A DNA stretch of 64,000 nt from Actinomycetota bacterium (lineage in GTDB: Bacteria > Actinomycetota > Acidimicrobiia > Acidimicrobiales > VFJN01): positions 14,619-78,618 of the forward strand of contig JBKPAA010000039.1 in the NCBI GenBank assembly GCA_046726215.1, in the 5' to 3' direction. The notes below the pieces were generated by a model. That model did not search any database and was not told the origin of the DNA. It saw only the letters and a program-made list of their open reading frames with translations. Position 1 is the stretch's first letter, and each line of letters begins with the position of its first letter. The translations under genes were made by a program, and so were the position numbers. This document shows, one piece after another, positions 1 through 64,000 of the stretch.

Positions 1-416
1 TGGAGCCACCCGACTCGGTGCGCCTGCAGGGCGATCCCCCGAGGATCGTGCATTCGACGCTGGACCACCTCAGTGACAGTGTGGCGCGGGTGGCGGCGGA
101 GGAGCGCAACGCCGTGGATCCCGGCAGCGTGGCGGTCATCGCGCCGCAGACCCTGGTGGGCGACGTGGCCCGGGCGCTCGACCGGGCCGGCATCGAGTAC
201 GGCCGGGCGGCCCGCAACGGGCTCGAGGCCCAGGTCACGCTCGTGCCAGTGAACCTGGTCAAGGGCCTGGAGCTCGACGCCGCCGTGGTGGTGGAGCCCG
301 CCGCCATCGTCGACGAGGAGGCGCAGGGGCCCCGGGCGCTGTACGTGGCACTCACGCGGGCCACCAAGCGCCTCGCCGTCGTGCACACTCGGCCGCTCCC
401 CGAGCCGCTGCGATGA
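1..416 (+). CDS. UvrD/HelD-like SF1 helicase, C-terminal fragment (5' end outside window)
   Basis: Reading frame open to window edge. C-terminal motif LYVALTRATKRLAVVH is typical of the UvrD-like helicase C-terminal domain. Confidence 0.75.
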   Translation, partial: EPPDSVRLQGDPPRIVHSTLDHLSDSVARVAAEERNAVDPGSVAVIAPQTLVGDVARALDRAGIEYGRAARNGLEAQVTLVPVNLVKGLELDAAVVVEPAAIVDEEAQGPRALYVALTRATKRLAVVHTRPLPEPLR

Positions 417-477
417 CAGCCGTTACCCGCCGCGGGATCGGTGGCTCCAGCGACCGATCCCGCGGCAGGATTCCGGG

Positions 478-2052
478 GTGAAGGCCCGGCGCGACCGCTA
501 CGACGTCATTGTCGTGGGGGGCGGGCACAATGCCCTGGTGGCGGCCGCGTACCTGGGTCGGGCGGGCCTCTCGGTGTGCGTGCTGGAGCGGGCCGATCAC
601 GTGGGGGGTGCGGCGGTCAGCGGGCGGGTCTTCGCCGGAGTCGACGCCCGCCTCTCCCGCTACTCGTACCTGGTGAGCCTCCTGCCCGACCGCATCGTCG
701 CCGACCTCGGGCTCCGGCTCGTCCTCGCCTCCCGGCCGGTGGCGTCGTTCACGCCGGTGCGCAGGGATGACGGACGCGACGTAGGCCTCATCGTCGAACG
801 GCATGCGGGCCCGGCGACGGCCGAGTCGTTCCGTGCCCTGACGGGATCCGACGAGGAGTATGCGGCCTGGTGCGACTTCTACGCCGACGCCGCCTGCCTG
901 GCCGGGGTGGTGGCGCCCACCCTGCTCGAGCCACTGCCGACCGCGGACGAGGTGCGTCGACGCGTCGGTGACGCCCGCTGGGAACGGTTTGTCGCCCGCC
1001 CGCTGGGCGTCACGCTGGAGGACACCTTCGCCGACGACGCGGTGCGCGGCCTTGTCCTGACCGATGCCCTCATCGGCACCTTCGCGTCGGCAACCGATCC
1101 GACCCTCCGGCAGAACCGCTGTTTCCTGTACCACCTGATGGGCAACGGGACCGGCGAATGGCGGGTGCCCGTCGGGGGCATGGGGGCCGTGACCACCGAG
1201 CTGGAGCGTGCCGCCCGCGCCGCCGGCGCCGAGCTGGCGACCGGCGCCAAGGTCGTGCGGGTCGACGCCGATGGCCGGGACGCCGAGGTCACGTACGTGA
1301 CCGACGGTGGCGCGGGTGACGAGCGGCGGGTGGCGGGGCGGTTCGTGCTCGCCGGTGTGGCCCCGGCGGTCCTGGACCGGCTGCGGGGGCATGCGCGCGG
1401 CTCCGGGCCGGAGGGCGCCCAGGTGAAGATCAACATGGTGCTCGATCGGCTGCCGCGGCTGCGCAGCGGGCACGATCCCCGCGTCGCCTTCGCCGGCACG
1501 TTCCACATCGACGAGGGCTACGCGGCGCTGGAGTCGGCCCATGCGGCGGCCTCCGCCGGTCGCCTACCCGACCCCTTGCCGGGCGAGGTCTACTGCCACA
1601 CGCTGACCGATCCCTCGATCCTGGCCCCTGAGTTGGCTGCGCGTGGGGTGCACACGCTCACGCTGTTCGGGCTGCAGACGCCCGCCCGCCTGTTCGCCGA
1701 CGACCACGACCGTTCGGTGCTCGACGAGGCGGTGCGGCGGCACCTGGCCGGGCTCGACGCCTACCTCACCGACCCGGTGGCGGGGTGCCTCGCCAGCGAC
1801 GCCGAGGGGCGCCCGTGCCTGCAGGCCGTCGGCCCCGGCGACCTGGAGGCCACCCTCTCCATGCCGGGCGGTCACATCTTCCATGGCGATTTGAGCTGGC
1901 CCTGGGACGGCGAGGACCGGGACGATCGGTGGGGCGTCTCGACCGACGTCGCCAATCTGCTGGTTTGCGGAGCCGGGACCCGCCGCGGCGGCGGCGTCAG
2001 CGGCATCGGCGGCCACAACGCTGCCATGGCCGTCCTCGACCGGCAGCGCTGA
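478..2052 (+). CDS. NAD(P)/FAD-dependent oxidoreductase, phytoene-desaturase (CrtI-like) family
   Basis: GTG start. N-terminal dinucleotide-binding motif YDVIVVGGGHNALVAAAYLGRAG..LERADHVGG. 524 aa with coding-like codon bias. Confidence 0.85.
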   Translation: MKARRDRYDVIVVGGGHNALVAAAYLGRAGLSVCVLERADHVGGAAVSGRVFAGVDARLSRYSYLVSLLPDRIVADLGLRLVLASRPVASFTPVRRDDGRDVGLIVERHAGPATAESFRALTGSDEEYAAWCDFYADAACLAGVVAPTLLEPLPTADEVRRRVGDARWERFVARPLGVTLEDTFADDAVRGLVLTDALIGTFASATDPTLRQNRCFLYHLMGNGTGEWRVPVGGMGAVTTELERAARAAGAELATGAKVVRVDADGRDAEVTYVTDGGAGDERRVAGRFVLAGVAPAVLDRLRGHARGSGPEGAQVKINMVLDRLPRLRSGHDPRVAFAGTFHIDEGYAALESAHAAASAGRLPDPLPGEVYCHTLTDPSILAPELAARGVHTLTLFGLQTPARLFADDHDRSVLDEAVRRHLAGLDAYLTDPVAGCLASDAEGRPCLQAVGPGDLEATLSMPGGHIFHGDLSWPWDGEDRDDRWGVSTDVANLLVCGAGTRRGGGVSGIGGHNAAMAVLDRQR

Positions 2053-2113
2053 GACGGCGGCAAGGACCGCGCCTTCCGGACTTCGGGAACCCAGAGGTAC
2101 GTTGTCAGGCGCC

Positions 2114-3253
2114 ATGAACGCACCGATGGGGATCGATGTGCGAGGGGTGTCCAAGCGCTTCGGCGCGCTCGAGGTGCTCCGGGACGTCGACCTGCGGGTC
2201 GACCCCGGCCGGGTCGTGGCGCTCCTGGGCTCGAGCGGCTGCGGCAAGACGACGCTGCTGCGCGCCGTCGCCGGGCTCGAGCGGCTCGATGCCGGGGAGG
2301 TTCGGGTCGGTGACCGGGTTCTTTCGGCGAGCGCGCGCGGCATCCACGTGCCGCCGGAGAAGCGGCGGATCGGGATGGTGTTCCAGGACTGGGCGCTGTT
2401 CCCCCACCTGAGCGTCGCCCAGAACGTGGGCTACGGCCTGCCCCGGTCCGAGCGGCAGGGGCCGCGCGTGGGCGAGGCGCTGCGCATGGTCGGGCTCGAG
2501 GGGCTCGGCGACCGGCACCCGGCCACCCTGTCGGGCGGCCAGCAGCAGCGCGTGGCCCTGGCCCGGGCACTGGCCCCGCAGCCGGGCGTGCTGCTGCTGG
2601 ACGAGCCGTTCTCCAACCTCGACTCCACGCTACGGGTGCAGGTCCGCACCGAGGTGCACCAGCTCCTGGCCGAGCTGGGCGTCACCACCGTGTTCGTGAC
2701 CCACGACCAGGAAGAGGCGTTCGTGCTCGGCGACGAGGTGGCGGTCATGCAGGCCGGCCGCATCGTGCAGCAGGCCCGGCCCGCCGACCTCTATGCCTGC
2801 CCGGCGAATCCGTGGGTGGCGAGCTTCGTGGGTGACGCCAACCTCGTGGCCGGCGACGCCCGCGGTGGCCACGCCGCCACTGCGGTGGGGGACGTCGAGA
2901 TCGACGTGCGGGATGCGGGTGGCTCCGCACACGGGCCGGTCGACGTGGTGCTGCGGGCCGAGCAGCTACGGCTCGACCCGCTCGGCCCGGTCGACACTCC
3001 CGGGGGCCGGGGCGTGCCCGCCACCGTCGAGCTGACCGAGTACTACGGGCACGACACCGTCTACCTCGTGCGCCCCGACGGCGGCGACCCGGTCCGTGCC
3101 CGTGCCGCCGCCACGCCGCGGTTCGAGCGCGGCGACCGCGTCGTCATGACCTACGACGGGCCGCCGGCCGTCGTGTTCCCCGCCGAGCGGGCGAATGGGA
3201 ACGGGGCCCGCCGGCCCCACGCAGTGGCGGGTCGACCAGTCGACGCGCGGTGA
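2114..3253 (+). CDS. ABC importer ATP-binding protein (FbpC/PotA-like, with C-terminal regulatory extension)
   Basis: Walker A GSSGCGKTT, signature LSGGQQQRVALARAL, Walker B LLLLDEPFS, H-loop FVTHDQ. ATG 2114 preferred over TTG 2102. Confidence 0.9.
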   Translation: MNAPMGIDVRGVSKRFGALEVLRDVDLRVDPGRVVALLGSSGCGKTTLLRAVAGLERLDAGEVRVGDRVLSASARGIHVPPEKRRIGMVFQDWALFPHLSVAQNVGYGLPRSERQGPRVGEALRMVGLEGLGDRHPATLSGGQQQRVALARALAPQPGVLLLDEPFSNLDSTLRVQVRTEVHQLLAELGVTTVFVTHDQEEAFVLGDEVAVMQAGRIVQQARPADLYACPANPWVASFVGDANLVAGDARGGHAATAVGDVEIDVRDAGGSAHGPVDVVLRAEQLRLDPLGPVDTPGGRGVPATVELTEYYGHDTVYLVRPDGGDPVRARAAATPRFERGDRVVMTYDGPPAVVFPAERANGNGARRPHAVAGRPVDAR

Positions 3254-4626
3254 TCGCGGTCATCGGTGCGGGCCCCGCAGGGCTCGCCGCCGCTTGGCGC
3301 ACGGCGGCCTCCGGGCACGAGGTGGTGGTCGTCGAGCGCGCCCCCTCGGTCGGCGGCATGGCCGGATCGTTCGACGTGGCCGGGCTCCGGGTCGACCACG
3401 GCAGCCATCGGCTCCATCCGGCCACTCCGTCGCCCATCCTCGCGGCACTCCACGACCTGCTGGGCGCCGACCTTCAGGTGCGGCCCCGCCACGGGCGCGT
3501 CCGACTGGTCGACCGTTGGGTCGCCTTCCCCCTGCGGACCGGCGACGTGGTGCGCCGGATGCCCCCGGCGTTCGCGGTCCGGGCCGCCGTCGACGCGCTG
3601 GGCGCACCGCTGCGCCGCCCCCGCGCCGACAGCTTCGCCGAGGTGGTGCGTGCCGGGCTCGGGCCCGCCGTGCTCGACGCCTTCTACGAGCCGTACGCCC
3701 GCAAGCTGTGGGACACGCCGGCGGCGCAGTTGGCCGGCGAGCTGGCGCGTCGCCGGGTGAGCGCCTCGTCCCCGTCTGACATCGTCCGCCGCCTGGCCCG
3801 CGGCGCCCGGCCCGCGGGCCGGACGTTCCTGTATCCCCGCCGTGGCTTCGGGGCGATCCCCGAGGCGCTGGCGGAGGCGGCGGACGGCGCCGGCGCCCGT
3901 ATCCGCCTCGGCTGCGGGCTCGAGGCTCTCCGCCGCCGCCCCGACGGCGGCTGGCGCCTGGCGCTCGACGACGGCACCGGTCTGGACGCCGATCACGTGT
4001 GGGCGACCGTTCCGCTCGCGGCGCTGGCGGGCGTGGTCGATCCGCCCCCGCCCCAAGCCGCACTGGATGCCGCCGCCAGGCTGCGCCACCGGGGCATGGT
4101 GCTGCTCTACCTCGTGCTCGACCGCCGGCAATGGACGGAGTACGACGCCCACTATTTCCCCGGCCCCGAGGTCATGGCCTCCCGTTTGTCGGAGCCGCGC
4201 AACTACCGCGACAACCCCGACGATGCCGCCGACCGCACCGTGCTGTGCGCCGAGATCCCCTGCTGGCCGGGCGACCGCGTGTGGAATTCCGCCGACGCCG
4301 ACCTGGCCGCCCGGCTCAGCCGCGAGTTGACGGCGGCAGGGCTGCCCGAGCCGTGTGCCGTCGACGTGGCGAGCCGGCGGCTACCGCACGTGTACCCGGT
4401 CTACGGTCCGGGGTTCGCCGACGATCTGGCGGCCCTGGAGCGCTGGGCGACGGCGGCCGGGCTGGTCATCTTCGGCCGCCAGGGCCTGTTCACCCCGGAC
4501 AACACCCACCACGCGCTAGCCATGGGCTGGGCCGCCGCCGAGGCCTTGCGCCCCGACGGCACGTTCGATCGCACCGCCTGGCACTCGGCACGAGACGGCT
4601 TCCGGTCCTTCGTGGTCGAGGACTGA
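3250..4626 (+). CDS. FAD-dependent oxidoreductase (amine oxidase / protoporphyrinogen oxidase-like fold)
   Basis: GTG 3250 overlaps the TGA of the upstream ATPase (GTGA). Rossmann motif VIGAGPAGLAAA..VVVVERAPSVGGM. Confidence 0.8.
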   Translation: MIAVIGAGPAGLAAAWRTAASGHEVVVVERAPSVGGMAGSFDVAGLRVDHGSHRLHPATPSPILAALHDLLGADLQVRPRHGRVRLVDRWVAFPLRTGDVVRRMPPAFAVRAAVDALGAPLRRPRADSFAEVVRAGLGPAVLDAFYEPYARKLWDTPAAQLAGELARRRVSASSPSDIVRRLARGARPAGRTFLYPRRGFGAIPEALAEAADGAGARIRLGCGLEALRRRPDGGWRLALDDGTGLDADHVWATVPLAALAGVVDPPPPQAALDAAARLRHRGMVLLYLVLDRRQWTEYDAHYFPGPEVMASRLSEPRNYRDNPDDAADRTVLCAEIPCWPGDRVWNSADADLAARLSRELTAAGLPEPCAVDVASRRLPHVYPVYGPGFADDLAALERWATAAGLVIFGRQGLFTPDNTHHALAMGWAAAEALRPDGTFDRTAWHSARDGFRSFVVED

Positions 4627-4646
4627 TCCCGCCACTCCATCGCCTC

Positions 4647-4760
4647 ACCCGAGGCAATGGGTTCCGGCGAACCGAGCCTGAGGCTATGGGTACCGGTTCC
4701 GGAACCTATGACCTCGAGTCCTCCGCGACGGAACCCATTGCCTCAGGCGACCCGGCGTCC
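4647..4760. repeat. Nested-palindrome intergenic repeat, copy 1
   Basis: Four copies of a ~16-nt motif GAGGCAATGGGTTCCG, two direct then two inverted. The outer arms form a perfect 16-bp stem (gaggcaatgggttccg / cggaacccattgcctc). A second copy lies at 18448-18563. Confidence 0.7.
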
Positions 4761-4879
4761 CGCGAGCTGGTCCAGCCTCACCGCTCGGGTGTCCGCGATA
4801 TCGGAGCAGAACGGATGACGTCAGGCAGGCGCATGTGGAACCCATGGCCTCGGGTCGGGCCGTGGCCGGGCCCGCCGGG

Positions 4880-5938
4880 TCAGTGGTGGCGACCGAGCAT
4901 GTACGGGATCATCGCCCGCACGAAATCCTTGTCGGCGCCCTCGAAGGCGTCCGCGAACGCCGCCTCGAAGGTGTCGAGCGCAGATCCGGCGATGCCCTCG
5001 GCGTAGGCGCGGGCGAACTCGATGCTGCCGTACACGTCGAACAGCGCCCGGATCTCGGCGATCACCTCGGGACCGCGCTCGGTGGGCGCCAGGCGGAGAT
5101 AGCGGTCGACCTTGTGCCGGTGCGACCCGCGGGCGGCACCGATCAGGTGGATCAGCACCAGCGTGCGCTTTCCCTCGCGGAGGTCGCCGTTGATCTCCTT
5201 GCCGTAGAGCGACTCGTCGCCCACCAGGTTGAGCAGGTCGTCCTGGATCTGGAACGCCGCACCCAGGTGGAACCCGAACCGCACCATGGGCCGCAGGTCG
5301 GCCCGGCCGCTGGACCCGAGGAGCGCCCCCACCCGTAGGGGGTGGATGGTCGTGTACCAGCAGGTCTTGCGCATGATGAGGTCGAGGTAGTCCTCGGGCA
5401 CCAGCCGCGCCACTGCGTCGCGGCGCCAGCCCAGCTCCGTCGCCTGGCCCTCGAGCGTCCGCAGCGCCATCGTGTCGAACTCGTCGAGCAGGCGTTCGCC
5501 GAGGTCGTCGCCGAGCCGGCGGGCGTGCTGGCGCAGCACCTGGTGGGCGAGGACGGCGAGGGCGTCACCGGCGTTGAGCGCCAACTCCGGACCGTGCTCG
5601 GCGGGCAGGGTGGGGCGTCCCCGCCGCCGCTCGCTCCCGTCGGCGATGTCGTCGTGCACCAGGAACGCGTTGTGGAGCATCTCGATGGCGACGGCCGCGC
5701 CGCGGGCGTCGTCGTCGCACCCCCCGAAGGCGCGGCAGGTGGCGAGGCACAGCGCCGGCCGGATCGCCTTGCCCGGCCGGCTCGGGTACGACCGCACCAG
5801 GCGGTAGAGCCAGTCGTGGGGCTCGGCGTCGGGGACCGCTGCGAGCATGGCCCGGCGAATGTCGCGCCCCACCGCGCGCAGGCGCTCGTCCACCACGGTT
5901 GCGTCGGTGGGCGCCTGGGTGGTGGGTGTGGCGGTCAC
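4880..5938 (-). CDS. Polyprenyl (geranylgeranyl-type) diphosphate synthase
   Basis: Both aspartate-rich motifs are present: LVHDDIADGSERRRG and FQIQDDLLN. The likely GTG start at 5938 overlaps the stop of the upstream gene (GTGA). Confidence 0.9.
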   Translation of the reverse strand: MTATPTTQAPTDATVVDERLRAVGRDIRRAMLAAVPDAEPHDWLYRLVRSYPSRPGKAIRPALCLATCRAFGGCDDDARGAAVAIEMLHNAFLVHDDIADGSERRRGRPTLPAEHGPELALNAGDALAVLAHQVLRQHARRLGDDLGERLLDEFDTMALRTLEGQATELGWRRDAVARLVPEDYLDLIMRKTCWYTTIHPLRVGALLGSSGRADLRPMVRFGFHLGAAFQIQDDLLNLVGDESLYGKEINGDLREGKRTLVLIHLIGAARGSHRHKVDRYLRLAPTERGPEVIAEIRALFDVYGSIEFARAYAEGIAGSALDTFEAAFADAFEGADKDFVRAMIPYMLGRHH

Positions 5939-6816
5939 TCGCCGCTCGCCACGGTGACGATGATCGGGAGCCACACGTCGGGCGCACCGGCCACGAGCAG
6001 GACACCGTGGTACACACCGCCGGGCACGTCAGCGCCGACGTCGGCGCCGACGGCGGCCACGACCAACACGCCCCGGCTCGACCGGGCCGGGAGCTCTTCG
6101 AGCGACGGCGGATCGAACCCGATGCAGGACGCCGGAAGCGTGCTGCCATCGTGGCTGCGCAGGTCGCCGCTGTGCGGGCGCAGGCCCAGCATCGGCTCGG
6201 CCGTGCCGTTGTGCAGCCAGACCTCAGCCGAGCCACTGCGGCCCGAGGGTCCGTCCGACCCGCCCGCGCGTTCGTCCGACCCGCCCGCGCGTTCGTCCGA
6301 CCCGCCGGGACGGTCGTCGGACCCGCCGACCCGGATGGTGAGGCGCACGGCGCCGGTCGCCGTGCCCCGGCCCACATCCGCCGTGGCGATCGACTCGCCC
6401 CCGGGCCCGAGCCCGCCGTTGGTGCGCGCGACGGCCGCCATCGCCTGCAACCCGCGTTGGAACAGGTCCACCCAGGCGTGCAAGAGGTCGGCCGACGGGA
6501 CGCCGGGGGCCAAGGGACGCGGGGTTCCAGGAGGCGCGCCGGCAGTGCCGTTCGCGCCGGCACCATCGCCATGCGTTGGCTCAGTGGGCGATGGTGGGCC
6601 ACCGCCCGTCCCCGGATCTTGGGGCCTGTCACGGTCGACGGCGCCGATCAGCCGGTCGACCAGCTCGCCGGCAGCGCGCAGCCCACGCCGCTGGATGTCA
6701 CCCAGGGCCGCGGCGTTGGCGCTCGGATCGAGGATCGACAGCCACGGCGACTCGCCACCCCCCTTGTCGTGTCGTCGTTCACCCACCTGGTGCTCCTCAA
6801 CCACGCACCCGCACAT
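5935..6816 (-). CDS. Hypothetical protein with an internal GGSD(E/D)R(A/P) tandem repeat and a beta-rich C-terminus
   Basis: 293-aa ORF with good codon bias, translationally coupled to the polyprenyl synthase. No recognisable catalytic motif. Confidence 0.6.
   Translation of the reverse strand: MCGCVVEEHQVGERRHDKGGGESPWLSILDPSANAAALGDIQRRGLRAAGELVDRLIGAVDRDRPQDPGTGGGPPSPTEPTHGDGAGANGTAGAPPGTPRPLAPGVPSADLLHAWVDLFQRGLQAMAAVARTNGGLGPGGESIATADVGRGTATGAVRLTIRVGGSDDRPGGSDERAGGSDERAGGSDGPSGRSGSAEVWLHNGTAEPMLGLRPHSGDLRSHDGSTLPASCIGFDPPSLEELPARSSRGVLVVAAVGADVGADVPGGVYHGVLLVAGAPDVWLPIIVTVASGE
6253..6330. repeat. 21-bp tandem repeat (~3.7 units) inside CDS 5935-6816
   Basis: The unit gtccgacccgcccgcgcgttc occurs twice exactly (6253-6273, 6274-6294), followed by two diverged units. 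It is in frame and encodes GGSDERA-type heptads on the minus strand. Confidence 0.85.
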
Positions 6817-6898
6817 GCTCCCGCCACCAGCCTGGCCCGGCGCTATCGGATCGGTAGGCTACGCGAGAGGAGTCATGAGGCGGGTGGGCTGACAGGCG

Positions 6899-8539
6899 AT
6901 GAGTGAGATCGGCGATCTGATCGCCATCTTGGGCGCAATCGATAGCGCCGTGCGCGACGACGAAGGGGACGACAGGCGCGCCCAAGTGGCCGCCCTGGTG
7001 AAGGCGTACCGCGAGGGCAACCGATTCGGCTGGTATGACAGCTTCGTCCAGCGTGATGGCAACCAGGGCCTGCCCGACATCGAGACGGCGATGCGCAACC
7101 TGCGTCAGCCGACCAGGTTCGCCGCCATGCTGCCGCGGCGGCTCCTGGTGGTGGCGCTGGCCGCTCGGGTCTTCCCGGACCGGTTCGGACCGCACGGCGA
7201 GGAAGCCGAGGCCTCCCTGAGAGCGCTCACGATCCCGGGCGTGCTGGCGGGACTGCCCCTGCTGCCGACGCCACCGATCGACGAGCCACCCGACGTACCC
7301 GACTTCGGCGACCCGACCCTCCGATCCCAGGCCGAGGAGCTGCTCGCGGCCCTCGCCGACCCCGAGCGGCTCCCACGCGTCGAGGACTGGCACGAATTCC
7401 TGGCCAGTACCTCGCATGTCCTGAGCCCGCAGCTCGCCAGCCTGCCGGCACCCTGCACGACCGCCGTCATCGAGCCGCCGACCGGCGCGGACGATGCGGT
7501 CGTGGTGCTGCGTACCAGCCTCTGCGTGGCGAGCGTCGATCTGGCGGCGCTGTCCGCGGGCTTCCTCGATCCGACGAACTGGCCGGGCTGCAGTCCGTGG
7601 TGGTGCGAGATCCTGCCGGCGCCGGGTGCGGGGCCAGGACTGAATCGATATCTCGAGGTCGTCGCCGCCGATTGCCCGAACCACGTCTTCGAGGTGGCGG
7701 TCTTCCTCGACTTCGCGACCGCCATCGACGTGGAGACCCGCAAGGTCGTCACGTACAACAAGAGCCCCGACCAGAGCGGAATGGTTGGCGGGCTGCGCGC
7801 CAACGACGCGGTCGAGGTTGACCGGGGCGTCATCGACGTCCGCCGGGAGCGGGATCACGTGCGAGTCGAGACCACCAAGCGGATCCGCTTCAGCGACCCC
7901 CTCGACGCTGACGCTCTCTCGGTGATCGCCTGCCTGGTGGGTTACGGGGACGTGGCGGCCGACGTCATCTGCGATTGCTCCGGGGGTCTACCGCAGCCGA
8001 TCGACTGCGATCCCGACGCAGCACCGGCCGGCGGCGCGACATCGGCCGTCGACCGGTTCGTCGACCTGGCGCGGAAGTGTGTGACCGATGCGGGCGACGA
8101 GGCGCGCCGCATCGCCGGTCGGATCGACGAGGGTTCCTATACACCGGAAAAGGCGGCGGAGGATGCCAGCAGGGCCGCGGCTCTCGCGCTCCGAGGATTG
8201 GCGACGCTCGCCACCACCTTCCTCGAGGCCATCAAGGACGTTGCCGGCACGTCGGCCGCTCCGTCCACGCTGCAGTCGGCGCCGTTCGGTTTCCGCAGCG
8301 CACTCCCCGATGACAGCCAGTTGGCACTGGCGGGACCGTTGCGCTCGCCGTACGGCGAACAGATCGAGGTCGCTCGTGTCGAGATCCTGCCCCCGGCGTT
8401 GAGCACCGGTGGTGAGTTCCGGTTGAAGGTCGACATCTCCGGCCTGGAAGGCAGCGCGTACACCGGTGAGGTGACCGCGATGAGCCCGGCGAGCGGCGCA
8501 GAGGTCGGCCGCGTCGACGTCGATGTGATCGTTCCGTGA
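6899..8539 (+). CDS. Hypothetical protein (546 aa), first gene of the cyclase-STAND operon
   Basis: ATG start, consistent codon bias, stop 5 nt before the next gene. Its C-terminal helical segment and beta-rich tail resemble those of 5935-6816 and 14451-14956. Confidence 0.7.
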   Translation: MSEIGDLIAILGAIDSAVRDDEGDDRRAQVAALVKAYREGNRFGWYDSFVQRDGNQGLPDIETAMRNLRQPTRFAAMLPRRLLVVALAARVFPDRFGPHGEEAEASLRALTIPGVLAGLPLLPTPPIDEPPDVPDFGDPTLRSQAEELLAALADPERLPRVEDWHEFLASTSHVLSPQLASLPAPCTTAVIEPPTGADDAVVVLRTSLCVASVDLAALSAGFLDPTNWPGCSPWWCEILPAPGAGPGLNRYLEVVAADCPNHVFEVAVFLDFATAIDVETRKVVTYNKSPDQSGMVGGLRANDAVEVDRGVIDVRRERDHVRVETTKRIRFSDPLDADALSVIACLVGYGDVAADVICDCSGGLPQPIDCDPDAAPAGGATSAVDRFVDLARKCVTDAGDEARRIAGRIDEGSYTPEKAAEDASRAAALALRGLATLATTFLEAIKDVAGTSAAPSTLQSAPFGFRSALPDDSQLALAGPLRSPYGEQIEVARVEILPPALSTGGEFRLKVDISGLEGSAYTGEVTAMSPASGAEVGRVDVDVIVP

Positions 8540-8543
8540 GGTC

Positions 8544-11500
8544 ATGACCGACGCCACCGACCGGTCCGCGGCGATCGACGAGCTGCTCGACCGCGCGGTG
8601 GCGGCGCTGAACCGCGGCGACGTCACGACCGCACACGACCTGGCCGAGCGGGTCCTGGCCGCGGACACCTCCAACCGGGACGCAGCGGCGCTTCTCGGCG
8701 TGGAGGGGCCGTCCGCGGGTGAGCTCCGACGCCTCTCCCTGCTGTTCTGCGACCTCGTCGGCTCGACGGAGCTGTCGGCCCGCCACGAGCCCGAGACCTA
8801 CCGGACCCTGATCAGGCGCTACCAGGCGGTGTGCCGGGAGGTGGTCGAGGAGCGGTATGGGGGCCACATCTCTCACGTTGCCGGCGACGGAATGCTGGCG
8901 GTCTTCGGCCTACCGATTCCCCACGAGAACGATGCCGAGCGGGCCGCCCGCGCCGGCCTCGACATCATGCGGGAGCTGCGCTGGCTGTCCGCACAGGTGG
9001 AGGCGGCGCTCGGCGAGCGCCTCGAGGCGCGGGCTGCTGTGCACCGGGGCCTCGTCTATCTCGACGTCGAGGAGGACGAGGTCTACGGGCTGGCCGCCAA
9101 TGTGGTGGCGCGGCTCCAATCGCTGGCGGCGCCCGGGACCGTCGTCATGTCCGACGATGTCCGCGAGATCGTGGGCCCGCTGTTCGAGACCGAGGCGGGG
9201 CCGGCGCAGCGAGCGAAGGGGATCGAAGAGCCGCTGCAACCCCACCGGGTCGTCGCCGCGCACCCCGAACAGCCGACACGGGGTCGGCGCTGGGAGGCCG
9301 CCCTCGTGGACCGTCACGACGAGCTGGCGCGCCTGCGCCAGCAGTGGCTCCAAGCGCGGCGCGGTGGCGACCAACGACCTGCCGTCGTCCACCTCGTAGG
9401 TGAGGCCGGCATCGGCAAGTCGCGGCTCGCGGCCGTCCTGGCCGAGGAAGCTCGGACGGCTGGAGCGTCGTGCCTGCAACTGCTGGCGTCGCCCTTCCAT
9501 GCCGAGGCGAGCTTCCACGCGATCCGCGCCCTGATCGAGGCGCGGAGCGGCATCGCGGTGGACGCCGCTCCCGGCGAGCGGCTGGCGCTGCTGGAGCAGG
9601 AGATCGCTGCGGTGGGACTGGATCCGGGTGAATCGGTGCCGCTGCTGGCACCCATCCTCGGCGTTCCTCCCTACGCGGGCTACCAGGAGGCGGCGCTGGA
9701 AGGGCGCAAGTTGCACGAGGCGATCGTCGCGGCCGCCGCCCGGTACCTCATCGCGTCGCTCGGTTTGGGACCGGCCCTGCTGCTCGTCGAGGATCTGCAC
9801 TGGTGCGACGAGTCGACGCTCGATGTGATCGCTCTGGTTCTCGGCGCCGATCGCGGCGACCTGCTGGTCGTCACCACCTCGAGGGACGGGCCACCGGCGT
9901 CGCTCGGTCGCGGCCACGTGATCGGGCTGTCGACCCTCAACGATCATGCCGCCGACGAGCTGGTCAGGTCCCTCGACCCCGCACTCGATGACAACGCATG
10001 CCGCGTCCTCGTCGACCGCGGTGACGGGATGCCGTTGTACCTCGAAGAGCTCGTGCGTGGAGCCGCCCCCGCTGGGGGAATCGCCGACATACGGCGGACA
10101 CCCGGAATCGGTCCGGTCGCAGAGGGCATTGGGGCGGCGGTGTCCGTAGGCCCTCCGTCCTCCGTGCCCGAGGCGCTCTACGAGCCGCTCGTGGCTCGCC
10201 TCCACGCCACGGGGTCGGGACTGCCCGTGGCGTCCGCGGCAGCGGCCATCGGCCGGGACGTCGATCACCAGGTACTCGCGCAGGTGGTCGACCTGCCCGA
10301 TCCCGACCTCGAGGCTGGCCTGGAAGCATTGCTCGGCGGCTTGATCCTCGAACGCGTGCTCGGTGAAGGACAGCGCTACCGGTTCCGCCACGAGCTGCTG
10401 CGGGTCGTGGCGTACGAGCTGCAACCACCGTCTCGCCGGCGTGAGCTGCACGGCCGCGTGGCCGCCGCGCTTGCGCGGGACACGCCCGCCGCACCGGCGG
10501 TGGACTGGCCCCTCGTCGCCGGACACTACGACGCCGCGGGGCAGGTCGCCGATGCGATCACGGCGTACCAGGCGGCTGCGGATGCGGCGCGCCGGCTCGG
10601 CGCCCTCGGCGACGCGCGGGCGCTTCTCGGCCGGGGGATCGAGCTCGTCCCCAGCGTCCCGGACAGTGCGGCGCGGCGGTCCTACGAGGTGGCGTTGAGG
10701 CTCCGGCGGGGCTTCCTGGTGGCGTCGGCCGAGGGACCCAGTTCCCCCGAGGCCGTCCAGGACTACGAGCGCTGCCTCGAGCTGACGCTGGGCGACAGCA
10801 CCAGCGACGACATGTTCAACACCCTCATCCCGCTGTGGGGCTACTACATACTGCGGGGTGACCTGGAGCGCGCTCAGCAGGTCGCGGAGATGCTCCGCGC
10901 CGGAGTCGCCCGCGGGCGGGACCACTACTGGCCCGACAACGAGGCGGCGTTCGGCACGATCCGCTGGTTCGCCGGCGACTTCGGCGCCGCTCACGACCAG
11001 CTCGAGTCTGCGGTCCATGGCGTCGCCACCCGGCCCGTCAGCCCGGACTATGCCGCGACCTACTTCATGCCGTTCGACGGCCCGGCATCGGCGCACGCGC
11101 ACCTGGCGGTGGCGCGGTTCATGCGGGGAGACGTCCGGGGTGCGGACGCGCAGTTCGACGCCGGGCGGCACCGTTGCGACGCGATCGAGTTCCCCCTCGG
11201 GCCGTTCACCGCCGCCGAGGTCCACTCGTACGCGGCATGGACCTTGATCGAGCGCGGCGAGCTGGACCGGGCGGCCGGCGCGGTCGCGGCAGTGACCGAC
11301 GTCGCCGAGCGGCACGGCTTCGACTTCTGGGCGCTGGTGGCGGCAACCGAACAGGCAACGATCGGCGCGTTGCGGGCACTCGAGGCCGAGCCGGGCGACA
11401 CCGCGGCGCTGGCGGCGCACGCCCAGAGCCTCGAGGGCCTGTGTGCCACGTGGAAGCTCGTCGACGTGGCCCTGTTCCTGCCCGTGTTCACGGCCATGGC

Positions 11501-11849
11501 CGGCCGGCTGCGAGCGGCCTCGGGCGACAACGACGCCGCCGCCGCTCGCTACGACGAGACCCTGCAGTTCGCCGAATCGACGGGCATCCGTTTCTACGAG
11601 GCCGAGGTGCTGAGGCTCCGCGCCCAGCTTCTGCCCCGCGACGAGGTGTCGCCGGCGCTGCGGGCGGCGCTGGACCTCGCACGCGCCCAGGGAACCGTCT
11701 CCCTCGAGCTGCGAATCGCCCGCGACCTGGTCGCCTCCGGGGACGCCGACGCCCTGTCACTCGTCGCCGAGGCCGTCGCCCGGTTCGAGCCGGACGCCCA
11801 CTACCCGGAGCTCGACGACGCCCGCGCCATGGTCGCGGCGGCCGGGTGA
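8544..11849 (+). CDS. Class III adenylate/guanylate cyclase domain - P-loop (STAND-type) NTPase - TPR-like protein
   Basis: Cyclase motifs LLFCDLVGST, AGDGMLAVFG and YGLAANVVARLQ. Walker A GEAGIGKSRL, Walker B LLLVEDLHWCDE, then VVTTSRD. Long helical repeat C-terminus; no LuxR HTH seen. Confidence 0.9.
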   Translation: MTDATDRSAAIDELLDRAVAALNRGDVTTAHDLAERVLAADTSNRDAAALLGVEGPSAGELRRLSLLFCDLVGSTELSARHEPETYRTLIRRYQAVCREVVEERYGGHISHVAGDGMLAVFGLPIPHENDAERAARAGLDIMRELRWLSAQVEAALGERLEARAAVHRGLVYLDVEEDEVYGLAANVVARLQSLAAPGTVVMSDDVREIVGPLFETEAGPAQRAKGIEEPLQPHRVVAAHPEQPTRGRRWEAALVDRHDELARLRQQWLQARRGGDQRPAVVHLVGEAGIGKSRLAAVLAEEARTAGASCLQLLASPFHAEASFHAIRALIEARSGIAVDAAPGERLALLEQEIAAVGLDPGESVPLLAPILGVPPYAGYQEAALEGRKLHEAIVAAAARYLIASLGLGPALLLVEDLHWCDESTLDVIALVLGADRGDLLVVTTSRDGPPASLGRGHVIGLSTLNDHAADELVRSLDPALDDNACRVLVDRGDGMPLYLEELVRGAAPAGGIADIRRTPGIGPVAEGIGAAVSVGPPSSVPEALYEPLVARLHATGSGLPVASAAAAIGRDVDHQVLAQVVDLPDPDLEAGLEALLGGLILERVLGEGQRYRFRHELLRVVAYELQPPSRRRELHGRVAAALARDTPAAPAVDWPLVAGHYDAAGQVADAITAYQAAADAARRLGALGDARALLGRGIELVPSVPDSAARRSYEVALRLRRGFLVASAEGPSSPEAVQDYERCLELTLGDSTSDDMFNTLIPLWGYYILRGDLERAQQVAEMLRAGVARGRDHYWPDNEAAFGTIRWFAGDFGAAHDQLESAVHGVATRPVSPDYAATYFMPFDGPASAHAHLAVARFMRGDVRGADAQFDAGRHRCDAIEFPLGPFTAAEVHSYAAWTLIERGELDRAAGAVAAVTDVAERHGFDFWALVAATEQATIGALRALEAEPGDTAALAAHAQSLEGLCATWKLVDVALFLPVFTAMAGRLRAASGDNDAAAARYDETLQFAESTGIRFYEAEVLRLRAQLLPRDEVSPALRAALDLARAQGTVSLELRIARDLVASGDADALSLVAEAVARFEPDAHYPELDDARAMVAAAG

Positions 11850-13987
11850 GCGAGCGTCCGCGCGTCGCCATCCTGGGTGGGGGCATGGGGGGACTCACCG
11901 CCGCCTGGCGGCTGAGCGAGCCCGGATGGCGTGACCGCTTCGAGCGGATCACCGTCTACCAGCGCGGCTGGCGGTTGGGGGGCAAGGGCGCCAGCAGCCG
12001 CGGCCCGCACGGCCGCATCGAGGAGCACGGGCTGCACGTCTGGCTGGGGTTCTACGAGAACGCCTTTCGATTGCTGCGGGAGTGCTACGAGGAGCTCGAT
12101 CGGCCCACCAACGATCCGATGGCGCCGATCCGCACGTGGCGCGACGCCGTGCAGCCGGCCTCGGCGGTGGGTCTCGAGGACAAGGACCGAGGCGACTGGC
12201 GCCACTGGCTGGCGCGCTTCGCACCCAACGACCTCGAGCCCGGGGATCCCGACGGCCACCAGCGGCCGGCGAGCCTGGCCGAGTTCGCCCTGCGCGCCTT
12301 GCGGCTGGTGATCGACGGCGTGGAGTCGTTGGCCGACGTCGGCTCGATCGTCGCGACGGAGCGGGTCGTGCTGAGCACGTCCGCCGATCCCCCCACGCGG
12401 TCGTTGGTCGACAGCCTGGCGCTGGGAAGTCGGCTCGCCGTGCCCGCGGCGCTGCTGGAGGCCACCCGCCTCGCATACCGGGCGATCGACGGTCGCGACC
12501 GGACCCCGGCGGGCCCGGTGCCGACCGACCCAACCGGTCGGGAGCTGCTGGATGCGCTCGATGCGGTCCAGGATTCGCTGCGCGGCGTGGTCGGCACCGA
12601 CCACGACATGAAGCGCACCTGGCAGTACATGTCTCTGACGATCGCATTGCTGAGGGGTCTGGTGGCCGACGGTGTGCTGACCGGCCGGCCCCTGGCCGAG
12701 CTTGACGACGAGGACTACCTGACATGGATCCGGCGTCACGGGGCGGCGCCGGAGGCGGTCGACGGTGCGCTCCTCCGGGCGCTGTACGACATGTGTTTCG
12801 CCTACGTCGACGGCGACACCTCACGCCCGAGCTTCGGTGCGGGTTCGGCGGTGCTGCTCGCCGCGAAGATGGCCCTCGAGTACAAGGGCGGGATCTTCTG
12901 GAAGATGTCCGCCGGCATGGGGGACGTGGTCGTCGCGCCGCTGTACCAGGCGCTGCGGCAGCGTGGCGTCGACTTCGAGTTCTTCCACCGCGTCGACGCC
13001 CTGCACCTGTCCCCGGGCGGTACGGCGATCGAAGCCATCAGCATGGGCCGGCAGGTGCGCCTGGCGCCCGACGTCGAGCGCTACGAGCCGCTGGTCCGAG
13101 TCCGGGGCCTGCCGTGCTTCCCCGCAGCGCCTTTGGTCGACCAGCTCGCTCACGCCCACGGCATCGAGGACCACCCGCTCGAGTCGCACTGGTGCGCCTG
13201 GCCGGACGCCGAGCGCCGCCGGCTGCGCCGCGGGATCGACTTCGACACCGTAGTCCTGGCCATTCCCGTGGGCATGGCCGGCGTCGTGTGCCGTGAGCTG
13301 ATCGACGACCGAGCCGAATGGCGTGACATGGTCGACAATGTGGCGACCGTGGCCACGCAGGCATTCCAGGTCTGGCTGCGGGAGGGCGAGCCCGCGCTGG
13401 GGTGGCCCCACCCTGGTGCCACCGTGAGCGGCTACACCGACCCGTTCGACACCTGGGCCTCGATGCCCTTCCTGATCGACGCGGAGGACTGGCCGGACGA
13501 GGACCGCCCGGGTGCGATCGGGTACTTCTGCGGGGCCCTGGCGGCGCCCAGGCCGCCGGGCCAGGTCGACGCGACCGACGCCGCCTACCGGGATCGCTGC
13601 CGCGACCAGGTGCGTGGGGCGGCGATCGAGTTCCTCGATCGGAACCTGCGGCACCTGCTGCCGGGGGCGGTGGACGACCGCGGCTTCCGTTGGGAGCTGC
13701 TGTGCGGACGCGACGGGCGAAGGGGGCCGGCGGCCTTCGACTCGCAGTTCTGGACCGCCAACGTCGACCCGTCCGATCGCTACGTGCAGTCCTTGCCGGG
13801 AACCGCCCGCTTCCGGCTCCGCTCCGACGAGAGCGGCTACGACAACCTGTTCCTGGCCGGCGACTGGACGGATTCCGGCCTCAACGCCGGCTGCGTCGAG
13901 GCCGCGGTTCTCTCGGGTCTGCAGGCCGCCAACGCGGTGCTCGGCCGTGCCCGCAACCACCGGGTCGTGGGGTACCTAGCGGACTGA
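11846..13987 (+). CDS. Large FAD/NAD(P)-binding oxidoreductase (amine-oxidase-like)
   Basis: GTG 11846 overlaps the TGA of the cyclase-STAND gene (GTGA). N-terminal motif VAILGGGMGGLTAAWRL and C-terminal FLAGDWTDSGLNAGCVEAAVLSG. The track ORF start at 11174 is a shadow extension. Confidence 0.8.
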   Translation: MSERPRVAILGGGMGGLTAAWRLSEPGWRDRFERITVYQRGWRLGGKGASSRGPHGRIEEHGLHVWLGFYENAFRLLRECYEELDRPTNDPMAPIRTWRDAVQPASAVGLEDKDRGDWRHWLARFAPNDLEPGDPDGHQRPASLAEFALRALRLVIDGVESLADVGSIVATERVVLSTSADPPTRSLVDSLALGSRLAVPAALLEATRLAYRAIDGRDRTPAGPVPTDPTGRELLDALDAVQDSLRGVVGTDHDMKRTWQYMSLTIALLRGLVADGVLTGRPLAELDDEDYLTWIRRHGAAPEAVDGALLRALYDMCFAYVDGDTSRPSFGAGSAVLLAAKMALEYKGGIFWKMSAGMGDVVVAPLYQALRQRGVDFEFFHRVDALHLSPGGTAIEAISMGRQVRLAPDVERYEPLVRVRGLPCFPAAPLVDQLAHAHGIEDHPLESHWCAWPDAERRRLRRGIDFDTVVLAIPVGMAGVVCRELIDDRAEWRDMVDNVATVATQAFQVWLREGEPALGWPHPGATVSGYTDPFDTWASMPFLIDAEDWPDEDRPGAIGYFCGALAAPRPPGQVDATDAAYRDRCRDQVRGAAIEFLDRNLRHLLPGAVDDRGFRWELLCGRDGRRGPAAFDSQFWTANVDPSDRYVQSLPGTARFRLRSDESGYDNLFLAGDWTDSGLNAGCVEAAVLSGLQAANAVLGRARNHRVVGYLAD

Positions 13988-14011
13988 CCACGCCCGGTAG
14001 CCTGCCCGCCG

Positions 14012-14491
14012 GTGGAGGACCCCCGGGCGCGACCCATGACGGCGTTCGAGGAACGCCTGGGGCGGATCGCCGTGCGGTGGATGACCGGGGCCAACACCGT
14101 CGTCTACCGGTTGAGCAGCGGGCGAGTGGCCGCCCATGTGCCCGGTGGTGGCCCGATCTGCCTGCTCACCACGACCGGCCGGCGCAGCGGCCGGCCCCGA
14201 ACGGTGCCGCTCCTGTACGTCCCCCACGACGACGATCAGATCGTCGTGGTCGCGTCGCACGGCGGCATGAGCACGCATCCGGCGTGGTACCTCAACCTGA
14301 TTGCGGACCCGCGGGCGACCGTCGACATCGGGTCGACGCGCCGCCCGATGACCGCCCGGGTCGCGACGGACGCCGAGCGCACCGAGCTGTGGCCTGCCCT
14401 CACCGCGGTGTATCCGCATTTCGACGCCTACCGGCGTCGCACGGACCGCCTCATTCCGGTGGTGATCCTCGGCCCGGCGCCCGGTCCCTAG
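14012..14491 (+). CDS. Deazaflavin (F420)-dependent nitroreductase family protein (DDN-like)
   Basis: Family-typical LLTTTGRRSGRPRTVPL and HPAWYLNL motifs. Start is GTG 14012 or ATG 14036. Confidence 0.85.
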   Translation: MEDPRARPMTAFEERLGRIAVRWMTGANTVVYRLSSGRVAAHVPGGGPICLLTTTGRRSGRPRTVPLLYVPHDDDQIVVVASHGGMSTHPAWYLNLIADPRATVDIGSTRRPMTARVATDAERTELWPALTAVYPHFDAYRRRTDRLIPVVILGPAPGP

Positions 14492-14696
14492 CGGCGTCGA
14501 GGATCAGCGTGGCGGCAGCCGCGGCATCTCGTGCCAGCAGGCCCACCCAGCGGAACCAGTCGTCCACGAGGTCATCGGCGTGGTAGGTGCCACGCGACAA
14601 CTTGGCGCTCGCCGACTCCCACAGGTCGACGTAGCGGATCAGCCGCTGGCCGAGCAGCTCAGCGACGTCTTCCGGGCCCGCTCCGTCACCGCTCAC
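14451..14696 (-). CDS. Small acidic Trp-rich hypothetical protein (81 aa)
   Basis: GTG 14696 overlaps the TGA of the upstream 87-aa ORF (GTGA). The coding-like sequence begins only at this GTG within track ORF 14451-14822. Confidence 0.55.
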   Translation of the reverse strand: MSGDGAGPEDVAELLGQRLIRYVDLWESASAKLSRGTYHADDLVDDWFRWVGLLARDAAAAATLILDAARDRAPGRGSPPE

Positions 14697-14956
14697 GATC
14701 GGTCCCCCGGGCGGATGGCTCGCTGGAGGAGCTCGAGCCACAGCTCCAGCCCGCGCCCGGCCAGCGGGGTCACGTGCTCCCACGCCTCGATCACGTCGGC
14801 GGTCATCGTGTCGACCGTCCACTCGTCACCCTGGAGCGACCGGGCGCCCCACTGCTGGATCAACTCGGCGTTGACGTTCCCGGCGTCCTCGAGCAGCTCG
14901 GTCACCCTGCCGACATATCCCGAGAACCACTCGCCGTCATCCTGCGGGGTCTCCAC
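14693..14956 (-). CDS. Small acidic Trp-rich hypothetical protein (87 aa)
   Basis: GTG start, 20-nt overlap with the GT2 3' end, translationally coupled to 14451-14696. Confidence 0.55.
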   Translation of the reverse strand: METPQDDGEWFSGYVGRVTELLEDAGNVNAELIQQWGARSLQGDEWTVDTMTADVIEAWEHVTPLAGRGLELWLELLQRAIRPGDRS

Positions 14957-15704
14957 CGCTACGGAGGTTATGCGACGCCGCGCGCGGCCGTGGTGCCGAG
15001 CTCCGCCACACGGCCGGCACCACCCGGCGCAGGTAGGGGACGAGCCGGACGAACGACCGCCCGTGCCGGCGGAACCGGTAGCTGATCGGCACCTCGGCGT
15101 AGCGGTAGCCCTTGGCCACCAGGTCGAGGGTGAGCACCTGGGCGTAGTTGAAGTCGTGCAGGATCTCGGCGTCGGCCGCAGCGGCCGGCGACAGCGCCCG
15201 GTAGCCCGACTGGCCGTCGGTGAGGCCCACGACCCCCCATCGGCGGACGAGCAGCTTCATTGCCACGGTGAGGACGCGGTTCCCGAGCCAGCGGTGTGGG
15301 CGCATGTCCCGCGACGATCCGGCGAAGCGCGACCCGATCACGTAGTCGGCCCGACCGTCGAGGATCGGGGCCACGAGTGCCGCCAGCTCCTCGGGGGCGT
15401 ACTCGCCATCGGCATCGAGGAAGGCCACCGCCGCCGCCTGCCGGTCGACCGCCCACGCCAGGCCGGCACGGACGGCGGCGCCAAGGCCCCGGTGCCGCCC
15501 CAGAGAGTGGACGGTGGCGCCAGCGGCAAGCGCCGCGACCGCGGTTCCGTCGGTCGAGCCGTCGTCGACGACCACGACCTCGACGGGACGCCCGTGCACT
15601 TCCCGCGGCGCCCGCCGCACCACATCGGCGACGGTCATCGCCTCATCGTGAGCGGGTAGGAGCATGACCACCGGTCGGTGGCCCGCAGGGTCGGGTCCAG
15701 TCAT
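14937..15704 (-). CDS. Family 2 glycosyltransferase
   Basis: Motifs VVVVDDGSTDGT and FLDADGEY (DxD region). ATG 15704 preferred; ATG 15665 also possible. Confidence 0.85.
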   Translation of the reverse strand: MTGPDPAGHRPVVMLLPAHDEAMTVADVVRRAPREVHGRPVEVVVVDDGSTDGTAVAALAAGATVHSLGRHRGLGAAVRAGLAWAVDRQAAAVAFLDADGEYAPEELAALVAPILDGRADYVIGSRFAGSSRDMRPHRWLGNRVLTVAMKLLVRRWGVVGLTDGQSGYRALSPAAAADAEILHDFNYAQVLTLDLVAKGYRYAEVPISYRFRRHGRSFVRLVPYLRRVVPAVWRSSAPRPRAASHNLRSGGDPAG

Positions 15705-15753
15705 TGTTAGGCATTCTTCACGCCCGAGTGGTGGTATGGCTAGTCTCCTGTCG

Positions 15754-16773
15754 ATGGGGCGCAGACGATCGATGACTGGGCCGGTTCTCACGATGGCCCT
15801 GGCCGTGGGCGCACCGGCGCTCGCCGCGTGCGGCTCGGGCGGCGACGGCCGGCTCGTCGTCTACAGCGGGCGCACCTCCAACCTCATCCGCCCGCTGCTC
15901 GAGGACTTTGCCGAGGAGTCCGGGATCGGCATCGATGTGCGCTACGACGAGTCGGCCAACCTGGCGCTGCTCATCGACGAGGAGGGCGACCGCACGCCCG
16001 CCGACGTCTTCATCTCGCAGAGTCCGGGCGCGGTGGGATACCTCGATGCCGCGGGCCGGCTGGCGCCCCTGGATCACGAGCTCATCGCGGCCGTCCCGGA
16101 GGGCGACGCCGCGGCCGATGCCGGGTGGGTCGGCCTGTCGGGACGGGTGCGCACGCTGGTCTACAACTCCGATCTCGTCGACGATTCCGATCTGCCCGAC
16201 TCGGTGCTGGACCTGGCCGCGGCGGAGTATGCCGGCCGGGTGGCGCTGGCGCCGACCAACGGCTCGTTCCAGGACTTCGTGACCGTGCTCCGTGACCAGC
16301 TCGGCGACGACAAGGCGAAGGCGTGGCTCGACGGGGTGGCCGCCGGCGATCCGGCCACGTTCGACAACAACACCGCCATCGTCGAGGCCGTGGGCCGGGG
16401 CGAGGTGCCGATGGGCTTGGTCAACCACTACTACGCGTACCGCGCCAAGGCCGAGAACCCCGACCTGCCCGTCGAGAACCACTACTTCCCCGACGGCGAC
16501 CTGGGGTCGACGCTGCTGGTCACGACCGCGGCGGAGATAGCCGGCAGCGACATGCCGGACGAGGCGGCCGACCTCATCGAGTTCCTGCTCTCGCCGGAGG
16601 CGCAGCAGTACTTCAGCGAGGAGACCTTCGAGTACCCCCTGGCCGACGGCGCAGAGGTCAACGGCGCGCTGCCCCCGTTCTCGGACATCTCCAAGGCCCG
16701 GGTGGACCTCGACGAGCTGGGTGGCGGCCTCGAGGCCACCACCGCAATGATCGACGAGAGTGGCCTCACCTGA
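15754..16773 (+). CDS. Iron(III)-type ABC transporter substrate-binding lipoprotein (FbpA/AfuA-like)
   Basis: Signal peptide with lipobox ALAAC, then VVYSGRTSNLIRPLLEDFAEESGI, typical of the ferric SBP family. Alternative starts at 15736 and 15772. Confidence 0.85.
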   Translation: MGRRRSMTGPVLTMALAVGAPALAACGSGGDGRLVVYSGRTSNLIRPLLEDFAEESGIGIDVRYDESANLALLIDEEGDRTPADVFISQSPGAVGYLDAAGRLAPLDHELIAAVPEGDAAADAGWVGLSGRVRTLVYNSDLVDDSDLPDSVLDLAAAEYAGRVALAPTNGSFQDFVTVLRDQLGDDKAKAWLDGVAAGDPATFDNNTAIVEAVGRGEVPMGLVNHYYAYRAKAENPDLPVENHYFPDGDLGSTLLVTTAAEIAGSDMPDEAADLIEFLLSPEAQQYFSEETFEYPLADGAEVNGALPPFSDISKARVDLDELGGGLEATTAMIDESGLT

Positions 16774-16801
16774 AGCACAACTTGCGGCGGATAACGGCCC
16801 G

Positions 16802-18427
16802 ATGACCCGGCCAACCACCGCACGTTCGGAGCGATTCGCGGGCACGGCGCCGCGGTCGCTGGTAGTCGTCTGTGCCGTCGTCGGGTTGTTGTTCGCCGCG
16901 CCGCTGCTCTACCTGATCTGGCGCAACGTCACCGGCAACGAGCACCTGGTCGGCCTGTACACGTCCCGCGCCACGCTCCTGCCGCTGCGCAACACGTTGG
17001 GTCTGGCCGTGGCGACCGCTCTGTCCACCGCGGTCGTGGGCACCGGGCTCGCCTGGCTGACGACCCGCACGGACCTGCCGCTGCGCCGGCTGTGGGCGGC
17101 GCTCGCCCCGCTGCCGCTGGTCTTTCCCTCGTTCGTGGGGGGCTTGGCGCTCATGGCGGCCGTGGCGCCCGGGGGACTGCTTGACGGGCCGCTGGGATGG
17201 GTGGGCCTGGACGCCACCCGCCCCGAGGGCTTCTGGGGGGCCTGGCTGGTGCTGACACTGTTCACCACGCCCTACGTGCTGCTGCCGGTGGCGGCGCGAC
17301 TGATGGCGCTGCCACCCTCGCTCGAGGAGAGCGCCCGGCTGCTGGGGCGGCGCCCGCCGGCGGTGTTCCGCACCGTCGTGCTGCCGCAGATCAGCGGCGC
17401 CATCGGTGCCGGGGCGCTGCTGGTGTTCCTGTACACGGTCAGCGACTTCGGCGTGGTGGTGCTGCTGCGCTACGAGACCCTGACGCGGGCGATCTACACC
17501 AATCGGCTGCTCGACCGCGACCAGGCGGCGGCGCTGAGCCTGCTGCTGGCGGTCGTGGCGTTGGCGGTGGTCGCGGGGGAGCGACGCCTGGGCCGGCGTC
17601 GCCATCGCGGACCGCTCGAGGCCATCGGGGCCGTGCGGCCTCTCCGGGTGCCGCTCGGGCGCTGGCGCGGGCCGGCGCTGGCCGCCGTCGTCGCCTGGGT
17701 CGGTCTGGCGCTGGGCGGCCCGCTGACGTCCCTCGGGCTGTGGGCCTGGCGCGGGCTCAGCGGCGAGACCAGCAGCCTCGCGTCCGGAGATCACGGGCTG
17801 GCCGACCTGGTCGACCCGGCGCTCAACACCGTGGGCATCAGCCTCGTCACCGCGCTGGTGGCGATCGCGGCGTTGCTGCCCCTCGCCTACCTCTCGGCCC
17901 GGCACTGGGCGCGGGCCGCCGATCTGGCCAACGGGCTGGTGGCAACCGGTTTCGCCCTGCCGGCCCTGGTGGTGGCGCTGTCGCTGGTGTTCTGGAGCCG
18001 CCAGCTGCCCGAGGCGTGGGGCCTGTACCAGAGCTTCACGATGCTGGTGTTCGCGTACGTCGTGCACCTCGGAGCGCAGTCGCTGCGGACAGCCCAGGTG
18101 GCGGTGGGCTCGGTACCCCGCCGGGTGGATGAGTCGGCGCGCATGCTGGGCGCCGGGCGCATCCGTCGCTTCGCCACCATCGAGCTGCCGCTCATGTGGC
18201 CCGGCCTCGCCGCCGGCGGTGGCCTGGTTCTGCTGTCGACGATGAAGGAGCTGCCGATCACGCTGGTCACGGCCCCCGTCGGGTTCGAGACCCTGGCCAC
18301 CCGGATCTGGGAGGATGCCGAGGCGGTCTTCCTCGCCGAGGCCGGCCTGGCCAGCCTGGTGCTGGTCGCCCTGTCCGGGATCCTGACGTGGCTCCTGGTC
18401 GTCAGGCGCACGGAGCGCGTGGCTTGA
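16802..18427 (+). CDS. Iron ABC transporter permease (fused double-domain, FbpB-like)
   Basis: About 540 aa and highly hydrophobic, with two repeated permease halves. Located directly downstream of the SBP. Confidence 0.85.
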   Translation: MTRPTTARSERFAGTAPRSLVVVCAVVGLLFAAPLLYLIWRNVTGNEHLVGLYTSRATLLPLRNTLGLAVATALSTAVVGTGLAWLTTRTDLPLRRLWAALAPLPLVFPSFVGGLALMAAVAPGGLLDGPLGWVGLDATRPEGFWGAWLVLTLFTTPYVLLPVAARLMALPPSLEESARLLGRRPPAVFRTVVLPQISGAIGAGALLVFLYTVSDFGVVVLLRYETLTRAIYTNRLLDRDQAAALSLLLAVVALAVVAGERRLGRRRHRGPLEAIGAVRPLRVPLGRWRGPALAAVVAWVGLALGGPLTSLGLWAWRGLSGETSSLASGDHGLADLVDPALNTVGISLVTALVAIAALLPLAYLSARHWARAADLANGLVATGFALPALVVALSLVFWSRQLPEAWGLYQSFTMLVFAYVVHLGAQSLRTAQVAVGSVPRRVDESARMLGAGRIRRFATIELPLMWPGLAAGGGLVLLSTMKELPITLVTAPVGFETLATRIWEDAEAVFLAEAGLASLVLVALSGILTWLLVVRRTERVA

Positions 18428-18447
18428 GCCCCACCGGCAATCCGGCG

Positions 18448-18563
18448 ACCCGAGGCAACAGCGTCCACGGAGCCACGCCCGAGGTGATGGGTTCCGATCC
18501 CGGAACCGATGGCCTCATCCGCCCGGTGGCGGAACCCGTTGCCTCGGGTGACGCCCGGCGTCC
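18448..18563. repeat. Nested-palindrome intergenic repeat, copy 2
   Basis: Collinear with 4647-4760 (acccgaggcaa...gagg..atgggt.ccg..tcccggaacc.atg.cctc...ggaaccc.ttgcctc.gg.gac.cccggcgtcc). It also lies directly after a plus-strand stop codon. Confidence 0.7.
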
Positions 18564-18594
18564 GTGGCTCCGCACGACCGCTGGTGCGTCGGCG

Positions 18595-19950
18595 ATGGTC
18601 GGCGTCGTGGTGGCGGCCTGGGCGATGATGGCGATCCCCGCCCGCGCCACGTATGGCACCCTCACCACGGCCGACGAGCCGCAGTACCTGCTGACGGCCA
18701 TCAGCCTGTTCGAGGACCGCGACCTCCACATCGACGACGAGCTGGCCGAGGGGCGGTTCGTGCCGTTCCACGAGCTCGACCTGCCGGTCCAGACCGAGTT
18801 GCTGGACGACGGCCGCCAGATCAGCCCCCACGACCCGTTGCTGCCGGCGATCCTCGCCGTCCCCATGGGTCTGGGCGGATGGGCTGCGGCCAAGGCCACG
18901 CTGGCGGCCGTCGGCGGCGTGCTGGCCGGGCTCCTGGTGTGGACCGCGCAGCGGCGCTTCGCCGTGCCACTCGCCGTCGCCGCCGGCACCGTCCTCGTCT
19001 TCGGCCTGACGGCGCCGCTCACGGCGTATGCCACCCAGGTGTATCCCGAACTGCCGGCGGCGTTGGCCGTCACCGCGGCTATCGCATTGCTCACCGGTGG
19101 CCGGGGTCGGGCCGCGCTGGTCGGCTTCGGGCTGGCGGTGACGGCGCTGCCTTGGCTCGGGGTCAAGTACGCGCCGGTGGCCGCCGCGCTGGTGGCGGTG
19201 GCGGTGGCCACGCTCGGGGGCGAGCGCCGCCTGCGGGCGGCCGTCGCGCTGGTGGCGCTCCTCGGGCTGGCCGGGGCCGCCTACCTCTGCGCCCACCGCC
19301 TGCTGTACGGCGGATGGACCGTGTACGCGACCGGCGACCACTTCACCGGCGGCGAGCTCACCGTGATGGGGACGGATCCCGACTACCTGGGACGCACGCA
19401 GCGGCTGGGCGGCCTGCTGCTTGATCGCGGCTTTGGGCTGGCCGCATGGATGCCGGGCTACCTGCTGGCGGTCCCGGCCCTGGCGGTGCTGGCCCGGCGG
19501 CGGCCGGCGGGCTGGTGGACGCTGGTGGCGCCCCTCGCCGCTGGCTGGGCCACGGCGACATGGGTGGCCCTGACCATGCATGGCTGGTGGTGGCCCGGGC
19601 GCCAGGTCGTGGTCGTGGCGCCGTGCCTGGTGCTCGCGATCGCCTGGTGGGCCAGCACCACCCGGGCGGTGCGGGGCGCCCTCGCCGTGGCCGGGGTGTT
19701 CGGGGTCCTGGCCTGGGGCTGGCTGGTAGCCGAGGTCCTCGACCGGCGGCGCACGCTGGTCTTCGACTTCGAGTCCACCGCCAATCCGCTCTACCGGGGG
19801 TGGCGCGTGTTGCTCCCCGACTATCGCCACCCGGCGACTGGGGACTGGGCGCTCCAGGCGGCGTGGTTCGCAGCTCTGGCCGTGGTCGCCGCCGCGGCCG
19901 TGCTGACCCTCAGGCGCTGGCCGAGACCGGCGTGGATGCGTCGACGGTAA
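18595..19950 (+). CDS. Polytopic membrane protein (possibly a GT-C-like glycosyltransferase)
   Basis: ATG 18595 is the first start after the repeat element. There are multiple hydrophobic segments plus an early loop containing EPQYLLTAISLFEDRDLHIDDE. The functional call is weak. Confidence 0.65.
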   Translation: MVGVVVAAWAMMAIPARATYGTLTTADEPQYLLTAISLFEDRDLHIDDELAEGRFVPFHELDLPVQTELLDDGRQISPHDPLLPAILAVPMGLGGWAAAKATLAAVGGVLAGLLVWTAQRRFAVPLAVAAGTVLVFGLTAPLTAYATQVYPELPAALAVTAAIALLTGGRGRAALVGFGLAVTALPWLGVKYAPVAAALVAVAVATLGGERRLRAAVALVALLGLAGAAYLCAHRLLYGGWTVYATGDHFTGGELTVMGTDPDYLGRTQRLGGLLLDRGFGLAAWMPGYLLAVPALAVLARRRPAGWWTLVAPLAAGWATATWVALTMHGWWWPGRQVVVVAPCLVLAIAWWASTTRAVRGALAVAGVFGVLAWGWLVAEVLDRRRTLVFDFESTANPLYRGWRVLLPDYRHPATGDWALQAAWFAALAVVAAAAVLTLRRWPRPAWMRRR

Positions 19951-20632
19951 CCAGGATCCGGGCGCTGGCGAAGGCCCCGATCCCGACGTGGCGACCGTCG
20001 ATCTCCACGGTCGCCGTGCGGTCCGGCGACACGGCCGTGACCACGCCCGAGTGACCGGGCTGCACCGAGGCGCCCTCCAGGAACTCGAGGAGTCCGGGCG
20101 TGAATTCCAGCTCCTCGGGTATGCGCGTCACGGTGAACGCCGAGCCCACCGGCAGGTTGCACAGGGGTACCGCGGCGGGAGCCGCGTACTGCGACCCGGG
20201 GATCGGGTTGCCGTGGGGGCAGGTGGTGGGGTTGTCGAGCAGCCGGTTGATGGCCCACTCCACCGGGTCGGAGATGACGTGCTCCCACTTCCCGGCCTCG
20301 ACGTGGGCGTCGGCCCACGACAGGCCGAGGATGTCGGTGAGCAGGCGTTCCGCCAGCCGGTGGCGTCGAACCACCTGCTCCGCGAGGCGCCGACCGTCCT
20401 GGGTGAGGTTGATGGTCGAGCCGTCGAGCGCCACGAAGCCCTCGACCTGCATGCGCTTGATCATCTCCGACACCGCCGGCCGGGAGACGTTGAGCCGCTC
20501 GGCGATGCGGGCCTGGATGACGTCGACGTCGTCTTCCTTCAGCTCCCAGATCGCCTCGCAGTATTCCTCGAACGCGGGGTGGAACTCGGGAGTCTGATAC
20601 TCGACCACGGCGCCAGCGTACAACTGCGGCAT
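19910..20632 (-). CDS. ideR: DtxR/IdeR-family metal-dependent transcriptional repressor
   Basis: wHTH region IAERLNVSRPAVSEMIKRM, metal-site region RRHRLAERLLTDILGL..HVEAGKWEHV, and a C-terminal SH3-like domain. Confidence 0.9.
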   Translation of the reverse strand: MPQLYAGAVVEYQTPEFHPAFEEYCEAIWELKEDDVDVIQARIAERLNVSRPAVSEMIKRMQVEGFVALDGSTINLTQDGRRLAEQVVRRHRLAERLLTDILGLSWADAHVEAGKWEHVISDPVEWAINRLLDNPTTCPHGNPIPGSQYAAPAAVPLCNLPVGSAFTVTRIPEELEFTPGLLEFLEGASVQPGHSGVVTAVSPDRTATVEIDGRHVGIGAFASARILVTVDASTPVSASA

Positions 20633-20707
20633 CTGCGCCCGACCTGGCGCCCGGACCCAAAACGCGCCACCGGGCCGCCGAAGCGGCCCGATGTCCGAAA
20701 CAGCCAG

Positions 20708-20745
20708 GGGGGCGGGGCGGGCGGGCGGACAGGCACCCCGCCCCC
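20708..20745 (-). terminator. GC-rich hairpin downstream of the 56-aa ORF
   Basis: A 10-bp stem gggggcgggg / ccccgccccc with an 18-nt loop, located between gene 20834-21004 and the ideR start. Confidence 0.4.
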
Positions 20746-20833
20746 AGCTGGCCTGTTACCCCACGCTACCCCATGCCTTCGGTGGACAAACACCGACAGC
20801 AGCAGAAAGTTTGGTCATGACCGAGCGAAGTCG

Positions 20834-21004
20834 TCAGATGATCTCGAGGGTCCGGCGGGAGCGGCCGGTGTGGTGGGAACCGAGGTGTCCGCACCAGCAA
20901 ACCCAGCGGACGGTGAGGCTGTCGCCCGTACGGTCGATGCCGAGGATCCGGCTCGCGCTGAGGAGCACCTCGCTGCCATGCCGGGGGCAATTCACGGTGA
21001 ACAT
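20834..21004 (-). CDS. Small conserved hypothetical protein (56 aa, Cys/His-containing)
   Basis: ATG 21004 is preceded by GGAGGA at suitable spacing. Sequence MFTVNCPRHGSEVLL...WVCWCGHLGSHHTG. Confidence 0.6.
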   Translation of the reverse strand: MFTVNCPRHGSEVLLSASRILGIDRTGDSLTVRWVCWCGHLGSHHTGRSRRTLEII

Positions 21005-21087
21005 GTTCTCATCCTCCATCTGCCGGGCGGAACTGACGAGTGGCAGCGCTGCACATGTTCGAAAGGTTTCTGCCAAACTATCGAAGT

Positions 21088-22110
21088 ATGACCCCAGTTC
21101 AACGCCACAGCGACCGGTTCCGCGAGAGGCGCGAGCAGCAGCCGCACCTCGTCGCCGCGGTGGTCGGCCCCCACGTGGCGGCCTTCGAGCTCGGCGTCGC
21201 CCATGAGGTGTTCGGGCTGGACCGATCCGAGTACGCGGATCCCTGGTACGACTTCCGCGTGGTGGCGGTGTCCGGATCTCCGGTGCCGGTGACCGACGGG
21301 GACTGGTCGATCAACACGCCTTGGACGCTCGAGCACCTCGCCGACGCCGATACGGTCATCGTGCCGACCTGGCCCGACCTCGACGCACCGGCGCCTCCGG
21401 TCCTGCTCGACGAGCTGCGGCGGGTCCACGATCGGGGTGGCCGGCTGGTGAGCGTCTGCTCGGGCGCATTCCTGCTGGCGCAGACCGGCCTCCTCGACGG
21501 CCGGCGGGCGACGACGCACTGGATGTACGCGGGCGACCTCGCTCGCTGCTATCCCGATGTCGACGTCGACCCGAACGTGCTGTTCGTCGATGCCGGCAAC
21601 GGCATCCTCACGTCGGCGGGTACGGCCGCCGGCATCGACTTGTGCCTGCACATCGTGCGGCTCGACCACGGCGCCAACGTGGCCAACAAGGTGGCGCGGC
21701 GCATGGTCGTCCCCCCACAGAGAGACGGGGGGCAGGCGCAGTTCGTCGACGCCCCCGTGCCCGCCACCCCCGACGACGACGTGATCGGCCGCACCATCGA
21801 GTGGGCGGCCGGGCATCTCGACGAGCCGCTGACCGTCGACGACCTGGCGAGGCGGGCGTTGCTCAGCAGCCGCACGTTCGCCCGGCGGTTCCGGGCGGTC
21901 GCGGGGACGACACCCATGCAGTGGCTGTTGCGCCAGCGGGTGCTCCACGCCCAGCGACTGCTCGAGGCCACCGACCTGCCCATCGAGCTCGTCGCCCAGC
22001 AGTGCGGCTTCGGCACCGCCACGTCGTTCCGCACCCATTTCCGGCGCGTCGCGGGCACGTCACCGGCCGCCTACCGGCGGACCTTCCGGCTCGACGTCGT
22101 GGCGTCGTAG
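21088..22110 (+). CDS. GlxA-type transcriptional regulator (DJ-1/PfpI-like domain + AraC HTH)
   Basis: N-terminal GATase1-like region with VSVCSGAFLLAQTGLLDGRRATTHW. C-terminal AraC-type HTH (LTVDDLARRALLSSRTFARRF...FGTATSFRTHFRR). Confidence 0.85.
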   Translation: MTPVQRHSDRFRERREQQPHLVAAVVGPHVAAFELGVAHEVFGLDRSEYADPWYDFRVVAVSGSPVPVTDGDWSINTPWTLEHLADADTVIVPTWPDLDAPAPPVLLDELRRVHDRGGRLVSVCSGAFLLAQTGLLDGRRATTHWMYAGDLARCYPDVDVDPNVLFVDAGNGILTSAGTAAGIDLCLHIVRLDHGANVANKVARRMVVPPQRDGGQAQFVDAPVPATPDDDVIGRTIEWAAGHLDEPLTVDDLARRALLSSRTFARRFRAVAGTTPMQWLLRQRVLHAQRLLEATDLPIELVAQQCGFGTATSFRTHFRRVAGTSPAAYRRTFRLDVVAS

Positions 22111-22206
22111 GCAACCCCCTCGTTATGTTCGCGGGATTGGTCGCTCCGGCAGCCACTTCCGCGAACAAAACGCGGAATGTCCCGTGGTCCCCGACCGTTG
22201 GCCAAT

Positions 22207-22222
22207 TGTGAAGTGATTCACT
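22207..22222. promoter_or_regulatory. CRP/GlxR-like binding-site candidate upstream of ndh
   Basis: TGTGA-agtgat-TCACT matches the TGTGA-N6-TCACA consensus with one mismatch. It ends 23 nt upstream of the ATG at 22245 and is unusually AT-rich for this genome. Confidence 0.4.
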
Positions 22223-22244
22223 AATCCGCCCCGGGAGGTGTCCC

Positions 22245-23561
22245 ATGGGTGTGCGACCGCACGTCGTGATCGTCGGCGCAGGGTTCGGTGGGCTCGCCGC
22301 GGCCCGCGACCTCGAACACGCGCCGGTTGAGGTCACGCTGGTCGACCGCAACAACTTCACGACGTTCCAGCCGCTGCTGTACCAGGTGGCGACCGCCGGC
22401 CTGAACGCCGCCGACGTCGCCCACCCGGTCCGGGGCCTGTTCCACCGGCAGCGGAACCTGCGGGTCCTCATGGGCGAGGTCACGGGCGTCGACTGGGGGC
22501 GGCGCGAGGTCCTGGTGGCGGACGAGCGCCCGGTGCCGTTCGACCATCTGGTGCTGGCCGTGGGTGCCGTGGCCACGTGGTTCGGTGTGCCGGGTGCCGC
22601 CGAGTACGCCGTCCCGCTGTACACGCTCGAAGACGCCGTCGAGGTCCGTAACCACGTCGTGTCGCGCTTCGAAGCGGCCGACGCCGATCCTTCGCTCGTC
22701 GACCAGGGCGAGCTCAACTTCGTGGTAGTCGGCGGCGGCCCAACGGGGGTCGAGATGGCGGGGGCGCTGGCGGAGTTGTTCGCAGTCGTGTTCAAGCGTG
22801 ACTACCCGGCCCTCGGGGTCGCCCGGGCGCGGGTCGTGCTGGTCGAGACCCGGGATCGACTGCTGGAGCCGTTCCACGGTTCGTCCCAGCGGGCGGCGCT
22901 CGACGCCCTGCGGGCGCGGCAGGTCGAGGTCCGCCTCGAGGAGACCGTCGACGAGGTGACGCCCGATCACGTGCGCTTCGCTTCCGGCGAGGTCCTACCG
23001 GCCCGCACCGTGATCTGGGCCGCGGGTGTCCGGGCCCACCCGGTCGCTCGGGCGATGGGGCTCCCGACCACCAATACCGGGCGGGTGCAGGTGGCTGCGG
23101 ACCTGTCCGTGCCCGGCCACGAGGGCGCCTGGGCGGTGGGCGATGTCGCCGCTCCGCATGCCAAGCGGGATCGCGGGGTGCTGCCGCAGCTGGCCCCGGT
23201 GGCGATGCAGTCCGGGGCCCACGTCGCCCGGCAGATCGGGCGCCTGTGCGACGGCAAGCCGACCCAGCCGTTCCGGTTCCGGGACAAGGGCACGATGGCA
23301 ACCATCGGGCGGCGGGCGGCGATCGCCGAGCTGCCGGGCCGCATACGCCTCCACGGCACGCTGGCCTGGCTGGCGTGGCTGGGACTCCACATCCTCTACC
23401 TTGCCGGCGTACGCAATCGGGCGTCGGTCCTGCTCAACTGGGCTTGGGGCTACGTCACGTGGGATCGCGGCCCCCGCATCATCCTCCGGCCGGACTCGAG
23501 GCCAAGCCCGGTAACGGCTACGGAACGTGCAAAAACTGCGCTGGATAGCTCCGGGTCCTGA
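22245..23561 (+). CDS. ndh: Type II NADH dehydrogenase (NDH-2)
   Basis: VVIVGAGFGGLAAA, FQPLLYQVATAGL and a second dinucleotide motif FVVVGGGPTGVEMAGA. SD GGGAGG. Confidence 0.9.
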   Translation: MGVRPHVVIVGAGFGGLAAARDLEHAPVEVTLVDRNNFTTFQPLLYQVATAGLNAADVAHPVRGLFHRQRNLRVLMGEVTGVDWGRREVLVADERPVPFDHLVLAVGAVATWFGVPGAAEYAVPLYTLEDAVEVRNHVVSRFEAADADPSLVDQGELNFVVVGGGPTGVEMAGALAELFAVVFKRDYPALGVARARVVLVETRDRLLEPFHGSSQRAALDALRARQVEVRLEETVDEVTPDHVRFASGEVLPARTVIWAAGVRAHPVARAMGLPTTNTGRVQVAADLSVPGHEGAWAVGDVAAPHAKRDRGVLPQLAPVAMQSGAHVARQIGRLCDGKPTQPFRFRDKGTMATIGRRAAIAELPGRIRLHGTLAWLAWLGLHILYLAGVRNRASVLLNWAWGYVTWDRGPRIILRPDSRPSPVTATERAKTALDSSGS

Positions 23562-23585
23562 CGCCCTGTCAGGTAACTTCCGTCC

Positions 23586-23972
23586 ATGGCCGACAGCGAC
23601 AGCATCAGGACGACCATCGATACCTACATCTCCACCTACTCGGCCACCGACCGTGAGGGATGGCTCGAGTGCTTCGCCGAAGGCGCTTGGATCGAGGATC
23701 CGGTCGGCACGGCGCGCCGGGAAGGGCTCGAGGCCATCGGCGAGTTCTGGGACGAGGCCCACGCCATCCCGGACAACATCGAGCTGAGGCTGGGTGACCT
23801 CCGCATCATCATCGGGCAGGAGGCGGCGTTCACCATGGAGGCCCGGCCCAACCTCGGAGGCGAGACCTACACCTTCGACGTCATCGACCACATGAGCTTC
23901 GACACCGAGGGCAAGATCACCTCCAACCGGGCGTTCTACGACGCCGCCACGATGCGCCCGGCGCGCGACTGA
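23586..23972 (+). CDS. SnoaL/NTF2-like (ketosteroid-isomerase fold) protein
   Basis: 128 aa. The pattern IDTYISTYSATDREGWLECFAEGAWIEDPVG is typical of the SnoaL-like fold. Confidence 0.75.
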   Translation: MADSDSIRTTIDTYISTYSATDREGWLECFAEGAWIEDPVGTARREGLEAIGEFWDEAHAIPDNIELRLGDLRIIIGQEAAFTMEARPNLGGETYTFDVIDHMSFDTEGKITSNRAFYDAATMRPARD

Positions 23973-23977
23973 ACCCG

Positions 23978-24397
23978 TCAGCCGGCGGCGCTGGTGCGGC
24001 CGGGGCGCAGCTCCTTGCGGAGGACCAGACGCAGGCCCGACCACGTGTCGTCGATCGCGCACACCTTGTTGTCGACCATGCCGGTTGGCAGCGCCACCTC
24101 CCGCACGACGTCCTCGGTGATGTCGGTGGGCACTCCCGACGCCCGCTTGGGCCACGCCACCCACAGGCCACCGTCGGTCACCAACGCCTGCATGAGCGTC
24201 GGGAACCGGTGGGCCAGGTCGGCTCGGCGGGTGTGGAACGACACGATCACGTCGCAAGCCCCCTGAGCCCGCCGCCGTACCTCGGCGCCGGCGGGCAGGT
24301 CGTCGATGACGAAGCCGTCGGGCGCGCCGAGCAGTGCCAGGCCGTCGCCCGGTCGGATCCCAAGCTTGCGGGCCAGGGTTCCCGAATAGCCGGCCAT
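23978..24397 (-). CDS. DUF3052-like conserved actinobacterial protein
   Basis: ATG 24397. MAGYSGTLARKLGIRPG...GLWVAWPKRASGVPTDI resembles the family found beside peroxiredoxin genes in mycobacteria. Recalled from memory, not searched. Confidence 0.7.
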   Translation of the reverse strand: MAGYSGTLARKLGIRPGDGLALLGAPDGFVIDDLPAGAEVRRRAQGACDVIVSFHTRRADLAHRFPTLMQALVTDGGLWVAWPKRASGVPTDITEDVVREVALPTGMVDNKVCAIDDTWSGLRLVLRKELRPGRTSAAG

Positions 24398-24477
24398 CGC
24401 CGTCGTCCTAGCACGGCGGCCCTGGTGCCGAGGATCGGGCGCGTCGGCCGGTGCGTTCCGGGCCTCGGCCTGGGCGT

Positions 24478-25113
24478 TCAGGCGCCAGGTTGCCTCACGA
24501 CGCGGAGGTAGGGCTTCATGGCGTCCCACCCCTCGGGGAAGCGCTCCTTGGCCTCCTCGTCGGAGACCGCGGGGATGATGATGACGTCCTCGCCCTGCTT
24601 CCAGTCTGAGGGCGTCGACACCTTGTACTCGGCGGTGAGCTGCAGCGAGTCGATGACCCGGAGCAGCTCGTCGAAGTTGCGGCCGGTGGACTGCGGATAG
24701 GTGAGGGTCAGCTTGACCTTGTTGTCGGGGCCGACGACGAACACCGACCGCACGGTGACCGTGTCGCTCGCCTCGGGATGGATCATGTCGTAGAGGTTGG
24801 ACACCTGCCTGGCGGGATCGGCGATGAGCGGGAAGTTGAGCCGGGAGCCGGTGACGTCCTCGATGTCCTTGCTCCACCCCTCGTGATCGGCCACCCCGTC
24901 GACCGACAGGCCGATCACCTTGACGTTGCGCTTGTCGAATTCGGGCTTGAGCGCCGCCACGCGACCCAGCTCGGTCGTGCAGACGGGGGTGAAGTCCTTG
25001 GGGTGCGAGAACAGCACGGCCCAGCTGTTGCCCTTCCAGTCATAGAAGTTGACCGTGCCCTCGGTGGTCTCGGCGGTGAAGTTGGGGGCGTCGTCGCCCA
25101 GGCGGATCGCCAT
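24478..25113 (-). CDS. 1-Cys peroxiredoxin (Prx6-like, AhpC/TSA family)
   Basis: Peroxidatic motif HPKDFTPVCTTEL; 211 aa; SD GGAGG. Confidence 0.92.
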   Translation of the reverse strand: MAIRLGDDAPNFTAETTEGTVNFYDWKGNSWAVLFSHPKDFTPVCTTELGRVAALKPEFDKRNVKVIGLSVDGVADHEGWSKDIEDVTGSRLNFPLIADPARQVSNLYDMIHPEASDTVTVRSVFVVGPDNKVKLTLTYPQSTGRNFDELLRVIDSLQLTAEYKVSTPSDWKQGEDVIIIPAVSDEEAKERFPEGWDAMKPYLRVVRQPGA

Positions 25114-25188
25114 GCTGCCTCCAGGTCGATTGGGTGCGAAGCGATCCTAACGGCGCGGCCGCAAAATACGACCTTGTCGGTCGGGTTT

Positions 25189-26280
25189 CTACTTGGACCG
25201 TGATGCGTCTTCGCCGATCGACTCGACCGCCGATGCCCTGGCACCCGCCGCGTCCTCGGACGCCTCGTCCGGGCCCGGCTCTCCCGGGGGCGCCAGGCCT
25301 TCCGCCGCCGCGTCGGCGAGGACGGTCCCCGCCGCCAAGGGAGCCGCCTGGTCGCTCGGCAGGCTCGTCCGGAAGATGTCCGGCTCGAGGTACATCACCC
25401 GCGCCGTCGGCACCGCCCGTCGAACGCTGTTCTCGATCCGGTTGACGGCCTCGACGGCGTCGTCCACCGACAGGCCGTGCACCAGTTCGAGCTTCGCGCC
25501 CACCAGCAGCTCGTCGGGCCCGATGTGCTGCGTGCGCATGTGGATCAGCCTGGTCACGCTCGGCTCGATCTCGATCGCCGCGGCGATCCTCTGCTGATCC
25601 GTGAGCGATGCGGCCTCGCCGATCAAGAGGCCCTTCATCTCGACCGCCAGGACGATGGCGATGACGACCAGCAGCACGCCGATGCTGAGGGTGCCGATGC
25701 CGTCCCAGACTGGGTCGTCGGTGACCACCGTCGCCGACACCGCGGCGAGGGCGAAGAGGAGGCCCACCAGCGCGCCGAGATCCTCGAGCAGCACCACCGG
25801 CAGCTCGGGTTGCTTCGAGCGATGGATGAAGCCCCACCAGCTCACGCCCGGCTCTCGGACGCGCCTGGCCTCGACGACGGCGGTGCGCAGCGAGGCGCTC
25901 TCCAACGCGATCGCCACGAGAAGGATGGCGATGGCGATCGATGGCGATTCGAGCTCATGGGGATCCGTGATCTTCGTGACGCCCTCGTAGATGGCGAACA
26001 TGCCACCCAGGCTGAACAGGATGAGGGCCACGACGAACGCCCAGAAGTAACGCTCGCGTCCGTAGCCGAACGGGTGCTCGGCGGTCGGGGCTCGGCGGGA
26101 GCGCTTCTGCCCCAGCAGCAACAGCAGCTGGTTGCCGGAGTCGGCCACCGAGTGCACGCTCTCGGCCAGCATCGACGCCGAGCTGGTCAGCAGGAAGCCC
26201 ACGAACTTGGCGACGGCGATGCCGATGTTGGCGAGCAGCGCGGCCACCACCGCCCGGGTTCCGTGTCCGCTGCCGGCCAT
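25189..26280 (-). CDS. Cation diffusion facilitator (CDF) metal efflux transporter
   Basis: ATG 26280. SASMLAESVHSVADSGNQ and HPFGYGRERYFW motifs, six TM segments and a cytosolic C-terminal domain. Confidence 0.9.
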   Translation of the reverse strand: MAGSGHGTRAVVAALLANIGIAVAKFVGFLLTSSASMLAESVHSVADSGNQLLLLLGQKRSRRAPTAEHPFGYGRERYFWAFVVALILFSLGGMFAIYEGVTKITDPHELESPSIAIAILLVAIALESASLRTAVVEARRVREPGVSWWGFIHRSKQPELPVVLLEDLGALVGLLFALAAVSATVVTDDPVWDGIGTLSIGVLLVVIAIVLAVEMKGLLIGEAASLTDQQRIAAAIEIEPSVTRLIHMRTQHIGPDELLVGAKLELVHGLSVDDAVEAVNRIENSVRRAVPTARVMYLEPDIFRTSLPSDQAAPLAAGTVLADAAAEGLAPPGEPGPDEASEDAAGARASAVESIGEDASRSK

Positions 26281-26433
26281 GTGTGCAGGGTATGAGGTCT
26301 GGTTCCGCGGAGCACGCATGGTCCGGGAGCCGGCGCGGACCAGCCAAGAGGTGCGGCCGGCGGAACCAGACCCCATCGCGGCGCCGCCCGGCGTCACGGG
26401 GCGCGCGACGCCGGCCGGCGGATGGAACGGGTC

Positions 26434-27090
26434 TCAGCAGCGCTGCCGCACTGTGTCGCCGTTCACCAACTTCGTGATCCGCTCGGTGGTCCGGGCCACG
26501 AGGGCGTCGATGACGTCCTGCGGGTCGACGCCGTTGGCCTCGGCCACCTGGGCGATGGTCTGGCCGTCGCGCAACGCCGCCCGCAAGTCCCGCACGTCGA
26601 TGCCGATGGCGTCGGCGGCGGTCTCGAGCGCCACCGCGGCGCGGGGATGGCGGTGGACGTGCCGCTCCAGCTCGCCGTTCACGAGGTCGGCTACCCGCTC
26701 GGGCAGGTCGGCCTTCCGTTCGTCGGCCGCGGCCCGGTCGATCCGGCCGGCGGCGACCGCCGCGTCCAGGCGCTCGCTGCCGTTGGCGACCAGCACGTCG
26801 ACGACCCGCTGGGGGTCGACATGGTTGGCCTCGGCGATCTCGGCGAGGGTCTGGCCGTCCCGGAGCGCGGTGCGCAGGTCATCGCTGGAGATTCCGAGCG
26901 CATCGGCCACGTCGGCGAAGCCTTCCCGGCACGGGGCCGCGGACGCGACCGCCCTCCCCGACGCCACGCCCGCCGCCGTGCTCGTTGACGGGCCTGCGGA
27001 TGCCGGCCCCAGCAGCAGTGCGCCGCCGAGACCACCGGCGAGGGCGGTGGCGGCGAGAGTCGTCACCGCGATCGGTCGGGAGATCCTCAT
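26434..27090 (-). CDS. Secreted protein with an internally duplicated helical module
   Basis: Signal peptide, SD GGAGGA. Two copies of the module (A)LGI..DLR.ALRDGQT.A..AEANGVDPQ.V.D.LVA. Third gene of the RR-HK operon. Confidence 0.75.
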   Translation of the reverse strand: MRISRPIAVTTLAATALAGGLGGALLLGPASAGPSTSTAAGVASGRAVASAAPCREGFADVADALGISSDDLRTALRDGQTLAEIAEANHVDPQRVVDVLVANGSERLDAAVAAGRIDRAAADERKADLPERVADLVNGELERHVHRHPRAAVALETAADAIGIDVRDLRAALRDGQTIAQVAEANGVDPQDVIDALVARTTERITKLVNGDTVRQRC

Positions 27091-27171
27091 GGTTCCTCCG
27101 GCTTGATTGGAGATGTCTCGGCACAGACCATCGCCGCCGTATCTCGGCGGCGGCTCACGTCGACCTGGGAA

Positions 27172-28560
27172 TCAGCTGGGAGGATCCGCGTCGAGAGCTG
27201 CGGGGAGGCGGATCGTCACCCGCGTGCCGGCGGCGGGCGCGGTTTCGAGCGCGACCTCGCCCCCGTGGGCAGCCACGAGGTCGGCGACGATGGCGAGGCC
27301 CAACCCGGTCCCGCGGCGGGGATGCTCCTCGGTGGCGGCCGCCTGCCAGAACCGGTCGAAGGCGCGGGCGCCGTCGGCGTCGGTCATGCCGGGGCCGTCG
27401 TCGGCGACGACCAGAAGGACGTCGCGGCGATGGGCCTCGACGCACAGGCTCACCCGTGTGGCTGGGCCGGTGTGTTCGCGGACGTTGGCGAGAAGGTTGT
27501 CGACCACCTGTCGGAGCCGGGTGCGGTCGCCCGTCACCATCGCCCTGGGAACGGCCTCCAGCCCGATCGTGCGGCCCGGCTCGACCGCCCGGGCGTCGGC
27601 GACCGACTCGGCCGCGACGGCCGCCAGGTCGACGGGCGCCGCGACCAGCGGGCGTCCCTGGTCGAGGCGGGCGAGCAGCACCAGGTCGTCGACGAGGACG
27701 CCCATGCGGGTCGCCGCATGCTCGATGCGATCCATGGCCGTGACCGCGTTGACGGTGTCGCTCCCTTGGCGGTACAGCTCGGCGTAGCCGCGGATCGCCG
27801 TCAGGGGCGTGCGCAGCTCGTGAGACGCGTCGGAGACGAAGCGGCGCATCCTCTGCTCGGAAGCGGTGCGCGCGGCCAGCGAGTCGCCGATCTGATCGAG
27901 CATGCGGTTGAGGGCGGTACCGAGGCGGCCCACCTCGCTCTCGGGATGGGTGACGTCGATCCGTTGGTCAGTGTTGCCGTCGGCGATGGCTTCGGCGGTG
28001 CTGACCATGCGGTCGATCGGCCGGAGGCCGCGCCTGATGGCGAACCAGGTGGTGGCCGCGGTCGCGGCCAGCGCGACGAGGCCGGCGATGAGCAGGCCGC
28101 GGCGGGCGTTGGACAGCGCCGTGTCGACGTCGTCGAGCGAGATGGCGGTCGCCAGCATCCCGCCACCGGGAAGGGACGACGTGACCACCCGGTAGCGGGG
28201 GCCGCCGCCGTCGCTGGCACTGACCGTCAGCGGTCCGCTCGGCGCCGACAGGCCTGCGATGTCGGGCAGCGGATCTGGATCCCCGGTCGGCCCGCTGGGC
28301 TCGGCCGCGACCACCTGACCTTCCCGCCCCAGCTGCACGTAGGCGATCCGGCGGATGTCGTACAGCCTGATCTCCCGCTGTGCCCGGCGCTCCAGCCGGG
28401 CGGCAGCCACCCGAGTCACCTCCGCAGGCACGCGGTCCAGCTCGCGATCGACCGCCGCCGTCAATCGCGACTCGAGCGTGGTCAGGAACACCACGGCGAC
28501 GACGCCACCGATGACGGCCACCAGGACCACGATCGTGGCGGCCAACCGGCGGCGGATCAT
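27172..28560 (-). CDS. Sensor histidine kinase (two TM, HAMP, HisKA, HATPase_c)
   Basis: ATG 28560 overlaps the RR stop (ATGA). H-box SDASHELRTPLTAI, N-box DNLLANVREHT, G-boxes DDGPGM and GTGLGLAIV. Confidence 0.9.
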   Translation of the reverse strand: MIRRRLAATIVVLVAVIGGVVAVVFLTTLESRLTAAVDRELDRVPAEVTRVAAARLERRAQREIRLYDIRRIAYVQLGREGQVVAAEPSGPTGDPDPLPDIAGLSAPSGPLTVSASDGGGPRYRVVTSSLPGGGMLATAISLDDVDTALSNARRGLLIAGLVALAATAATTWFAIRRGLRPIDRMVSTAEAIADGNTDQRIDVTHPESEVGRLGTALNRMLDQIGDSLAARTASEQRMRRFVSDASHELRTPLTAIRGYAELYRQGSDTVNAVTAMDRIEHAATRMGVLVDDLVLLARLDQGRPLVAAPVDLAAVAAESVADARAVEPGRTIGLEAVPRAMVTGDRTRLRQVVDNLLANVREHTGPATRVSLCVEAHRRDVLLVVADDGPGMTDADGARAFDRFWQAAATEEHPRRGTGLGLAIVADLVAAHGGEVALETAPAAGTRVTIRLPAALDADPPS

Positions 28561-29240
28561 GGCTCGGTGCGCAATACGTAGCCGAAGCCCCGCACGGTGT
28601 GGATGAGGGGCGGGTCGGCCGTGTCGATCTTCTTGCGGAGGTAGGAGATGTAGTTCTCCACGACGCCGGCATTGCCGCCGAAGTCGTAGTCCCAGACATG
28701 GTCGAGGATCTGGGCCTTCGACAGCACGCGCTCCCGGTTCAGAAGCAGGAATCGCAGGACCTTCAGCTCGGTGGGGGAGAGCTGGATCGACCGGCCGGCC
28801 CGGGTCACGCGAAGCGTCTCCTCGTCCAGCTCGAGGTCGGCGTACCGGAGCCGGCTCGGGGGCGCCTGCGGACCTGTCCGCCGCAGCACGGCCCGCACCC
28901 GGGCGACCAGCTCCTCGAGGCTGAACGGCTTCGTTAGGTAGTCGTCGCCGCCCTTGGTGAAGCCCGAGATCTTGTCCTCGTCGGCGTCGCGGGCCGTGAG
29001 GAACACGACGGGGGTCTGGTCGCCGGAGGCGCGCAGCCGGCGACACACCTCGAAGCCGTCGACACCCGGGAGCCCGACGTCCAGCACCACCAGGTCGGGA
29101 CGCTGGCGCTCGATGCTGGCGAGGGCGTCCAGCCCGGTGCCGGATGTCGCGGTCGCGAAGCCGGCGATGCGCAGCGCGCTCGACGTCAGGTCACGGATGA
29201 ACTCGTCGTCATCGACGACGAGGACTTTGGCGTCCGACAT
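28557..29240 (-). CDS. OmpR/PhoB-family response regulator
   Basis: REC domain (VLVVDDD...DLVVLDVGLPGVDG...TKP) plus a winged-helix output domain (LSPTELKVLRFLL...VRGFGYVL). Confidence 0.92.
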   Translation of the reverse strand: MSDAKVLVVDDDEFIRDLTSSALRIAGFATATSGTGLDALASIERQRPDLVVLDVGLPGVDGFEVCRRLRASGDQTPVVFLTARDADEDKISGFTKGGDDYLTKPFSLEELVARVRAVLRRTGPQAPPSRLRYADLELDEETLRVTRAGRSIQLSPTELKVLRFLLLNRERVLSKAQILDHVWDYDFGGNAGVVENYISYLRKKIDTADPPLIHTVRGFGYVLRTEP

Positions 29241-29300
29241 CTCAGAAGTAGAGCGCCCGAACCTGGGAGAGTCCTCAAAGACTGCTGGGAGCGGTCTCGC

Positions 29301-30746
29301 TCAGCGGCGCGCATGGGCGTCGAGGATGTGCGCGACCGCGGTCGTGACCTTGCGTGCGGTCGGGAGGTGGAGGAACTCGTTGGGCCCGTGGGCGTTGGAC
29401 TCGGGCCCCAGCACGCCGGTGATGACGAACTGGGCCTGAGGGAACTGGCGGCCGAGCATCCCCATGAACGGGATCGTGCCGCCCTCTCCCAGCGACCTCG
29501 GCGCCTGCCCGAATGCCGCCACCGACGCCCGGTCGATGGCCTTGGCCAGCCAGGGCAGCTCGGGTGGGGCGTGCCAGCCGGCCTCGGCGCTGCCGCGCCG
29601 CACCGTGACCCGGGAGTTGTAGGGCGGGTCGGCGCTGAGCCGCCGCTCCAGGGCGTCGACGGCGACGGCGGCGTCGGCGGTCGGCGGTATGCGCACGGAC
29701 AGCTTCACGGCCGTGGAAGGGCGCAACACGTTGCCGGCCTCGGCCGGCAGGGGCGCGCCGGCAATGCCGGTCACCTCGAGCGAGGGCCGCCACGTCCGGG
29801 CCACCAGCATCTGCTCGGTCGTGGCGAACGCCGGACCCGTCTCGCCAGCGAAGGGAAAGCGCTGCGCGAAGTCGCCCAGTTCCGGGGCGGTGGCGGCGAT
29901 CTGCCGCAGCCGCTCCTCGGGGACGGTGGCGTGCAGCTGGGGAAGCAGCAGTTCGCCGCTGGCGGCGTCCTCGATGCGATCGAGGAGCTGACGGACGATA
30001 CGGAAGCTCGACGGCACCACCCCGCCCGCCGAGCCGGAGTGCACGCCCTCGGTCAGGACCTGCACCTCGAGGGTGAGATCGACCAGCCCGCGCAACGACG
30101 TCGTGATCCAGAGCCGGTCGTAGTCGGCGCACCACGAGTCCAGCGCGATTACCAGCGACGGCTTGCCCAGCTTGTCGCCGAGGGCGTCGAGATGGGCCGG
30201 CAGATCGGGGCTGCCCGATTCCTCGCTGGCCTCGATGAGCACGACGCAACGCCGGTGGGCGCCACCCGCGACGCGGACCGCCTCCAGGGCGGCCACGGCA
30301 GAGAACGTGGAGTAGCCGTCGTCGGCGCTGCCCCGGCCGTAGAGGCGGTCGCCGTCCTGGACCGGCTCCCAGGGCCCGAGGCCGTCGCGCCAACCCGTGA
30401 ACGGAGGCTGCTTGTCGAGATGGCCGTACAGCAGCACGGTGTCGCCGTCGGTGTCGGAGGCGCCGCCCGTATCGCCGGCCGGCGGCACGTCGACCAGCAG
30501 CAACGGCGTGCGTCCGTCGAGCTCGCGCACCTCGACGGTGGCCCCGGGGAGCTCCTCGCCGACGTGGCGCTCGCACCATTGATGCAGCAGCTGGGTGGCG
30601 CGGGCCATGTGGCCTGCCTCGTGCCAGCCGGCGTCGTAGGCGACAGAGACATTGGGGATGCGGATGTAGTCGTGCAGTACGGGGACGATGTCACCGTCCC
30701 AGATTTGGTTGACGTGTCGCGCGGCGGCGTCGGCGTCGAGTCCCAT
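29301..30746 (-). CDS. M20-family dipeptidase
   Basis: ATG 30746. Motifs LLYGHLDKQP, RLYGRGSADDGYS and LIEASEESGS. Confidence 0.88.
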   Translation of the reverse strand: MGLDADAAARHVNQIWDGDIVPVLHDYIRIPNVSVAYDAGWHEAGHMARATQLLHQWCERHVGEELPGATVEVRELDGRTPLLLVDVPPAGDTGGASDTDGDTVLLYGHLDKQPPFTGWRDGLGPWEPVQDGDRLYGRGSADDGYSTFSAVAALEAVRVAGGAHRRCVVLIEASEESGSPDLPAHLDALGDKLGKPSLVIALDSWCADYDRLWITTSLRGLVDLTLEVQVLTEGVHSGSAGGVVPSSFRIVRQLLDRIEDAASGELLLPQLHATVPEERLRQIAATAPELGDFAQRFPFAGETGPAFATTEQMLVARTWRPSLEVTGIAGAPLPAEAGNVLRPSTAVKLSVRIPPTADAAVAVDALERRLSADPPYNSRVTVRRGSAEAGWHAPPELPWLAKAIDRASVAAFGQAPRSLGEGGTIPFMGMLGRQFPQAQFVITGVLGPESNAHGPNEFLHLPTARKVTTAVAHILDAHARR

Positions 30747-30756
30747 GGCCGTGGTC

Positions 30757-30930
30757 CTAATCGCCGATCCGGGCCAGGGTGCGCGCAACGTGCTCGCCGG
30801 GGAACCAGTGCCCGGTGGGAATGTCGATCACGGCGGCCGATCGTACGGCCAACCCCTGTCGCAATGCGCAGAGTGCGCGCACGCGGTCCTGTCGCCGACA
30901 CCGGCTCGCAGCCGGCACGGCCACGACGGC
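30757..30930 (-). pseudogene. Possible alpha/beta-hydrolase C-terminal remnant
   Basis: Only the last ~55 codons of track ORF 30757-31095 look coding (..SAAVIDIPTGHWFPGEHVARTLARIGD, with a His-containing C-terminal motif). The remainder would run into the tRNA gene. Confidence 0.3.
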
Positions 30931-31020
30931 CCACCGGGTCACGCTGCCCGGGCCACCCGACCGCCGCTTCGTTCCGGGGCCGACCGGCATCCCACTGGCG
31001 CCCGCTACCGTCGCACCAGC

Positions 31021-31094
31021 GCCCTCGTAGCTCAGGTGGATAGAGCGACCGCCTCCTAAGCGGTAGGCCACAGGTTCGAGTCCTGTCGGGGGCA
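31021..31094 (+). tRNA. tRNA-Arg (anticodon CCT)
   Basis: Manual cloverleaf. Acceptor GCCCTCG/CGGGGGC (one G-U), D arm GCTC-AGGTGGATA-GAGC, anticodon arm ACCGC-CTCCTAA-GCGGT, T arm ACAGG-TTCGAGT-CCTGT, discriminator A. CCA is not encoded. Confidence 0.9.
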
Positions 31095-31146
31095 CCGCGA
31101 AAGTGCCAACTAGATGGCGGCTCGGCCTCGGGAGGCAGGTCGATCG

Positions 31147-31520
31147 TCAGCGGGCGGCGCTCACCGCCTCGGCGACCCGGCGGCGGGCCCGTCCGGGCGC
31201 CGGCAGGGGGTGGCAGACGGCAATGGCCCGCTTGAGGAGCCGGTGGGCGTCGTGCTCGCACGTGTAGCCCGATGCCCCCGAGCACCTGGATGCGGTGCTG
31301 CGCGGCCCGGGATGCGGCCTCGGGTGCCAGCGCCGCCGCCTGGGCCACCATGCCGCGCCCGGCTCGCGGGCGTCGATGCAGCGGGCCGCGTACCAGACCG
31401 CGGCACGGGCCGCCTCCAGATCACCTCGACATGGCCTCGACCATGCGCGCCATCGTGGCCATCGTCGGCGGCGGATCGCCGACGAGTGGGAGGCCGAGCA
31501 CGAGGCCGGCCACCCAACGC
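31147..31520 (-). pseudogene. Acyl-CoA dehydrogenase C-terminal remnant with frameshifts
   Basis: ACAD-like segments are split over two minus-strand frames: GDLEAARAAVWYAARCIDAREPG / MVAQAAALAPEAASRAAQHRIQVLGGIG / GYTCEHDAHRLLKRAIAV. No N-terminal two thirds of the enzyme is present. Confidence 0.5.
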
Positions 31521-31676
31521 TGGAGCGGCTCAGGGCCGCGACGGTCGGCCCGGCCAGGATCGGCTTCGATCGCGACCTGCGCGCCCTTCGGGGAGCACGC
31601 GGTCCAGGGCTGACGAGCGCCTGGCCCGAGCCCGTTGACAGCCGCTGCACTCGTCCGTAGGTTTCGGGCATACCGC

Positions 31677-31690
31677 TGACAACGTTGTCA
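31677..31690. promoter_or_regulatory. LacI-family operator candidate
   Basis: Perfect 14-bp palindrome TGACAACGTTGTCA, centred on CG, ending 38 nt upstream of the LacI-family gene start. Confidence 0.5.
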
Positions 31691-31727
31691 CCGGTCGGAC
31701 CGACGCCCCGGTTGGGGGGTCAAACCC

Positions 31728-32747
31728 GTGGGTGAGCGCCCGACGATCAAGGATGTCGCCGCTGAGGCGGGCGTGAGCCTCAAGACCGTCTCGCGGGTGC
31801 TCAATGGCGAGCACCCGGTTGCGCCCACCACGGCGTTCCGGGTGCTCGCTGCCGTCGAGTCGCTCGGCTACCAGCGGCACGAGGCGGCCGCCAGCCTCCG
31901 CCGGAGCGGTCAGTCGACCTCGATCATCGGTCTCGTCATCGAGGACGTGGCCAACCCCTTCTACTCGGTGCTCGCCCGCGCAGTCGAGGAGGTGGCCCGC
32001 GACAACGACTATCTGCTCATGGTGGCCAGCTCCGACGAGGACCCCGGGCAGGAGATCGAGGTGATCCGGGCATTCTGCGCCCGGCGCGTCGACGGGCTCG
32101 TCGTCGTGCCGACGGGCGCCGATCACTCGTTCCTGCGGGCGGAAGTGGACGCCGGTACGGCGGTCGTCTTCGTCGACCGCCCGCCGGTCGGCCTCGACAG
32201 CGACACCGTGGTGGCGGCCAACGCCCGCGGCACGGCCGACGCGGTCAACCACCTGCTCGAGCAGGGTCATCGACAGATCGGCTACCTCGGCGACGACCCC
32301 GCCATCTACACGGCGGCCGAACGCTACGGCGGCTACCGCCAAGCCCTAGAGGCGGCAGGTGTCGAACTCGACGAGTCGCTCGTGCGGCTGGGCCTGGGCG
32401 ACGTCGCCGCCGCCGAGGCCTCGGCCGACGAGCTGATGCACCGCGCCGACCCTCCGACCGCTCTGTTCGGCGGCAACAACCGGCTCACGATCGGTGCCCT
32501 GCGGGCGAGCCGCCGGAACGGCCGCCGGGTGAGCGTCGTGGGCTTCGACGACTTCGAGCTGGCGGACATGCTCGAGCCCCCGGTGACCGTCGTGTCCCAG
32601 GATGCGTCGGCGCTGGGCCGCACGGCGGCCGAGCTGGTGTTCCGCCGGCTCGGAGGCGACCGCCGTCCGGCGCAGCAGGTGATGCTCGGCACGAGTCTCG
32701 TCATCCGGGGTTCTGCCAGAGTCTCAGCGCAGGGGCCCAAGTCGTGA
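31728..32747 (+). CDS. LacI-family transcriptional regulator
   Basis: N-terminal HTH TIKDVAAEAGVSLKTVSRVLNG plus a periplasmic-binding-protein-like sugar-binding core. Confidence 0.9.
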   Translation: MGERPTIKDVAAEAGVSLKTVSRVLNGEHPVAPTTAFRVLAAVESLGYQRHEAAASLRRSGQSTSIIGLVIEDVANPFYSVLARAVEEVARDNDYLLMVASSDEDPGQEIEVIRAFCARRVDGLVVVPTGADHSFLRAEVDAGTAVVFVDRPPVGLDSDTVVAANARGTADAVNHLLEQGHRQIGYLGDDPAIYTAAERYGGYRQALEAAGVELDESLVRLGLGDVAAAEASADELMHRADPPTALFGGNNRLTIGALRASRRNGRRVSVVGFDDFELADMLEPPVTVVSQDASALGRTAAELVFRRLGGDRRPAQQVMLGTSLVIRGSARVSAQGPKS

Positions 32748-32836
32748 GCTTCGGCCCTGGGACCACCCCGGCGGATGCCGCGACGCTGGTCGCGCCCAGC
32801 CGGCGCTGGTTGGCTCGCGATGGGGGGTCCGGAATT

Positions 32837-32862
32837 CGGCCGCGGCACCAGGGCCGCGGCCG
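32837..32862 (+). terminator. Hairpin between lacI-like gene and SBP gene
   Basis: A 9-bp GC stem cggccgcgg / ccgcggccg with an 8-nt loop. No clear U-tract. Confidence 0.35.
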
Positions 32863-32897
32863 CGACAGCTATCCACCAACCAACAGGGGGTTCCCCG

Positions 32898-34247
32898 ATG
32901 GACCGACTAGCCATCCACATCACCAAGCGGTCGGGCGCGGCTGGCCTGCGACCTCGCCGCTGGCGGCGTGCGCTCGCCTTGGCCTTCGCCGCCCTGCTCG
33001 TCACCGCCACGGCCTGCGGCGACGACGACGATGACGAAGGCGGTGCTGCGGACACCGGAGAGGAGGCGGCCGGCGAGTTCGAGTTTTTCTCCTGGTGGAC
33101 CGGCGGCGGTGACTCCGAGGGCAAGGAGGCGCTGCTCGATCTCTTCCAGAAGCAGAACCCGGACATCGAGATCGTGGACTCGGCGGTCGCCGGTGGCGCC
33201 GGCACCAATGCCCAGGCCGTGCTGGCCGACCGCCTGCTGGCCGACGACCCGCCCGACTCGTACCAGCGACACGCGGGAGCGGAGCTGCTGGCTGACATCG
33301 AGGCCGGGGAGGTCGAGGATCTGACGTCCCTGTGGGAGGATGAGGGCTGGTTCGATGTCTTCCCCGACACGCTGGTCGACATGATCACGGTCGACGACAA
33401 GATCTACTCGGTCCCTGTGAACGTCCACCGGTCAAACCTCATGTGGTACAACCCGGCCGTCCTGGAGGAGGCGGGCATCGCCGCACCCCCGGCCACATGG
33501 GACGAGTTCCTGACCCAGGCCGAGACGCTCGAGGCCGCCGGCAAGGTGCCGCTGACCATCGGGCCGGCATGGACGCAGGAGCACCTGCTCGAGAACGTCC
33601 TGCTCGGCGAGCTCGGGGCGGACGCCTATGCCGGGTTGTGGGACGGCAGCACCGACTGGGAGTCGCCGGAGGTGATCGCCGCCCTCGACACCTACACCGA
33701 GGTGCTGGGCCACACCAACCTCGGTTCGGCCGCCGCCGACTGGCAGCCGGCGCTCGATCCGGTGATCGAGGGCGACGCCGCCTACAACGTGATGGGCGAC
33801 TGGGCCGTGGCGTACTTCGAGACGGAGAAGGGCCTCACGTTCGAGGAGGGCTACAACGTTGCGCTCGCGCCGGGAACCGAAGGCGTGTTCAACTTCCTGT
33901 CCGACAGCTTCACCCTGCCGGTCGACGCGCCGCATCGCGACGTTGCGATCGAGTGGCTGAAGCTCGCCGGCTCCAAGGAGGGCCAGGACACCTTCAACCC
34001 GATCAAGGGCTCGATCCCGGCACGGACCGACCCAGACGAGTCGTTGTACACGGGCTACCTGGCGCAGCCGCTGGCCGACTGGAACAACCCGGACATGACG
34101 GTCGTCGGATCGCTCGCCCACGGGGCGGTGGCCGACAACGCCTGGAAGGCCGAGATCGACTCGGCGCTGGGGGAGTTCGTCGAGAGCGGCGACTCGGCGG
34201 CGTTCGCCTCGGCGGTGAAGCAGGCCTACGAGGACACCCAGCAGTAA
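32898..34247 (+). CDS. Sugar ABC transporter substrate-binding lipoprotein (CUT1 type)
   Basis: Lipobox LVTATAC followed by an acidic linker. FFSWWTGGGDSEGKEALLDLF is typical of CUT1 SBPs. Confidence 0.88.
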   Translation: MDRLAIHITKRSGAAGLRPRRWRRALALAFAALLVTATACGDDDDDEGGAADTGEEAAGEFEFFSWWTGGGDSEGKEALLDLFQKQNPDIEIVDSAVAGGAGTNAQAVLADRLLADDPPDSYQRHAGAELLADIEAGEVEDLTSLWEDEGWFDVFPDTLVDMITVDDKIYSVPVNVHRSNLMWYNPAVLEEAGIAAPPATWDEFLTQAETLEAAGKVPLTIGPAWTQEHLLENVLLGELGADAYAGLWDGSTDWESPEVIAALDTYTEVLGHTNLGSAAADWQPALDPVIEGDAAYNVMGDWAVAYFETEKGLTFEEGYNVALAPGTEGVFNFLSDSFTLPVDAPHRDVAIEWLKLAGSKEGQDTFNPIKGSIPARTDPDESLYTGYLAQPLADWNNPDMTVVGSLAHGAVADNAWKAEIDSALGEFVESGDSAAFASAVKQAYEDTQQ

Positions 34248-34349
34248 CCCCGATCCCGAACCCCCAAGCCTGCGGTGGTCAGGGAGCCCTGCAACCCTGA
34301 CCACCACAGGTTGGACGGTGGGGGTGCCGACCCGCCAGGAGGCACCTGC

Positions 34350-35240
34350 ATGTATCGCATCCGCAAGTGGGGCCCCGCCCTCTTGCTCGTGTCGCCGTCG
34401 TTGGCGGTGCTCGGCGTGTTCGTCTACGGGTTCCTCGGCTGGAATCTCCGGGTGTCGGTGAGCGACTGGCGGGGCTTCCGGCCCACCTACGCCTACTCCG
34501 GCTTGCACAACTACACACGGCTGCAGGACGACTCGCGCTTCACCAACGACGTGACCAATCTCGTCGTGTTCACCACGGTGTTCGTCGTGGGCGCGCTGGT
34601 TGTGGGCTTTCTCCTTGCGGCGTTGCTGGAGCGCGGGGTCAGGGGGGAGGGGTTCTTCCGGGGCGTGTTCCTCTTCCCCATGGCGATCTCGTTCATCGCC
34701 ACCGCCATCGTCTGGCGTTGGCTGCTGAACAACGCCGGCGGCAGTCAGCAGACCGGCTTCAACAAGCTGTTCGACAGCGTGGGGCTGGGTTTCCTGGCCA
34801 ACGACTGGTTCAAGGCCGAGCGACCGTGGGCGGTCGCCGCCGTCGCCATCCCCGCGGGCTGGGCGCTGTCGGGGTACATCATGGCCCTGTTCCTGGCCGG
34901 CATGCGGGGGGTCTCCGACGACCTGCGCGAGGCCGCCCGCGTCGATGGCGCCAACGAGCCGCGGGTCTTCTGGTACGTGGTGCGCCCGATGCTCGTGCCG
35001 GTGCTGATGAGCGCGGTGGTGATCCTGGCCCACATCTCGCTCAAGACGTTCGACCTCATCTACGCCCTCGACCAGGAGAGCCGTCGGATCGAGACACCGG
35101 CGCTCTACATGTGGTTCACGACCTTCGACGGGCTCAACTTCTCGCGGGGCGCCGCCATCGCCACCCTGCTGGTGGCGGGCATCTCCCTGATCATCGTCCC
35201 CTACATCTGGTACTCGATCCGCTCGGAGCGGCGGACGTGA
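34350..35240 (+). CDS. Sugar ABC transporter permease
   Basis: ATG 34350 after AGGAGG. Six TM segments with an EAA-like loop DLREAARVDGAN. Confidence 0.88.
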   Translation: MYRIRKWGPALLLVSPSLAVLGVFVYGFLGWNLRVSVSDWRGFRPTYAYSGLHNYTRLQDDSRFTNDVTNLVVFTTVFVVGALVVGFLLAALLERGVRGEGFFRGVFLFPMAISFIATAIVWRWLLNNAGGSQQTGFNKLFDSVGLGFLANDWFKAERPWAVAAVAIPAGWALSGYIMALFLAGMRGVSDDLREAARVDGANEPRVFWYVVRPMLVPVLMSAVVILAHISLKTFDLIYALDQESRRIETPALYMWFTTFDGLNFSRGAAIATLLVAGISLIIVPYIWYSIRSERRT

Positions 35241-36136
35241 GCGCGCTCACCACCGCTCCCGCGCCCGCACCGTTCCCCGCGCCGACCGGCCCCGCCGACC
35301 GCCCGGCGCGCATCCGCTCGCGCTGGTCGGGGCAGGTCACCACCGCCCGCTACCTGGCGCTGTTCGCCCTGGTCTGCATCTTCCTGATCCCCGTCTACGT
35401 CCTCGTGGTGACGGCGCTCAAAGACCCGACCGAGGTCAGCGTCTCGCAGATGTGGCAGCTCCCCGACTCGCTGTCGCTGGACACGTTCCGCGAGGTGTGG
35501 CCGAAGCTCGAAGACGGCTTCCGCAACAGCCTGGTCATGGCCGTGCCCGCGAGCATCATCTCCTCGCTGCTGGGCGCCGCCAACGGGTTCGTGCTGTCAA
35601 AGTGGCGTTTCCCCGGAGCCGACTTCGTGTTCCCGCTCATCCTCTTCGGCATGTTCATCCCCTACCAGGCGATCCTCATCCCGCTGAACCAGACGATGAA
35701 CAACCTGGAACTGCACAACCTGACCGGCCTGACCCTCGTCCACATCATCTACGGGCTGCCGATCACCACCCTGATCTTCCGCAGCTACTTCGCGGGCATC
35801 TCCGACGAGCTGATGGACGCCGCCCAGGTCGACGGCGCGGGCATGCTGCGCACGTTCGCCTTCGTGGCCCTGCCCATCGCCCTGCCGGCGTTCGCGGTCT
35901 CGATGATCTGGCAGTTCACGTCGGCGTGGAACGACTTCCTCTTCGGGGTGGTGCTCACGTCGGCCGGCGACTGGCCGGTCACGGTCGCGCTCAACAACAT
36001 CGCCGGCAGCCAGGTCGTACCGTTCCACGAGGCGATGGCCGCAGCGCTGCTGGCGAGCATCCCGACCCTGATCGTCTACGTGCTGGTCGGGCGGCTGTTC
36101 ATGCGTGGGCTCATGGCGGGCGCGCTCAAGGGGTAG
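35237..36136 (+). CDS. Sugar ABC transporter permease
   Basis: GTG 35237 overlaps the upstream TGA (GTGA). EAA loop ELMDAAQVDGAGMLRTF. Confidence 0.88.
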   Translation: MSALTTAPAPAPFPAPTGPADRPARIRSRWSGQVTTARYLALFALVCIFLIPVYVLVVTALKDPTEVSVSQMWQLPDSLSLDTFREVWPKLEDGFRNSLVMAVPASIISSLLGAANGFVLSKWRFPGADFVFPLILFGMFIPYQAILIPLNQTMNNLELHNLTGLTLVHIIYGLPITTLIFRSYFAGISDELMDAAQVDGAGMLRTFAFVALPIALPAFAVSMIWQFTSAWNDFLFGVVLTSAGDWPVTVALNNIAGSQVVPFHEAMAAALLASIPTLIVYVLVGRLFMRGLMAGALKG

Positions 36137-36140
36137 CGAG

Positions 36141-37364
36141 ATGGAAGAGACGGTCGACCAGTCCACGACGCAGGCGGAGGCCCCCGACGCCGAGGCCCCG
36201 GTGATGGCCCGCGAGCCCGTGGGCATCCGGTTGGAGAATGTGACCAAGCGCTTCCGCGGCGGCGTGGAGGCGGTCCGCGACCTGTCCCTGACGGTGGAAG
36301 CGGGCGAGTTCATCGTGCTGGTCGGGCCGTCGGGGTGCGGCAAGTCGACGGTGCTGCGCCTGATCGCCGGCCTCGAGGAGCTGACCCGCGGCCGCATCTA
36401 CCTCGGCGACAAGGACGTCAGCACGCAGCTCCCCCAGCACCGGGACGTGGCGATGGTGTTCCAGAGCTACGCGCTGTACCCGCGGATGTCGGTCCGCCGA
36501 AACATGGGCTTCGGGCTGCGCATGCGCCGGACGCCCAAGGCCAAGCGCAACCGGCGCGTCGCCGAGGTCGCCAGGACGCTCGGTCTCGAGGACCTGCTCA
36601 ACAGGCGCCCGGCAGCCCTCTCCGGCGGCCAGCGCCAACGGGTCGCCATGGGGCGGGCCATCGTGCGCGAGCCGCGTGTCTTCCTGATGGACGAGCCGCT
36701 GTCCAACCTCGACGCCAAGCTGCGGGTCAGCATGCGCGCCCAGCTGTCGCTGCTCCACCAGCGGCTCGGTGTGACGACCGTCTACGTGACCCACGACCAG
36801 GTCGAGGCGATGACGCTCGGCCAGCGGGTCGCCGTGCTGCGCGACGGCGTGCTGCAGCAGTACACGACGCCGAAAGAGCTGTTCCACAACCCCGTCAACC
36901 TGTTCGTCGCCGCCTTTATCGGCTCGCCGGCGATGAACTTCGTCCACGCGACGGTGGCGGGCGGAGCGGCGAGGTTCGCGGACGTGACGCTGCCGCTGCC
37001 CGCTGGCTCGTCCCTCGCTGTCGCCGACCGGCGCGTGGTCCTCGGTGTCCGGCCGACCGGCTTCTCGCCGGCGTCGGACAACGGCTGGCCCGGGCTGGAC
37101 GCGGTCCCCGAGGTGGTCGAGGAGCTCGGCGACGAGCGCTACGTAGTCTTCGACATCGACGCCCCGCGGGTCGACACCGACGCAACGAGGGCGGCCGTCG
37201 ACGCCCGAGCCGACGACGCCCTACTGCTGCCCGAGGATCGGGCCCGGTTCACTGTCCGGCTGCCCACGGAGGTCCACGTGGCGGTCGGCAAGCCCCTGTC
37301 GCTGACCATCAACCCGGAGCGCGTCCACTTCTTCGACCCTGACACCGGCGAGGCACTGGCCTGA
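36141..37364 (+). CDS. Sugar ABC transporter ATP-binding protein (MalK/UgpC/MsiK-like)
   Basis: Walker A GPSGCGKST, signature LSGGQRQRVAMGRAI, Walker B FLMDEPLSNLD, and a C-terminal TOBE-like domain. ATG 36204 is an alternative start. Confidence 0.9.
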   Translation: MEETVDQSTTQAEAPDAEAPVMAREPVGIRLENVTKRFRGGVEAVRDLSLTVEAGEFIVLVGPSGCGKSTVLRLIAGLEELTRGRIYLGDKDVSTQLPQHRDVAMVFQSYALYPRMSVRRNMGFGLRMRRTPKAKRNRRVAEVARTLGLEDLLNRRPAALSGGQRQRVAMGRAIVREPRVFLMDEPLSNLDAKLRVSMRAQLSLLHQRLGVTTVYVTHDQVEAMTLGQRVAVLRDGVLQQYTTPKELFHNPVNLFVAAFIGSPAMNFVHATVAGGAARFADVTLPLPAGSSLAVADRRVVLGVRPTGFSPASDNGWPGLDAVPEVVEELGDERYVVFDIDAPRVDTDATRAAVDARADDALLLPEDRARFTVRLPTEVHVAVGKPLSLTINPERVHFFDPDTGEALA

Positions 37365-37530
37365 GGGCGATTCACATTGGGCGCTGTGGCGGGCCGGGGG
37401 CGTGCTCACCGACGAGATCTCGACCACCGCGCTCACTGTCGGCCTGCGGACGGCGGCCGGCTCTTGGCTCGACGATCGCACCGACGCTGGCTGCCTACTC
37501 ACGCTTGCGGCCGAGACCTGTGGTGGGCCG

Positions 37531-37725
37531 AGGTGCAAGAACAGGTGCAATACACCAGCGGAATCCATGGACGTGGCGTCACCTGATGGAGGCTTCCGCC
37601 GACGACAACCAGCTCAGCGGACTGGAGCCGATGCCCTGGACGATCGGCCGCAGTCTGCTAGGCGGTAGGCCGCAGGTTCGAGTCCTGCCGGGGGCACCAC
37701 AAAAGTGCTGGTAGATGTGGGTTTC
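37531..37725 (+). repeat. att-like module A (left arm + diverged tRNA-Arg 3' half)
   Basis: Left arm with aggtgcaagaacaggtgcaat and gacgacaaccagctcagcgga..cctggacgatcgg. tRNA-like segment 37655-37699 (ctgctaggcggtaggccgcaggttcgagtcctgccgggggcacca), followed by the aaagtgctggtagatg flank. Confidence 0.75.
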
Positions 37726-38462
37726 CGAGCGCCGATGGCCTTGCGGAGTCGCGAGGGCTGGACCACTAGACTGCCGCTAGACAGCTCGCCGACGGCTCGA
37801 TGGTGTCGCAGACTGGCGGTCGCAGGACCGAGCGGATCGTCGCGTGGGGCGCTAACAGCGCGCTGTCCGCGCTAGCGGGCGACACCGTCCGGTGGTTGAG
37901 ATCGCTGATCCAAGCCGCCAGCCCGGGTCGCACACGTGAGCTGCCGCTTCGTGCGCCTGTGGATCGCTCGACGGAGGAGATGGTGAGCCGCTGCGCGGAG
38001 TAGCCCATCAAACACAGATGCGTTCGGTGCGCACCCTCGACAGCCGGGGGCCGGCCGTTTTGTCGCGGCGTTCTGTGTTCGGAAAACAGGCCCGAGATGG
38101 CTCGTCCTCGAGCAGCTGGGCAGGGCTTCGGCATCCGGCTTGTTTGCGTCATCGACCAAGCCCGGAGACCAGCCGGTGATATCAGCCGCTGCAGTCGCAG
38201 TCGCACGGAGGCCTTCCGTACTTCGATAAGAGGTTTGCGTAGATTGTGCTGCTGGAAATGGTCAGCGCGGTTTCGGGGCCCGGATTTCGGCATTGACGGG
38301 AAAGAATGGGCGTCACTACGCTCGGCGGCGTCGCCTTCGCGGGGATGTCTTCATGCGCATCTCATCACGCGACATTCCGGAGTCGGTCAGCAATGCCTTG
38401 GCCAGACCACGCGCGGTGACGCCAACTGCCGTGATTCACCGGTCTTCCAAGGAGGTCGAGTC

Positions 38463-40922
38463 ATGTCCGATTGGCATCTCAGAGAGCGTGAGCGCGGGCG
38501 AAGGAAGGTAGTAGTCGCCGTTGCTGTCGTGATCTCGATGGTGGGAGGGCTGTCTGCCTTCGCGAGCCAGGGTGGCGCCGACACGGGTCAGGCGCCGTGG
38601 CTTGATTCGCACAAGCCTATTTCGGCCCGGGTCAATGCACTGCTCGGGGCGATGACGCTGGAAGAAAAGGTTGGCCAAATGGACCAACAGTTGGTCACCA
38701 CGCTGACCGATCCCGATGGTTCGAGGTGTGGCGACAACGGGTTCAATATGCCCAACCCAACGTGTATGGAGAAGATCCTGATTGACCAGAACACTGGGTC
38801 GGTCCTGGCGGGCGGCACCAACAATCCGATCGATACGACCGGCGGCGGTGGCGTTGGTAATACCGGTTTCGACTGGGCCAATGAATACAACATGATCCAG
38901 AAGTACGCCATTGAGAATTCACGGCTTCATGTGCCACTGCTTTTCGGTGTTGACGCGGTACACGGCTTCGGACATCCGTGGCAGGCCCCCCTGTATCCGC
39001 ACTCGATCGGTATGGGCGCTACCTGGGATCCGTCAGCCGCTGAAGCCGGCGGCGCGGCGACCGCGGATGCGCTGCGGGCGACCGGCTGGGTGTGGAACTT
39101 CGCGCCCGTCCAGGACCTCTCTCGCGACAATCGGTGGGGCAGGACGTACGAGACGTGGGCGGAGGAGCCGGCGCTGTCGGCGGCCATGGGTGCCGCCAAT
39201 GTGCGCGGACTGCAGGCAGCCGGCCCGGCGAATTCCCTCGATGTGGCGGCGACCGTCAAGCATTTCGCCGGATACTCGCAGTCGATCAATGGTCACGACC
39301 GCAATGAGGCGTTGTTGCCGCTGAATTACCTGCAGAGCATGATCCTTCCGTCGTATGCTGGCGGGATCGACGCCGGGGCGGGAACCGTCATGGTCAACTC
39401 CGGGTCGATCAATCGTGTTCCAGCAACCGCATCGCACTACCTACTGACCGACGTGTTGCGCAATCAAATGGGATTCCGCGGTGTCGTGATCAGCGACTAC
39501 CAGGACGTCCCGGCGCTGCAAACCGCGTACCACATAGCACCGGATCTGGACGGGGCTATCGCCAAGGCCGTCAATGCAGGCGTCGATATGAGCATGCAGG
39601 TATTCGGCGCCGATCAGTGGCAGGCCGCCATACTTCGGGATGTCGCGTCCGGGGCTATCTCGAAGGCGCGCATCAACGAGGCGGTGCGCCGGATCCTCAC
39701 CCTCAAGTTCGAGCTCGGTCTGTTCGAGCAGCCGTGCGTCCGCAACCCCGACATCCCGTGTGTCAACGCCGCAGCAGCGAACGCGGCGGTTACCGCCGGA
39801 CGCGATTCCACGCTCGACGCCGCTCGCGAGTCCATCACCTTGCTCCGGAACCAGGACCAGGCGCTGCCACTCTCTCCGACCGACAAGATCGTGGTCACGG
39901 GCCCGAGCGCGGACTCGATGACCAACCAGCTCGGCGGTTGGAGCGTCAGCTGGCAAGGCGTATTCGGTGCGGGCCACGTCTGCTGCATGGGGCCGGCCAA
40001 TCAGATCCCGCCGGGCACCACGGTCCTGAAGGGGATTCAGGCTGCGGACCCGAATGCCGTGTACGCGCCCGATCAGGCGAGCGCCGTGGCGCAAGCGCCC
40101 TCGGCAAGTGCCATCGTCGCGGTGGTCGGGGAGAAGGCCTACGCCGAAGGACTCGGAGACGACCCGGCACCCCAGCTGCCACCCGATCAGAAGGCTCTGA
40201 TCACCGCCCTCGAGGCGACCGGCAAACCCGTGATCGTCGTCGTGATCGCTGGTCGTCCGGTTGGTCTCGGACCCGCCGAGAATGCCGACGGCGTCATCAT
40301 GGCCTACCAAGGCAGCACCGAAGCCGGCCAGGCCGTCGCCGACGTGATCTTCGGCAACGTCAATCCGAGCGGCAAGCTCCCGGTCAGCTGGCCATCCGAC
40401 GCGGCCACGGTTGGCGGGGACTTCGACGGCACAGCGCCCTCTCCACTAGGTGACCAGCCGAAGTTCTTCGACCAGCTGCCCGGCACCGGTTTTGGGCAGG
40501 GCCATGCCTACAACCCGCTCTACCCGTTCGGGTTCGGCCTGTCCTACACCACCTTCGCCACGAGCGATCTGACGGTCACGCCCGACGTGCCCACGGACGG
40601 CACGGCGACTGCGACATTCACCGTGAGCAACACCGGAACTCGTTCCGGAACCGACGTCGTTCCGGTCTACGTAAGCCAGCCGGTCAGCAGCGTGGTCGTA
40701 CCGCCCCAGCGGCTCGTCGGCTTTACCCGCGTGACGTTAGATGCTGGGCAGTCGAAGGCGGTTACCGTTCCCTTCCCGGTCTCCGCGCTCGCTGAGACTC
40801 AGGGCGACATCAACGCGGACGGACCACCGACCGTGGAACCCGGCTCCTACGTCGTCCAGTTGAACAAGAACAACACGACGCCGTACGACGTGGCGGCGTC
40901 GGCGCCGTTCACCATCCACTGA
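38463..40922 (+). CDS. Glycoside hydrolase family 3 beta-glucosidase, secreted
   Basis: ATG after AAGGAGG. Signal-anchor then LTLEEKVGQM, GVDAVHG, NFAPVQDLSRDNRWGRTYE and GFRGVVISDY motifs. Codon usage is visibly less GC-biased than the core genes. Confidence 0.9.
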   Translation: MSDWHLRERERGRRKVVVAVAVVISMVGGLSAFASQGGADTGQAPWLDSHKPISARVNALLGAMTLEEKVGQMDQQLVTTLTDPDGSRCGDNGFNMPNPTCMEKILIDQNTGSVLAGGTNNPIDTTGGGGVGNTGFDWANEYNMIQKYAIENSRLHVPLLFGVDAVHGFGHPWQAPLYPHSIGMGATWDPSAAEAGGAATADALRATGWVWNFAPVQDLSRDNRWGRTYETWAEEPALSAAMGAANVRGLQAAGPANSLDVAATVKHFAGYSQSINGHDRNEALLPLNYLQSMILPSYAGGIDAGAGTVMVNSGSINRVPATASHYLLTDVLRNQMGFRGVVISDYQDVPALQTAYHIAPDLDGAIAKAVNAGVDMSMQVFGADQWQAAILRDVASGAISKARINEAVRRILTLKFELGLFEQPCVRNPDIPCVNAAAANAAVTAGRDSTLDAARESITLLRNQDQALPLSPTDKIVVTGPSADSMTNQLGGWSVSWQGVFGAGHVCCMGPANQIPPGTTVLKGIQAADPNAVYAPDQASAVAQAPSASAIVAVVGEKAYAEGLGDDPAPQLPPDQKALITALEATGKPVIVVVIAGRPVGLGPAENADGVIMAYQGSTEAGQAVADVIFGNVNPSGKLPVSWPSDAATVGGDFDGTAPSPLGDQPKFFDQLPGTGFGQGHAYNPLYPFGFGLSYTTFATSDLTVTPDVPTDGTATATFTVSNTGTRSGTDVVPVYVSQPVSSVVVPPQRLVGFTRVTLDAGQSKAVTVPFPVSALAETQGDINADGPPTVEPGSYVVQLNKNNTTPYDVAASAPFTIH

Positions 40923-40929
40923 CCCACCA

Positions 40930-40973
40930 GGGTGGGAGTCGCCGCGTCAACCCTTGCGCGGCGACTCCCACCC
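40930..40973 (+). terminator. Strong hairpin after the GH3 gene
   Basis: Perfect 17-bp stem gggtgggagtcgccgcg / cgcggcgactcccaccc with a 10-nt loop, beginning 8 nt after the stop codon. Confidence 0.7.
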
Positions 40974-40979
40974 ACTTGG

Positions 40980-41165
40980 CTACTCGATGCGGCGGCGACC
41001 GGATGTCGGCACCGCCCCGATGCTCGAACTCGGCGCTGGCACCCCTAGCGCGCGGTCCAAGCCACCGTCCACCGTGATCGTGGTACCCGTGATCAGGGAT
41101 GCCGCGGCGAAGGCGAGGAACACGACCGCGCCGGTAAAGGGCGCTTCGGATCCCAGCGGGGTCTG
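40980..41165 (-). pseudogene. Short-chain dehydrogenase (SDR) C-terminal remnant
   Basis: Minus-strand translation gives ..PLGSEAPFTGAVVFLAFAAASLITGTTITVDGGL.., the classical SDR C-terminus. No upstream Rossmann region. Not listed in the ORF track because it has no start codon. Confidence 0.4.
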
Positions 41166-41311
41166 AGTGGACGGCAGGGCGCACCGGACACCGCACAGTG
41201 GCTCTGAGAATCGGAGGGTTCTGATCTGACCCTTTCGCCCCGGGCCTGTGATCGGGCACAGGTCACGGTGGCGGCCGGCCGGCCACGGTCGTTGCGAGGA
41301 CAGGAGGACAG

Positions 41312-41710
41312 ATGGGCATCGTTAAGCGCGCGCTTGTGGTGACGACCGGTGCGGTAGGTGGGCTCGTCCTGATGGCGGGACCAGCGTTGGCAGACAATTG
41401 CACCAACGCCAGCAAGAAGTACGCGGACTCGGGGGCGCAGATCGTGTTCGGCGCCAACGACGAGGTGCTGTTCATCAGCCGGGGGCTCGAGAACCGGATC
41501 GCCCAGGGCATCGTCGACTTCGAGTCCGGTGAGGGGTTCCACGGGCTCATCGCGTTCGACGTGGACGGCGACGGCGTGGCCGACTTCAGCACATGGATCG
41601 GCGTAGGCCCCGACGGCCACGAGATACCGATCGAGGCACAGTTCCGGGGCCCGGCATGCCGCGGCATCACCAACCTCGGCATCTACTTCGAGCAGTGCGT
41701 GGGCGCTTGA
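41312..41710 (+). CDS. Secreted hypothetical protein (132 aa)
   Basis: AGGAGGA SD; signal peptide ending in ALA-DN; Cys residues near both ends. Confidence 0.75.
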   Translation: MGIVKRALVVTTGAVGGLVLMAGPALADNCTNASKKYADSGAQIVFGANDEVLFISRGLENRIAQGIVDFESGEGFHGLIAFDVDGDGVADFSTWIGVGPDGHEIPIEAQFRGPACRGITNLGIYFEQCVGA

Positions 41711-41942
41711 CCGGGTGACCGGGAGCGGGGGCCAGCGGGGACTACCGCGTTGGCCTCCCGATCGGCCCCTGTGCGCATCAGCGAACTCCTAACGCCTCGC
41801 TCATTTCCGAAGCTCCGCATCACCACCGATCGTTCGGGCAACCGCGCCCAGATCTGCCCTTCCGCGGCGTCCCACCAAACGGGTCTCGCCGTGATTCAGG
41901 CGCCCGACTGTGTGTCGCCCAGCCCAAGTACGGTCGTGGCTG

Positions 41943-42443
41943 ATGGCGAAGGAGAAGGGACCCACGGCCGAGGACCGGGCCACGGCGATCGGGGTGGCGC
42001 TGGCGGGTATCGCCGGCGGTGTGGAGCTCGGCGAGATCGCCGCACGCCTCGCGCCGCTGCACCCCAAGAACAACACGTTCCCCGGTGAGGTCCTGCTGGG
42101 GCTGGCGGCCGACGCCATCGAGGAAGGCGGTGCGAGCCGGGAGCAGCCCCTCGAGTTCGAATGCATTCGCAGGCGCCACCTTCCCGAAGACCGGGCCCAC
42201 ACGAGGGCCCAGCACCACAAGGCCGAGTACGCGCTGCGGGCGGCGGCGATGGTCCGGGCCGGGGTCGATCCCGGGGTGCTCGACGAGGTGAGCTGGTGAC
42301 GCACGGATGACCTGTGGTTCTGGGCGCTCCAAGCGCTCGTGACCTACGTACGGGCGGCAGGCGAACACAGTGCCGAGCCCGTTGCCGCTATCTGCGGACG
42401 GGTCGCGAGCCGCCACGGCATCCAGCTCGCGGCGGCGACCTGA
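41943..42443 (+). pseudogene. Hypothetical protein interrupted by an in-frame TGA at 42297-42299
   Basis: The frame continues after ..LDEVSW* as RTDDLWFWALQALVTYVRAAGEHSAEPVAAICGRVASRHGIQLAAAT, with the same codon bias, to the TGA at 42441-42443. Confidence 0.5.
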
Positions 42444-42665
42444 CCCGGCGCGCCAGAACGCGCGGCTGGAACGCGCACAGAACATCGGACTCCACGCGGA
42501 GACCCGCACACGGAACCGGCGTTCTGGGCGCGGTGAGCGCCACCCGGGGCGACGTCGTTATGTCGCAGCGAACGGGGCAACAAGTGGCGAACCGGCCTGC
42601 GGGTAACAGCTGCCGCCGTAGGTCGGCTCGCCAACGCCGACGGTGAGTCGGGAGCCCGATGCTCC

Positions 42666-43307
42666 TCAGGTGTCGGGGAGGCCGAAGCCCTCCTCCATTT
42701 GGAACTCGCCGTAGGTCGGCGTTCCGGCGGGCTGGTAGGTGGCCAGCACTGTGCCCTTGCCCGTGGGCCGGCTGTCGACCAGCCGCAGCGCGGTTGGTGC
42801 GGCGCCGGGTTCGAACAGCCGCTTGCCGGTGCCGAGCACTACGGGTTCGATGAACAGCCGGTACTCGTCGATGAGCCGGTGGGTGTGCAGGGTCTGGGCC
42901 AGCCCGGCGCTGCCGTGGACCTGGACCTCGCCTGCGTACTGCTCCTTGAGCTTGGCCACCTCGCCCGGGATGTCGCCGCGGATGATCGTGGTGGGCCCCC
43001 AGTCGGCTTTCTGCAGTGTTGTCGAGACGACGTACTTGGGCAGGGTGTTGAGCCTCGACGCCACCGGGTCGTCCTTGTCGGGGAAGTTGGGCCAGCTGGC
43101 GGCGAAGATCTCGTAGGTTCGCCGCCCGAGGAGGATGGCCTCGGCCTTGGCGAACGCATCGTTGATCACATCGCCCATGTCCTCGCTGAAGTAGGGAAAG
43201 CTCCAGCCGCCGTGTTCGAACCCGCCGTCGCGGTCCTCGTCGGGGCCGCCGGGTGCCTGCATGACCCCGTCGAGGGTCATGAAGGTTGCGATGGTGAGGG
43301 TGCCCAT
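42666..43307 (-). CDS. Dihydrofolate-reductase-like (RibD C-terminal domain) family protein
   Basis: MTLDGVMQAPGGP..., LLGRRTYEIFAASWP and PKYVVSTTL are typical of this family. Confidence 0.88.
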   Translation of the reverse strand: MGTLTIATFMTLDGVMQAPGGPDEDRDGGFEHGGWSFPYFSEDMGDVINDAFAKAEAILLGRRTYEIFAASWPNFPDKDDPVASRLNTLPKYVVSTTLQKADWGPTTIIRGDIPGEVAKLKEQYAGEVQVHGSAGLAQTLHTHRLIDEYRLFIEPVVLGTGKRLFEPGAAPTALRLVDSRPTGKGTVLATYQPAGTPTYGEFQMEEGFGLPDT

Positions 43308-43861
43308 GTGCTTGCTCCTGACCTGAGCCGTCGGTGGTGGTCACCGGGTAGGACTGCCGCGGCTGACGCAACTCATCGGCAAGGGGACCGGGACGCTAGC
43401 TGCACCGGAAGGACCACCGGGGCGAGAGACTGGCATCGGAGATCGGGAAGGATCGGGATGGGCGGCCGGTGGGAGGGTCGGACCCTCCGCCTGCTCGGCC
43501 CGACGGAGGGTCGTCACTCGCGGATGATGCGCGGTCGGAGGGCTTTGACGCTGCGATCTGGCATGGCGGACCCGGTCCGGGATCTATCGCGATCCTCGAT
43601 GTTCTGATTGAGTATGTGAGTAGGTCTGCATCGTCGTTGGTGCCGCTGTTCCGGTCCGAGCAGCAGCTGCGACGGCTGACGGTGTTGTGAGCTCCACGGC
43701 TGCGGCCTCACCGTCGATGACCGCCGAAGCCAGGATCTGGACCTTACGCAGGACCCAAACTCCGGCGACACCGGCGGACGGGAGCGCACGGAGCGGACGG
43801 GGCGGCGGAACCAGTGCAGGTCAGCGGACCCAGACGCACGCCGAGGATTGCCGCACGGCGC

Positions 43862-44000
43862 CTCCTAAGCGGTAGGCCGCAGGTTCGAGTCCTGCCGGGG
43901 GCACGGCAAAGGTGCTGGTGGATGGTTTCCCGAGCCTGGCCACCCGAGGTGTACCGGTGTGCTTGCGAGCGGCATCCAGGTGCAGTACACCTCTTGGTAC
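43862..44000 (+). repeat. att-like module B (tRNA-Arg 3' half + right arm)
   Basis: 43862-43904 is ctcctaagcggtaggccgcaggttcgagtcctgccgggggcac. It is followed by the flank aaaggtgctggtggatgg and right-arm repeats caggtgcagtacac and ggtacaccc/ggtatacc. No conserved left arm. Confidence 0.75.
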
Positions 44001-44164
44001 ACCCGCCGGTATACCTTCGTCTCTGGTCCAGGCGGGTGGCTCGCTCCGGGGCGTTGGTCGTCGACATCGTTCCGGAACCTCACGGTTGTTCGTGGGCCTA
44101 GTGCGCCGACGGACACGAGACGAGGGACGCGGATGGCCACCCTCAGGGATCGGTCGAGGCCAAG

Positions 44165-45205
44165 GTGGATCGCTCGGGCGAGCACCACCTGTGGACGGGC
44201 TCGAAGAAGGCTGACGGCACCGGCAAGTTGAAGGTCGACGGCAAGGCTGTCACGGCGCAGCGCATCGCCTGGGAACTTGTGCACGGCCAACTGCCACCAG
44301 GAACTGACGTGCTGGCGTGTCCGGAGGACAGAGCGTGCGTGCGGATCGAGCATCTCTCTCTTTGGCGATCGCCGAGTGGGCGTCGTGGCGGGCCCAGGCG
44401 TGGCCGGTCGCGAGGGGGCGGCTCGAAGGTCGAGGTCCGGCCTGGTGTGTGGAAGCTGAGCGTCAGCGCGGGTCGCTTTGACGATGGATCGGTGCGCCGG
44501 GTGCACCGCACCGTGGGGGCGGGCACCGCGGCCGAGTCGGCGCGGTTGCTGGCCGAGTTCGTCACCGAGGTACACAACTCGCCGTTGCCGGACAAGAAGA
44601 CCGACCGCGACATCACCATTGACGAGGCGATCGAACGGTTCTTGACCGAATACCTCTTGAGGGAGAAGGGTCGTGATCTCCGCACGGTCCTGAACTACCG
44701 AGGCGTGCACGCCAAGTGGTTCTCGCACGAGATCGGCAGTCGACGTGTAGCCGATGTTGACGAGGCGGCGATCGACCGGAACTTCGGGCGGATGCGCGCG
44801 GCCGGCTTGAGCGCGTCCCGGTTGCACGACGCCCGCAATCTGTACCTGCCGTTCTTCCGCTGGGCGAAGCGCCGCGGGATCATCCGCCGCAGTCCCATGG
44901 CCGACTTCGAGCTGCCGACCAGCAGCCATGTCGCCACCGAGCACACGCCGGCCGAGGTCGATCAGCTTTGCATGTACCTGCAGGCCGCGCTCGAAGTGGT
45001 CCCGGACGCGGCGCCGGCTCTGGTGCTCGGTGCCGTCACGGGCATGCGTCGTGGTGAGCTGGTGGGCTTGCGGAGGTCACGTTTGTTTCCGAACCAGAGC
45101 AAGATCACGGTCGACACCGCGAGCGACAACCGCCGGATCAAGACCACGAAGACGCGCAAGGCCCCTCCGAGAACTACCCACCCTGGATGGGCGCCGGTCA
45201 GGTAA
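44165..45205 (+). pseudogene. int: Tyrosine integrase, 3'-truncated
   Basis: N-terminal HHLWTG...CVRIEHL DNA-binding module and a SAM-like core-binding region. The catalytic domain begins with the first Arg (GMRRGELVGL) but ends shortly after TKTRK. The HxxR and Tyr motifs are absent. Located directly beside att-like module B. Confidence 0.7.
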
Positions 45206-45446
45206 GGGCCCGCTCGACCCGCCACCGCAACCGCGCCGGGATGCACGCGGCCGGCGGGGTGGGCGCTGGTCGCCGGGTAGCCGGTTCGGTCCCGTCACAG
45301 CACAATCGCCAACCGGGAGCCGCCGAGTTCGCGGTGCACTCGAACAGTGCCAGCCCGCCTCGGCTCCGAGCCTATAGATCAGCACAGATTGCTCAATCTG
45401 CGGTCAGGTAGCCGGCCGCCCCGCAGCAGCCACCAGGGCAGCTCGC

Positions 45447-46979
45447 TCAACTGCGGTCGAGCAGCATCCGAGCGCGTGCGAGCAACTCGTCGCGAGTGAA
45501 CGGCTTGGCCAGGATCTCGGCCTTGCCATCGAGCGCCCAAGGCGGAGCGACTCGTTCCTTCGTGTAGCCGGATACGAACAGTACGCGTGTGTCCGGCCTG
45601 GTTTCGTTGAGTCGACGAGCCACGCTGGGCCCGTCCATGCCCGGCATCACGACGTCGGTCACCAGCAGGTGAATCGGCTCGCGGCAGACCGCGGCGAGCT
45701 CGAGGGCTCGCTCGCCGTCGGGCGCCTCGAGCACTTTGTAGCCCCCGCGCATGAGCAGGTTCCGCGCCCGAGCCCGTACCGCTGCATCATCCTCGATCAG
45801 CAGCACCGTCTCGCTGCCCCCCGTCACCGAGTCGACCCGCGGCTGAGGCATGTCAGGTACCACCTCGCCGACCGGAACGGGCAGGTACACGGTGAAACGG
45901 GTGCCCCGAGCCACCTCACTGTCGACAGTGACGGTGCCGCCGCTGTCGCAGACGATGTCTCTGACCGTAGCCAACCCCAGGCCGGCGCCCCGCCCAGCGT
46001 CTTTGGTCGTGAAGAAGGGCTCGAAGATCCGCCCGACATCGTGGGGACTGATGCCCACCCCATTGTCGGTCACGGTCATCGTGGTATGCGGCCCGCTCGG
46101 GAGCTCATGGGCCGCGGGATGGTCCGCCCCCAGCTCGACGATGCCCGTCGTGAACTCGAGCCGACCTCCGCGCGGCATGGCGTCCCGGGCGTTGACCGCC
46201 AGGTTTACGACGACCTGCTCGAACCGATTGCGGTCTACATGCGCGAGACATCGCGAGGAGCTGAGCCGGACGTCGAGCACAACGTCCTCGCCGATGAGCG
46301 GCTCCAGCATTGCGGCCACGCTTGTGAGGATCTCGTTGATGTCCACGATCGTCGGCTGCCGCACGTGCTGTCGGCTGAAGGACATGAGGTCGTCGACGAG
46401 TGAGCTGGCCCGACTGACGGCCGCCTCGATCTCGCGGGCGGGCCTCGCTCCGGGATGGCCGTCGAGGTTGTCGATGAGGTCTTCGCAGTGGCCGAGGACG
46501 GCGGTGAGGACGTTGTTGAAGTCGTGGGCGATCCCGCCGGCCAGCCTGCCGAGCGCGTCCATCTTTCGAGAGATCTCGAGCTCGCGCTCCAGCTCGGACC
46601 GCTCCGATCGGTGCTTCTCCTCGAGTAGCGCCTGGGCCCGCTTGAGATCCTCCAGAGCCCGGGCGCGCCACAGCGACACGATGAACACGACGAACAGGAT
46701 CGACGACAGCAGCGGTATCTCCACGAGCTCCTCGGGCTGCGTCTGTTCGTCGTGCACGGCCGTGGCGACGATGACGGTCACTACCGGAACCCAGACGACA
46801 GCCCGAAGGGCGAACGCCCAGGTCCCCAGGAACATCGCCGACACCGTGAGCACAACGAACACGATGTGGAACCAGAAGACGAGGGCGTCCGTGAGCACCG
46901 CGAGCAGGGTTGCCACCAGAAGGACGACGTCGATGGCCCATTCCCATGGCCCGAGCATGGGCCGTCCTCGCGCGCGCAT
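45447..46979 (-). CDS. Hybrid sensor histidine kinase / response regulator
   Basis: N-terminal TM segments, H-box GGIAHDFNNVLT, N/G boxes (NLAVNARDAM, DNGVGI, GAGLGLATV) and a C-terminal REC domain (VLLIEDD..LLVTDVVMPGMDG). Start is 46979 or 46958. Confidence 0.88.
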   Translation of the reverse strand: MRARGRPMLGPWEWAIDVVLLVATLLAVLTDALVFWFHIVFVVLTVSAMFLGTWAFALRAVVWVPVVTVIVATAVHDEQTQPEELVEIPLLSSILFVVFIVSLWRARALEDLKRAQALLEEKHRSERSELERELEISRKMDALGRLAGGIAHDFNNVLTAVLGHCEDLIDNLDGHPGARPAREIEAAVSRASSLVDDLMSFSRQHVRQPTIVDINEILTSVAAMLEPLIGEDVVLDVRLSSSRCLAHVDRNRFEQVVVNLAVNARDAMPRGGRLEFTTGIVELGADHPAAHELPSGPHTTMTVTDNGVGISPHDVGRIFEPFFTTKDAGRGAGLGLATVRDIVCDSGGTVTVDSEVARGTRFTVYLPVPVGEVVPDMPQPRVDSVTGGSETVLLIEDDAAVRARARNLLMRGGYKVLEAPDGERALELAAVCREPIHLLVTDVVMPGMDGPSVARRLNETRPDTRVLFVSGYTKERVAPPWALDGKAEILAKPFTRDELLARARMLLDRS

Positions 46980-47149
46980 GAACGGCCCCGGAACGATCGT
47001 CCGCCCTTGCCCACCCGAAACCGCCATCCCGCCCCCGGTCGTCCGGCGGAACCCCGACTCAGCCCCTGATCCGCGTACGAACGAACCGAGCCGTCGGCAA
47101 TGCCTGCCAAGGCTCCGCTTCGATTGCTGAGAGAGTGTCTCACGAAATT

Positions 47150-47168
47150 CTCAACAGTTCCTCAACTG
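47150..47168. promoter_or_regulatory. Direct-repeat candidate response-regulator site
   Basis: CTCAACAG (47150-47157) and CTCAACTG (47161-47168) are spaced exactly 11 bp apart, in an AT-richer stretch of the divergent HK/RR promoter region. Confidence 0.3.
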
Positions 47169-47228
47169 ATGCTGGGACCACCCCTGATCCATTGATCGGC
47201 ACCGCGTCCGGGTGCACGGTGCCAAGAG

Positions 47229-48005
47229 ATGGTCGCAGTCACGTCGGACCGCAGAGTGCTTGCGGCGACACGCCGCTCCGCATACCGTCCCGCCGTGGGC
47301 TCCGCAAGCGGGACGGCCCATCCATCGACGGGGCGCATCCTTCTCGTCGAGGATGATCCGGCGGTCTTGGAGGTGACCCGGGACCATCTGGAGCGGGACG
47401 GATTCCGGGTGCTGGCCGCCGCCGATGGCGCGACGGCGCTGGACGTCCTTGCCTCCGAACCCCTCGACCTCGTCGTGCTCGATCTGCGCATCCCGGGCTT
47501 CGAAGGCTTCGATGTCCTGGCCGCGGTCCGCAGGCTGAGCGACGTCCCGGTCGTCGTCGTCACGGGGCGCAGCGACGAACTCGACCGCGTCGTCGGGCTG
47601 GAGATGGGGGCCGACGACTACGTCGTCAAGCCATTCTCGACCCGGGAGCTCAGCGCGCGGGTCCGTTCCGTGCTCCGACGGGCTCGACCGCAGCGCGAGC
47701 ACGACGAGCTGACGTTCGATGGCATGGTGATCGACCCAGCCACTCGCGAGGTCGTGGTGGACGGCAACTTGATCCCGATGACGGGTCGGGAGTTCGACCT
47801 GCTGCATTTCCTGGCGTCGTCGCCACGCCAGGTGTTCAGCCGTGCCCAGTTGCTCCGCCACGTGTGGAGCTCGTCGCCGGACTGGCAGGATGCCGCGACG
47901 GTGACCGAGTACATCCACCGGTTGCGCGGCAAGATCGAAGCCGACCCCCACCAGCCGCGTTGGATCACGACCGTTTGGGGTGTGGGCTACCGCTTCGAGG
48001 GGTAA
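47229..48005 (+). CDS. OmpR/PhoB-family response regulator
   Basis: REC domain (ILLVEDD..DLVVLDLRIPGFEG..VKP) plus a winged helix (REFDLLHFLASSPRQVFSR..VWGVGYRF). Confidence 0.9.
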   Translation: MVAVTSDRRVLAATRRSAYRPAVGSASGTAHPSTGRILLVEDDPAVLEVTRDHLERDGFRVLAAADGATALDVLASEPLDLVVLDLRIPGFEGFDVLAAVRRLSDVPVVVVTGRSDELDRVVGLEMGADDYVVKPFSTRELSARVRSVLRRARPQREHDELTFDGMVIDPATREVVVDGNLIPMTGREFDLLHFLASSPRQVFSRAQLLRHVWSSSPDWQDAATVTEYIHRLRGKIEADPHQPRWITTVWGVGYRFEG

Positions 48006-48190
48006 CGGCGCGGCGCGCCGGCAGCCCGCGAGGCATGAACGCAACCGGGTCAACGCCAAAGGAATCACCTTCAACCAGACCGAGCACCGCGGTTTCACCG
48101 TCTTCATCGCCGACCGACGAGGAAGGCGGTACCTCAGCGTCGGGAGGAGAGCCCGTACATGGAGACTCTGGCTGAATCGGAGGAGGAGAG

Positions 48191-48655
48191 ATGAGGCGAC
48201 TGCTTGCTGGTGTGCTCATGGTATTGGCCGTGACCATGCTGTTTTCGGCTCCCGCGGTGGCGGAGGGTCCCGATATGGTCAGTGGGGGCGGCCGGGGGAC
48301 CGTCGACGGGATGGCTCCCTTCTCGCAGTTCGGGTTCCAGGTGGCTCGCCATTCCGAGGGCTCGGTCACCGGGCATTTCAATTGTCTGATGGCGGGCGCC
48401 TCCCAGTTCCCGGGCTTCGATCTGATGGCGGTGCGAGGCCAAGTCAACAACGTCGCCTTCGCTGGCGACACCGTCACGTTCGAAGGTACGGGGATGTTCC
48501 AGACGGGCAATCAAGGAAAGTCGCCCGCCACGTTTCGAGTCGTTGTCACCGAAGGCGGACCAGGCGAGGGAACACTTCAGCTCACCCTGTTCACACCGTT
48601 CCTGTTCGAGCTCCCGACCGAGCAGGTGCTCAACGGGCGGATCGATGTTCACTGA
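48191..48655 (+). CDS. Secreted hypothetical protein (154 aa)
   Basis: GGAGGAGGAG SD; signal peptide ..APAVA-EG. Shares the motif TFEGTGMFQTGNQGKS with the next gene. Confidence 0.75.
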   Translation: MRRLLAGVLMVLAVTMLFSAPAVAEGPDMVSGGGRGTVDGMAPFSQFGFQVARHSEGSVTGHFNCLMAGASQFPGFDLMAVRGQVNNVAFAGDTVTFEGTGMFQTGNQGKSPATFRVVVTEGGPGEGTLQLTLFTPFLFELPTEQVLNGRIDVH

Positions 48656-48866
48656 TCGGGACGAGCAACCGACGAGTAGGACGCGAGTTCTTTCCCTGGC
48701 GGCTCTTGGGTGCTGATCGCGGTCGCGGTCTCGATCCTCGCCGCAGGCGCAGCCCGCGGCTCCGACAACCACTAGATGCGCTCCCGACCGCAGTCTTCGG
48801 GAGAGGAGGGATGCCTCTAGCACAGCTGCTCAGGGGAGCGCGTGCACCAAAGAAGGGAGTTACGAC

Positions 48867-49478
48867 ATGAAACGCAAGAGGCTCACCTGGCTTGGAGCGG
48901 GAGCAGTACTGGCGGCGACGGCCGCTCTCCTGGTTCCCATGATCGCCGGCAGCGCCGCCGGCGGTGCTGCAAACCACCGGTACAGCTGGGACATCATCGA
49001 TGTCGACTTCGCCGCCGGTAGCGTCGCGGCCGGCGGCATCGCGTCGGCCCGCGCCAACGACAACTCCAAGATCACCCTCACCGGCTCCGGGACCTTCCAC
49101 GCCAACTCCGGCAAGTCCCAGGACGTGAGCGGCGGAGGAACGTGGCAGACGTTCAGCCCCGGAGGCGCTCCCACGGCAAGTGGCACCTACGAGGTCACGG
49201 GGTTTGTCGACTTCGAGCTGGCGCCCGGGACGCCGCCCCTCCCGGTCGACCTCATCGGCAATCTCGCCGACGTCCGTGCCGGTCTGGCGGTGCTACGCAT
49301 CGCCTACTCCGACGGCAGCGACGGCACCCTCGTAGTCAGCTGCCACCTCGTCGGGACCCCGGATTCGGTCTTCGAGGGGATCACCGCCACGAAGGGCTTC
49401 GTCGACTACTGGAACCCGGAGGCGCCACCCGCTCCACCCGGGAACGCGAACCGGACGATTTTCCACGTCATCAAGTAG
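48867..49478 (+). CDS. Secreted hypothetical protein (203 aa), paralogous motif to 48191-48655
   Basis: AAGGGAG SD; signal peptide. Motif TLTGSGTFHANSGKS aligns with TFEGTGMFQTGNQGKS. Confidence 0.75.
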   Translation: MKRKRLTWLGAGAVLAATAALLVPMIAGSAAGGAANHRYSWDIIDVDFAAGSVAAGGIASARANDNSKITLTGSGTFHANSGKSQDVSGGGTWQTFSPGGAPTASGTYEVTGFVDFELAPGTPPLPVDLIGNLADVRAGLAVLRIAYSDGSDGTLVVSCHLVGTPDSVFEGITATKGFVDYWNPEAPPAPPGNANRTIFHVIK

Positions 49479-49553
49479 CGGCGCCTGAGGAAGGCCGGGC
49501 AGCCCGGGCCGCCCAGCGATGGATGGCCCCGGGTCCCGCGCCCCCAGCCGTCC

Positions 49554-50529
49554 TTGTCTTGGGAGTGGGACGTCTTCGCCGACGGAGACACTTGGCCCGG
49601 GATGAGGACGGCGGCGCTTCTGACGGCGCTGGGTGACGGGCGAATAGCCACCGCGGCCGGATTGTTTGACCGCGGGGTGACGGTTTCGGTCGGCCGAGCG
49701 CTCAACACGAAGGGGGGCATAGACAACCCCGAGCCGCCCATCACGAGATGATCATGCTGACCGACGTCGACATCGGATCCGGAAGCGTGCGCTTCGCCAA
49801 GGACTACGTCGGCGTCGGCTACCACAACGAGGGGCACAGCCACATCGACGCCTGCTGTCATGTCGTGTACGACGGCATGCTCTATGGAGGAGTCCCCGAT
49901 GCAGAGGTCACCTCCCGAGGGGCGGTGGCCGGCGCGATCGACCTGCTGCGCGATGGCCTGGTCGGTCGCGGGGTGCTCCTCGACATACCCGGCGTCCGAG
50001 GCGTCCGCTGGCTCGACCCTGGCGAGCACGTGTTCGCCGACGGCCTCGACGCAGCAGAGAGGGCGCAGGGCGTCAGCGTCGAGGCCGGCGACGTCCTCCT
50101 CGTCCGCACCGGACACGCGCACGGTCTCACCGAGCTTGCGCCGTGGGACACGAGCAAGCGCAAGGCCGGCCTGCACCCGAGCGCGGCCCGATTCCTCACT
50201 GGCCGACGCGTCGCCGCGCTCGGATCCGATGGAAACAACGACACGGCCCCGAGCACCACCGAAGGGGTTGCGTACCCGATCCACGTCCTTGCGCTCAACG
50301 CCATGGGATCCACCTGCTCGACTACTTGCAGTTCGAGAACCTCGTCCTGTGGTGCGAGGCGGCCGAGCGGTGGGAGTTCCTCGTCGTCGCCTCCCCGCTG
50401 CGAATCGAGGGCGGGACCGGTTCGCCGGTCAACGCGATCGCGATCCTCTGCCACATGTTCATCGGCCGCGACGTTCGAGCCGTCGCGGGCCACGTGGAGG
50501 CAGAAAGACCGGCTCACACGTCCGGATAG
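49554..50529 (+). pseudogene. Putative-cyclase-family (kynurenine-formamidase-like) gene with two frameshifts
   Basis: Protein-like sequence runs through three frames. Frame 0 reads to about 49735 (..KGGIDNPEP), frame 2 reads (AAHHEMIMLTD..HSHIDACCH..PIHVLALNAMG) to about 50305, and frame 1 reads (IHLLDYLQFENL..GGTGSPVNAIAIL..). Both shifts occur at short G/C runs. Confidence 0.6.
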
Positions 50530-50768
50530 ACGAGCACGGGGATCATGCCTCGCGGGGCGTGACCCGGTCGCGGAGCCTTCCGGCGGAGTAGGGCGCCTCA
50601 CCCGCGGCGCGTGCCCTCAAACCCTTCACCGGTTCGCATCCGATTCGGATCTTGACGCCGAATGCATGTGGGATGGTGGCAGGCAATGCGACCTGCGGAA
50701 CCACCATCGCCGTAACGAAGCCCCAGAGCGGCCCGGCAGCGCGTCCGGGTGGAAGCCAGGGAGAGACC

Positions 50769-52160
50769 ATGGCGGCTGACTTCGCATGTGACCCTGCGAA
50801 CGACATGACCCGTAGGCGATTCCTGGGGAGAGCCGGCGTCGCTGCGGGGGGAACGGCATCGCTGGCGATGCTGGGTCCGGCTCCTGTCGGTCGGGCGTTG
50901 ATCGCCGGAGGCCAATGGCGCGACCGTCCGGAGGAGTTCAACGCCGCCGTGCCCAGGGCGTGGTTCGACCTGTCCCGGACCTTGGTGAGGACGACCCCCG
51001 GGTTCACTCCGCCGGTGGCATCGCGTGCCTTCGCGTACATCGGAGTGACGCTCTACGAGGCGGTCGTGCCCGGATCCCGCCGGCACCGGTCCCTCCGGCG
51101 GGTGCTGCCTGGTCTGCACGTCAGGCAGAGCGCTGGTCATGACCTGCACTGGCCGACGGTGGCGAACTCGGCCCTCGCCTCGATGATGCGGCTGCTGTTC
51201 CCGACCACCAGCGATGGCAACAAGGCTGCCATCGACGCGCTCGAGGCGTCCTTCGCCGACCGATCTCGGCGCCGGGTGAAGCGATCGACCCTGAGCCGTT
51301 CGGTCGACCGCGGTCGATCGGTGGCCCTGACCGTCTTCGAGTGGTCGAGCACCGATGGTGGCCACGACGGCTACCTGCGCAACTTCCCTGCCGACTACGT
51401 GCCCCCGGTCGCGCCCGGGTTGTGGGTGCCGACACCGCCGGCGTTCCAGCCCGCCCTCCAACCGTTCTGGGGCAAGAACCGGTGCTTCGCCATCCCCTCG
51501 GGCGCAGCCTGCCCGCCCGCGCCTCCCACGGCCTACTCCGAGGACCCCTCGTCCCGCTTCTTCGCCGAGGCACGCGAGGTCTACGACGCGGTGAACAATC
51601 GCACGCCGGACCAGGAAGCCATCGCCCTGTTCTGGTCGGATGACCCGGGCGTGACCGCCACGCCGCCGGGCCACTCGGTGTCGATCGCGACCCAGGTCCT
51701 CCGGCTGGAGCGGGCGTCGCTCATGGAAGCCGCCGAGACGTACGCCAAGGTCGGATTGGCGGTCGCCGATGCCTTCATCGCCTGCTGGTACGCCAAGTAC
51801 CGGTACAACCTGGTGCGCCCCGTCACCTACATCCAATCGCTCATCGACAGCGACTGGCTGCCGCTGCTCACCACGCCCCCGTTCCCGGAGCACACGTCCG
51901 GACACTCCGTCCAGTCCGGTGCGGCGTTCCAGGTGCTCGCCGACCTGTTCGGTGACCGGTACTCCTTCGACGACCACACCCACGATGAGCGTGGCCTTGC
52001 CCCTCACCACTTCGACGCCTTCAGCCAATGTGCCGACGAGGCCGCCATCTCCCGCCTTTACGGGGGGATCCACTTCCGACCGGCGATCGACGCCGGGTTG
52101 GCACAGGGGCGCTGCATCGGCCGAACCGTCAGCTCACTCCCGTTCCGCCGCCGTCGTTGA
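50769..52160 (+). CDS. TAT-secreted PAP2-superfamily / vanadium-haloperoxidase-like enzyme
   Basis: Twin-arginine signal MTRRRFLGRAGVAAG. PAP2 motifs KYRYNLVRP, PEHTSGHS and SRLYGGIHFRPAID. Confidence 0.85.
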   Translation: MAADFACDPANDMTRRRFLGRAGVAAGGTASLAMLGPAPVGRALIAGGQWRDRPEEFNAAVPRAWFDLSRTLVRTTPGFTPPVASRAFAYIGVTLYEAVVPGSRRHRSLRRVLPGLHVRQSAGHDLHWPTVANSALASMMRLLFPTTSDGNKAAIDALEASFADRSRRRVKRSTLSRSVDRGRSVALTVFEWSSTDGGHDGYLRNFPADYVPPVAPGLWVPTPPAFQPALQPFWGKNRCFAIPSGAACPPAPPTAYSEDPSSRFFAEAREVYDAVNNRTPDQEAIALFWSDDPGVTATPPGHSVSIATQVLRLERASLMEAAETYAKVGLAVADAFIACWYAKYRYNLVRPVTYIQSLIDSDWLPLLTTPPFPEHTSGHSVQSGAAFQVLADLFGDRYSFDDHTHDERGLAPHHFDAFSQCADEAAISRLYGGIHFRPAIDAGLAQGRCIGRTVSSLPFRRRR

Positions 52161-52199
52161 GGGCCTCCCGTCGCGGTCCAGTAGGAGCTCGGCCACGGC

Positions 52200-53095
52200 G
52201 ATCAGCTCCTCGTGAGCCTCGAAGCCGAACCCGATACGGAACAGCCGTCGAGCATCTCCTCCACGCTCAGTGGCCGTGCTGTAGATGCCGGCGGGCAGCG
52301 GCCCACGACCCAGCCACCGCGCCCCAGACCCCAGAGCGCGGTCAGCAACCCGTAGCCCACCGTTCCAGCATTGAAGTGGTCGGCCAGCGGCAAGTCGGCC
52401 ACAAGGGTCAGCCCGAAGGCGGCGAAGCTCACAGTGGTGACGGCCACCAGCCGTCGCAGCGACCGGTCGTGGGCGACGACGCGGGGGCCCACCACGATGC
52501 CAGTCACCCGCAGGTGCATTCCACGACGGCCCGGCCGCTCCGCCGGGAGCCGGCTGAGCAACGCCGCCGACGCCAGATACGAACCTGCATTGACCAATGA
52601 ACACTGCGTCAATGCCGGAGGCGGCGACCGGTGTGCCCCCGACGAGCGGCCCGACGACCAAGGCGGCGTTGAACGACCCCGCGACGATGCCGTTCGCCTA
52701 CGTCAGATCGTTGTCGTCGACGAGGCTGGGAATCGTCGCTGCGGACGCCGCCCGGAACGGTGGCCTCGCTGCCGCAGTCGCCAAGGCCTGCGCCACCAAC
52801 AGCCACGGCGCATCGACCGCGAGCACGCCGACCCATATCACGCCGGCGGCCAGCTCGCTCGTGATCATCAAGCGACGTCGGTCGAACCGGTCGCCGATCC
52901 ATCCCGAGACTGGACCCAGAAGACCCGTGACGGCCACCAACGCAGTGCGGCGGACACCCAGGCGGAAGAGCCGGTGCCCTGATAAATCGTGTAGATGAGC
53001 GCCACCTGCGCAGCCTGCGGCCCCGCCACCGACACAAGACGAGCACCGGCGAGCAAACCGACCGCCCGCCGTCCAGGGTCGGGCGCGTGCCGCAT
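52200..53095 (-). pseudogene. MFS transporter disrupted by several frameshifts
   Basis: MFS-like segments lie in at least three minus-strand frames: ..LLAGARLVSVAGPQAAQVALIYTIY.. / ..GPVSGWIGDRFDRRRLMITSELAAGVIWVG.. / ..VNAGSYLASAALLSRLP.. Confidence 0.6.
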
Positions 53096-53750
53096 GCTGA
53101 CCTCGGTCACGCGGCAAGGATTGCCTTCGCGTGCCCAAGGGCCCGCCCGGTGGGGCACATCAAGGCGGCAGAACGGAACACACTCGCACAGAACTGGCGA
53201 CGAGATCTCCGCCGGCCGCTCGCGGAACCGCGGCCCGTGCCGACGGCTGCCTGACGCTCGTCATGCCCCGTACTGACGGCAACCGATATGGGGCCGGAAG
53301 TGACTCATCGAAGGCCGTCGAACGGCAGGGGCGTCGGTCGAGCGGAGCGTGGCTTCGGCGTGCCCTGTGGGCACTTGCTCGCTTGAGCCGAGCCGGTCCC
53401 AGAAGAGGATTCAATCGGGGCGCACATGCAACGGTGCGGTCGGCCAGCCGAGCCGTCCCCGAGGCTCTGACGCGGACGGCCCCGCAGCGGCAGGTAGGAG
53501 CGCAGATTCGGTGTGATCTGGAGGGGGCCCGCCGCAATGGGGTGCGCGGCAATCGCGCCTGCCAGCGGGATCAAGCGACGGCCGATCATCAGACGCCGGT
53601 TGTGACGTACCGCCAAATACCGGATCGGGGCTGAGTGCTGTCAGCCTCGGATCACACCAGCGTCAGCGGTAGCGCCCAACGCTGGCGGGTTGCCGATCTT
53701 GCTCACGATGGACTCGGCAAGTCCGCAGAACCCCGCATCATTTCGGCTGT

Positions 53751-54030
53751 CAGGTGCAAGAGCAGGTGCAATGGTCCAGCGAAACCCACGGACTCGGTGG
53801 CACTCCGTGGACGACGTCGCTGGCGACAGCCAGCTCAGTGGACTGCAGGGGACCGCCTGGACGATCGGCCACGGTCTCCTAAGCGGTAGGCCGCAGGTTC
53901 GAGTCCTGCCGGGGGCACCGCGAAGGTGCTGATAGGTGGTGTGAAGCGCGCCGAGGCGACAGACTCAGGTGCAAGTGCAGGTGAAATGCCTGGTGGTCGG
54001 TACGCCTCGTCGCCTCGTCGGTACGCCTCG
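53751..54030 (+). repeat. att-like module C (left arm + tRNA-Arg 3' half + right arm)
   Basis: Left arm caggtgcaagagcaggtgcaat ... gacagccagctcagtgga..cctggacgatcgg. Core 53876-53919. Right arm caggtgcaagtgcaggtgaaat plus two tcggtacgcctcg repeats. Confidence 0.75.
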
Positions 54031-54194
54031 CTGGTCGGTCATGCGCTCGCGTGCACTCGCTGACGGTTGCTGGGTGGGTGATGCTGCAGGCCTCCTTCCC
54101 GGTCTATGTCCCTAGGCCACGTTCTCGCCGAGACATCGCGAGATTTCGGGGGCCGGTCGCGGTGACGACGGCGGGCTGCCTGTGCTGGGGTGGG

Positions 54195-56645
54195 TCAGAA
54201 TGGCTCGTTCCCGGCGCGGTCATTGGGGGCCTGGCTGGGGGCGGGCCCGTGGCGGTGCGAGGGCCGGGGCGGCCGGGGCAGGGTGAAGCCAAGGGTGGCG
54301 TAGGCCCGGCGGCGCTCGTTGTGCATGCGAGCGAGCACCGGGACACGGGTGTCGACGTAGTCGTGGACCTCGACGCGTGTCTTGGTGTCGGTCGGGCGGA
54401 GGACGCGGCCGACGTACTGGATGACGCTGCCTTTGAACTTGATGGGGAAGGCGAGGAACAGGGTGTCGAGGGGTGGGCAGTCGAAGCCTTCGCCGAGCAG
54501 GCTGGCGGTGGCGGCGAGTACGAGGCCTTCGTCGGGTGAGGGGTCGGCGAGGCGGTCGATGACCACCGTGCGAGCCTTCTTGCCCATGTCGCCGTGTAAG
54601 ACAAGGGGATCGATGCCCAGGGTGGTCAGGTCCTGGGCGATGGCGTCAAGGTGTTCCTTCCAGCGGGTGAGCACGATGCAGTTGCGACGGGCGTGGGCGG
54701 CGGCAGCGATGTCTTGACAGATCGCCGTGGTGCGTTGTCGGTCCTCGACAAGGCCGCGGAAGACCGCCTGGATGTGCTGGCCGTCATCGGTGTCTTCGTG
54801 GTCGGTCTCGTGGACCACGAGGTCGAGGGCTCGCAGCGCGCTTCCGGACGGGGTGGTCATGGTGTGGCGCACCGGTCCGCAGTGCATCGCCATCAGCGCC
54901 TGGAGTCCGTCCCGCCGGTACGGCGTCGCGGTCAGTCCCGCCCACCGACGGACCGGGATCTGGCGTACCGCGCGCTCGAAGGTGACGGCGGGGACGTGGT
55001 GACATTCGTCGACGATGACCAACCCATAGCGCCCGGCCAGCTCGGCGATGTCGTCACGGCGGGCGACGCTTTGCACCATTGCCACATCGACGATGCCCGT
55101 GGCGCGGCGGCGGCCACCGCCGAGCTGGCCGATCTGTCGGGCGCTGAGATCTAGGTGGGTGGTGAGCCGGTCGCGCCATTGTTCGACGAGTGGCTTGCGG
55201 TCGACGATCACGAGGGTCGGTACCTTGTGGCGGGCGATGAGAGCGCAGCCGATCACGGTCTTGCCCGACCCGGGCGGCGCTACGAGCATTCCCATGTCGT
55301 GGGCGGCTATGGCGTCGGTGGCAGCGGTCTGGTCGGGCGTCAAGTCGGCCTGCAGCTGGACGTCAAGGGTGGCCACCTCGGGGCAGCCGTCGACGACCTT
55401 GAGGCGGCTCCCTGCCTCGTCGACCAGAGTTTCGGCTTGTTGGCGCAGCCCTCGGGGGAGCAGCAACTGGTCGAGTGTCTCCTGGTAGCAGCGGATGAAC
55501 CGTGGTGTGTTCCACGTCGAGAAGCGCAGCCTCTCCTTCTCGTGGAACTCGGGGTTGTGCAGCGAAGCCAGGTGCTTGAGCGCCGCGAGCAGCGCGGGCG
55601 GGATCCCGATCCGGTCGACACTCAACATCGCGCCAGCGAGGGCAACGATCTGCGCCGGGGGCCTCGCGGTCGGCTGGTCGCGGGCGGGCCGCCGGTAGGT
55701 GGAGGCGTCAGGCCCGGTCGCCAGATCCCCCAACGCCTTGGCGAGCGCATTCGCAGATTCGGTGCTGAGACGCTCGAGCTGGGCGAGGAACGTCCACTGG
55801 TCCTCGACGGGTTCGAGGCTGGTCGGGTCGAGGAACACGGTGGTGCCGCGCTGGCGACAGTCCCGCTGCAGTGGCAACGCAATGAGGTTGCCGAACGAGC
55901 CCTTAGGCATGAAGTCCTGGGCGGGGAACAGACGGTCATAGCTGCCCAGGTCGAGCTCGGCTCGGACCGTCATCGCTTCCCGTAACATGCCGACACCGAT
56001 CCGCCTCGCTGAGGCGGCCGGGACAGGTGCGGCAAAGAACATCCACACATGCCCGCCGTCACCCGACCGCGAGCGCTCCAGCGCGGCATCGATGCCGGCG
56101 GACCGGGCGGCATCCAGGTAGGCCAACGCGTCGAGGACCCATCCAGGCCCGTCGAAGTCACACGCCAACAGCCGGCAGGCATCGCCCCGCATGAGTGGGT
56201 AGAGGCCCGCGTGGATCTCACCCGCCAGATGTCGCGCGACGACGTCGTCAGTGAGGGGCAGGTGCTCGCGGTCGGGGCGGCGGGCGTTGCGCCACCCACC
56301 CCGCACGGCCGGACTCCATCCCGCCTTGCCGGTTCGCTCGTTCTCCCACCGCAATGCATGCACATCGTCGCGCCCTGCGAACAACGATCGGAACAGCGCG
56401 AGCTTCGCCTCGCGCGGCGAGCTGCGGTCGATCTCGGCCCACTTGGACATCGGCTCTGCCCGATCGGGAAACAGCGACGGCGACCAGGCCGCGGTGGGTC
56501 CCTCACCGATGCGAGTTGGGTCTTCGAGTCCCAACAGCCGACGCAGTCGGGCATTCTCGGCGCGAAGCTGCGCCAGCTCGGCGTGCAGCGCTGTTGCCTC
56601 GGCGATTGCGGCATCCGCCTCAACAGCCCTACGCGCAGCGGTCAC
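54195..56645 (-). CDS. Archaeo-eukaryotic primase (AEP)-like domain fused to an SF2 (DEAD/DEAH-type) helicase
   Basis: N-terminal coiled coil. AEP motifs LLACDFDG (DxD), SRSGDGGHVWMFF (sGxGxH), YDRLFPAQD..GSFGNLIALPLQ. Helicase motif I APPGSGKT, II VIVDECHH, III GLTATP, VI QYVGRVLR. The GTG start overlaps the upstream stop. Confidence 0.9.
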   Translation of the reverse strand: MTAARRAVEADAAIAEATALHAELAQLRAENARLRRLLGLEDPTRIGEGPTAAWSPSLFPDRAEPMSKWAEIDRSSPREAKLALFRSLFAGRDDVHALRWENERTGKAGWSPAVRGGWRNARRPDREHLPLTDDVVARHLAGEIHAGLYPLMRGDACRLLACDFDGPGWVLDALAYLDAARSAGIDAALERSRSGDGGHVWMFFAAPVPAASARRIGVGMLREAMTVRAELDLGSYDRLFPAQDFMPKGSFGNLIALPLQRDCRQRGTTVFLDPTSLEPVEDQWTFLAQLERLSTESANALAKALGDLATGPDASTYRRPARDQPTARPPAQIVALAGAMLSVDRIGIPPALLAALKHLASLHNPEFHEKERLRFSTWNTPRFIRCYQETLDQLLLPRGLRQQAETLVDEAGSRLKVVDGCPEVATLDVQLQADLTPDQTAATDAIAAHDMGMLVAPPGSGKTVIGCALIARHKVPTLVIVDRKPLVEQWRDRLTTHLDLSARQIGQLGGGRRRATGIVDVAMVQSVARRDDIAELAGRYGLVIVDECHHVPAVTFERAVRQIPVRRWAGLTATPYRRDGLQALMAMHCGPVRHTMTTPSGSALRALDLVVHETDHEDTDDGQHIQAVFRGLVEDRQRTTAICQDIAAAAHARRNCIVLTRWKEHLDAIAQDLTTLGIDPLVLHGDMGKKARTVVIDRLADPSPDEGLVLAATASLLGEGFDCPPLDTLFLAFPIKFKGSVIQYVGRVLRPTDTKTRVEVHDYVDTRVPVLARMHNERRRAYATLGFTLPRPPRPSHRHGPAPSQAPNDRAGNEPF

Positions 56646-56935
56646 GGCGGCCCAACGATCTCGAAGGCCGGGTGACCTCCCATCGCCCCCATGGTGGCCG
56701 AGTCGAGGTGCCGCGTCGAAGCATGCCCGGACGCCAGGCCGTCCGGCGCGTCACCAGATCCGAAGGCAAGTAGGTGGCCACCGAGCTCCGCGCCCGCCAA
56801 GTCGTCATGGCTGACGATGACTACAACCAGCTCGCTGATCGCACGATCGCCGAGGGAGTGAACCGTCACGCCTCGAACCGCCGTGTTCCCCGCCCTGACA
56901 TGCCGCAATACGTCGGTCTCGGTTCGGCCGATCAA
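56642..56935 (-). CDS. Hypothetical protein (97 aa) translationally coupled to the AEP-helicase
   Basis: TTG start. Third-position GC is clearly higher than in the competing plus-strand ORF 56774-57079. Its stop overlaps the helicase GTG (GTGA). No recognisable motif. Confidence 0.4.
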   Translation of the reverse strand: MIGRTETDVLRHVRAGNTAVRGVTVHSLGDRAISELVVVIVSHDDLAGAELGGHLLAFGSGDAPDGLASGHASTRHLDSATMGAMGGHPAFEIVGPP

Positions 56936-57006
56936 GTCTCCGCGAAGGACGTCATCGACGAGCGCGGCAGACGCGCCTCGAGACGGCTCCTGCGTGGAGC
57001 TCCACT

Positions 57007-57192
57007 CTACCTGGCTCTGGCTCGATACTCCTCAAGGGCGTCCGCAGGAATGTGGGCGATGCCGTTGACCATCACGTAGCGGAGCTCGTGCTGGTAGATG
57101 AGTCGGATGATCTCGCGCGTAGAGACGCCTAGGCGCCGAGCCGCCTCGGACGCCCGCAGCGGCTCAGTGGTTGTCTGGTCCCGGCCAGTCAT
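57007..57192 (-). CDS. Excisionase/MerR-like helix-turn-helix DNA-binding protein (61 aa)
   Basis: LRASEAARRLGVSTREIIRLIYQHELRYVMVNGIAHIPADALEEY fits the Xis-type HTH_17 pattern. Confidence 0.7.
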   Translation of the reverse strand: MTGRDQTTTEPLRASEAARRLGVSTREIIRLIYQHELRYVMVNGIAHIPADALEEYRARAR

Positions 57193-57370
57193 CGAATCCA
57201 AGCTTATGGCTCAGGATGCGGATCTGATGTTCGACAGTGACGACGAGGCTGAGTTGGTTGGCGGTGATGAGCGCGTCACGGGCGTCGTCGAGGTCGGCGA
57301 GCAGCGCGAGTGCCTCGTCGAGTTCGTACCAGACTTGACGAGGCGGCTCTCGCCGGGCCGGATCGCTCAT
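57164..57370 (-). CDS. Small hypothetical protein (68 aa)
   Basis: ATG 57370 is the first gene inward from att-like module D. Helical, acidic sequence (YELDEALALLADLDDARDALITANQL). Confidence 0.5.
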   Translation of the reverse strand: MSDPARREPPRQVWYELDEALALLADLDDARDALITANQLSLVVTVEHQIRILSHKLGFDDWPGPDNH

Positions 57371-57416
57371 CAGGTGGAACCTAGTCACGGTCGCGGCCGT
57401 CAACCTGCGGTCGGGC

Positions 57417-57690
57417 CAGGTGCAATAGCGGGTGCAATACTTCAGCGCAGTCCGTGGACTCGGCCACACGGGATGAATGATCTGGCCGACGACACCCAGC
57501 TCAGCGGACACCAGCGAACGCCCTGGACGATCGGTCACGGTCTCCTAAGCGGTAGGCCGCAGGTTCGAGTCCTGCCGGGGGCACCGTTGCCGGGGGCACC
57601 GCGAAACTGCTTGTGAGGGCGCTACGGCTTCGTTGGGAGGTGAACCGTCAGGTGCAGTACACATGTCGGTACGCCCGTAGGCCCAGGGAT
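57417..57690 (+). repeat. att-like module D (left arm + tRNA-Arg 3' half with internal duplication + right arm)
   Basis: Left arm caggtgcaatagcgggtgcaat ... gacgacacccagctcagcgga..cctggacgatcgg. Core 57542-57600, containing a duplicated gccgggggcacc separated by gtt. Right arm caggtgcagtacac and cggtacgcc. Confidence 0.75.
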
Positions 57691-57894
57691 CGCGGATCGG
57701 CGGGATGCGGCGGCCACCAGCGCGACTGTATCGGCGACGTCGGCCGACGCATGAGCGAGCGGCCGGACCTGAGCTGGCCCGAGGCGAGGATGTGGTCCGA
57801 CACCCGCGTCGGCGGATCGCGAGCGCCCTGAGCCGAGCCGGTCGATCCGGTCGATCCGCGGCTACAATGCCCGGCAGGCGGATCGGCGGGCACA

Positions 57895-58254
57895 TTGGCG
57901 GAATTCAGAATCCTGGGGACCTTCCAGGTCATCTCCAACGGCGCGAGCCTTCAGCTGGGCCCGCGGAAGCAGCGTGCCCTCCTGGCGATCCTGCTCCTGA
58001 ACGTCAATCAGATCGTTTCCACCGACCTCATCGACGTCATCTGGGGAGGCCGCGCCCCGAGATCGGCGGCCCGTTCGTTGCAGATCTTTGTCTCGGAGGT
58101 GCGGCGGATCCTTTCCGAGCTTCGGATGCTGGGCTCGTTCGACGTCTGGGGCACTGACGGGGTCGTCGGTGTGCGTGTGGACGCCCACCGCTTTGGTGGC
58201 GGGATGGGCGGCAGCTGGCACCGAGCCCGACCTTGCGGGTCCGGCTGTGGTTGA
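57895..58254 (+). CDS. SARP/OmpR-type winged-helix DNA-binding domain ORF (119 aa; possibly the detached N-terminus of the next gene)
   Basis: FRILGTFQVISNGASLQLGPRKQRALLAILLLN..VSTDLIDVIWG..SLQIFVSEVRRIL..VDAHRF matches the AfsR/SARP N-terminal pattern. It ends in a different frame, 8 nt after a candidate GTG of the next gene. Confidence 0.6.
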   Translation: MAEFRILGTFQVISNGASLQLGPRKQRALLAILLLNVNQIVSTDLIDVIWGGRAPRSAARSLQIFVSEVRRILSELRMLGSFDVWGTDGVVGVRVDAHRFGGGMGGSWHRARPCGSGCG

Positions 58255-61006
58255 GCAGGGCACGGCGGCCCGCGGCGCTACGGACGGCTGGTGCCCGCGC
58301 ACGTTCCTGATGACCGACATCGTCGATTCGGTGTCGCTGTGGGAGCGCGACCCGGTGGCGATGTCGCAGGCGGTGGCGTGGCACGACACGGTCATCCAGG
58401 ACGCGGTCGATGCTGCGGGCGGCCAGATGCTGAGAACCAAGGGTGAGGGCGACTCGACGTTCTCGGTCTTCGAACACCCTGCCGGTGCACTTGCCGCGGC
58501 GGCGGATGTCCAAGAGGCGGTTACCGGCGAGCCGTGGCCGTCGATGATGGCGGTGCGGGTGCGCGTCGGCGTGCACACCGGGGATGCGGAGCCGCGTGAC
58601 GGCGACTGGTACGGGCCGGCGGTGAACCGTGCCGCCCGGCTGCGGGCTCTGGCCGACGGCGGGCAGACACTCGTGTCGGGGGTGAGCGCAGGTCTGGTGG
58701 CCGATCGGATGCCCAAGACGGTTCGGCTGCTGTATCTCGGGCGGCGGGTCCTGCGCGGCATCGAGCGGCCCGAAGAGGTATGGGAGCTGGTTCGAGCTGA
58801 CGACCCGAGAATGGCCATTCCGATCTGGGTCAGGGTCGGCGAGCTGCCGGTCGCGCGTACGCGCTTCGTTGGTCGTACCGAGGACCTCGACGATCTCGCG
58901 GAACTGATCCAAACCGAACAGCTGGTCACGCTCACCGGGCCCGGGGGTAGCGGAAAGACCAGATTGGCGCTCGAGGTGGCGAGGTGCGCTCGACGACGAG
59001 GCGTGCGGGTTTGGCTGGCCGAGCTGGCGCCGTTGCGAGACCCGGGTTTGGTGGCCCAGGCGGTTGCCAAGGCGATCGGCCTCGAAACCGGACCAGATCC
59101 GCTGGAGGAACTGCTTGCTCAAGCAGACACGCTTGCCGGGGTTTTGGTGCTCGACAACTGCGAGCACCTGCTCGACGCCTGTGCAGCGCTCACCGAACGG
59201 TTGCTGGTGGCTGCGTCTGACATCCGGGTGCTGGCCACGAGCCGGGAGCCGCTGCGTCTGACCGGAGAGCGAGAGTGGCCCGTTCGATCCCTGGACGTAC
59301 CGGACGAGTCGCTACGGGACCCAGCCGGACTGGCTCGAGTCGAGTCGGTCCAGTTGCTGATCGACCGGGCCCGAGCAGTCCGGCCCGACTTGGATGTCGG
59401 CCAGGATGACGTCATGCCGCTCGTGCAAATCTGCCGCGCTCTCGATGGGGTTCCACTGGCGATCGAGTTGGCAGCCAGCCGACTGCGCTCGCTCGGTGTC
59501 GCTGAGCTGGCCGCCCGACTTGGTGACCAGCTGGCGACGCTCGCACGGCCCATATCCACCTGCCGGGACGACGCCCGGCACCGGTCCCTTCGCATGACCC
59601 TCGATTGGAGCTACGAGCTTCTGACCGAAGAGCAACGCAAAGTTGCCCAGCGCCTGTCCGTGTTCGCTGGCGGGTTCCGCGTCGATGCCGTCGAGGCCGT
59701 GTGCGATAGCGGCGTCGACGTGCTCGACAGCGTCGAGGAGCTGGTTGCCAAGTCCCTGCTCAGCTTCGACGGCACGACCGCCCGGTACCGGCTGCTCGAA
59801 CCGCTCCGCCAGTATCTTGCCGAGCGCTTGGCCGCATCCGGCACGACCGAGGTCGCTCGACGGGCGCACGGGGAGTGGACGGCGAGTCTTTGCCGGCGGT
59901 TGGGCTTCGGCCTGCTGCAGGATCTCAGGGCCCGCAGCACCCGACTCCGCGAGGAGAGCGCCAACGTCGAGGTGGCCCTGCACTGGGCGCTCGAACACGG
60001 CGAACACGAGACTGCGTTGCGAATCGTCGGATCGCTCGGCCAGTACTGGTTCTTCAACGACAACGCTGCCGGCGACCGCTGGTGCGCCGCGGTGATCGAG
60101 GCCAGCGCGTCAGCCCCTCCTCGGCGGCGAGCGCCGGCGCTACTGAGCGCTGGCATGGTGGCCCAGAACGATCAGGCTTGGGACCGGTCGCTGGCCTGGC
60201 TCCACGAGGCACTGGCCATCTACCGGGCCGAACAGGTGGCCCCAGGCCAGGCGGCGGCCCTGTTCTGGCTAGGACGTGCGCACGGCGACCCGGCGGAAGC
60301 CAAACGCTGCTTCGGCGAGAGCCTCGAGCTGTCCATGCAGCTCGGCGAGCGCGTTGGAGGCGGCATGTGTCGAGTCTTCATCAGCGTGCTGGCGGCCCGG
60401 GACGGAGACCTGGACGAGGCGGTGCGGCTGGCGGAACAGGTCGTCGAGGAATGCTGTGCGAGCGCGGTCCACTATCCGGTGGGCCAAGCACTGGTCCTCC
60501 TCGCGTCCATCGCACACCGTCGCGGCCAGGACGACGCCGCTCGCACGTTCCTCCGCGACGCGGTGACGCACAGCCGAGACGTCGACGACCGCCGGCAGCT
60601 GCCCGCGGTGCTGATCGATCTGGCCGCGCAGGAAGCAAGCATGGGACATGGCGCCGAGGCGCTCCAGGCCCTCGCAGAGTCGTCGCAGCTGGATGAGCAG
60701 ATAGGACGACTGCCAAGCCGGTCCTACCAACTCGCCGTCGCGGCCTGGGTGCATCTGGCGCGCGACGAACGGGTGCTGGCGATCTCAGCGCTGGGCGGCT
60801 ACGACGCGCACCCCAGCGAGTTCGCCATCCCGCCCTTCGGCAGGATCGGTGGGCACGTCAACTGGCTCGACCCTGCAGCCATGGCGGCCATGCGAGCCAG
60901 GCTGGACCCGGACGCGGTGGCCGCGGCCGCCGCCATGGCACGCGCCAGATCGCTCGACGGACTCATCGATGAGCTGATCATCCAGCCAGCCGAGGACGCC
61001 AAGTGA
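58247..61006 (+). CDS. Class III nucleotide cyclase domain - NB-ARC-like STAND NTPase - TPR protein
   Basis: Cyclase motifs RTFLMTDIVDS, KGEGDSTFSVF, RVGVHTGDAE and GPAVNRAARL. Walker A GPGGSGKTRLALE, Walker B VLVLDNCEHL, then VLATSREPL. TPR-like C-terminus. The 5' end is uncertain (track ORF starts at 58088). Confidence 0.85.
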   Translation: MVEQGTAARGATDGWCPRTFLMTDIVDSVSLWERDPVAMSQAVAWHDTVIQDAVDAAGGQMLRTKGEGDSTFSVFEHPAGALAAAADVQEAVTGEPWPSMMAVRVRVGVHTGDAEPRDGDWYGPAVNRAARLRALADGGQTLVSGVSAGLVADRMPKTVRLLYLGRRVLRGIERPEEVWELVRADDPRMAIPIWVRVGELPVARTRFVGRTEDLDDLAELIQTEQLVTLTGPGGSGKTRLALEVARCARRRGVRVWLAELAPLRDPGLVAQAVAKAIGLETGPDPLEELLAQADTLAGVLVLDNCEHLLDACAALTERLLVAASDIRVLATSREPLRLTGEREWPVRSLDVPDESLRDPAGLARVESVQLLIDRARAVRPDLDVGQDDVMPLVQICRALDGVPLAIELAASRLRSLGVAELAARLGDQLATLARPISTCRDDARHRSLRMTLDWSYELLTEEQRKVAQRLSVFAGGFRVDAVEAVCDSGVDVLDSVEELVAKSLLSFDGTTARYRLLEPLRQYLAERLAASGTTEVARRAHGEWTASLCRRLGFGLLQDLRARSTRLREESANVEVALHWALEHGEHETALRIVGSLGQYWFFNDNAAGDRWCAAVIEASASAPPRRRAPALLSAGMVAQNDQAWDRSLAWLHEALAIYRAEQVAPGQAAALFWLGRAHGDPAEAKRCFGESLELSMQLGERVGGGMCRVFISVLAARDGDLDEAVRLAEQVVEECCASAVHYPVGQALVLLASIAHRRGQDDAARTFLRDAVTHSRDVDDRRQLPAVLIDLAAQEASMGHGAEALQALAESSQLDEQIGRLPSRSYQLAVAAWVHLARDERVLAISALGGYDAHPSEFAIPPFGRIGGHVNWLDPAAMAAMRARLDPDAVAAAAAMARARSLDGLIDELIIQPAEDAK

Positions 61007-61494
61007 TCCCGCTCCACCGTCTTGCTGGCGTTGCTGATGACTCACGGGCTCCCGGTCATGAGCGCTTGTCCGTCCGATCGCTGGCTCACGACGGTGTCGT
61101 GTTGCTGGGAACTCCAGACCAGATCGCCGACGCCATCCGTCGGGACCGGGCGCTCGCCGAGTACGGGGACTTCGCCTCGTCCCACATCGACACTGACCAC
61201 GTTCGCTGGGCCGGCGACGTCGCCCAAGCGATCCTCAACGCCATCGCCGCCGACCTGGCCGCCGAGCCAGGGCGGCAGCAACAAGGCGACGCTGAGCGCC
61301 ACCACTCCCGGCTCCGCGTCGACGTCGTCACCGGCCTTCCCGTGGGCACAGGCTCACACCGTGAGCGCTCAAACTGCTCCTGGAAGGCGGCCTGCTCAGG
61401 CGTCGGCGGAACGCCGCCCTGTATCACCAGGATCGTGGCCATGTCACCCCTCGACCACATAGTGGTCTCGGGGCTCTGGCTGGACGGCCCCTGA
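61003..61494 (+). CDS. Hypothetical protein
   Basis: GTG overlaps the upstream stop (GTGA). Good codon bias only in the central part (GTPDQIADAIRRDRALAEYGDF...AILNAIAADLAAE). Confidence 0.35.
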   Translation: MIPLHRLAGVADDSRAPGHERLSVRSLAHDGVVLLGTPDQIADAIRRDRALAEYGDFASSHIDTDHVRWAGDVAQAILNAIAADLAAEPGRQQQGDAERHHSRLRVDVVTGLPVGTGSHRERSNCSWKAACSGVGGTPPCITRIVAMSPLDHIVVSGLWLDGP

Positions 61495-61604
61495 TTGGGG
61501 ATTCGACGAAACGAACGAGTTCAAGCACTCCTGCTGGATGGCTGCCCAGGAACATCGGGCTCCAGCACGGCATCGCGGCACGACGATTCCGCCGGGCCGA
61601 GTCG

Positions 61605-61781
61605 TCAGCTAGCTGCAAGCGCGTCCCAGAAGAACGGAAAGACGAAGCACCCCAGACCGGCCGCCAGGAACGACACTTTGCCCCTCTGGTAGCCGATGGC
61701 CGCCAACACGAAAAGGGCCACGGCGACGCCGAAGAAAATCATCTTCCAGGTCGCGTCCAATGGTTCGACCGCAACGATCAT
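61605..61781 (-). CDS. Small membrane protein (58 aa, two TM)
   Basis: GGGAGGA SD 6 nt before ATG 61781. Sequence MIVAVEPLDATWKMIFFGVAVALFVLAAIGY..FLAAGLGCFVFPFFW. Confidence 0.65.
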   Translation of the reverse strand: MIVAVEPLDATWKMIFFGVAVALFVLAAIGYQRGKVSFLAAGLGCFVFPFFWDALAAS

Positions 61782-62361
61782 TGTGGTTCCTCCCCCAACA
61801 GGTCCGATCCAGCGGAACGTACCCCCCCGGCCTGCTCCGAGGGGCGAGCCGTCGACGATCGTCACAGGGGTGCAACCTGTCGTGGTCTGAGGCGCGCTCG
61901 AAACGGTGAGATGACCACGCTAGGGGATGGTCCCAGGCGCGGTGCCGGTGACGCGATTCCGCTCGTGGGCACCGGTCGCGGTTACCAGAACCCATGTACT
62001 AGGTCCACCGGTGCGGCGCTTTGACGACTCGTGCTCGGCCAGGTGGTCACACCGATGAAGCGCCACATGACCCACCGCTCAGACGGGTGTCGGTCGGGGG
62101 ACGGTCGACTGTCGACAGACATGGCGATCACCTGAGCCAACGCGTTCGGCTCCGGCGGTCCCGCCGGGCGCCTCGGCCCAGCGATCGACCTACGGATCCG
62201 CGGCTCTGCGTCGCACGCTGATCGCATCTATGTGACGAGGCGCAGACTCCGGGAATGCGCCCGGTGCCGCATGGCGCATTCGATGCCAGCCGGCCCCTAC
62301 GGGCTCGGCGTTGCGTGCACGGTCCCGAATTGGCAGACGCCCGGAGGGGTACGGACTCAGC

Positions 62362-62526
62362 ATGAGCCCAACTCTGCTTTGGGTGCTCGCGGTGATCCTG
62401 GTCGTCGTGGGCATCATTATGCTCGTCCAGGGACAATGGATCCTCGGGATCGCCTTGATCCTGGCGGGTCTCCTGGTCGGGCCTGGCGGCGTATCTGTCT
62501 TTCGGAGTGGGCGACGCGCAAGGTAG
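62362..62526 (+). CDS. Small membrane protein with a GPGG motif (54 aa)
   Basis: ATG 62362. Two TM segments followed by LLVGPGGVSVF. I recall a GPGG-motif small membrane protein family in actinobacteria; this was not verified. Confidence 0.6.
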   Translation: MSPTLLWVLAVILVVVGIIMLVQGQWILGIALILAGLLVGPGGVSVFRSGRRAR

Positions 62527-63074
62527 TGAGCGTGCAAGCCGACGACCGCAGTCGCTTCGACGTTGCCACCTTCGCCGCCGCTCGCAGTCTTTCGATGCGA
62601 ACGGGGTCCACGTGCTGCATGACGGCAGGGTCGCCCTGGTTCAGTGACCCCGACCGCAAGTCCTTCGCCGTCGAGGAGTAGCCGCGTGAGCAGATCGACG
62701 TCTGCCGACGCGACGCACGTGTTGTACGACTAGGCCGGCGGCGCCAGCGGGATCTCGGCGCCTGATCCATGCGTTGTACGATCGTGTCGAGCGCGATGAC
62801 CCGGAGTTCCGCTCAGCTCTTGTCTCGTACCTCGAATCGGGCACGCGCCTCGCGCAGCAGAGTTCTCAGCCCGGCGCCAAGGGTTGTTGAATACGCCCTG
62901 TTCCGCACTGGGGCTGGGGCGAGGCACTGTCCTATCGGCCCGACTGAGCCGACCGACACAGGGTCGAACATCTATCGATGCGCCTGCGAGTCTCGACCTT
63001 CAACGTGCAGCACGACGAGGGCCACTCGCGGCGCACCAGCCGCGCCGCATCACGGTTCTTGCCCGAGGTGGGCG

Positions 63075-63176
63075 GTCAACGTGTAGGCGATGTCGACGAG
63101 GCGTCGATCGACCCGAACTTCGGGCGGAAGCGCCGGGCTGGCTTGAGCGCGTCCCGCCTGCACGACGCCCGCAATG
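63075..63176 (+). pseudogene. Integrase gene remnant (~100 nt)
   Basis: Aligns by eye with 44739-44839 of the truncated integrase at high nucleotide identity. Encodes ..VDEASIDPNFGRKRRAGLSASRLHDARN versus ..VDEAAIDRNFGRMRAAGLSASRLHDARN. Confidence 0.65.
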
Positions 63177-63191
63177 CGTCTCAGCGGTGCG

Positions 63192-64000
63192 TTACTTGAC
63201 GGTGATTGTCCAGGAACCGACGGCCTGGACCTCGAAGATCTGAGGTTGTCGGCTGATTTGGTGTGAGCCGGTGTACGGCTGGGATGTGCTGACGAGGCGG
63301 TCTGTTCCATGGGCACCGAGGGCCCGCACGTCAAAGTACCGGCCGTCTTTGTTCCCGGTGATCTCGGCGACCGAACCGTCGCCGGTATAGCGCACCACCA
63401 TGTCCCCGTCGCCTTTGAATGAGGTGTTGAAGGTCGGAATGACTGAAAGTGGCAGCACCTCGATTCTCCAGGGGCCGGTGGCACGGACCTCGAAGTCGGT
63501 CGGTTCGCCGCCGTCCCGGTCCAGCCACCGGACTCCGTCGTAGGGCTCGAGGGTGTTAACCAGATGCTGCTCGGCGCCCAGAATTCGGACGCCGAAGTAG
63601 CGGGACGCCGCGTTGCCGGTGATGTAGACGACTGCTGGGCCGGGGGCGTTCTTGGTGAACTTGACCACGGCGTCGGTCGAGCCGGTCAACACGATCGTGG
63701 CGTTGTGGCTCTCCTCGGCCGAGCGCTCCTCTGCGGCGGCGGCGGCGGCGGTTGCCATCCCCGACTCGCTAGCCGATGGCAATGTCGCTGGTGGTGGCTC
63801 GGCGGTCGTCTTGGCCGCGGCTCGTCGAAGGGCACTGTCGGGCGCGCCCGTCCGTGGCTGGTTGTCGTCTGGCGAACGTTGCCACTGCTCTTGGTCGTAC
63901 GGCGGGTGCGGCTGCTGTTCGGGCTGCGTGCTGGGGGCGGACGGAGCCGACCTCAGTCCCGGCGCAGCAGCAGGGAACGACGGGGGCAGGGACCGGTACC
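63192..64000 (-). CDS. Protein with two tandem beta-rich repeats and a P/Q-rich linker (N-terminus outside window)
   Basis: The frame stays open upstream of the track start (TTG 63782) to the window edge (..QPHPPYDQEQWQRSPDDNQP..AEPPPATLPS..). The two C-terminal repeats end in GPWRIEVLP and GSWTITVK. Confidence 0.65.
   Translation of the reverse strand, partial: YRSLPPSFPAAAPGLRSAPSAPSTQPEQQPHPPYDQEQWQRSPDDNQPRTGAPDSALRRAAAKTTAEPPPATLPSASESGMATAAAAAAEERSAEESHNATIVLTGSTDAVVKFTKNAPGPAVVYITGNAASRYFGVRILGAEQHLVNTLEPYDGVRWLDRDGGEPTDFEVRATGPWRIEVLPLSVIPTFNTSFKGDGDMVVRYTGDGSVAEITGNKDGRYFDVRALGAHGTDRLVSTSQPYTGSHQISRQPQIFEVQAVGSWTITVK

Follow-up and report, generated by a model that had tools for sequence, protein, structure and literature searches.

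What has built the DNA that follows the tRNA-Arg(CCT) gene of this uncultured high-GC actinobacterium, in which parts of the gene itself recur? The original prediction had seen a hotspot of serial integration, and this interpretation is largely supported by the analysis of the window, i.e., the whole stretch of 64,000 nucleotides. The DNA starting at 31 kb and reaching 64 kb or beyond most likely represents an island, for which related elements have inserted serially and in a site-specific manner into the 3′ half of the single tRNA-Arg(CCT) gene. The island spans 33 kb and contains at least five gene modules, between which leftover halves of the tRNA and recombination sites are found.

The tRNA-Arg(CCT) gene and its 3′ halves

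The only tRNA gene of the window is tRNA-Arg(CCT) at 31021-31096 on the forward strand, according to ARAGORN; Rfam family RF00005 covers 31021-31094 with 67.8 bits, and beyond this tRNA no RNA family reaches the gathering score in the whole window. The gene is the anchor of the array, constituting an attL-type end. A 23-nt motif of the T arm and acceptor, GGTTCGAGTCCTGYCGGGGGCAC, is found five times, always on the forward strand (at 31073, 37675, 43882, 53896, and 57562), while 0.02 occurrences would be expected by chance from shuffled sequences. Four of these positions mark partial copies, namely A (37655-37699), B (43862-43904), C (53876-53919), and D (57542-57600), each of which lies on the strand of the tRNA and begins exactly at the anticodon loop. 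Motif and profile searches of both strands of the window revealed no 3′ half beyond these five. The loop reads CTCCTAA in B, C, and D and is mutated to CTGCTAG in A; the orthologous junction of the related locus L138 still has CTCCTAA. In copy D, 15 nt of the acceptor 3′ strand (GCCGGGGGCACC) are duplicated in tandem. All four halves have a GCAGG/CCTGC T stem, versus ACAGG/CCTGT in the intact gene, with pairing kept in both variants. A 3′ flank of about 25-30 nt (CACCGCGAAAGTGC..TAGATGG) is common to all five copies. Behind the intact gene it comprises about 29 nt (31097-31125, forward strand, as defined by alignments), which can be read as the proximal stump of a P′ arm whose distal part, together with any integrase, would be missing. 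The single intact gene, the four halves with their positions and common starting point, the T-stem difference, and the shared flank of about 30 nt had all been predicted and were confirmed.

Recombination-site arms and the integrase family

The anatomy of the attachment (att) sites is directly established. A left, or P, arm some 150 nt in length precedes each tRNA half (the core, O). A profile derived from 14 P-arm units matches the forward-strand arms of junctions A (37523-37654; E = 6e-57), C (53751-53875; E = 2e-60), and D (57417-57541) over the full length, with E values of 6e-57 to 2e-60, while the intact tRNA gives a core match only. The arm of junction A carries paired GAGGTGCAA/CAGGTGCAA sites and one TGGACGATC site; that of junction D is 98-100% identical to the orthologous arm of L143. 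Junction B, which the original prediction had not listed with A, C, and D as sharing the left arm, has a diverged variant of it (43740-43861, forward strand), which matches the profile at the proximal ~150 positions (E = 1e-15). By alignment, this variant is colinear with the other three arms but has lost the CAGGTGCAA sites. It is also present in L135 (blastn, 74% identity over 168 nt), and matches to L128, L132, and L137 were obtained, too. Within the 64 kb, there are just three exact TGGACGATC sequences, one each in A, C, and D and always at the same position of the P arm. SRGGTGCAR was counted 16 times versus 6.2 expected, with 10 of the 16 located within arms, and profile cross-matches revealed the same arm motif in P and P′. 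The P arm, whose outer boundary lies sharply at the first CAGGTGCAA, recurs at 76-86% identity in 11 metagenome contigs and one metagenome-assembled genome (MAG), and in these 12 loci it always lies directly 5′ of a tRNA-Arg half; its constant presence is partly due to the metagenome search pattern, into which a piece of the arm had been built. For this array, a conserved P arm of 150 nt with defined repeats is documented.

The right, or P′, arm follows the layout AGGTGTACC, a spacer of ~10-25 nt, GGTGCAGTACACC, and direct GGTACACC repeats. Its profile matches B, C, and D in full (E = 9e-18 to 3e-26), all on the forward strand. The arm of B (43905-44051) contains GAGGTGTACC, CAGGTGCAGTACACC, GGTACACC, and GGTATACC; in C (53920-54035), CAGGTGCAAGTGCAGGTGAAA is followed by two GGTACGCC repeats; and D (57601-57717) has AGGTGAACC, CAGGTGCAGTACAC, and GGTACGCC. 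The motif GGTAYRCC occurs 13 times versus 4.4 expected, and seven of the 13 matches fall into P′ arms, corresponding to six sites, since a palindromic one is counted on both strands. The right arm had been predicted for B, C, and D, which stands; copy A, not listed among them, keeps a truncated proximal stump (37700-37733, forward strand) matching profile positions 1-46 only (E = 9e-6). Both profiles bear out that C and D are P-O-P′ junctions. The same applies to B, while A consists of P-O and the truncated P′.

In relatives, the P′ arm is directly linked to intact integrase genes. Intact integrases of the family lie ~130-230 bp downstream of tRNA genes in L001, L004, L005, and L006. The P′ architecture is found between the tRNA and the integrase at tRNA-Arg (L001, in a variant form, and L005) and at tRNA-Gln (L006), and a variant repeat, GGTAAACC, takes this place at tRNA-Thr (L004); the layout of the B arm matches the integrase-linked arms of L005 and L006. 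Since the layout accompanies integrases at different tRNAs, the P′ repeats belong with the integrase family and not with the target tRNA. The earlier suggestion that the arm repeats are arm-type sites of the integrase is strengthened by this linkage. The family is characterized by a large tyrosine integrase of ~559 aa with an N-terminal HNH_3-like domain (Pfam). Its NCBIfam matches are XerC/D-like and weak, and no close match was found in plasmid and phage collections.

The integrase of the window is inactivated. The pseudogene (44133-45205, forward strand), recognized by translation, a Pfam HNH_3 match, and tblastn with the relative P0001, starts ~230 bp downstream of copy B and is 93% identical to P0001, which in turn matches the phrog_1 integrase (4.9e-32). 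A 1-nt deletion at codon 8 causes a 5′ frameshift, and the frame stops shortly past the GMRRGEL box, at about residue 343 of the 559-aa relatives, so that the C-terminal 216 aa, i.e., the catalytic half, are missing; the tblastn match to P0001 spans residues 9-343 only. A second remnant of 43 codons (63047-63175, forward strand; tblastn) corresponds, with 72% identity, to residues 183-225 of the copy beside B. It is what remains of a sixth element, the att site of which can no longer be detected; neither profile found a further att unit in the window. Both remnants had been foreseen, and the earlier statement that pseudogenes are frequent was checked for these two only. No trace of an integrase 5′ region follows the complete P′ arms of C and D, and for this reason integrase loss at these two junctions is only assumed. 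Excisionase, relaxase, or transfer genes were not found in the window; according to Pfam, none of the 30 ORFs that were longest or best supported from 28.5 to 64 kb has an FtsK/TraB-type, RepSA, or relaxase domain, and tblastn yielded no relaxase or excisionase remnant. Because the sole integrase of the window is a pseudogene, the array looks frozen.

Gene modules and their distribution in related loci

The flank of the tRNA is followed by an orphan segment (31126-31613), neither of whose two long ORFs has a Pfam match; homology to L138 begins at 31614. Module 1 (31614-37522, forward strand) carries a sugar-transporter operon, for which Pfam identified a LacI regulator (31728-32747), a solute-binding protein (32775-34247), a permease (34275-35240), and a MalK-type ATPase (36105-37364), all on the forward strand; a second permease would be encoded on the same strand by the open frame 34367-36136, which corresponds to a called gene in L138. 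According to Pfam, module 2 (37734-43739) encodes a GH3 glycosidase (38097-40922; GC3 0.76) and a RibD_C-domain protein (42666-43307, reverse strand; GC3 0.91) besides small ORFs. Module 3 (45206-53750) encodes a hybrid histidine kinase (45447-47027, reverse strand), a response regulator (47229-48005), a cyclase-family protein (49748-50779), and a PAP2-domain protein (50652-52160), and includes unannotated ORFs. Module 4 (54036-57416, reverse strand) has a single intact gene and no integrase. The gene product (54195-56645, reverse strand) is an AEP (PrimPol-type) primase fused to an SF2 helicase (AEP-TOTE, 1.8e-75; ResIII; Helicase_C), and PADLOC calls it PrimPol. Module 5 (57718-63046) contains small ORFs and a 972-aa protein (58088-61006) with cyclase, STAND NTPase, and TPR domains.

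Past ~37 kb, GC drops from 0.72-0.74 to 0.63-0.69, and most genes beyond copy A have a GC3 of 0.76-0.85, the RibD_C gene being the exception. The lower codon GC that had been claimed for the DNA between the copies holds for most genes of modules 2-5 but not for module 1, which at 0.90-0.96 is core-like.

Module content varies among relatives, and nowhere were the same five copies seen in the same order, an outcome that would have refuted the original prediction. L001/L002 represent a genus-level relative with core proteins 81-95% identical and the same HK-RR-M20-tRNA synteny, in which directly behind the tRNA lie a P′ arm and, next to it, an intact integrase of 561 aa. L138/L139 match the window from 31614 to 37714 with 93% identity and have different DNA on both flanks; L129/L130 share junction A and continue into a third right flank. 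The C-D module is found in L143 at 95% identity within an array of three tRNA halves and among other neighbours. Modules 1 (sugar transporter) and 4 (primase-helicase) recur at 93-95% identity in contigs with different neighbours; for module 4, DNA identity is 95% to L143 and 86% to L144-146. The operon of module 1 is also present in L142, where no att site accompanies it. Further arrays of two or three units, spaced 3.7-4.4 kb apart, exist in L131, L143, and L144, and in L127, P-O-P′ is followed by the start of an integrase. Among the recovered loci there was neither a complete element with both ends nor an empty tRNA-Arg site, and no attR was found downstream of the tRNA within ~5.8 kb (L001), 3.1 kb (L002), or ~12 kb (L004-L006).

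The P arms and cores of junctions A and D have each been passed on jointly with the left-hand module, and sequence identity breaks off immediately past the core, as would be expected if P were the right end of an element. Junction C shows no such joint inheritance of the att unit and the right-hand module: its P-O-P′ is 54-78% identical in the window and L143, while the DNA from 54040 on is 96-98% identical.

Origin of the array and comparison with known systems

Four hallmarks of tRNA-anchored tandem accretion were found, i.e., an intact target at one end with 3′ direct repeats in the same orientation, a tyrosine integrase adjoining an att site, presence/absence variation of segments (L001/L002, L138/L139, L129/L130, L143), and internal P-O-P′ junctions (B, C, D). 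According to the proposed scenario, the elements would belong to a family encoding the ~559-aa tyrosine integrase with its N-terminal HNH_3-like DNA-binding domain. Each would possess an attP of about 300 bp composed of a P arm of ~150 nt bearing two CAGGTGCAA(T) sites and RTGGACGATC as a threefold direct repeat, a core that is a copy of the tRNA from the anticodon loop to the 3′ end, and a P′ arm of ~110-150 nt containing GGTGCAGTACACC and GGTACACC repeats, beyond which the integrase gene would point away from the tRNA. Integration would restore a working tRNA from the copy of the element and displace the old 3′ half with everything behind it outward; at an already occupied target, the new junction would be P-O-P′ and attP-like in appearance. 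We infer a crossover within the anticodon loop as well as the order of the integration events; the integrase would bind the arm repeats, and an excisionase the TGGACGATC repeats. Resident elements would then decay by deletion, with integrases lost or truncated, P′ arms clipped (at A and in the tRNA flank), and core A mutated, leaving cargo modules between att remnants as CIME-like units. Signs of decay are indeed present in the frameshifted integrase without its last 216 residues, the fragment at 63 kb, the truncated P′ arm of A, and the mutated loop of A, the ortholog of which is intact. Several observations speak against this scenario: the lack of a complete element with both ends among the recovered loci; the complete P′ arms of C and D without a trace of an integrase behind them; the poor conservation of the C unit relative to L143, not predicted if P′ belongs to the right-hand module; the core-like GC3 of module 1 together with its operon lacking an att site in L142; and the lack of any excisionase, relaxase, or transfer gene in the window.

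Unlikely is the alternative that the tRNA-Arg(CCT) gene serves as an active cassette platform in this actinobacterial lineage and that the array is no graveyard. Integrase-less modules of 3-10 kb with a complete, selectively maintained attP-like site of ~300 bp would themselves be the mobile units, excised as circles core-to-core and inserted at the tRNA by an integrase acting in trans, functionally resembling integrons or cis-mobilizable elements. It would account for the small size (3.6-10 kb) and mostly ordinary cargo of the modules in the window and in L131, L132, L143, and L144, for the full P-O-P′ units without integrase or integrase scar at C, D, L133, L143, and L144, and for P arms that are well conserved even without integrases. 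The module 4 ORF of 800-816 aa is intact, both here and in its four closest clusters of homologs (86-97% identity), which derive from different metagenome samples, and the module lies between different neighbours in different contigs; the latter, however, is also explicable by insertions and deletions around a vertically inherited module. Truncated or fragmentary integrases in the arrays (window B, 63 kb, L127) show that at least some modules are decayed autonomous elements, and P′ arms clipped at different points (A, L046, L129, L132) together with the mutated core A resemble neutral decay. The P′ arm of C was not inherited with module 4, contrary to core-to-core movement between the genomes of the window and L143, and neither a circular form nor a trans-acting integrase was observed in the window. 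If this alternative were true, integron-like gene capture would make use of a tRNA gene together with lambda-type sites, and a replicating satellite would be seen in the primase-helicase module.

Very improbable is an origin of the P-O-P′ unit as a self-spreading, MITE-like dispersed repeat, a structured noncoding RNA, or a tRNA-like gene unrelated to integration. The recurrence of a unit of ~280-300 nt in many contigs at 76-86% identity would fit, but the units keep to the same strand throughout the window and at every multi-copy locus, those of the window lie downstream of the tRNA with none in 31 kb of core DNA, every unit includes the exact tRNA 3′ half with T-stem pairing kept, and P′ arms adjoin intact integrase genes. 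A known structured RNA family, which would also have refuted the original prediction, was rejected as well: Rfam recognizes only the tRNA, the covariation term of RNAalifold for 14 P arms is +0.43, one pair out of 36 being compensatory, and conservation resides in short direct repeats, typical of protein-binding sites. That the partial copies are merely decayed tandem duplications of the tRNA region, arisen without mobile elements, would explain several same-strand copies of one tRNA sequence but is virtually out of the question and was rejected because the anatomy already contradicts it, as all copies begin at the anticodon loop and none has the 5′ half, the conserved arm to their left is unrelated to the tRNA's own upstream DNA, the intervening segments are mutually unrelated and variable between relatives, and integrase remnants are present.

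Returning to serial integration, the array can be compared with several known systems. Lambda-type attP sites possess arm-type and core-type sites, with accessory-protein sites in the P arm. The att unit of the window, about 300 bp long, is similar in that a short motif distinct from the core is repeated in both arms, the P arm contains a further direct repeat, RTGGACGATC, with three copies placed between its outer sites and the core, and the integrase has a separate, predicted N-terminal DNA-binding domain; motifs and integrase are, however, unrelated in sequence, with the N-terminal domain being HNH_3-like by Pfam. Integrons (IntI/attI with attC cassettes) do not apply: the junctions are ~300-bp units of a tRNA half and arms with direct repeats and no conserved hairpin, and the integrase family has only weak XerC/D-like NCBIfam matches. 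AICEs of the pSAM2 and SLP1 types integrate into the 3′ part of tRNA genes of high-GC actinobacteria by means of a tyrosine integrase adjoining attP, and carry an excisionase and a replication protein. Host, target, and integrase position are alike in the window, but an FtsK/TraB-type translocase, Spd genes, and RepSA were not found (Pfam, 30 ORFs, 28.5-64 kb), so that the array is not assigned to the AICEs. In Dehalococcoides, several islands are reportedly arranged in tandem at one small-RNA gene, ssrA, with direct repeats of its 3′ end and strain-variable cargo, differing from the window in the tmRNA target, short repeats, and another integrase family.

Tycheposons of Prochlorococcus, the hallmark genes of which are integrase, excisionase, and primase/helicase, plus cargo, are driven deeper into the island by newcomers, leaving fragmented integrases and partial tRNAs behind (bioRxiv 10.1101/2020.12.28.424599). 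Judged from the published description alone, the window shares this displacement architecture; its host, however, is a high-GC actinobacterium (best matches to Acidimicrobiales/Acidimicrobiia MAGs) and not a cyanobacterium. In CIME accretion, exemplified by ICESt1/ICESt3 of Streptococcus thermophilus, elements are stacked at the 3′ end of a target gene and separated by att sites, which older members keep after the loss of integration and transfer genes (PMC5704250). The three steps described for this process, in which integration is followed by decay and then by renewed integration, fit the window, albeit in another host lineage, with another integrase family, without a conjugation module, at a tRNA target, and with long lambda-like arms retained on both sides of the junctions. 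Module 4 (C-D), devoid of integration and transfer genes and of a detectable integrase scar but retaining both att sites, is a candidate CIME as judged from its gene and att content. Summarizing, integrative elements have accreted in tandem and decayed in the manner of CIMEs and tycheposons; island building by stacked integration at a tRNA is already well known, and the present array is a clean example of it rather than a new kind.

The tRNA-Arg(CCT) gene and the arms of its partial copies

The only tRNA gene recognized by ARAGORN in the 64-kb window is that of tRNA-Arg(CCT) at positions 31021-31096, which is confirmed by Rfam (67.8 bits); no other RNA family in the window attains the Rfam gathering score. 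The 23-nt T-arm/acceptor string GGTTCGAGTCCTGYCGGGGGCAC is found five times, always on the forward strand (at 31073, 37675, 43882, 53896, and 57562), while 0.02 occurrences are expected from shuffles. Sequence reading and alignment agree with the original prediction in placing partial 3'-half copies at 37655-37699 (A), 43862-43904 (B), 53876-53919 (C), and 57542-57600 (D). As was likewise predicted, each of them starts at the anticodon loop, which reads CTCCTAA in B, C, and D and CTGCTAG in A, and contains the T stem GCAGG/CCTGC, whereas the intact gene has ACAGG/CCTGT; both variants are fully paired. The 3' flank common to all five tRNA copies comprises about 25-30 nt, as expected. Three independent att units show a tandem duplication of the acceptor 3' strand G(C/T)CGGGGGCACC, the period being 14-20 nt; these are copy D (57573-57600), the core region of the related locus L127, and the unit of L131 at reverse-strand position 5080 (L131a).

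For the left (P) arm, a profile built from 14 left-arm units matches A, C, and D in full length (E = 6e-57 to 2e-60) and B over the proximal ~150 positions only (E = 1e-15), while the intact tRNA is matched in the core only. The left arm assigned to A, C, and D is thereby retained, and the profile match shows that B, for which none had been noted, has a left arm, too. This arm is a diverged variant that is colinear with the others, does not include the CAGGTGCAA pair, and recurs in the metagenome contig L135. The motif SRGGTGCAR occurs 16 times in the window (6.2 expected), with 10 of the 16 matches located within arms, and exact TGGACGATC is present three times, at an identical position in the left arms of A, C, and D. 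From metagenomes, 11 loci were retrieved with a pattern that covers the proximal left arm together with the anticodon loop. Scanning of genome contigs with the loose arm-site pattern GGTGCAANNNCNGGTGCAAT yielded about 120 matches, mostly by chance, the sole true relative being L046, a species-representative MAG with the same left arm. All 12 loci possess a left arm of ~150 nt that is 76-86% identical to those of A, C, and D, its constant presence among the scan loci being partly by construction, because the pattern included part of the left arm.

In the 14-unit alignment, conservation starts abruptly at the first CAGGTGCAA, the DNA further left being unrelated between loci, and centres on two CAGGTGCAA(T) sites, three direct RTGGACGATC repeats, and one CCAGCTCAG block. 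The three RTGGACG(ATC) repeats are successively ~20 and ~50 nt apart and are flanked by the outer CAGGTGCAA sites on one side and the core on the other (37570-37650, 53790-53870, and 57455-57535 in the window); an excisionase or another accessory protein may bind there. That the P arm might be a structured RNA was rejected, with no match in Rfam and no covariation support from RNAalifold on the 14-unit alignment (term +0.43; 1 of 36 pairs compensatory), and the integration reading survives this check. Interpretation of the CCAGCTCAGCGGAC block of the P arm as a degenerate D arm of a split tRNA is equally unsupported; neither ARAGORN nor Rfam recognizes a tRNA there, and the spacing is also wrong.

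The right (P') arm profile matches B, C, and D in full length and A in the first 46 nt only. The prediction of a right arm common to B, C, and D is thus upheld, and A, for which none had been noted, keeps a short part of it. GGTAYRCC is found 13 times in the window compared with 4.4 expected; seven of these matches fall within the right arms and represent six sites, one palindromic site being scored on both strands. According to profile cross-matches, the CAGGTGCA motif is present in both left and right arms. To the right of the core, a full right arm is followed by an integrase remnant in L127, a full right arm without integrase is found at C, D, and in L133, the right arm is clipped at A and in L046, L129, and L132, and unrelated DNA is found in L131, L134, and L137.

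The integrase family and its link to the arms

Translation identifies the predicted truncated integrase beside B as the N-terminal 60% of a tyrosine integrase, which stops soon after the GMRRGEL box. Full-length relatives of this enzyme comprise ~559 amino acids, the closest one, P0001, being 93% identical to the window pseudogene. In a tblastn search, P0001 is covered in the window at residues 9-343 only, which implies that the catalytic C-terminal 216 residues have been deleted. A 1-nt deletion at codon 8 (44133-44160; GATCGGT-CGAG versus GATCGTTTCGAG in the related locus L001) explains why the annotated ORF begins at an internal GTG, at 44165. The further integrase remnant expected past D at 63075-63176 was recovered as a 43-codon fragment at 63047-63175; no additional degenerate att units were detected near it by profile scan.

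The integrase homologs come from metagenomes and, where named, from Acidimicrobiales or other actinobacterial MAGs. In L001 and L002, the flanking genes share 81-95% protein identity with the window core, and the gene order (peroxiredoxin, cation efflux protein, kinase, regulator, M20 peptidase) is kept; tRNA-Arg(CCT) is immediately followed by a right-arm-like region and an intact 561-amino acid integrase, after which comes an HTH_17 excisionase-like gene. Other integrases of the family are located ~130-230 bp downstream of tRNA-Thr (L004), tRNA-Arg (L005), and tRNA-Gln (L006). The DNA between tRNA and integrase in L005 and L006 has the layout of the right arm of B, that is, AGGTGTACC, a spacer of ~10-25 nt, GGTGC(A)GTACACC, and two or three direct GGTACACC repeats; L001 contains a variant of this layout, and L004 has the variant repeat GGTAAACC. 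Since the same layout is found at different tRNAs, the repeats track the integrase family and not the target tRNA, as arm-type sites should, which argues for the predicted role of the repeats as arm-type integrase sites.

No attR was found downstream of the tRNA within the ~3-12 kb examined at each of the integrase-bearing loci L001, L002, and L004-L006; a complete element was thus not recovered. Members of the integrase family are missing from the viral contig collection, only the N-terminal HNH_3 domain has matches in the collections of phages and plasmids, and no solved structures are related to the family by sequence. Shorter tyrosine integrases of 319 and 397 amino acids are present in or beside related arrays (L143, 17549-18508, and L147, 12956-14149, resp.), so that tRNA sites in these genomes are used by at least two integrase families.

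The modules and their relatives

According to Pfam, the upstream core encodes a response regulator and an M20 peptidase. Between the tRNA and A, a LacI regulator and a sugar ABC importer are encoded, the latter with a binding protein, a permease, a MalK ATPase, and a putative second permease deduced from a called gene in L138 and the open frame 34367-36136. The A-B module carries a GH3 glycosidase and a RibD_C-domain protein, and B is followed by the integrase pseudogene, a hybrid kinase, a response regulator, a cyclase, and a PAP2 protein. Just after D, a 972-amino acid protein (58088-61006) combines a weak adenylate/guanylate cyclase domain with a STAND/AAA NTPase and TPR repeats, possibly representing island cargo with a role in signalling or in a conflict system. 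The GC3 values are 0.91-0.92 for core genes, 0.90-0.96 for the sugar operon, and 0.76-0.85 for later genes, except for the RibD_C gene (0.91). The predicted lower codon GC between the copies therefore applies to most genes after A but not to the first module. An orphan segment of ~490 nt (31126-31613) separates the shared 3' flank of the tRNA from the start of L138 homology; it contains long ORFs on both strands, neither with a family match.

The contents of L001/L002, L129/L130, L138/L139, and L143 differ from those of the window's array, in line with the expected variation among related genomes. Window positions 31614-37714, comprising the sugar operon, left arm A, and core A, are matched at 93% identity by L138/L139, where both flanks differ from those of the window, with a GH3 paralogue to the left and an ECF sigma factor to the right. 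Junction A is also found in L129/L130, there with a third kind of right flank, and L142 (9944-15596) has a sugar operon of 80% identity but lacks an att site altogether. Upstream of the operon, L138/L140 contain a GH3 gene in divergent orientation, which has no counterpart before the operon of the window (31614-37364); the GH3 found in the window's next module shares only 33-37% identity with it. The C-D module is matched at 95% identity in the 90-kb contig L143, within an array that has three tRNA halves and otherwise contains modules not found in the window (LuxR/P450; HTH/glyoxalase), and at 86% identity in L144-146, where it is accompanied by two small genes and likewise lies between two units.

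At A, the identity profile is 86-96% over the left arm and falls to about 0.5 right after the core; at D, it is 98-100% over the left arm versus L143 and falls to about 0.45. Left arm and core thus belong to the module on their left, which fits the prediction of the integration model. At C, the DNA that starts at 54040 and extends to the right shares 96-98% identity with L143, the P-O-P' unit itself only 54-78% (window 53751-54035 versus L143 reverse complement 9556-9840). This pattern points to an exchange or conversion of the att unit at C in one lineage, independently of the modules. Neighbouring units within L143 have similar right arms.

The sole gene between C and D (54195-56645, minus strand) encodes an intact 816-amino acid fusion of an AEP primase (Pfam AEP-TOTE; PADLOC PrimPol) and an SF2 helicase. 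PADLOC reports only PrimPol and helicase matches for it and no defined defence system. The ORF is intact (800-816 amino acids) not only in the window but also in the four homolog clusters nearest to it (86-97% identity), which stem from different metagenome samples; the homolog search retrieved 7659 proteins at E <= 1e-50. In more distant contigs, the gene is found at tRNA-Met beside a different, 397-amino acid integrase and at tRNA-Leu beside HTH_17 and PIN genes. This tRNA-linked placement marks the primase-helicase gene as a hallmark of the group's integrative elements.

Probable serial integration and decay, and comparison with known systems

The best explanation of the locus, considered quite probable, is serial site-specific integration at tRNA-Arg(CCT) by elements of one integrase family, followed by deletional decay into CIME-like modules. 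Elements of this family would have inserted one after another, leaving attP-like P-O-P' junctions; such hybrid junctions had been predicted and are supported by the arm profiles at B, C, and D and by the association of P arm and core with the left-hand module. By analogy with tRNA-targeting and lambda-type systems, crossover would occur in the anticodon loop, the integrase would bind the arm repeats, and the excisionase would bind the RTGGACGATC repeats. Decay is indicated by the anticodon loop of A (CTGCTAG versus CTCCTAA in the orthologous L138 junction), by the stumps that remain of the right arm at A and of the flank of the intact tRNA, and by the double disruption of the window's only integrase (codon-8 deletion and 3' truncation). 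No remnant of the excisionase, the relaxase, the 884-amino acid neighbour gene, or the other integrase of related loci is detectable in the window. This picture is limited by the primase-helicase ORF, which is intact, and by the right arms of C and D, which are complete and downstream of which the search for an integrase 5'-region remnant gave nothing above shuffled controls.

The main alternative, according to which some integrase-less modules with complete att units would still be mobile via an integrase supplied in trans, is considered rather unlikely. An origin of the units from dispersed repeats, structured RNA, or tRNA duplication is contradicted by their strand and position, their linkage to the integrase, the lack of covariation, and the exact start of every copy at the anticodon loop.

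With serial integration and decay as the preferred reading, the locus is an unusually legible case of genomic-island growth, in which the recombination-site arms can be read at every junction, the arm motifs can be attributed to an uncharacterised family of large tyrosine integrases, and individual modules can be traced into other genomes with different neighbours. It yields a concrete attP model, with site positions, spacing, and candidate integrase and accessory sites, that is testable in vitro; the system could become an integration tool for a poorly tractable group, and the P arm together with the tRNA half is a marker for finding such islands in metagenomes. The proposed process corresponds to the tandem accretion described for ICE, IME, and CIME elements (PMC5704250) and to that described for tycheposon islands, in which incoming elements push older ones inward and leave fragmented integrases and partial tRNAs (bioRxiv 10.1101/2020.12.28.424599). 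The locus is, therefore, a good model for an uncharacterised integrase family and not a conceptual surprise; in concept, it goes no further than tandem accretion, CIMEs, and tycheposons, except if mobility of the integrase-less modules should be demonstrated.

Follow-up and report, generated by a model that had tools for sequence, protein, structure and literature searches.

An integrase-less, att-flanked unit encoding a PrimPol-helicase in a tRNA-Arg(CCT) array: a probable non-autonomous integrative element

The window analysed here, a 64-kb stretch (64,000 nucleotides) of an Acidimicrobiia-type genome, contains a tRNA-Arg(CCT) gene that is followed downstream by a stack of four or more units, each ending with a left arm of ~125 nt and a copied tRNA 3′ half. 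The segment at 53.9-57.6 kb is the fourth of these units. Its parts, and those of the surrounding array, are the following.

31021..31096, + strand: tRNA-Arg(CCT), anchor of the array on the attL side (ARAGORN; Rfam RF00005, 67.8 bits)
37531..37708, + strand: att module A (left arm and tRNA 3′ half), closing unit 1, which contains LacI and a sugar ABC transporter; AGGTGCAA pair at 37531 and 37543
43738..43915, + strand: att module B, whose arm is of a second class marked by GGACC-type motifs, closing unit 2, which contains a GH3 glycosidase and RibD_C
53752..53875, + strand: left arm of module C, part of unit 3 and not of the cassette; AGGTGCAA pair at 53752 and 53764
53876..53929, + strand: core C, left boundary of the cassette, a tRNA-Arg 3′-half copy that starts at the anticodon loop and runs ~10 nt past the tRNA end
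53930..54035, + strand: right arm of C, which is the cassette's P′-type arm; holds CAGGTGCAA / CAGGTGAAA repeats plus a twofold GTCGGTACGCCTCG repeat
54036..54194, − strand: non-coding DNA downstream of the helicase gene, conserved and ~98% identical to the copy in contig L001
54195..56645, − strand: AEP PrimPol and XPB-like SF2 helicase, 816 aa, with an N-terminal coiled coil
56646..57006, − strand: spacer that separates the helicase gene from xis, holding a doubtful 97-aa ORF (56642-56935)
57007..57192, − strand: excisionase-family HTH protein, 61 aa, candidate Xis / recombination directionality factor
57164..57370, − strand: orf68, acidic two-helix protein, 68 aa
57418..57541, + strand: left arm of module D, which is the P-type arm of the cassette itself, with a AGGTGCAA / GGGTGCAA pair and TGGAC(GATC) repeats
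57542..57601, + strand: core D, right boundary of the cassette, in which 14 nt of the tRNA 3′ end are duplicated in tandem
57602..57680, + strand: right arm of D (CAGGTGCAGTACAC...GGTACGCC; family D6), part of the next unit
57895..61006, + strand: next unit, with a SARP-like N-terminal ORF and a 972-aa cyclase-STAND-TPR protein (Pfam)

The copies of the tRNA-Arg 3′ half lie at 37655, 43862, 53876 and 57542, against a chance expectation of zero matches, and all four carry G...C in the T-stem where the tRNA gene has A...T. Alignment places the conserved left arm (family D1) in front of every copy, and the modules are pairwise 75-100% identical across ~170 nt. Exact AGGTGCAA occurs at six sites in the 64 kb, all of them within modules, on the + strand and mostly as pairs spaced by 12 nt. 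On many contigs, 22 modules in total keep this left arm and its motif pair, and a search for RNA covariation within the arm found none. The att-like modules C and D described in the first-pass annotation are therefore real, with left arm, tRNA-Arg 3′ half and right-arm repeats all located, and core C lies where it had been placed (53876-53919). Module C is indeed a complete att module, but its left arm is owned by the neighbouring unit: between the window and L001 this arm is 82-85% identical while arm D is 99% identical, a pattern that fits site-specific recombination. Oddly, the window and L001 differ strongly in the right arm of C (69% identity, as opposed to 81% with contig L008). Core D proper spans 57542-57585 and reaches 57601 only because of the 14-nt tandem duplication (57573-57586 and 57588-57601), which is also found in contig L025 and is absent from L001. 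The cassette had been described as lacking integrase, partition and conjugation genes, and this absence extends to the rest of the array, where no recombinase was detected by Pfam in all GC3-supported ORFs or by tblastn with four integrases. The stretch at 54036..54194 occupies the position of the integrase gene in the related elements L005 and L003, and tblastn with the four integrases found no integrase trace in it.

Upstream of the helicase gene, the 61-aa protein, initially read as a Xis/MerR-type HTH, has excisionase-type matches (HTH_17, 2.4e-7; TIGR01764, 1.5e-7) and is conserved in L001, L025, L036 and L037. The acidic helical 68-aa protein also proved to represent a conserved family, with 26 homologue clusters and an identical call in L025, and is modelled by AlphaFold as a helical hairpin (pLDDT 82); orf68 is always paired with xis and in L036 is placed between int and xis. 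The 97-aa gene fared differently. Its ORF exists but probably does not represent a gene: the L001 copy differs by an indel, ~55 nt are inserted in L025, a third-position bias is lacking, the ORF is uncalled in relatives, and homology to L002 and L008 breaks inside it at 56734, where a swappable upstream module starts. The spacer at 56646..57006 is probably non-coding. No iterons or origin-like repeats were found in the unit.

The architecture first read from the 816-aa ORF, a coiled coil with AEP motifs and an SF2 core, was confirmed by profile searches, which returned PF22548 (AEP-TOTE, E=1.8e-75), ResIII and Helicase_C in Pfam. The DxD, SRS..G.H.W, GKT, DECH, TATP and Q..GR..R motifs are invariant in homologues across phyla, of which there are more than 7660. 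Structure searches matched the protein to solved CAPP PrimPol and XPB structures, the AEP domain being homologous to MpCAPP (7nqd/7nqf, E about 1e-16). Its best PADLOC match is the CRISPR-associated PrimPol model (9e-87), which PADLOC classes as 'Cas-associated' and not as a stand-alone system; the NCBIfam CAPP model also matches, but with a score of 68 far under the cutoff of 200, and neither cas genes nor a CRISPR array lie near the unit. PrimPol relatives outside CRISPR loci mostly include a helicase domain and are located in mobile elements (PMC8211822).

Since Pfam names PF22548 the 'TOTE conflict system AEP domain' and NCBI names homologues in the same way, the cassette could constitute or belong to a TOTE conflict system, as implied by the defence reading of the first-pass annotation, and a TPR-containing STAND protein is encoded just beyond module D. 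The domain label is correct, and this AEP family is common to the unit and to the TOTE systems of 2022 as cited in PMC12458937. However, that paper defines TOTE systems by TPR-OB (cold-shock domain) and TBP genes together with an effector, whereas the small ORFs of the cassette match no TPR, OB/CSD or TBP model. The neighbouring TPR protein has BTAD, AAA_16 and cyclase domains and no OB domain, lies outside the unit and is non-adjacent in L001. Because the defining TPR-OB and TBP partners are absent, membership fails, and we reject this reading as highly improbable.

The unit recurs in other assemblies. Positions 9019-12857 of L001 correspond to 57584-53753 of the window at 95% nucleotide identity with unrelated flanks, and L025 has the unit at 91% identity in a third genomic context, without the C-side module. 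In all three contexts the D-side boundary of the shared block coincides with the core. The helicase block is also kept in L008 and L002, joined there to another upstream module, and in L008, at 86% nucleotide identity, the layout is the same, the helicase stop being followed after ~250 nt by the core. Three genes, xis, orf68 and that of the helicase, are intact among the copies, and purifying selection acts on them, with a dN/dS of 0.16-0.26 for the helicase gene at dS values up to 0.34. Judged by these comparisons the integrase-less layout is old and maintained, and the 3.7-kb stretch appears as a real small mobile DNA unit. Related elements encode a SAM_3-type tyrosine integrase, and an integrase gene adjoins the helicase gene in L003, L009, L012, L018 and L021. 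One of the integrase-bearing relatives, L005, is a complete 5.7-kb element that extends from tRNA-Met to a perfect 45-nt repeat and has its own paired arm repeats. The array in L001 includes a unit with an integrase, a 319-aa XerC/D-like protein next to a partial arm, and L006 retains a 45-aa integrase remnant.

The same data bear on the idea that the integrase was deleted and that the cassette is now plain chromosomal DNA, its other copies being due to vertical descent and homologous recombination among the repeated modules. An array without any recombinase, the integrase decay in L006, the loss of a module in L025 by deletion or rearrangement and the diverged right arm of C would all suit such an inert relic; moreover, the resemblance among the modules could support homologous exchange, and decay of this kind is the standard proposed origin of CIMEs (PMC5704250). 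We nevertheless consider it improbable, given that three genes are maintained by selection, that the block ends at the core in three contexts, that the arm with its motif pair is kept so widely, and that copies only 86% identical have the integrase-less layout in common.

On balance we think it somewhat probable that the DNA at 53876-57601, cores C and D included, forms a non-autonomous integrative unit using an integrase in trans, and that its PrimPol-helicase replicates the excised circle. The unit consists of the two arms that belong to it, the right one following core C and the left one preceding core D, each with AGGTGCAA-type arm repeats, a putative control module made up of orf68 and the Xis-type HTH protein, and the PrimPol(AEP)-XPB-like helicase as the third part. 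As it has no integrase, it would have to borrow one: we infer that an integrase encoded elsewhere binds arms and core and, together with the unit's Xis and probably orf68, releases a circle whose attP would combine the left arm of D, the core and the right arm of C. The same integrase would then put the circle back into the tRNA or into another array module. Searches for an integrase matching these arms identified none, the only nearby one being the XerC/D-like protein of L001, and searches for circular or empty-site junctions, including terminal overlaps in short contigs, found none. The satellite-like island that borrows an integrase was the better supported of the two readings first offered, with the same unit in unrelated flanks, conserved arms, integrase-bearing relatives and purifying selection in its favour.

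The least secure step is replication. Most likely the PrimPol-helicase primes and unwinds the excised circle, which would allow the circle to be kept, and the presence of PrimPol relatives in mobile elements counts for a mobile-element reading (PMC8211822, PMC5862659). Some evidence, however, goes against the first-pass view of the AEP-helicase as replication initiator: the ~100 plasmids with a protein of this type all measure 47 kb or more and bear replicons of their own, so that no small plasmid relies on it, and in L037 the helicase has been replaced. The lack of iterons and origin-like repeats in the unit counts in the same direction, as does the occurrence of the gene inside Tn3-family transposons and next to recombinase trios. 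Nor are SF2 helicases of the XPB type known as the usual choice for replication in mobile elements.

A live rival, to which we give a smaller though appreciable chance, is that att arms, orf68 and Xis form the mobile frame and that the PrimPol-helicase is cargo, dispensable for replication of the unit. As an accessory function of one gene it would benefit either the host or the element, possibly through defence against phages or plasmids, counter-defence, tolerance of DNA damage or a contribution to establishment. Besides the plasmids, two relatives point this way. L037 contains the xis-orf68-left-arm block (84%) and a right-arm-like stretch, with a cyclase-STAND-TPR gene at the helicase's place in this frame (2972-5549, 86% identical to window 61014-58117), and L036 has an int-orf68-xis operon without an AEP-helicase within 10 kb. 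The gene also occurs in other settings: in Pantoea and E. albertii a resolvase and a Tn3 transposase flank it, in B. cereus such genes are nearby, and in A. baumannii and L005 it is found beside HigBA; it also lies within Tn3-family transposons and adjoining recombinase trios. Among 50,697 phage records none has the full-length architecture, and the conflict-system label and the PADLOC match would also fit a cargo role. On the other hand, literature searches found no experimental defence phenotype for the AEP-helicase architecture, and the gene has no conserved partner. In both L005 and the window unit it is the sole sizeable gene besides mobility and toxin-antitoxin genes, a position typical of the replication module in small integrative elements such as tycheposons.

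The cassette had been called no textbook element, which is overstated, as the element type is already known and CIMEs, tycheposons and the H47 island are precedents. CIMEs of the Streptococcus ICESt1 family are integrase-less, att-flanked units in tandem arrays (PMC5704250); like our unit they have attL/attR-type flanks at a tRNA 3′ end and no integration or transfer genes of their own, and the mobility of both would rest on the recombinase of another element. CIMEs are, however, described as decayed ICEs or IMEs, whereas the unit keeps xis, orf68 and the PrimPol-helicase gene under selection, recurs integrase-less in several contexts and shows no visible conjugation ancestry. The tycheposons of Prochlorococcus form tRNA-anchored arrays with primase/helicase modules (10.1101/2020.12.28.424599) and are likewise small and tRNA-targeting, with int/xis and cargo; their islands stack with partial tRNA repeats, and most of the island material lacks integrases. 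They differ in phylum and in having hallmark proteins unrelated to the AEP and XPB-like SF2 helicase found here, they are defined by the integrase that the unit lacks, and their inter-unit sites are partial tRNAs only, while those of our array keep full arms with conserved arm-type repeats. The E. coli H47 island, whose recombination functions are supplied in trans in a 'parasitic strategy' (PMC3191183), is also small and flanked by extended imperfect direct repeats. It carries microcin genes and neither of the excisionase and primase-helicase present in the unit, and its mobility was demonstrated experimentally, whereas that of the unit is inferred.

Actinomycete elements of the pSAM2 / SLP1 type have actinobacterial hosts, target tRNA 3′ ends and carry xis next to a replication gene, and some of them use prim-pol-type replication proteins. 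Apart from xis, none of their defining genes was found in the unit, which at only 3.7 kb lacks integrase, FtsK-like transfer, spread, Nudix and KorSA genes. The family to which the unit belongs comprises tRNA-integrating elements of very small size, the full form of which adds a SAM_3-type tyrosine integrase.

The window has a GC content of 66-78%, of actinobacterial type, and contains a single tRNA gene, tRNA-Arg(CCT) at 31021-31096. Downstream of it, on the same strand, lie four copies of its 3′ half that start in the anticodon loop and end about 10 nt beyond the 3′ end, where chance would provide none. Alignment revealed a conserved left arm of about 125 nt directly 5′ of every copy. Left arm, core (the tRNA copy) and right arm make up the modules A to D, which delimit four units.

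Att-like modules and units downstream of tRNA-Arg(CCT); the tRNA 3′-half copies are on the same strand as the tRNA
31.1-37.6 kb, unit 1: LacI and sugar ABC transporter
37655, start of the tRNA 3′-half copy of module A
37.7-43.9 kb, unit 2: GH3 glycosidase, RibD_C
43862, start of the tRNA 3′-half copy of module B
43.9-53.9 kb, unit 3: HNH protein, hybrid kinase/response regulator, PAP2 protein
53876, start of the tRNA 3′-half copy of module C
53.9-57.6 kb, unit 4: the cassette
57542, start of the tRNA 3′-half copy of module D

Because modules of arm and tRNA 3′ half recur in this manner, the cassette represents the last visible unit of a four-unit tandem array. Its two cores, C (53876) and D (57542), are identical to each other over 44 nt and differ from the tRNA 3′ half by two compensating changes in the T-stem; the cassette ends thus carry direct repeats of the 3′ part of the tRNA, as expected of an element integrated at a tRNA gene. 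Exact AGGTGCAA octamers occur six times in the 64 kb, always on the plus strand and inside modules, mostly as pairs 12 nt apart, while CAGGTGCA-type repeats are found in the right arms. Together these two kinds of arm repeat provide putative recombinase-binding motifs.

In the live tRNA the T-stem positions concerned (31075 and 31086) form an A...T pair, which is G...C in all four downstream copies, and modules of the comparison loci L030 and L034 (L numbers denote loci from other assemblies or plasmids) show further compensating variants. The att copies therefore retain tRNA-like pairing. As to the exchange itself, the identity block begins at the anticodon loop and T-stem complementarity is kept in the att copies, which suggests crossover in the anticodon loop, but the evidence is conflicting: a 14-nt duplication at D and a truncated core in L037 indicate the extreme 3′ end instead. 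Module D contains a tandem duplication (57573-57601) of the final 14 nt of the tRNA copy (TGCCGGGGGCACCG); this is common to the window and L025 (about 8933-8975) and absent from L001, and the unit in L037 starts with only the TGCCGGGGGCACCG 14-mer followed by a right arm (about 5900-5915). The duplication may be a trace of the exchange point, or else a secondary event. We also considered the module as a structured RNA and rejected this reading, since Rfam matched the tRNA only and RNAalifold on 16 modules found no covariation.

Two observations concern the neighbouring units. Unit 1 (31100-37530) lies between the tRNA and module A, yet its codon usage is host-like (GC3 0.90-0.94); the same ABC gene together with module A is present at 92.7% identity on a 112-kb metagenome contig (L029, 3-3049), and in L028 (1-597) the DNA beyond module A differs. 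At the HNH-protein gene of unit 3, 135 nt (44718-44852) recur as a direct repeat at 63054-63188, close to the window end, with 84% identity; this may be a second copy of the gene family in the next unit.

The genes that we retain within the cassette are the following.

Genes of the cassette
54195-56645, minus strand, 816-aa PrimPol-helicase: PF22548 (AEP-TOTE), ResIII and Helicase_C
57007-57192, minus strand, xis, 61 aa: HTH_17/excisionase family
57164-57370, minus strand, orf68, 68 aa: narrow family, 26 clusters of proteins of about 68 aa

The first-pass annotation had described an integrase-less cassette bracketed by att-like modules and encoding, beside the large protein, three small ones. 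Cores, arms and reading frames bear this out, and among the small proteins the 61-aa HTH protein and the 68-aa protein belong to recognizable families; the correction concerns the 97-aa ORF, orf97, which we do not accept as a gene for lack of support. It suffers a 1-nt deletion in L001 and an insertion of about 55 nt in L025, it is uncalled in both, its substitutions lack third-position bias, and the homology to L002 and L008 starts inside it, at 56734. A plus-strand ORF in the same interval is likewise broken in L001, and 56646-57006 is treated here as a spacer between xis and the helicase gene. Neither in this spacer nor downstream of the helicase gene did we find iterons or origin-like repeats; a promoter and terminator scan, which is uninformative for such GC-rich DNA, gave no find. 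For orf68 a two-helix hairpin is confidently predicted, with no match at E<=0.001 in a fold search. A longer reading of orf68 (124 aa) proved an artefact, as its first ~40 codons are the left arm and also 'match' arms A and C.

The large protein is, by both profile and catalytic motifs, a member of the AEP superfamily of the PF22548/CAPP-like PrimPol type. PF22548 is matched with E=1.8e-75 (253.9 bits against a cutoff of 27) over profile positions 2-228 of 230, and the PADLOC model of CRISPR-associated PrimPol with 9e-87. With a profile built from the 816-aa protein and seven homologues, the PrimPol domain of Marinitoga CAPP (7nqd/7nqf) was matched at E about 1e-16, and XPB-type helicases (XPBII) at 2e-31. 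The C-terminal part is, judged by motifs and domains, an XPB/Rad25-like SF2 helicase (ResIII, 7.6e-21, for RecA1; Helicase_C, 2.1e-7, for RecA2). The AEP motifs I (D163-F-D165), II (S192-R-S...G197-H199-W201) and the acidic III (Y236-D237...D244) are invariant in eight sequences from three phyla, and so are, in the same eight-sequence alignment, the SF2 motifs Walker A (G461-K-T), DExH (D546-E-C-H), III (T572-A-T-P) and VI (Q743..G746-R..R750). This invariance, which includes an N-terminal coiled-coil motif LRAENARL, extends from Acidimicrobiia to Enterobacterales. The earlier description of an AEP-primase/SF2-helicase fusion, including the AEP fold, is thereby upheld. At E<1e-10 the family numbers more than 7660 proteins, which are spread across phyla, though the majority come from Acidimicrobiia MAGs. 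It is always found on recombinase-driven mobile DNA, be it tRNA-integrating elements, Tn3-family transposons or recombinase trios, and we know of no functional assay of any member to date.

An integrase of its own, as a site-specific integrative element would have, is absent from the cassette. Pfam searches of every ORF with third-position GC support in all four units gave no Phage_integrase or Recombinase match, and tblastn with the integrases of four relatives detected no trace of one in the 64-kb window. Relatives do carry integrases. The complete 5.7-kb element L005 extends from a tRNA-Met to a 45-nt sequence that repeats the 3′ part of this tRNA perfectly. Besides HigBA-like genes and the AEP-helicase it has ORFs of 150 and 117 aa and a 397-aa integrase, the integrase being located between helicase gene and tRNA; its arms have paired direct repeats of their own. 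A SAM_3-type integrase adjoins the helicase gene in L003, L009 (at a tRNA-Pro), L012, L018 and L021; in L006/L007 (tRNA-Leu) it is reduced to a 45-aa remnant. In L036 an integrase gene is followed contiguously by homologues of orf68 and xis, the integrase being full-length if long-read frameshifts are ignored. On the ENA long-read contigs several genes are split by frameshifts with catalytic motifs kept in other frames (L036 9016-10000; the cluster members P0121/P0124, P0127/P0130 and P0128/P0132). These single-base frameshifts are likely sequencing errors, and apparent pseudogenes on such contigs, including the L036 integrase, therefore carry little weight. The array of L001 has a third, partial module, next to which a 319-aa XerC/D-like integrase is encoded; this integrase may or may not be cognate. 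Two XerC/D-like genes similar to it lie just upstream of the helicase gene in the Acidimicrobiia locus L011 (7139-9224).

Searching with the proximal left arm plus core gave ten further metagenomic contigs and not one viral contig. The genes flanking their modules are ordinary cargo, encoding a Na/Ca exchanger, histidine kinase, Rieske oxygenase, alcohol dehydrogenase, peptidase, TetR, acyltransferase and DAG kinase; their flanks show neither integrase nor AEP-helicase. Altogether 22 att modules were compared (window, L001, L002, L008, L025, L026-L035 and L037). The left arm is conserved along its ~125 nt in nearly all of them, the AGGTGCAA pair, which lies outside the search pattern, stands at -124/-112 in 15, and an integrase occurs within 1 kb of a single module. 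As far as these sequences go, units at sites of this type lack an integrase as a rule. In a second, GGACC-type class of left arm, found at module B (43738-43861), in L033 and in L037 (7799-7921), GGACCTTACGCAGGACCCAAACTCC-type motifs take the place of the AGGTGCAA pair, which points to a second integrase specificity for the shared tRNA core.

A more far-reaching possibility, which we think improbable but which is compatible with the rarity of integrases near the modules (1/22) and the conservation of the ~125-nt left arm in nearly all of them, would make the tRNA-Arg locus a cassette platform of integron-like type, peculiar to these Acidimicrobiia. Every unit would then have at its boundaries a complete attP-like module whose arm-type sites are conserved, and one or a few trans-acting integrases would shuffle many recombinase-less multi-gene units (sugar uptake, glycosidase, two-component, oxygenase, STAND-TPR, PrimPol-helicase) within and between genomes. 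The orf68 and Xis pair would be a portable excision module carried by some units only, and the PrimPol-helicase unit a self-amplifying 'hitcher' of the system.

As a block, the unit recurs in three different flanking contexts, which is indirect evidence for excision as a circle and re-integration. In L001, from another assembly, the protein is 97% identical and 9019-12857 aligns to window 57584-53753 at 95%; apart from this aligned unit, only att modules match the window in the 22 kb of L001. The third context is that of L025, whose copy is 91% identical, with the D-side module kept, the C-side one lost, and DNA resembling window unit 2 thereafter. Between the window and L001 the left arm at core D is 99% identical and that at core C merely 82-85%, a contrast predicted by site-specific recombination in tandem arrays, where a left arm would go with the left-hand unit and a right arm with the right-hand one. 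The attP of the cassette would accordingly consist of left arm D, core and right arm C. Unexpectedly, the ~115-nt right arm of C has diverged between the window and L001. In L008 (86% at the nucleotide level) and L002 (89%) the helicase block is kept and homology ends at the shared point 56734, with a DUF6247 gene in place of orf68/xis in L002; the upstream module is therefore swappable. The C side of L008 is likewise integrase-less, with the helicase stop, about 250 nt and then the core. Among integrase-less copies the helicase gene has a dN/dS of 0.16-0.26 at dS up to 0.34, and orf68 and xis are intact. Given the L008 layout and these ratios, the cassette does not look like a fresh wreck. 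None of the 3.4-4 kb contigs with homologues that we checked for a circular form has overlapping termini. The ends of L002 do not join as on the window C side either, and we treat these short contigs as assembly fragments. An empty site was not found in the sequences compared.

The first-pass annotation had proposed a mobilisable island that borrows an integrase and uses the AEP-helicase as replication initiator. The borrowing is largely supported; the role of the protein as replicase of the element is unproven. It would fit the fact that neither the window unit nor L005 has any other large gene. Small integrative elements such as tycheposons typically pair int/xis with a primase/helicase module (10.1101/2020.12.28.424599), bacterial AEPs generally reside on elements integrated at tRNA genes (PMC5862659), and non-CRISPR CAPP relatives are reported to be mostly PrimPol-helicase fusions in mobile elements (PMC8211822). 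A serious rival is that the PrimPol-helicase is cargo of the att/xis/orf68 frame. The full-length architecture is missing from 50,697 phage records, and the roughly 100 plasmids with the protein are all at least 47 kb and all have other replicons. On plasmids the gene is located between resolvase and Tn3 transposase (Pantoea, E. albertii) or close to the two of them (B. cereus), next to a trio of tyrosine recombinase genes (Dinoroseobacter; in L011 two such genes are adjacent), or after HigBA (A. baumannii). In L037, moreover, a block of xis, orf68 and left arm, 84% identical to window 57005-57449, is accompanied by a right-arm-like stretch, and the helicase in the middle is replaced by an 86% homologue of the window cyclase-STAND-TPR gene (58088-61006). 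The frame therefore accepts different central genes, which makes the cargo role a serious rival to that of replicase.

Several neighbourhoods of the AEP-helicase gene deserve mention. Homologues of 31-41% identity stand by a serine resolvase and a Tn3-family transposase in Pantoea stewartii (L022, 6250-10157), Escherichia albertii (L024, 6250-12187) and Bacillus cereus (L040, 4324-11262), with gaps of just 22-28 nt in the enterobacterial plasmids, and resemble genes built into Tn3-family transposons or carried by them as passengers. On Dinoroseobacter shibae pDSHI03 (L038, 4357-10272) three consecutive tyrosine recombinase genes follow the gene. A gene for the xenogeneic silencer Lsr2 adjoins it on an Acidimicrobiia chromosome (L004, 12875-13246) and on Streptomyces chartreusis plasmids (H18, H19). 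Close to the cassette, several assemblies encode large BTAD/STAND/TPR proteins, of which some contain an adenylate/guanylate cyclase domain (window 57895-61006, L001 2745-5838, L025 1942-6010 and 13160-16282, L037 2981-5497). A functional link between them and the cassette is unproven, as gene positions are inconsistent across the window, L001 and L025.

As the alternative, the first-pass annotation had raised a defence cassette and, for the protein, the TOTE conflict-system label. TOTE stands for TPR, OB, TBP and Effector (Aravind, Iyer et al. 2022, as cited in PMC12458937). The domain label is correct, as PF22548 shows; membership of the system fails for want of the TPR-OB and TBP partner genes. 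TPR and OB/CSD domains were not matched in orf68, xis or orf97, nor TBP in any cassette ORF, orf68 being a predicted two-helix hairpin. The neighbouring TPR protein (58088-61006) has BTAD/AAA_16/cyclase domains and no OB, lies outside the unit and is non-adjacent in L001. 'TOTE conflict system primase' is in this case the name of a domain, not of a system. A phage satellite of the PICI or P4-like kind was also rejected: PHROGs matches were confined to helicase, primase and excisionase, with no packaging or capsid genes, the att module is missing from viral contigs, and phage records lack the full-length protein, matching the helicase half only at <30% identity.

The closest concepts are CIMEs, tycheposon arrays and the E. 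coli H47 island. CIMEs keep their att sites, have lost integration and transfer genes and occur in tandem at tRNA genes (PMC5704250); the cassette similarly retains attL and attR without such genes. An origin by decay, as for CIMEs, would agree with the existence of integrase-bearing relatives and with the decayed integrase of L006; on the other hand, we found no conjugative ancestry and no adjacent integrase-bearing unit within the window. Compared by gene content with the tycheposons, a family defined by a gene-sharing network, the cassette has a tRNA island and a candidate replication module and lacks the recombinase. From the AICE set (int, xis, rep, FtsK/SpoIIIE-like tra) it has only xis and a possible rep. 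The H47 island excises and integrates via recombination proteins encoded elsewhere (PMC3191183). In contrast to CIMEs, tycheposons and H47, the cassette keeps an excisionase pair together with a PrimPol-helicase under selection, it recurs in several contexts as one and the same integrase-less unit, and the sites between units have full arms.

Made up of a pair of att sites, the excisionase pair and the PrimPol-helicase gene, the 3.7-kb unit comes close to the smallest natural context of this protein family. To our knowledge, such elements have not been described in this phylum. Islands of the poorly studied Acidimicrobiia may grow by stacking integrase-less units with intact recombination sites, which implies that integrases act in trans and that units are drawn from a common pool open to exchange.

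Follow-up and report, generated by a model that had tools for sequence, protein, structure and literature searches.

A neutrally decaying SARP relic, probably kept as a translated leader, overlaps an intact class III cyclase-STAND gene

The short ORF that precedes a cyclase-STAND-TPR gene in the window, the 64,000-nucleotide stretch of Actinomycetota DNA analysed here, drifts neutrally and no longer encodes a functional protein. Comparison with relatives identifies this ORF, referred to below as ORF A, as the remnant of a lost N-terminal SARP domain, separated from the cyclase frame by a frameshift that all examined members of its clade share. The only reason for its retention is probably that its translation, as a leader, delivers ribosomes to the intact downstream gene, an explanation that, taken as a whole, we regard as likely. 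The part that describes a relic followed by a functional gene is held with high confidence, and the part that invokes coupling between them is given an even chance. A wider interpretation is put forward tentatively, namely that a leader ORF has been exapted irrespective of its sequence and that the family may constitute a class of AfsR-like, NLR-type regulators not described before, with DNA binding and cAMP synthesis as outputs.

Layout of the locus and ancestry of ORF A

The initial annotation described two ORFs, 57895-58254 and a 919-residue frame beginning at GTG 58247 and open back to 58088, and all of its statements about the sequence were correct. The open frame of the cyclase gene spans 58088-61006 on the + strand (972 aa), and the TGA of ORF A at 58252-58254 creates an 8-nt overlap with the gene. 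Deletion of one base within 58195-58246 yields a continuous ORF of 1036 aa, so that a single frameshift would fuse the two ORFs as had been stated. The position just outside an att-like module was also confirmed; the locus begins about 260 nt past the last (57559-57585) of four direct copies of the tRNA-Arg(CCT) 3' end. It is proposed to form one transcription unit, 57847-61006, with the following features.

57847-57894, + strand: promoter-like region and 5' leader, with a -10-like TACAAT (57863-57868) and inverted-repeat arms (57847-57859 and 57878-57890)
57895-58254, + strand: ORF A, relic of a SARP N-terminus; 119 codons, TTG start; proposed translated leader ORF
57898-58116, + strand: wHTH fragment, family profile positions 2-74; recognition-helix region kept, wing missing
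58117-58179, + strand: second copy of the duplicated SARP N-terminal strands, profile positions 2-22, occupying the position of the wing
58177-58246, + strand: junction, with VDAHRF in frame 1, the +1 change, AAGTEPD in frame 2 and the BTAD deletion breakpoint
58247-58254, + strand: stop/start overlap GTGGTTGA, with the GTG that opens the cyclase gene and the TGA that closes ORF A
58247-61006, + strand: functional cyclase gene, GTG start, 919 aa, encoding a class III adenylyl cyclase, a STAND NTPase, a helical/winged-helix module and a TPR sensor

ORF A had been described as an AfsR/SARP-like DNA-binding domain. Descent from a SARP gene was supported by BLASTP, which aligned it with the N-terminus of the intact relative P0013 at 40% identity (E=2e-17), and by a match of residues 3-75 to the NCBIfam AfsR model (E=6.6e-10). 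However, the domain is incomplete. When ORF A was searched with the family profile using hmmsearch, the wHTH fragment scored 53.0 bits over positions 2-74, at which point the profile halts and restarts at position 2, giving a second match to positions 2-22 with an i-E of 3.6e-5. The Pfam Trans_reg_C model covered only positions 8-59 of 77 and scored 25.2 bits, under the cut-off of 26.2. In a blastn comparison, nucleotides 58117-58168 were 84.6% identical over 52 nt to the first codons of the intact L021 gene (E=9e-13). The SARP-like part ends with VDAHRF after the duplicated copy. About 140 residues that constitute the BTAD following the wHTH in P0012 and P0013 are missing, and the BTAD family (PF03704) gave no Pfam match in either ORF A or the cyclase ORF. 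The homology in the original description was therefore upheld, but what is present is a truncated wHTH joined to a duplicated N-terminal fragment and, judged by these comparisons, not a working SARP.

An intact wHTH, BTAD, cyclase, NTPase and TPR domain is found in relatives at 55-67% identity. Proteins of this kind, about 1180 aa long (Trans_reg_C, BTAD, cyclase, AAA_16, TPR), make up 39 of the top 120 homologues, and long and short forms are interleaved in the family tree. The intact relatives carry VDA.RFE..V.AAG[AT]EPDP, a BTAD of about 140 aa and then ..VD.HG....DGWYPRTFL, while in the junction alignment AAG[AT]EPDP abuts the pre-cyclase linker directly. Since the intact relatives carry BTAD and cyclase together, the BTAD was deleted in this clade and not, as had been supposed, replaced by the cyclase. 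The frame break was found between HRF (58186-58194) and AAGTEPD (58211-58231), the first residues of the BTAD region, in agreement with its earlier placement near 58195-58215. The idea of a split gene holds to the extent that both ORFs come from one gene with a SARP wHTH before the cyclase-NTPase-TPR part; attribution of the split to an assembly indel does not (see below).

The selective constraint on the two ORFs is very different. In 11 comparisons the dN/dS of ORF A ranged from 0.64 to 3.5 with a median near 1.1, compared to 0.22-0.45 for the cyclase gene. The ratio was about 1 in both 57898-58194 and 58196-58297 and was 0.22-0.33 in the NTPase-TPR part. The nucleotide divergence of ORF A roughly matches the dS measured for the downstream gene, and conserved SARP residues are substituted in relatives; for example, the tryptophan of the LW motif is gone in L003 and L004. 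Purifying selection on the ORF A protein was thus not detected.

The upstream block, the overlap and competing explanations

The onset of homology among relatives is abrupt, at 57847-57852 in L002, L003, L004, L006, L009 and L011. The blocks 57850-57868 and 57878-57902, the latter including the TTG, are almost invariant, compared to 75-87% identity in the flanking relic. A simple sigma-70 scan upstream of ORF A did not find a full -35/-10 pair. About 11 independent assemblies (JGI, ENA and GTDB), for the most part soil and Acidimicrobiales MAGs, show the same two-frame layout. Of the 11 lineages in which the conserved start and the shared TGA could both be read, 10 keep ORF A open to that TGA; L001, the start of which lies off the contig, is also open to the TGA and stands outside this count. 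In 11 of 15 distinct sequences (with the start of L001 off-contig), the frame opened by the conserved start runs to a stop codon that overlaps the start of the downstream gene. This arrangement of the orthologues as two separate ORFs speaks against the fusion proposed in the initial annotation. The 8-nt overlap occurs in the window, L002, L004/5, L006, L007/8, L009, L011, L016 and L143. Conservation thus concerns the promoter-like block, the initiation region at the TTG, an uninterrupted ORF A frame and the overlap of stop and start.

The interior of the relic is far less constant. It is missing or shortened in L007/8, L009, L010, L016, L142 and L143, and in L010 and L016 homology is lost just upstream of the stop/start overlap. 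Four independent deletions, each with its own end points, have cut ORF A down to 42, 63, 70 or 90 codons. The four are all in frame, for which the chance is (1/3)^4 or about 0.012, and all keep both the 5' end of ORF A and the 3' overlap. Two more variants, L003 and L142, are in-frame fusions. No nonsense substitutions were found in ORF A in 10 lineages, for which the simulated probability of remaining stop-free was 0.30-0.71 per lineage; the joint probability is near 1e-3 under a star tree, a value that overstates the significance because the lineages are assumed to be independent; the whole comparison drew on about 15 sequences. From the in-frame deletions, the lack of nonsense substitutions and the conserved overlap, we infer a translated leader ORF that is coupled to the cyclase gene, and the block upstream may be its promoter. 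The arrangement resembles that of translationally coupled overlapping genes (ATGA or GTGnnTGA, with termination-reinitiation) in that the stop lies 5 nt past the first base of the start codon and is conserved. It differs in that the upstream ORF is a neutrally evolving remnant of the N-terminal domain of the same gene, and the coupling is here a presumed one.

The possibility was considered that the relic is pure junk, the cyclase gene having its own promoter and initiation inside or after it, with the open frame and the overlap as leftovers of high G+C content. High-GC DNA does keep long ORFs by chance (stop-free 0.3-0.7 per lineage). Shine-Dalgarno-like pairing is equally weak before the TTG and the GTG (between about -5.5 and -6 kcal/mol, close to the background's 25th percentile), and therefore the GTG, with a potential no worse than that of the TTG, could initiate alone. 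A search for RNA structure occluding GTG 58247 revealed nothing special (z = 0.12). Two relatives manage without the arrangement: the upstream sequence differs in L010, and in L012 a premature stop lies 89 nt upstream and the start position reads CTG, although the gene is intact. However, the TTG region and the -10-like block are conspicuous in a neutral background for being nearly invariant, the large deletions preserve frame, 5' end and overlap in four of four cases, and L144, the most basal member, independently has a short upstream ORF that derives from a SARP and overlaps the next start as GTGA. On balance this explanation is considered unlikely.

It is highly improbable that ORF A encodes a small DNA-binding protein with a function of its own, in a two-gene system with the cyclase-STAND protein. 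The ORF is intact, begins at a strongly conserved initiation region and is open in most relatives, and the helix region of the wHTH is retained, but a dN/dS of about 1, a Pfam score under the cut-off, the missing wing and the replacement of conserved SARP residues such as the LW tryptophan in L003 and L004 are difficult to reconcile with function. Moreover, independent deletions take 30-78 of 120 codons while the downstream gene is still under purifying selection. The earlier notion of the wHTH ORF as a functional partner gene, reduced to 42-90 codons or replaced in relatives, was abandoned for these reasons.

Programmed +1 ribosomal frameshifting could join ORF A to the cyclase frame and give a fusion protein as the product. 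The cyclase frame is indeed +1 relative to ORF A, the frames overlap over 58088-58254, the overlap ends at a stop codon as in the prfB shift site, and fused variants (L003, L142) occur. However, once the L016 deletion is taken into account, the variants share just about 18 nt before the TGA, the pre-stop codon varies (GGT, GGA, GGC) and none of its forms permits +1 re-pairing. A stimulatory structure was not found, and the residues added at the N-terminus would form a peptide that evolves neutrally and does not fold. Frameshifting is accordingly regarded as very doubtful. An assembly or sequencing indel in a true single wHTH-cyclase-NTPase-TPR ORF of about 1036 aa is scarcely credible: the region is G-rich, one base less in 58195-58246 restores the single ORF and a read-through ORF of 1047 aa is called in the relative P0003/L003, but the identical +1 offset is found in every clade member examined, from unrelated samples and assemblers, the L003 fusion arose by a private 1-nt deletion in the most degraded wHTH among full-length copies (30 bits vs. 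53-63), and the fused N-terminus still lacks wing and BTAD.

In the preferred reading, that of a relic serving as a translated leader, the ancestor was a large SARP-type regulator gene with the order wHTH-BTAD-cyclase-STAND NTPase-TPR. In the ancestor of the clade, the wing of the wHTH was replaced by the duplicated N-terminal fragment and the BTAD of about 140 residues was deleted, and a +1 frameshift that split the remnant from the cyclase frame became fixed. The unit retained the ancestral promoter-like region and TTG initiation region. Ribosomes would load at TTG 57895 and translate 119 meaningless codons, a process that may shield the mRNA against premature termination, and would terminate at TGA 58252-58254 before starting again at GTG 58247 inside the overlap to produce the 919-aa protein. 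If this is correct, the ruined N-terminal domain supplies the promoter, ribosome loading and termination-reinitiation for the cyclase-STAND gene, and selection acts on the reading frame and end points of ORF A, not on the encoded peptide. The SARP module would also have been lost repeatedly in the parent family, as suggested by the interleaved long and short forms in the tree.

The cyclase-STAND-TPR protein

The domains of the 919-aa protein were delimited as follows.

58292-58795, + strand: class III cyclase catalytic domain, residues 16-183, with D24, K65, D69, D120, N127 and R131
58877-59281, + strand: P-loop NTPase core of the STAND type, residues 211-345 (AAA_16, AAA_22, nSTAND1)
58937-58960, + strand: Walker A, GPGGSGKT
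59141-59158, + strand: Walker B, VLVLDN
59234-59248, + strand: ATSRE
59321-59839, + strand: helical/winged-helix part of the STAND module, residues 359-531, the presumed place of HTH_77
59846-60811, + strand: sensor of TPR-like helical repeats, residues 534-855; a helical tail at the C-terminus continues to 61003

The assignment of the middle domain to the class III cyclases was confirmed. Guanylate_cyc (PF00211) scored 22.6 bits, barely over the cut-off of 21.9. A phmmer search of PDB sequences returned 3mr7 (E=1.7e-17) and Ma1120 (4.5e-12), as well as GRESAG4 and Rv1900c, and in Foldseek the predicted fold matched Ma1120 with a TM of 0.87-0.90 and an rmsd of about 2.3 Å. Both the domain with its fold and all six catalytic residues are present, and each of the six is conserved in 113-120 of 121 family sequences. 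By analogy to Rv1625c, we take D24 and D69 to be metal-binding, K65 and D120 substrate-specifying, and N127 and R131 the transition-state residues.

In the NTPase core AAA_16 scored 32.6 bits, equal to the cut-off, and nSTAND1 25.7 bits, under the cut-off. The motifs GPGGSGKT, VLVLDNCEH and ATSRE, which had been recognised at the outset, are invariant or nearly so in 120 homologues, and the Walker lysine and aspartate are invariant. The label NB-ARC-like is appropriate at the level of the fold, but NB-ARC sensu stricto (PF00931) had no Pfam match in the 919-aa protein at E<=0.01. HTH_77 (PF25872) is precomputed for nearly all homologues, without coordinates, and residues 359-531 have predicted secondary structure with high pLDDT. 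TPR_12 matched in three stretches with 47.7 bits (cut-off 30.1), and the helix-pair repeats of residues 534-855 have a pLDDT of mostly 85-95. The best whole-chain fold match of the NTPase-TPR part was the STAND-TPR protein 6mfv (E=3.9e-13, 695 columns); the plant NLRs ZAR1 and NRC2 were also matched. The protein thus has the P-loop with a helical/winged-helix module and the C-terminal TPR sensor of a STAND/NLR protein. Sequence and fold matches together confirm the cyclase and STAND domains, the motifs of which are intact.

The protein probably functions by oligomerising in response to a ligand and ATP and so turning on the synthesis of cAMP. The 919-aa protein would act as a STAND (NLR-like) switch, in which the TPR domain senses a ligand and the NTPase module exchanges nucleotide and oligomerises. 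Oligomerisation would pair the N-terminal class III cyclase domains into catalytic dimers, with cAMP as the presumed product.

The suggestion that the protein is a defence sensor was not borne out. PADLOC gave no match to anti-phage STAND families, just a weak mad8 score of 17.8 bits on the P-loop. The genes next to the relatives are of many kinds, for the most part ordinary ones of metabolism or regulation (sigma factors, an ABC transporter, epimerases, MoxR). Neither a defence model nor the island context of anti-phage STAND proteins such as Avs and bNACHT applied.

The mycobacterial cyclase-ATPase-TPR-LuxR proteins Rv0386, Rv1358 and Rv2488c, class III cyclases fused to STAND/LAL-type ATPases, reportedly have the same domain order as the 919-aa protein, with the cyclase at the N-terminus and then the P-loop STAND ATPase and helical or TPR repeats. 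Unlike the Rv0386-type proteins, the window protein has no C-terminal LuxR/GerE HTH; Pfam found none in the 972-aa ORF, the C-terminus of which is helical with no HTH family match. Further differences are that the canonical Lys/Asp substrate pair is present, that the close family includes N-terminal SARP members and that the hosts are uncultured Acidimicrobiales. The AfsR-like large SARPs and SARP-LALs (AfsR, PolY; PimR, SanG, FilR) are similar in that the intact relatives, P0012 and P0013 among them, start with wHTH and BTAD, followed by a STAND ATPase and TPRs. In contrast to these, the family has a complete cyclase domain with intact catalytic residues between BTAD and ATPase, and the window copy has no BTAD and only the non-functional wHTH remnant. 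No description of the wHTH-BTAD-cyclase-STAND-TPR architecture was found in the searchable literature.

The stand-alone cyclases Ma1120, Rv1900c and 3mr7 share the fold (TM 0.84-0.90, rmsd 1.8-2.8 Å, 26-30% identity) and also have the metal Asp pair, the Lys/Asp pair, the Asn and the Arg, whereas the domain described here forms the output module at the N-terminus of a STAND protein of 919 aa. The segment from the beta-strand after GVHTG to DWYG, compared by eye, is presumably shorter than that of enzymes of the Rv1625c type. STAND-TPR ATPases and NLRs (PH0952-type 6mfv, ZAR1, NRC and the logic of MalT/AfsR) are alike in the NOD module with Walker A and B, the helical/winged-helix part and the C-terminal repeat sensor, but the output here is a nucleotide cyclase in place of a DNA-binding, CARD/TIR or nuclease domain.

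Layout of the locus and loss of the SARP module

The locus very probably represents a functional cyclase-STAND-TPR gene that lies behind what is left of its own lost SARP domain, a remnant in neutral decay. The arrangement described in the initial annotation, with ORF A at 57895-58254, a GTG at 58247 and a second frame open from 58088, was seen in the ORF table and the sequence.

Reading frames of the locus
57895-58254, +, ORF A: TTG start, 119 codons, TGA stop (ORF table and sequence)
58088 to 61006, +, second frame, open (ORF table)
58247-61006, +, cyclase gene: GTG eight nucleotides before the ORF A stop, 919 codons

In Pfam searches, the match of Trans_reg_C to ORF A was marginal (25.2 bits, cut-off 26.2) and covered only profile positions 8-59 of 77, so that the wing of the winged helix was unmatched. 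The long ORF matched Guanylate_cyc (22.6 bits, cut-off 21.9), AAA_16 exactly at its cut-off (32.6 bits) and TPR_12 (47.7 bits), with weaker matches to nSTAND1 and AAA_22. Removal of one base between 58195 and 58246, a single frameshift as first proposed, gave a conceptual fusion ORF of 1036 aa.

This fusion was used as the query in a search of the protein collection, and the best 120 matches (P0001-P0120) were considered. The search revealed a large homologous family with two architectures. The long form, about 39 of the 120 best matches, is about 1180 aa in length with 55-67% identity and has the domains Trans_reg_C, BTAD, Guanylate_cyc, AAA_16, HTH_77 and TPR_12. Most of the remaining matches in the best 120 are of a short form of about 920 aa that begins at the cyclase domain. 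The window protein falls in a tight clade, P0001-P0011, of 73-94% identity and about 920-950 aa. The cyclase had originally been thought to replace the BTAD; however, the intact forms place it between the BTAD and the NTPase, and this idea was abandoned.

By reading and alignment, the intact proteins pass from ...GYVLEVDP..VDA.RFE..V.AAG[AT]EPDP.RRL.. into about 140 aa of BTAD, after which they continue as ..RILDHDPTL....VD.HG....DGWYPRTFLLTDIVDS. In the window, VDAHRF in frame 1 is followed by AAAGTEPDLAG-PAVVEQGTAARGATDGWCPRTFLMTDIVDS in frame 2. Alignment of the two junctions indicates that the BTAD was deleted in the window clade and that one extra base parts the two frames.

The possibility was considered, as in the initial annotation, that the split reflects an indel introduced during assembly. 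The DNA around close relatives (loci designated L001, L002 and so on) came from metagenomes in JGI and ENA and from genomes in GTDB, the majority being MAGs of uncultured Acidimicrobiales/Actinomycetota, and the upstream regions were aligned. The frame offset between HRF and AAGTEPD was identical in every clade member retaining the region. Its recurrence in relatives from JGI, ENA and GTDB makes an assembly error very unlikely and dates fixation of the frameshift to the ancestor shared by the clade. Two loci are in-frame fusions of the relic to the cyclase frame: L003 (P0003, 1047 aa) owes its single ORF solely to a 1-nt deletion of its own near window position 58234, and L142 (P0007) is fused via a private deletion. 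The contig of another relative, L012 (JBKPDT010000240.1), is labelled Candidatus Methylomirabilota; it is probably mis-binned, because both the window and Actinomycetota/Acidimicrobiales MAG contigs match it at 92% identity over 3.6 kb.

A family profile that covers the N-terminal 300 residues and was built from 39 intact relatives matched ORF A twice, first with positions 2-74 against residues 3-74 (53 bits) and again with positions 2-22 against residues 75-95. At the DNA level, 58117-58168 matched the opening codons of the intact L021 gene with 84.6% identity (E=9e-13). The repeated profile match and the DNA identity thus place a second copy of the N-terminal strands where the wing should be, and ORF A consists of a truncated wHTH, a duplicated fragment and VDAHRF. 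Its initial identification as a SARP-like DNA-binding domain is correct as to ancestry; the domain is not complete, its wing being displaced by the duplicated fragment.

A neighbour-joining tree of the shared region, calculated without support values, intermixed long and short forms, a pattern that fits and suggests repeated loss of the SARP module in the family. No relics were detected upstream of the distant short-form homologues L013, L014 and L017-L019. Several paralogues of the family P0001-P0120 occur within single MAGs. The MAG MFD06742.bin.2.133 holds paralogues at 65% and 85% identity, and at L002 a second AAA_16/TPR gene (5500-8358) lies 2 kb away.

Constraint on the remnant and its 5' region

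Selection was evaluated by pairwise Nei-Gojobori estimates of dN/dS.

dN/dS of each relative against the window
Relic, frame 1 (57898-58194): 0.64-3.5, median about 1.1
Frame-2 stretch (58196-58297): 0.49-1.56
Cyclase domain: 0.22-0.45
NTPase-TPR: 0.22-0.33

The nucleotide divergence of the relic was about equal to the synonymous divergence of the cyclase gene; in L003, the relic has an identity of 0.81 and hence a distance of about 0.22, compared with a gene dS of 0.19-0.21. Profile scores of the relic across the clade ranged from 63 bits down to 6 bits. As judged from sequence comparison, the ORF A peptide is without selection and the constrained protein starts close to DGW.PRTFL.

The relatives were also translated from the conserved TTG or GTG. 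In the window, L002, L004/5, L006 and L011, the ORF extends for about 120 codons to a TGA inside GTGGTTGA, and in L001, where the start lies beyond the contig edge, the same frame is open to that TGA. Four independent deletion variants with different end points, L016 (42 codons), L143 (63), L007/8 (70) and L009 (90), are all in frame and reach the same TGA; the chance of four in-frame deletions out of four is about 0.012. The basal L144 has a short SARP-derived ORF whose end overlaps the downstream start as GTGA. L012 is the only copy in which this ORF is broken; it meets a stop prematurely, and its start position reads CTG. In L010 a different upstream sequence is joined 12 nt before the GTG and another ORF there ends 18 nt upstream. 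When the observed number and spectrum of substitutions were placed on the consensus, the simulated probability of remaining stop-free was 0.30-0.71 per lineage, with a product near 1e-3 that assumes independent lineages and so overstates the case. Constraint appears to fall on the frame and its ends, not on the peptide.

Homology among the relatives starts abruptly at 57847-57852 and has a variable 3' end, 0-100 nt past the stop codon; the flanking genes differ in almost every relative. The first 55 nt contain two almost invariant blocks, 57850-57868, GTCGATCCGCG(T)CTAC(A/C)AT, with a -10-like TAnnnT, and 57878-57902, GCGGATCGGCGGGCACATTGGCGGAA, with the TTG start. Identity is lower in the relic (75-87%) and at third codon positions of the gene (82%). 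Together the blocks make a 13-nt inverted repeat. The repeat, CCGGTCGATCCGC / GCGGATCGGCGGG (window 57842-57890), brackets the -10-like TACAAT and its arms are nearly invariant in the relatives; the same region has a 9-nt tandem duplication, GGTCGATCC x2, in the window alone. The TCGA-containing motif recalls SARP heptamer boxes and may be a candidate former autoregulatory site. A sigma-70 consensus scan found no full promoter, the sole promoter support being the conserved -10-like hexamer. The conserved 18-mer GGCGGGCAYAKTGGCGGA matched 120 stretches in a metagenome scan, none of which (0/120) had the relic or the cyclase gene, and these are therefore chance matches. A transposable element was also considered; the conserved 3.2-kb unit does not look like one, because no terminal repeats were found at its ends and the 3' homology ends are variable.

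Open frames, in-frame deletions and a conserved initiation region form the pattern expected of a translated leader coupled to the downstream gene. Shine-Dalgarno pairing before TTG 57895 and GTG 58247 was weak and similar at both in 11 loci. Furthermore, RNA folding of 58190-58300 was no more stable than shuffled sequence (z = 0.12) and gave no evidence of a structure hiding the GTG or stimulating frameshifting. Neither result bears on coupling one way or the other, and translational coupling of the leader to the cyclase gene is given about an even chance. Retention of the remnant as a promoter and translated leader is likewise a finely balanced proposition. In L142, a CAGG-microhomology deletion about 150 nt ahead of the cyclase start joins the tRNA-Gly 3' flank to GGCGGGCAC.TTG, so that the -10-like block is lost; through a second deletion the start of the relic runs in frame into the cyclase, and expression of this copy would depend on read-through from the tRNA gene. 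At the other end of the window gene, a 163-codon ORF (61003-61494, +) has a GTG start overlapping the cyclase-gene stop (GTGA). It had no match in Pfam and is probably not a conserved gene, because homology among relatives stops 0-100 nt past the cyclase-gene stop.

In annotation, the label of SARP regulator should be kept off ORF A, and the locus should not be repaired into a fusion gene. The locus offers a clear, datable case of domain loss in a multidomain signalling protein with the relic still legible, and hints that the relic is kept for being translated, not for its product.

The cyclase-STAND-TPR protein

The class III cyclase domain named in the initial annotation was confirmed. Pfam Guanylate_cyc was above its cut-off, sequence comparison with solved class III cyclases matched 3mr7 (1.7e-17) as well as GRESAG4, Ma1120, Rv1900c and Rv1264, and in Foldseek the fold matched Ma1120 (TM 0.87-0.90). 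The metal-binding aspartates D24 and D69, the Lys/Asp pair K65 and D120, and N127 and R131 are all present, each conserved in 113-120 of 121 sequences.

In an AlphaFold model that drew on 40 homologues (mean pLDDT 79.4), the cyclase domain occupies residues 16-183 and a disordered linker residues 191-210; a P-loop core and a helical/winged-helix part follow, and helical repeats extend as far as about residue 855. A PDB sequence search with the NTPase-TPR part returned only spurious RecA P-loop matches, and a fold search was therefore needed. The best whole-chain Foldseek match was the STAND-TPR protein 6mfv (E=3.9e-13), and the NOD matched plant NLRs. In the Walker A and B motifs, the lysine and the aspartate never vary; the rest of both motifs and ATSRE are invariant or nearly so. 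The P-loop is NB-ARC-like, as first described, only at the level of the fold, since Pfam NB-ARC had no match in the long ORF. PADLOC defence models gave nothing meaningful with either ORF and lend no support to the suggested defence sensor.

Class III cyclase active sites form across a dimer interface. By the general STAND/NLR mechanism, ligand bound by the repeats would permit nucleotide exchange and oligomerisation, bringing the N-terminal output domains together. Since the active sites lie across the interface, induced proximity of the cyclase domains would switch on cAMP synthesis. Such activation would be the most economical mechanism, given what is established for the two families.

In mycobacteria, Rv0386, Rv1358 and Rv2488c unite cyclase, ATPase, TPR and LuxR HTH. 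The window protein also has cyclase, ATPase and TPR, but Pfam found no LuxR HTH match in the long ORF. SARPs are classed as small (wHTH and BTAD), medium (those and NB-ARC) or large (those and TPR), with SARP-LALs such as PimR, SanG and FilR forming a further class (2024 review, PMC10972967), and AfsR has been treated as an NLR-type switch whose executor domain is a SARP (2026 preprint). In contrast to these classes, the intact relatives add a complete cyclase to the SARP and STAND-TPR modules, an architecture for which no description was found in the searchable literature. The locus itself does not amount to a novel type of system. It draws attention to a family, abundant in soil Acidimicrobiales, in which a predicted catalytically intact adenylyl cyclase is inserted between AfsR-like SARP and STAND modules; such a family would link mycobacterial cyclase-LAL proteins and Streptomyces SARP-LAL regulators. 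Should cyclase dimerisation be gated by the STAND module, NLR-type activation could be followed in this family in a simple way, through an enzymatic read-out.

Genomic surroundings

The last 27 nt of a tRNA-Arg(CCT) at 31021-31096 are directly repeated at 37672-37698, 43879-43905, 53893-53919 and 57559-57585, four copies in the window against a chance expectation of none. About 150-200 nt of shared sequence lie in front of each copy, and the whole looks like a tandem array of att-like repeats from elements integrated at tRNA-Arg, although the first segment begins with ordinary-looking LacI-family and sugar-binding-protein genes (31728-34247), not an integrase. The cyclase unit begins about 260 nt past the last copy, in agreement with its initial placement just outside an att-like module. 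The last array segment, a small mobile or conflict element of about 3.6 kb adjoining the locus, carries the genes listed below.

Genes of the last array segment
54195-56645, -, AEP-TOTE primase fused to ResIII/DEAD helicase (Pfam 253.9 bits; PADLOC PrimPol 289 bits)
57007-57201, -, HTH_17 excisionase-like protein, 64 aa

The cyclase unit repeatedly adjoins tRNA or att-like sequence, but on different sides among the relatives. In L001 (3344-3370) and L010 (5842-6028) the gene has an att-like module just downstream, in L012 (2179-2363) the module is upstream, as in the window, and a tRNA-Gly(GCC) lies upstream in L016 (2589-2664) and L142 (directly before the relic). In L011, an orthologue of the LacI-family gene of the first array segment (7337-8757, 94% identity) lies within 1.5 kb after the cyclase gene; the window copy sits right after the tRNA-Arg.
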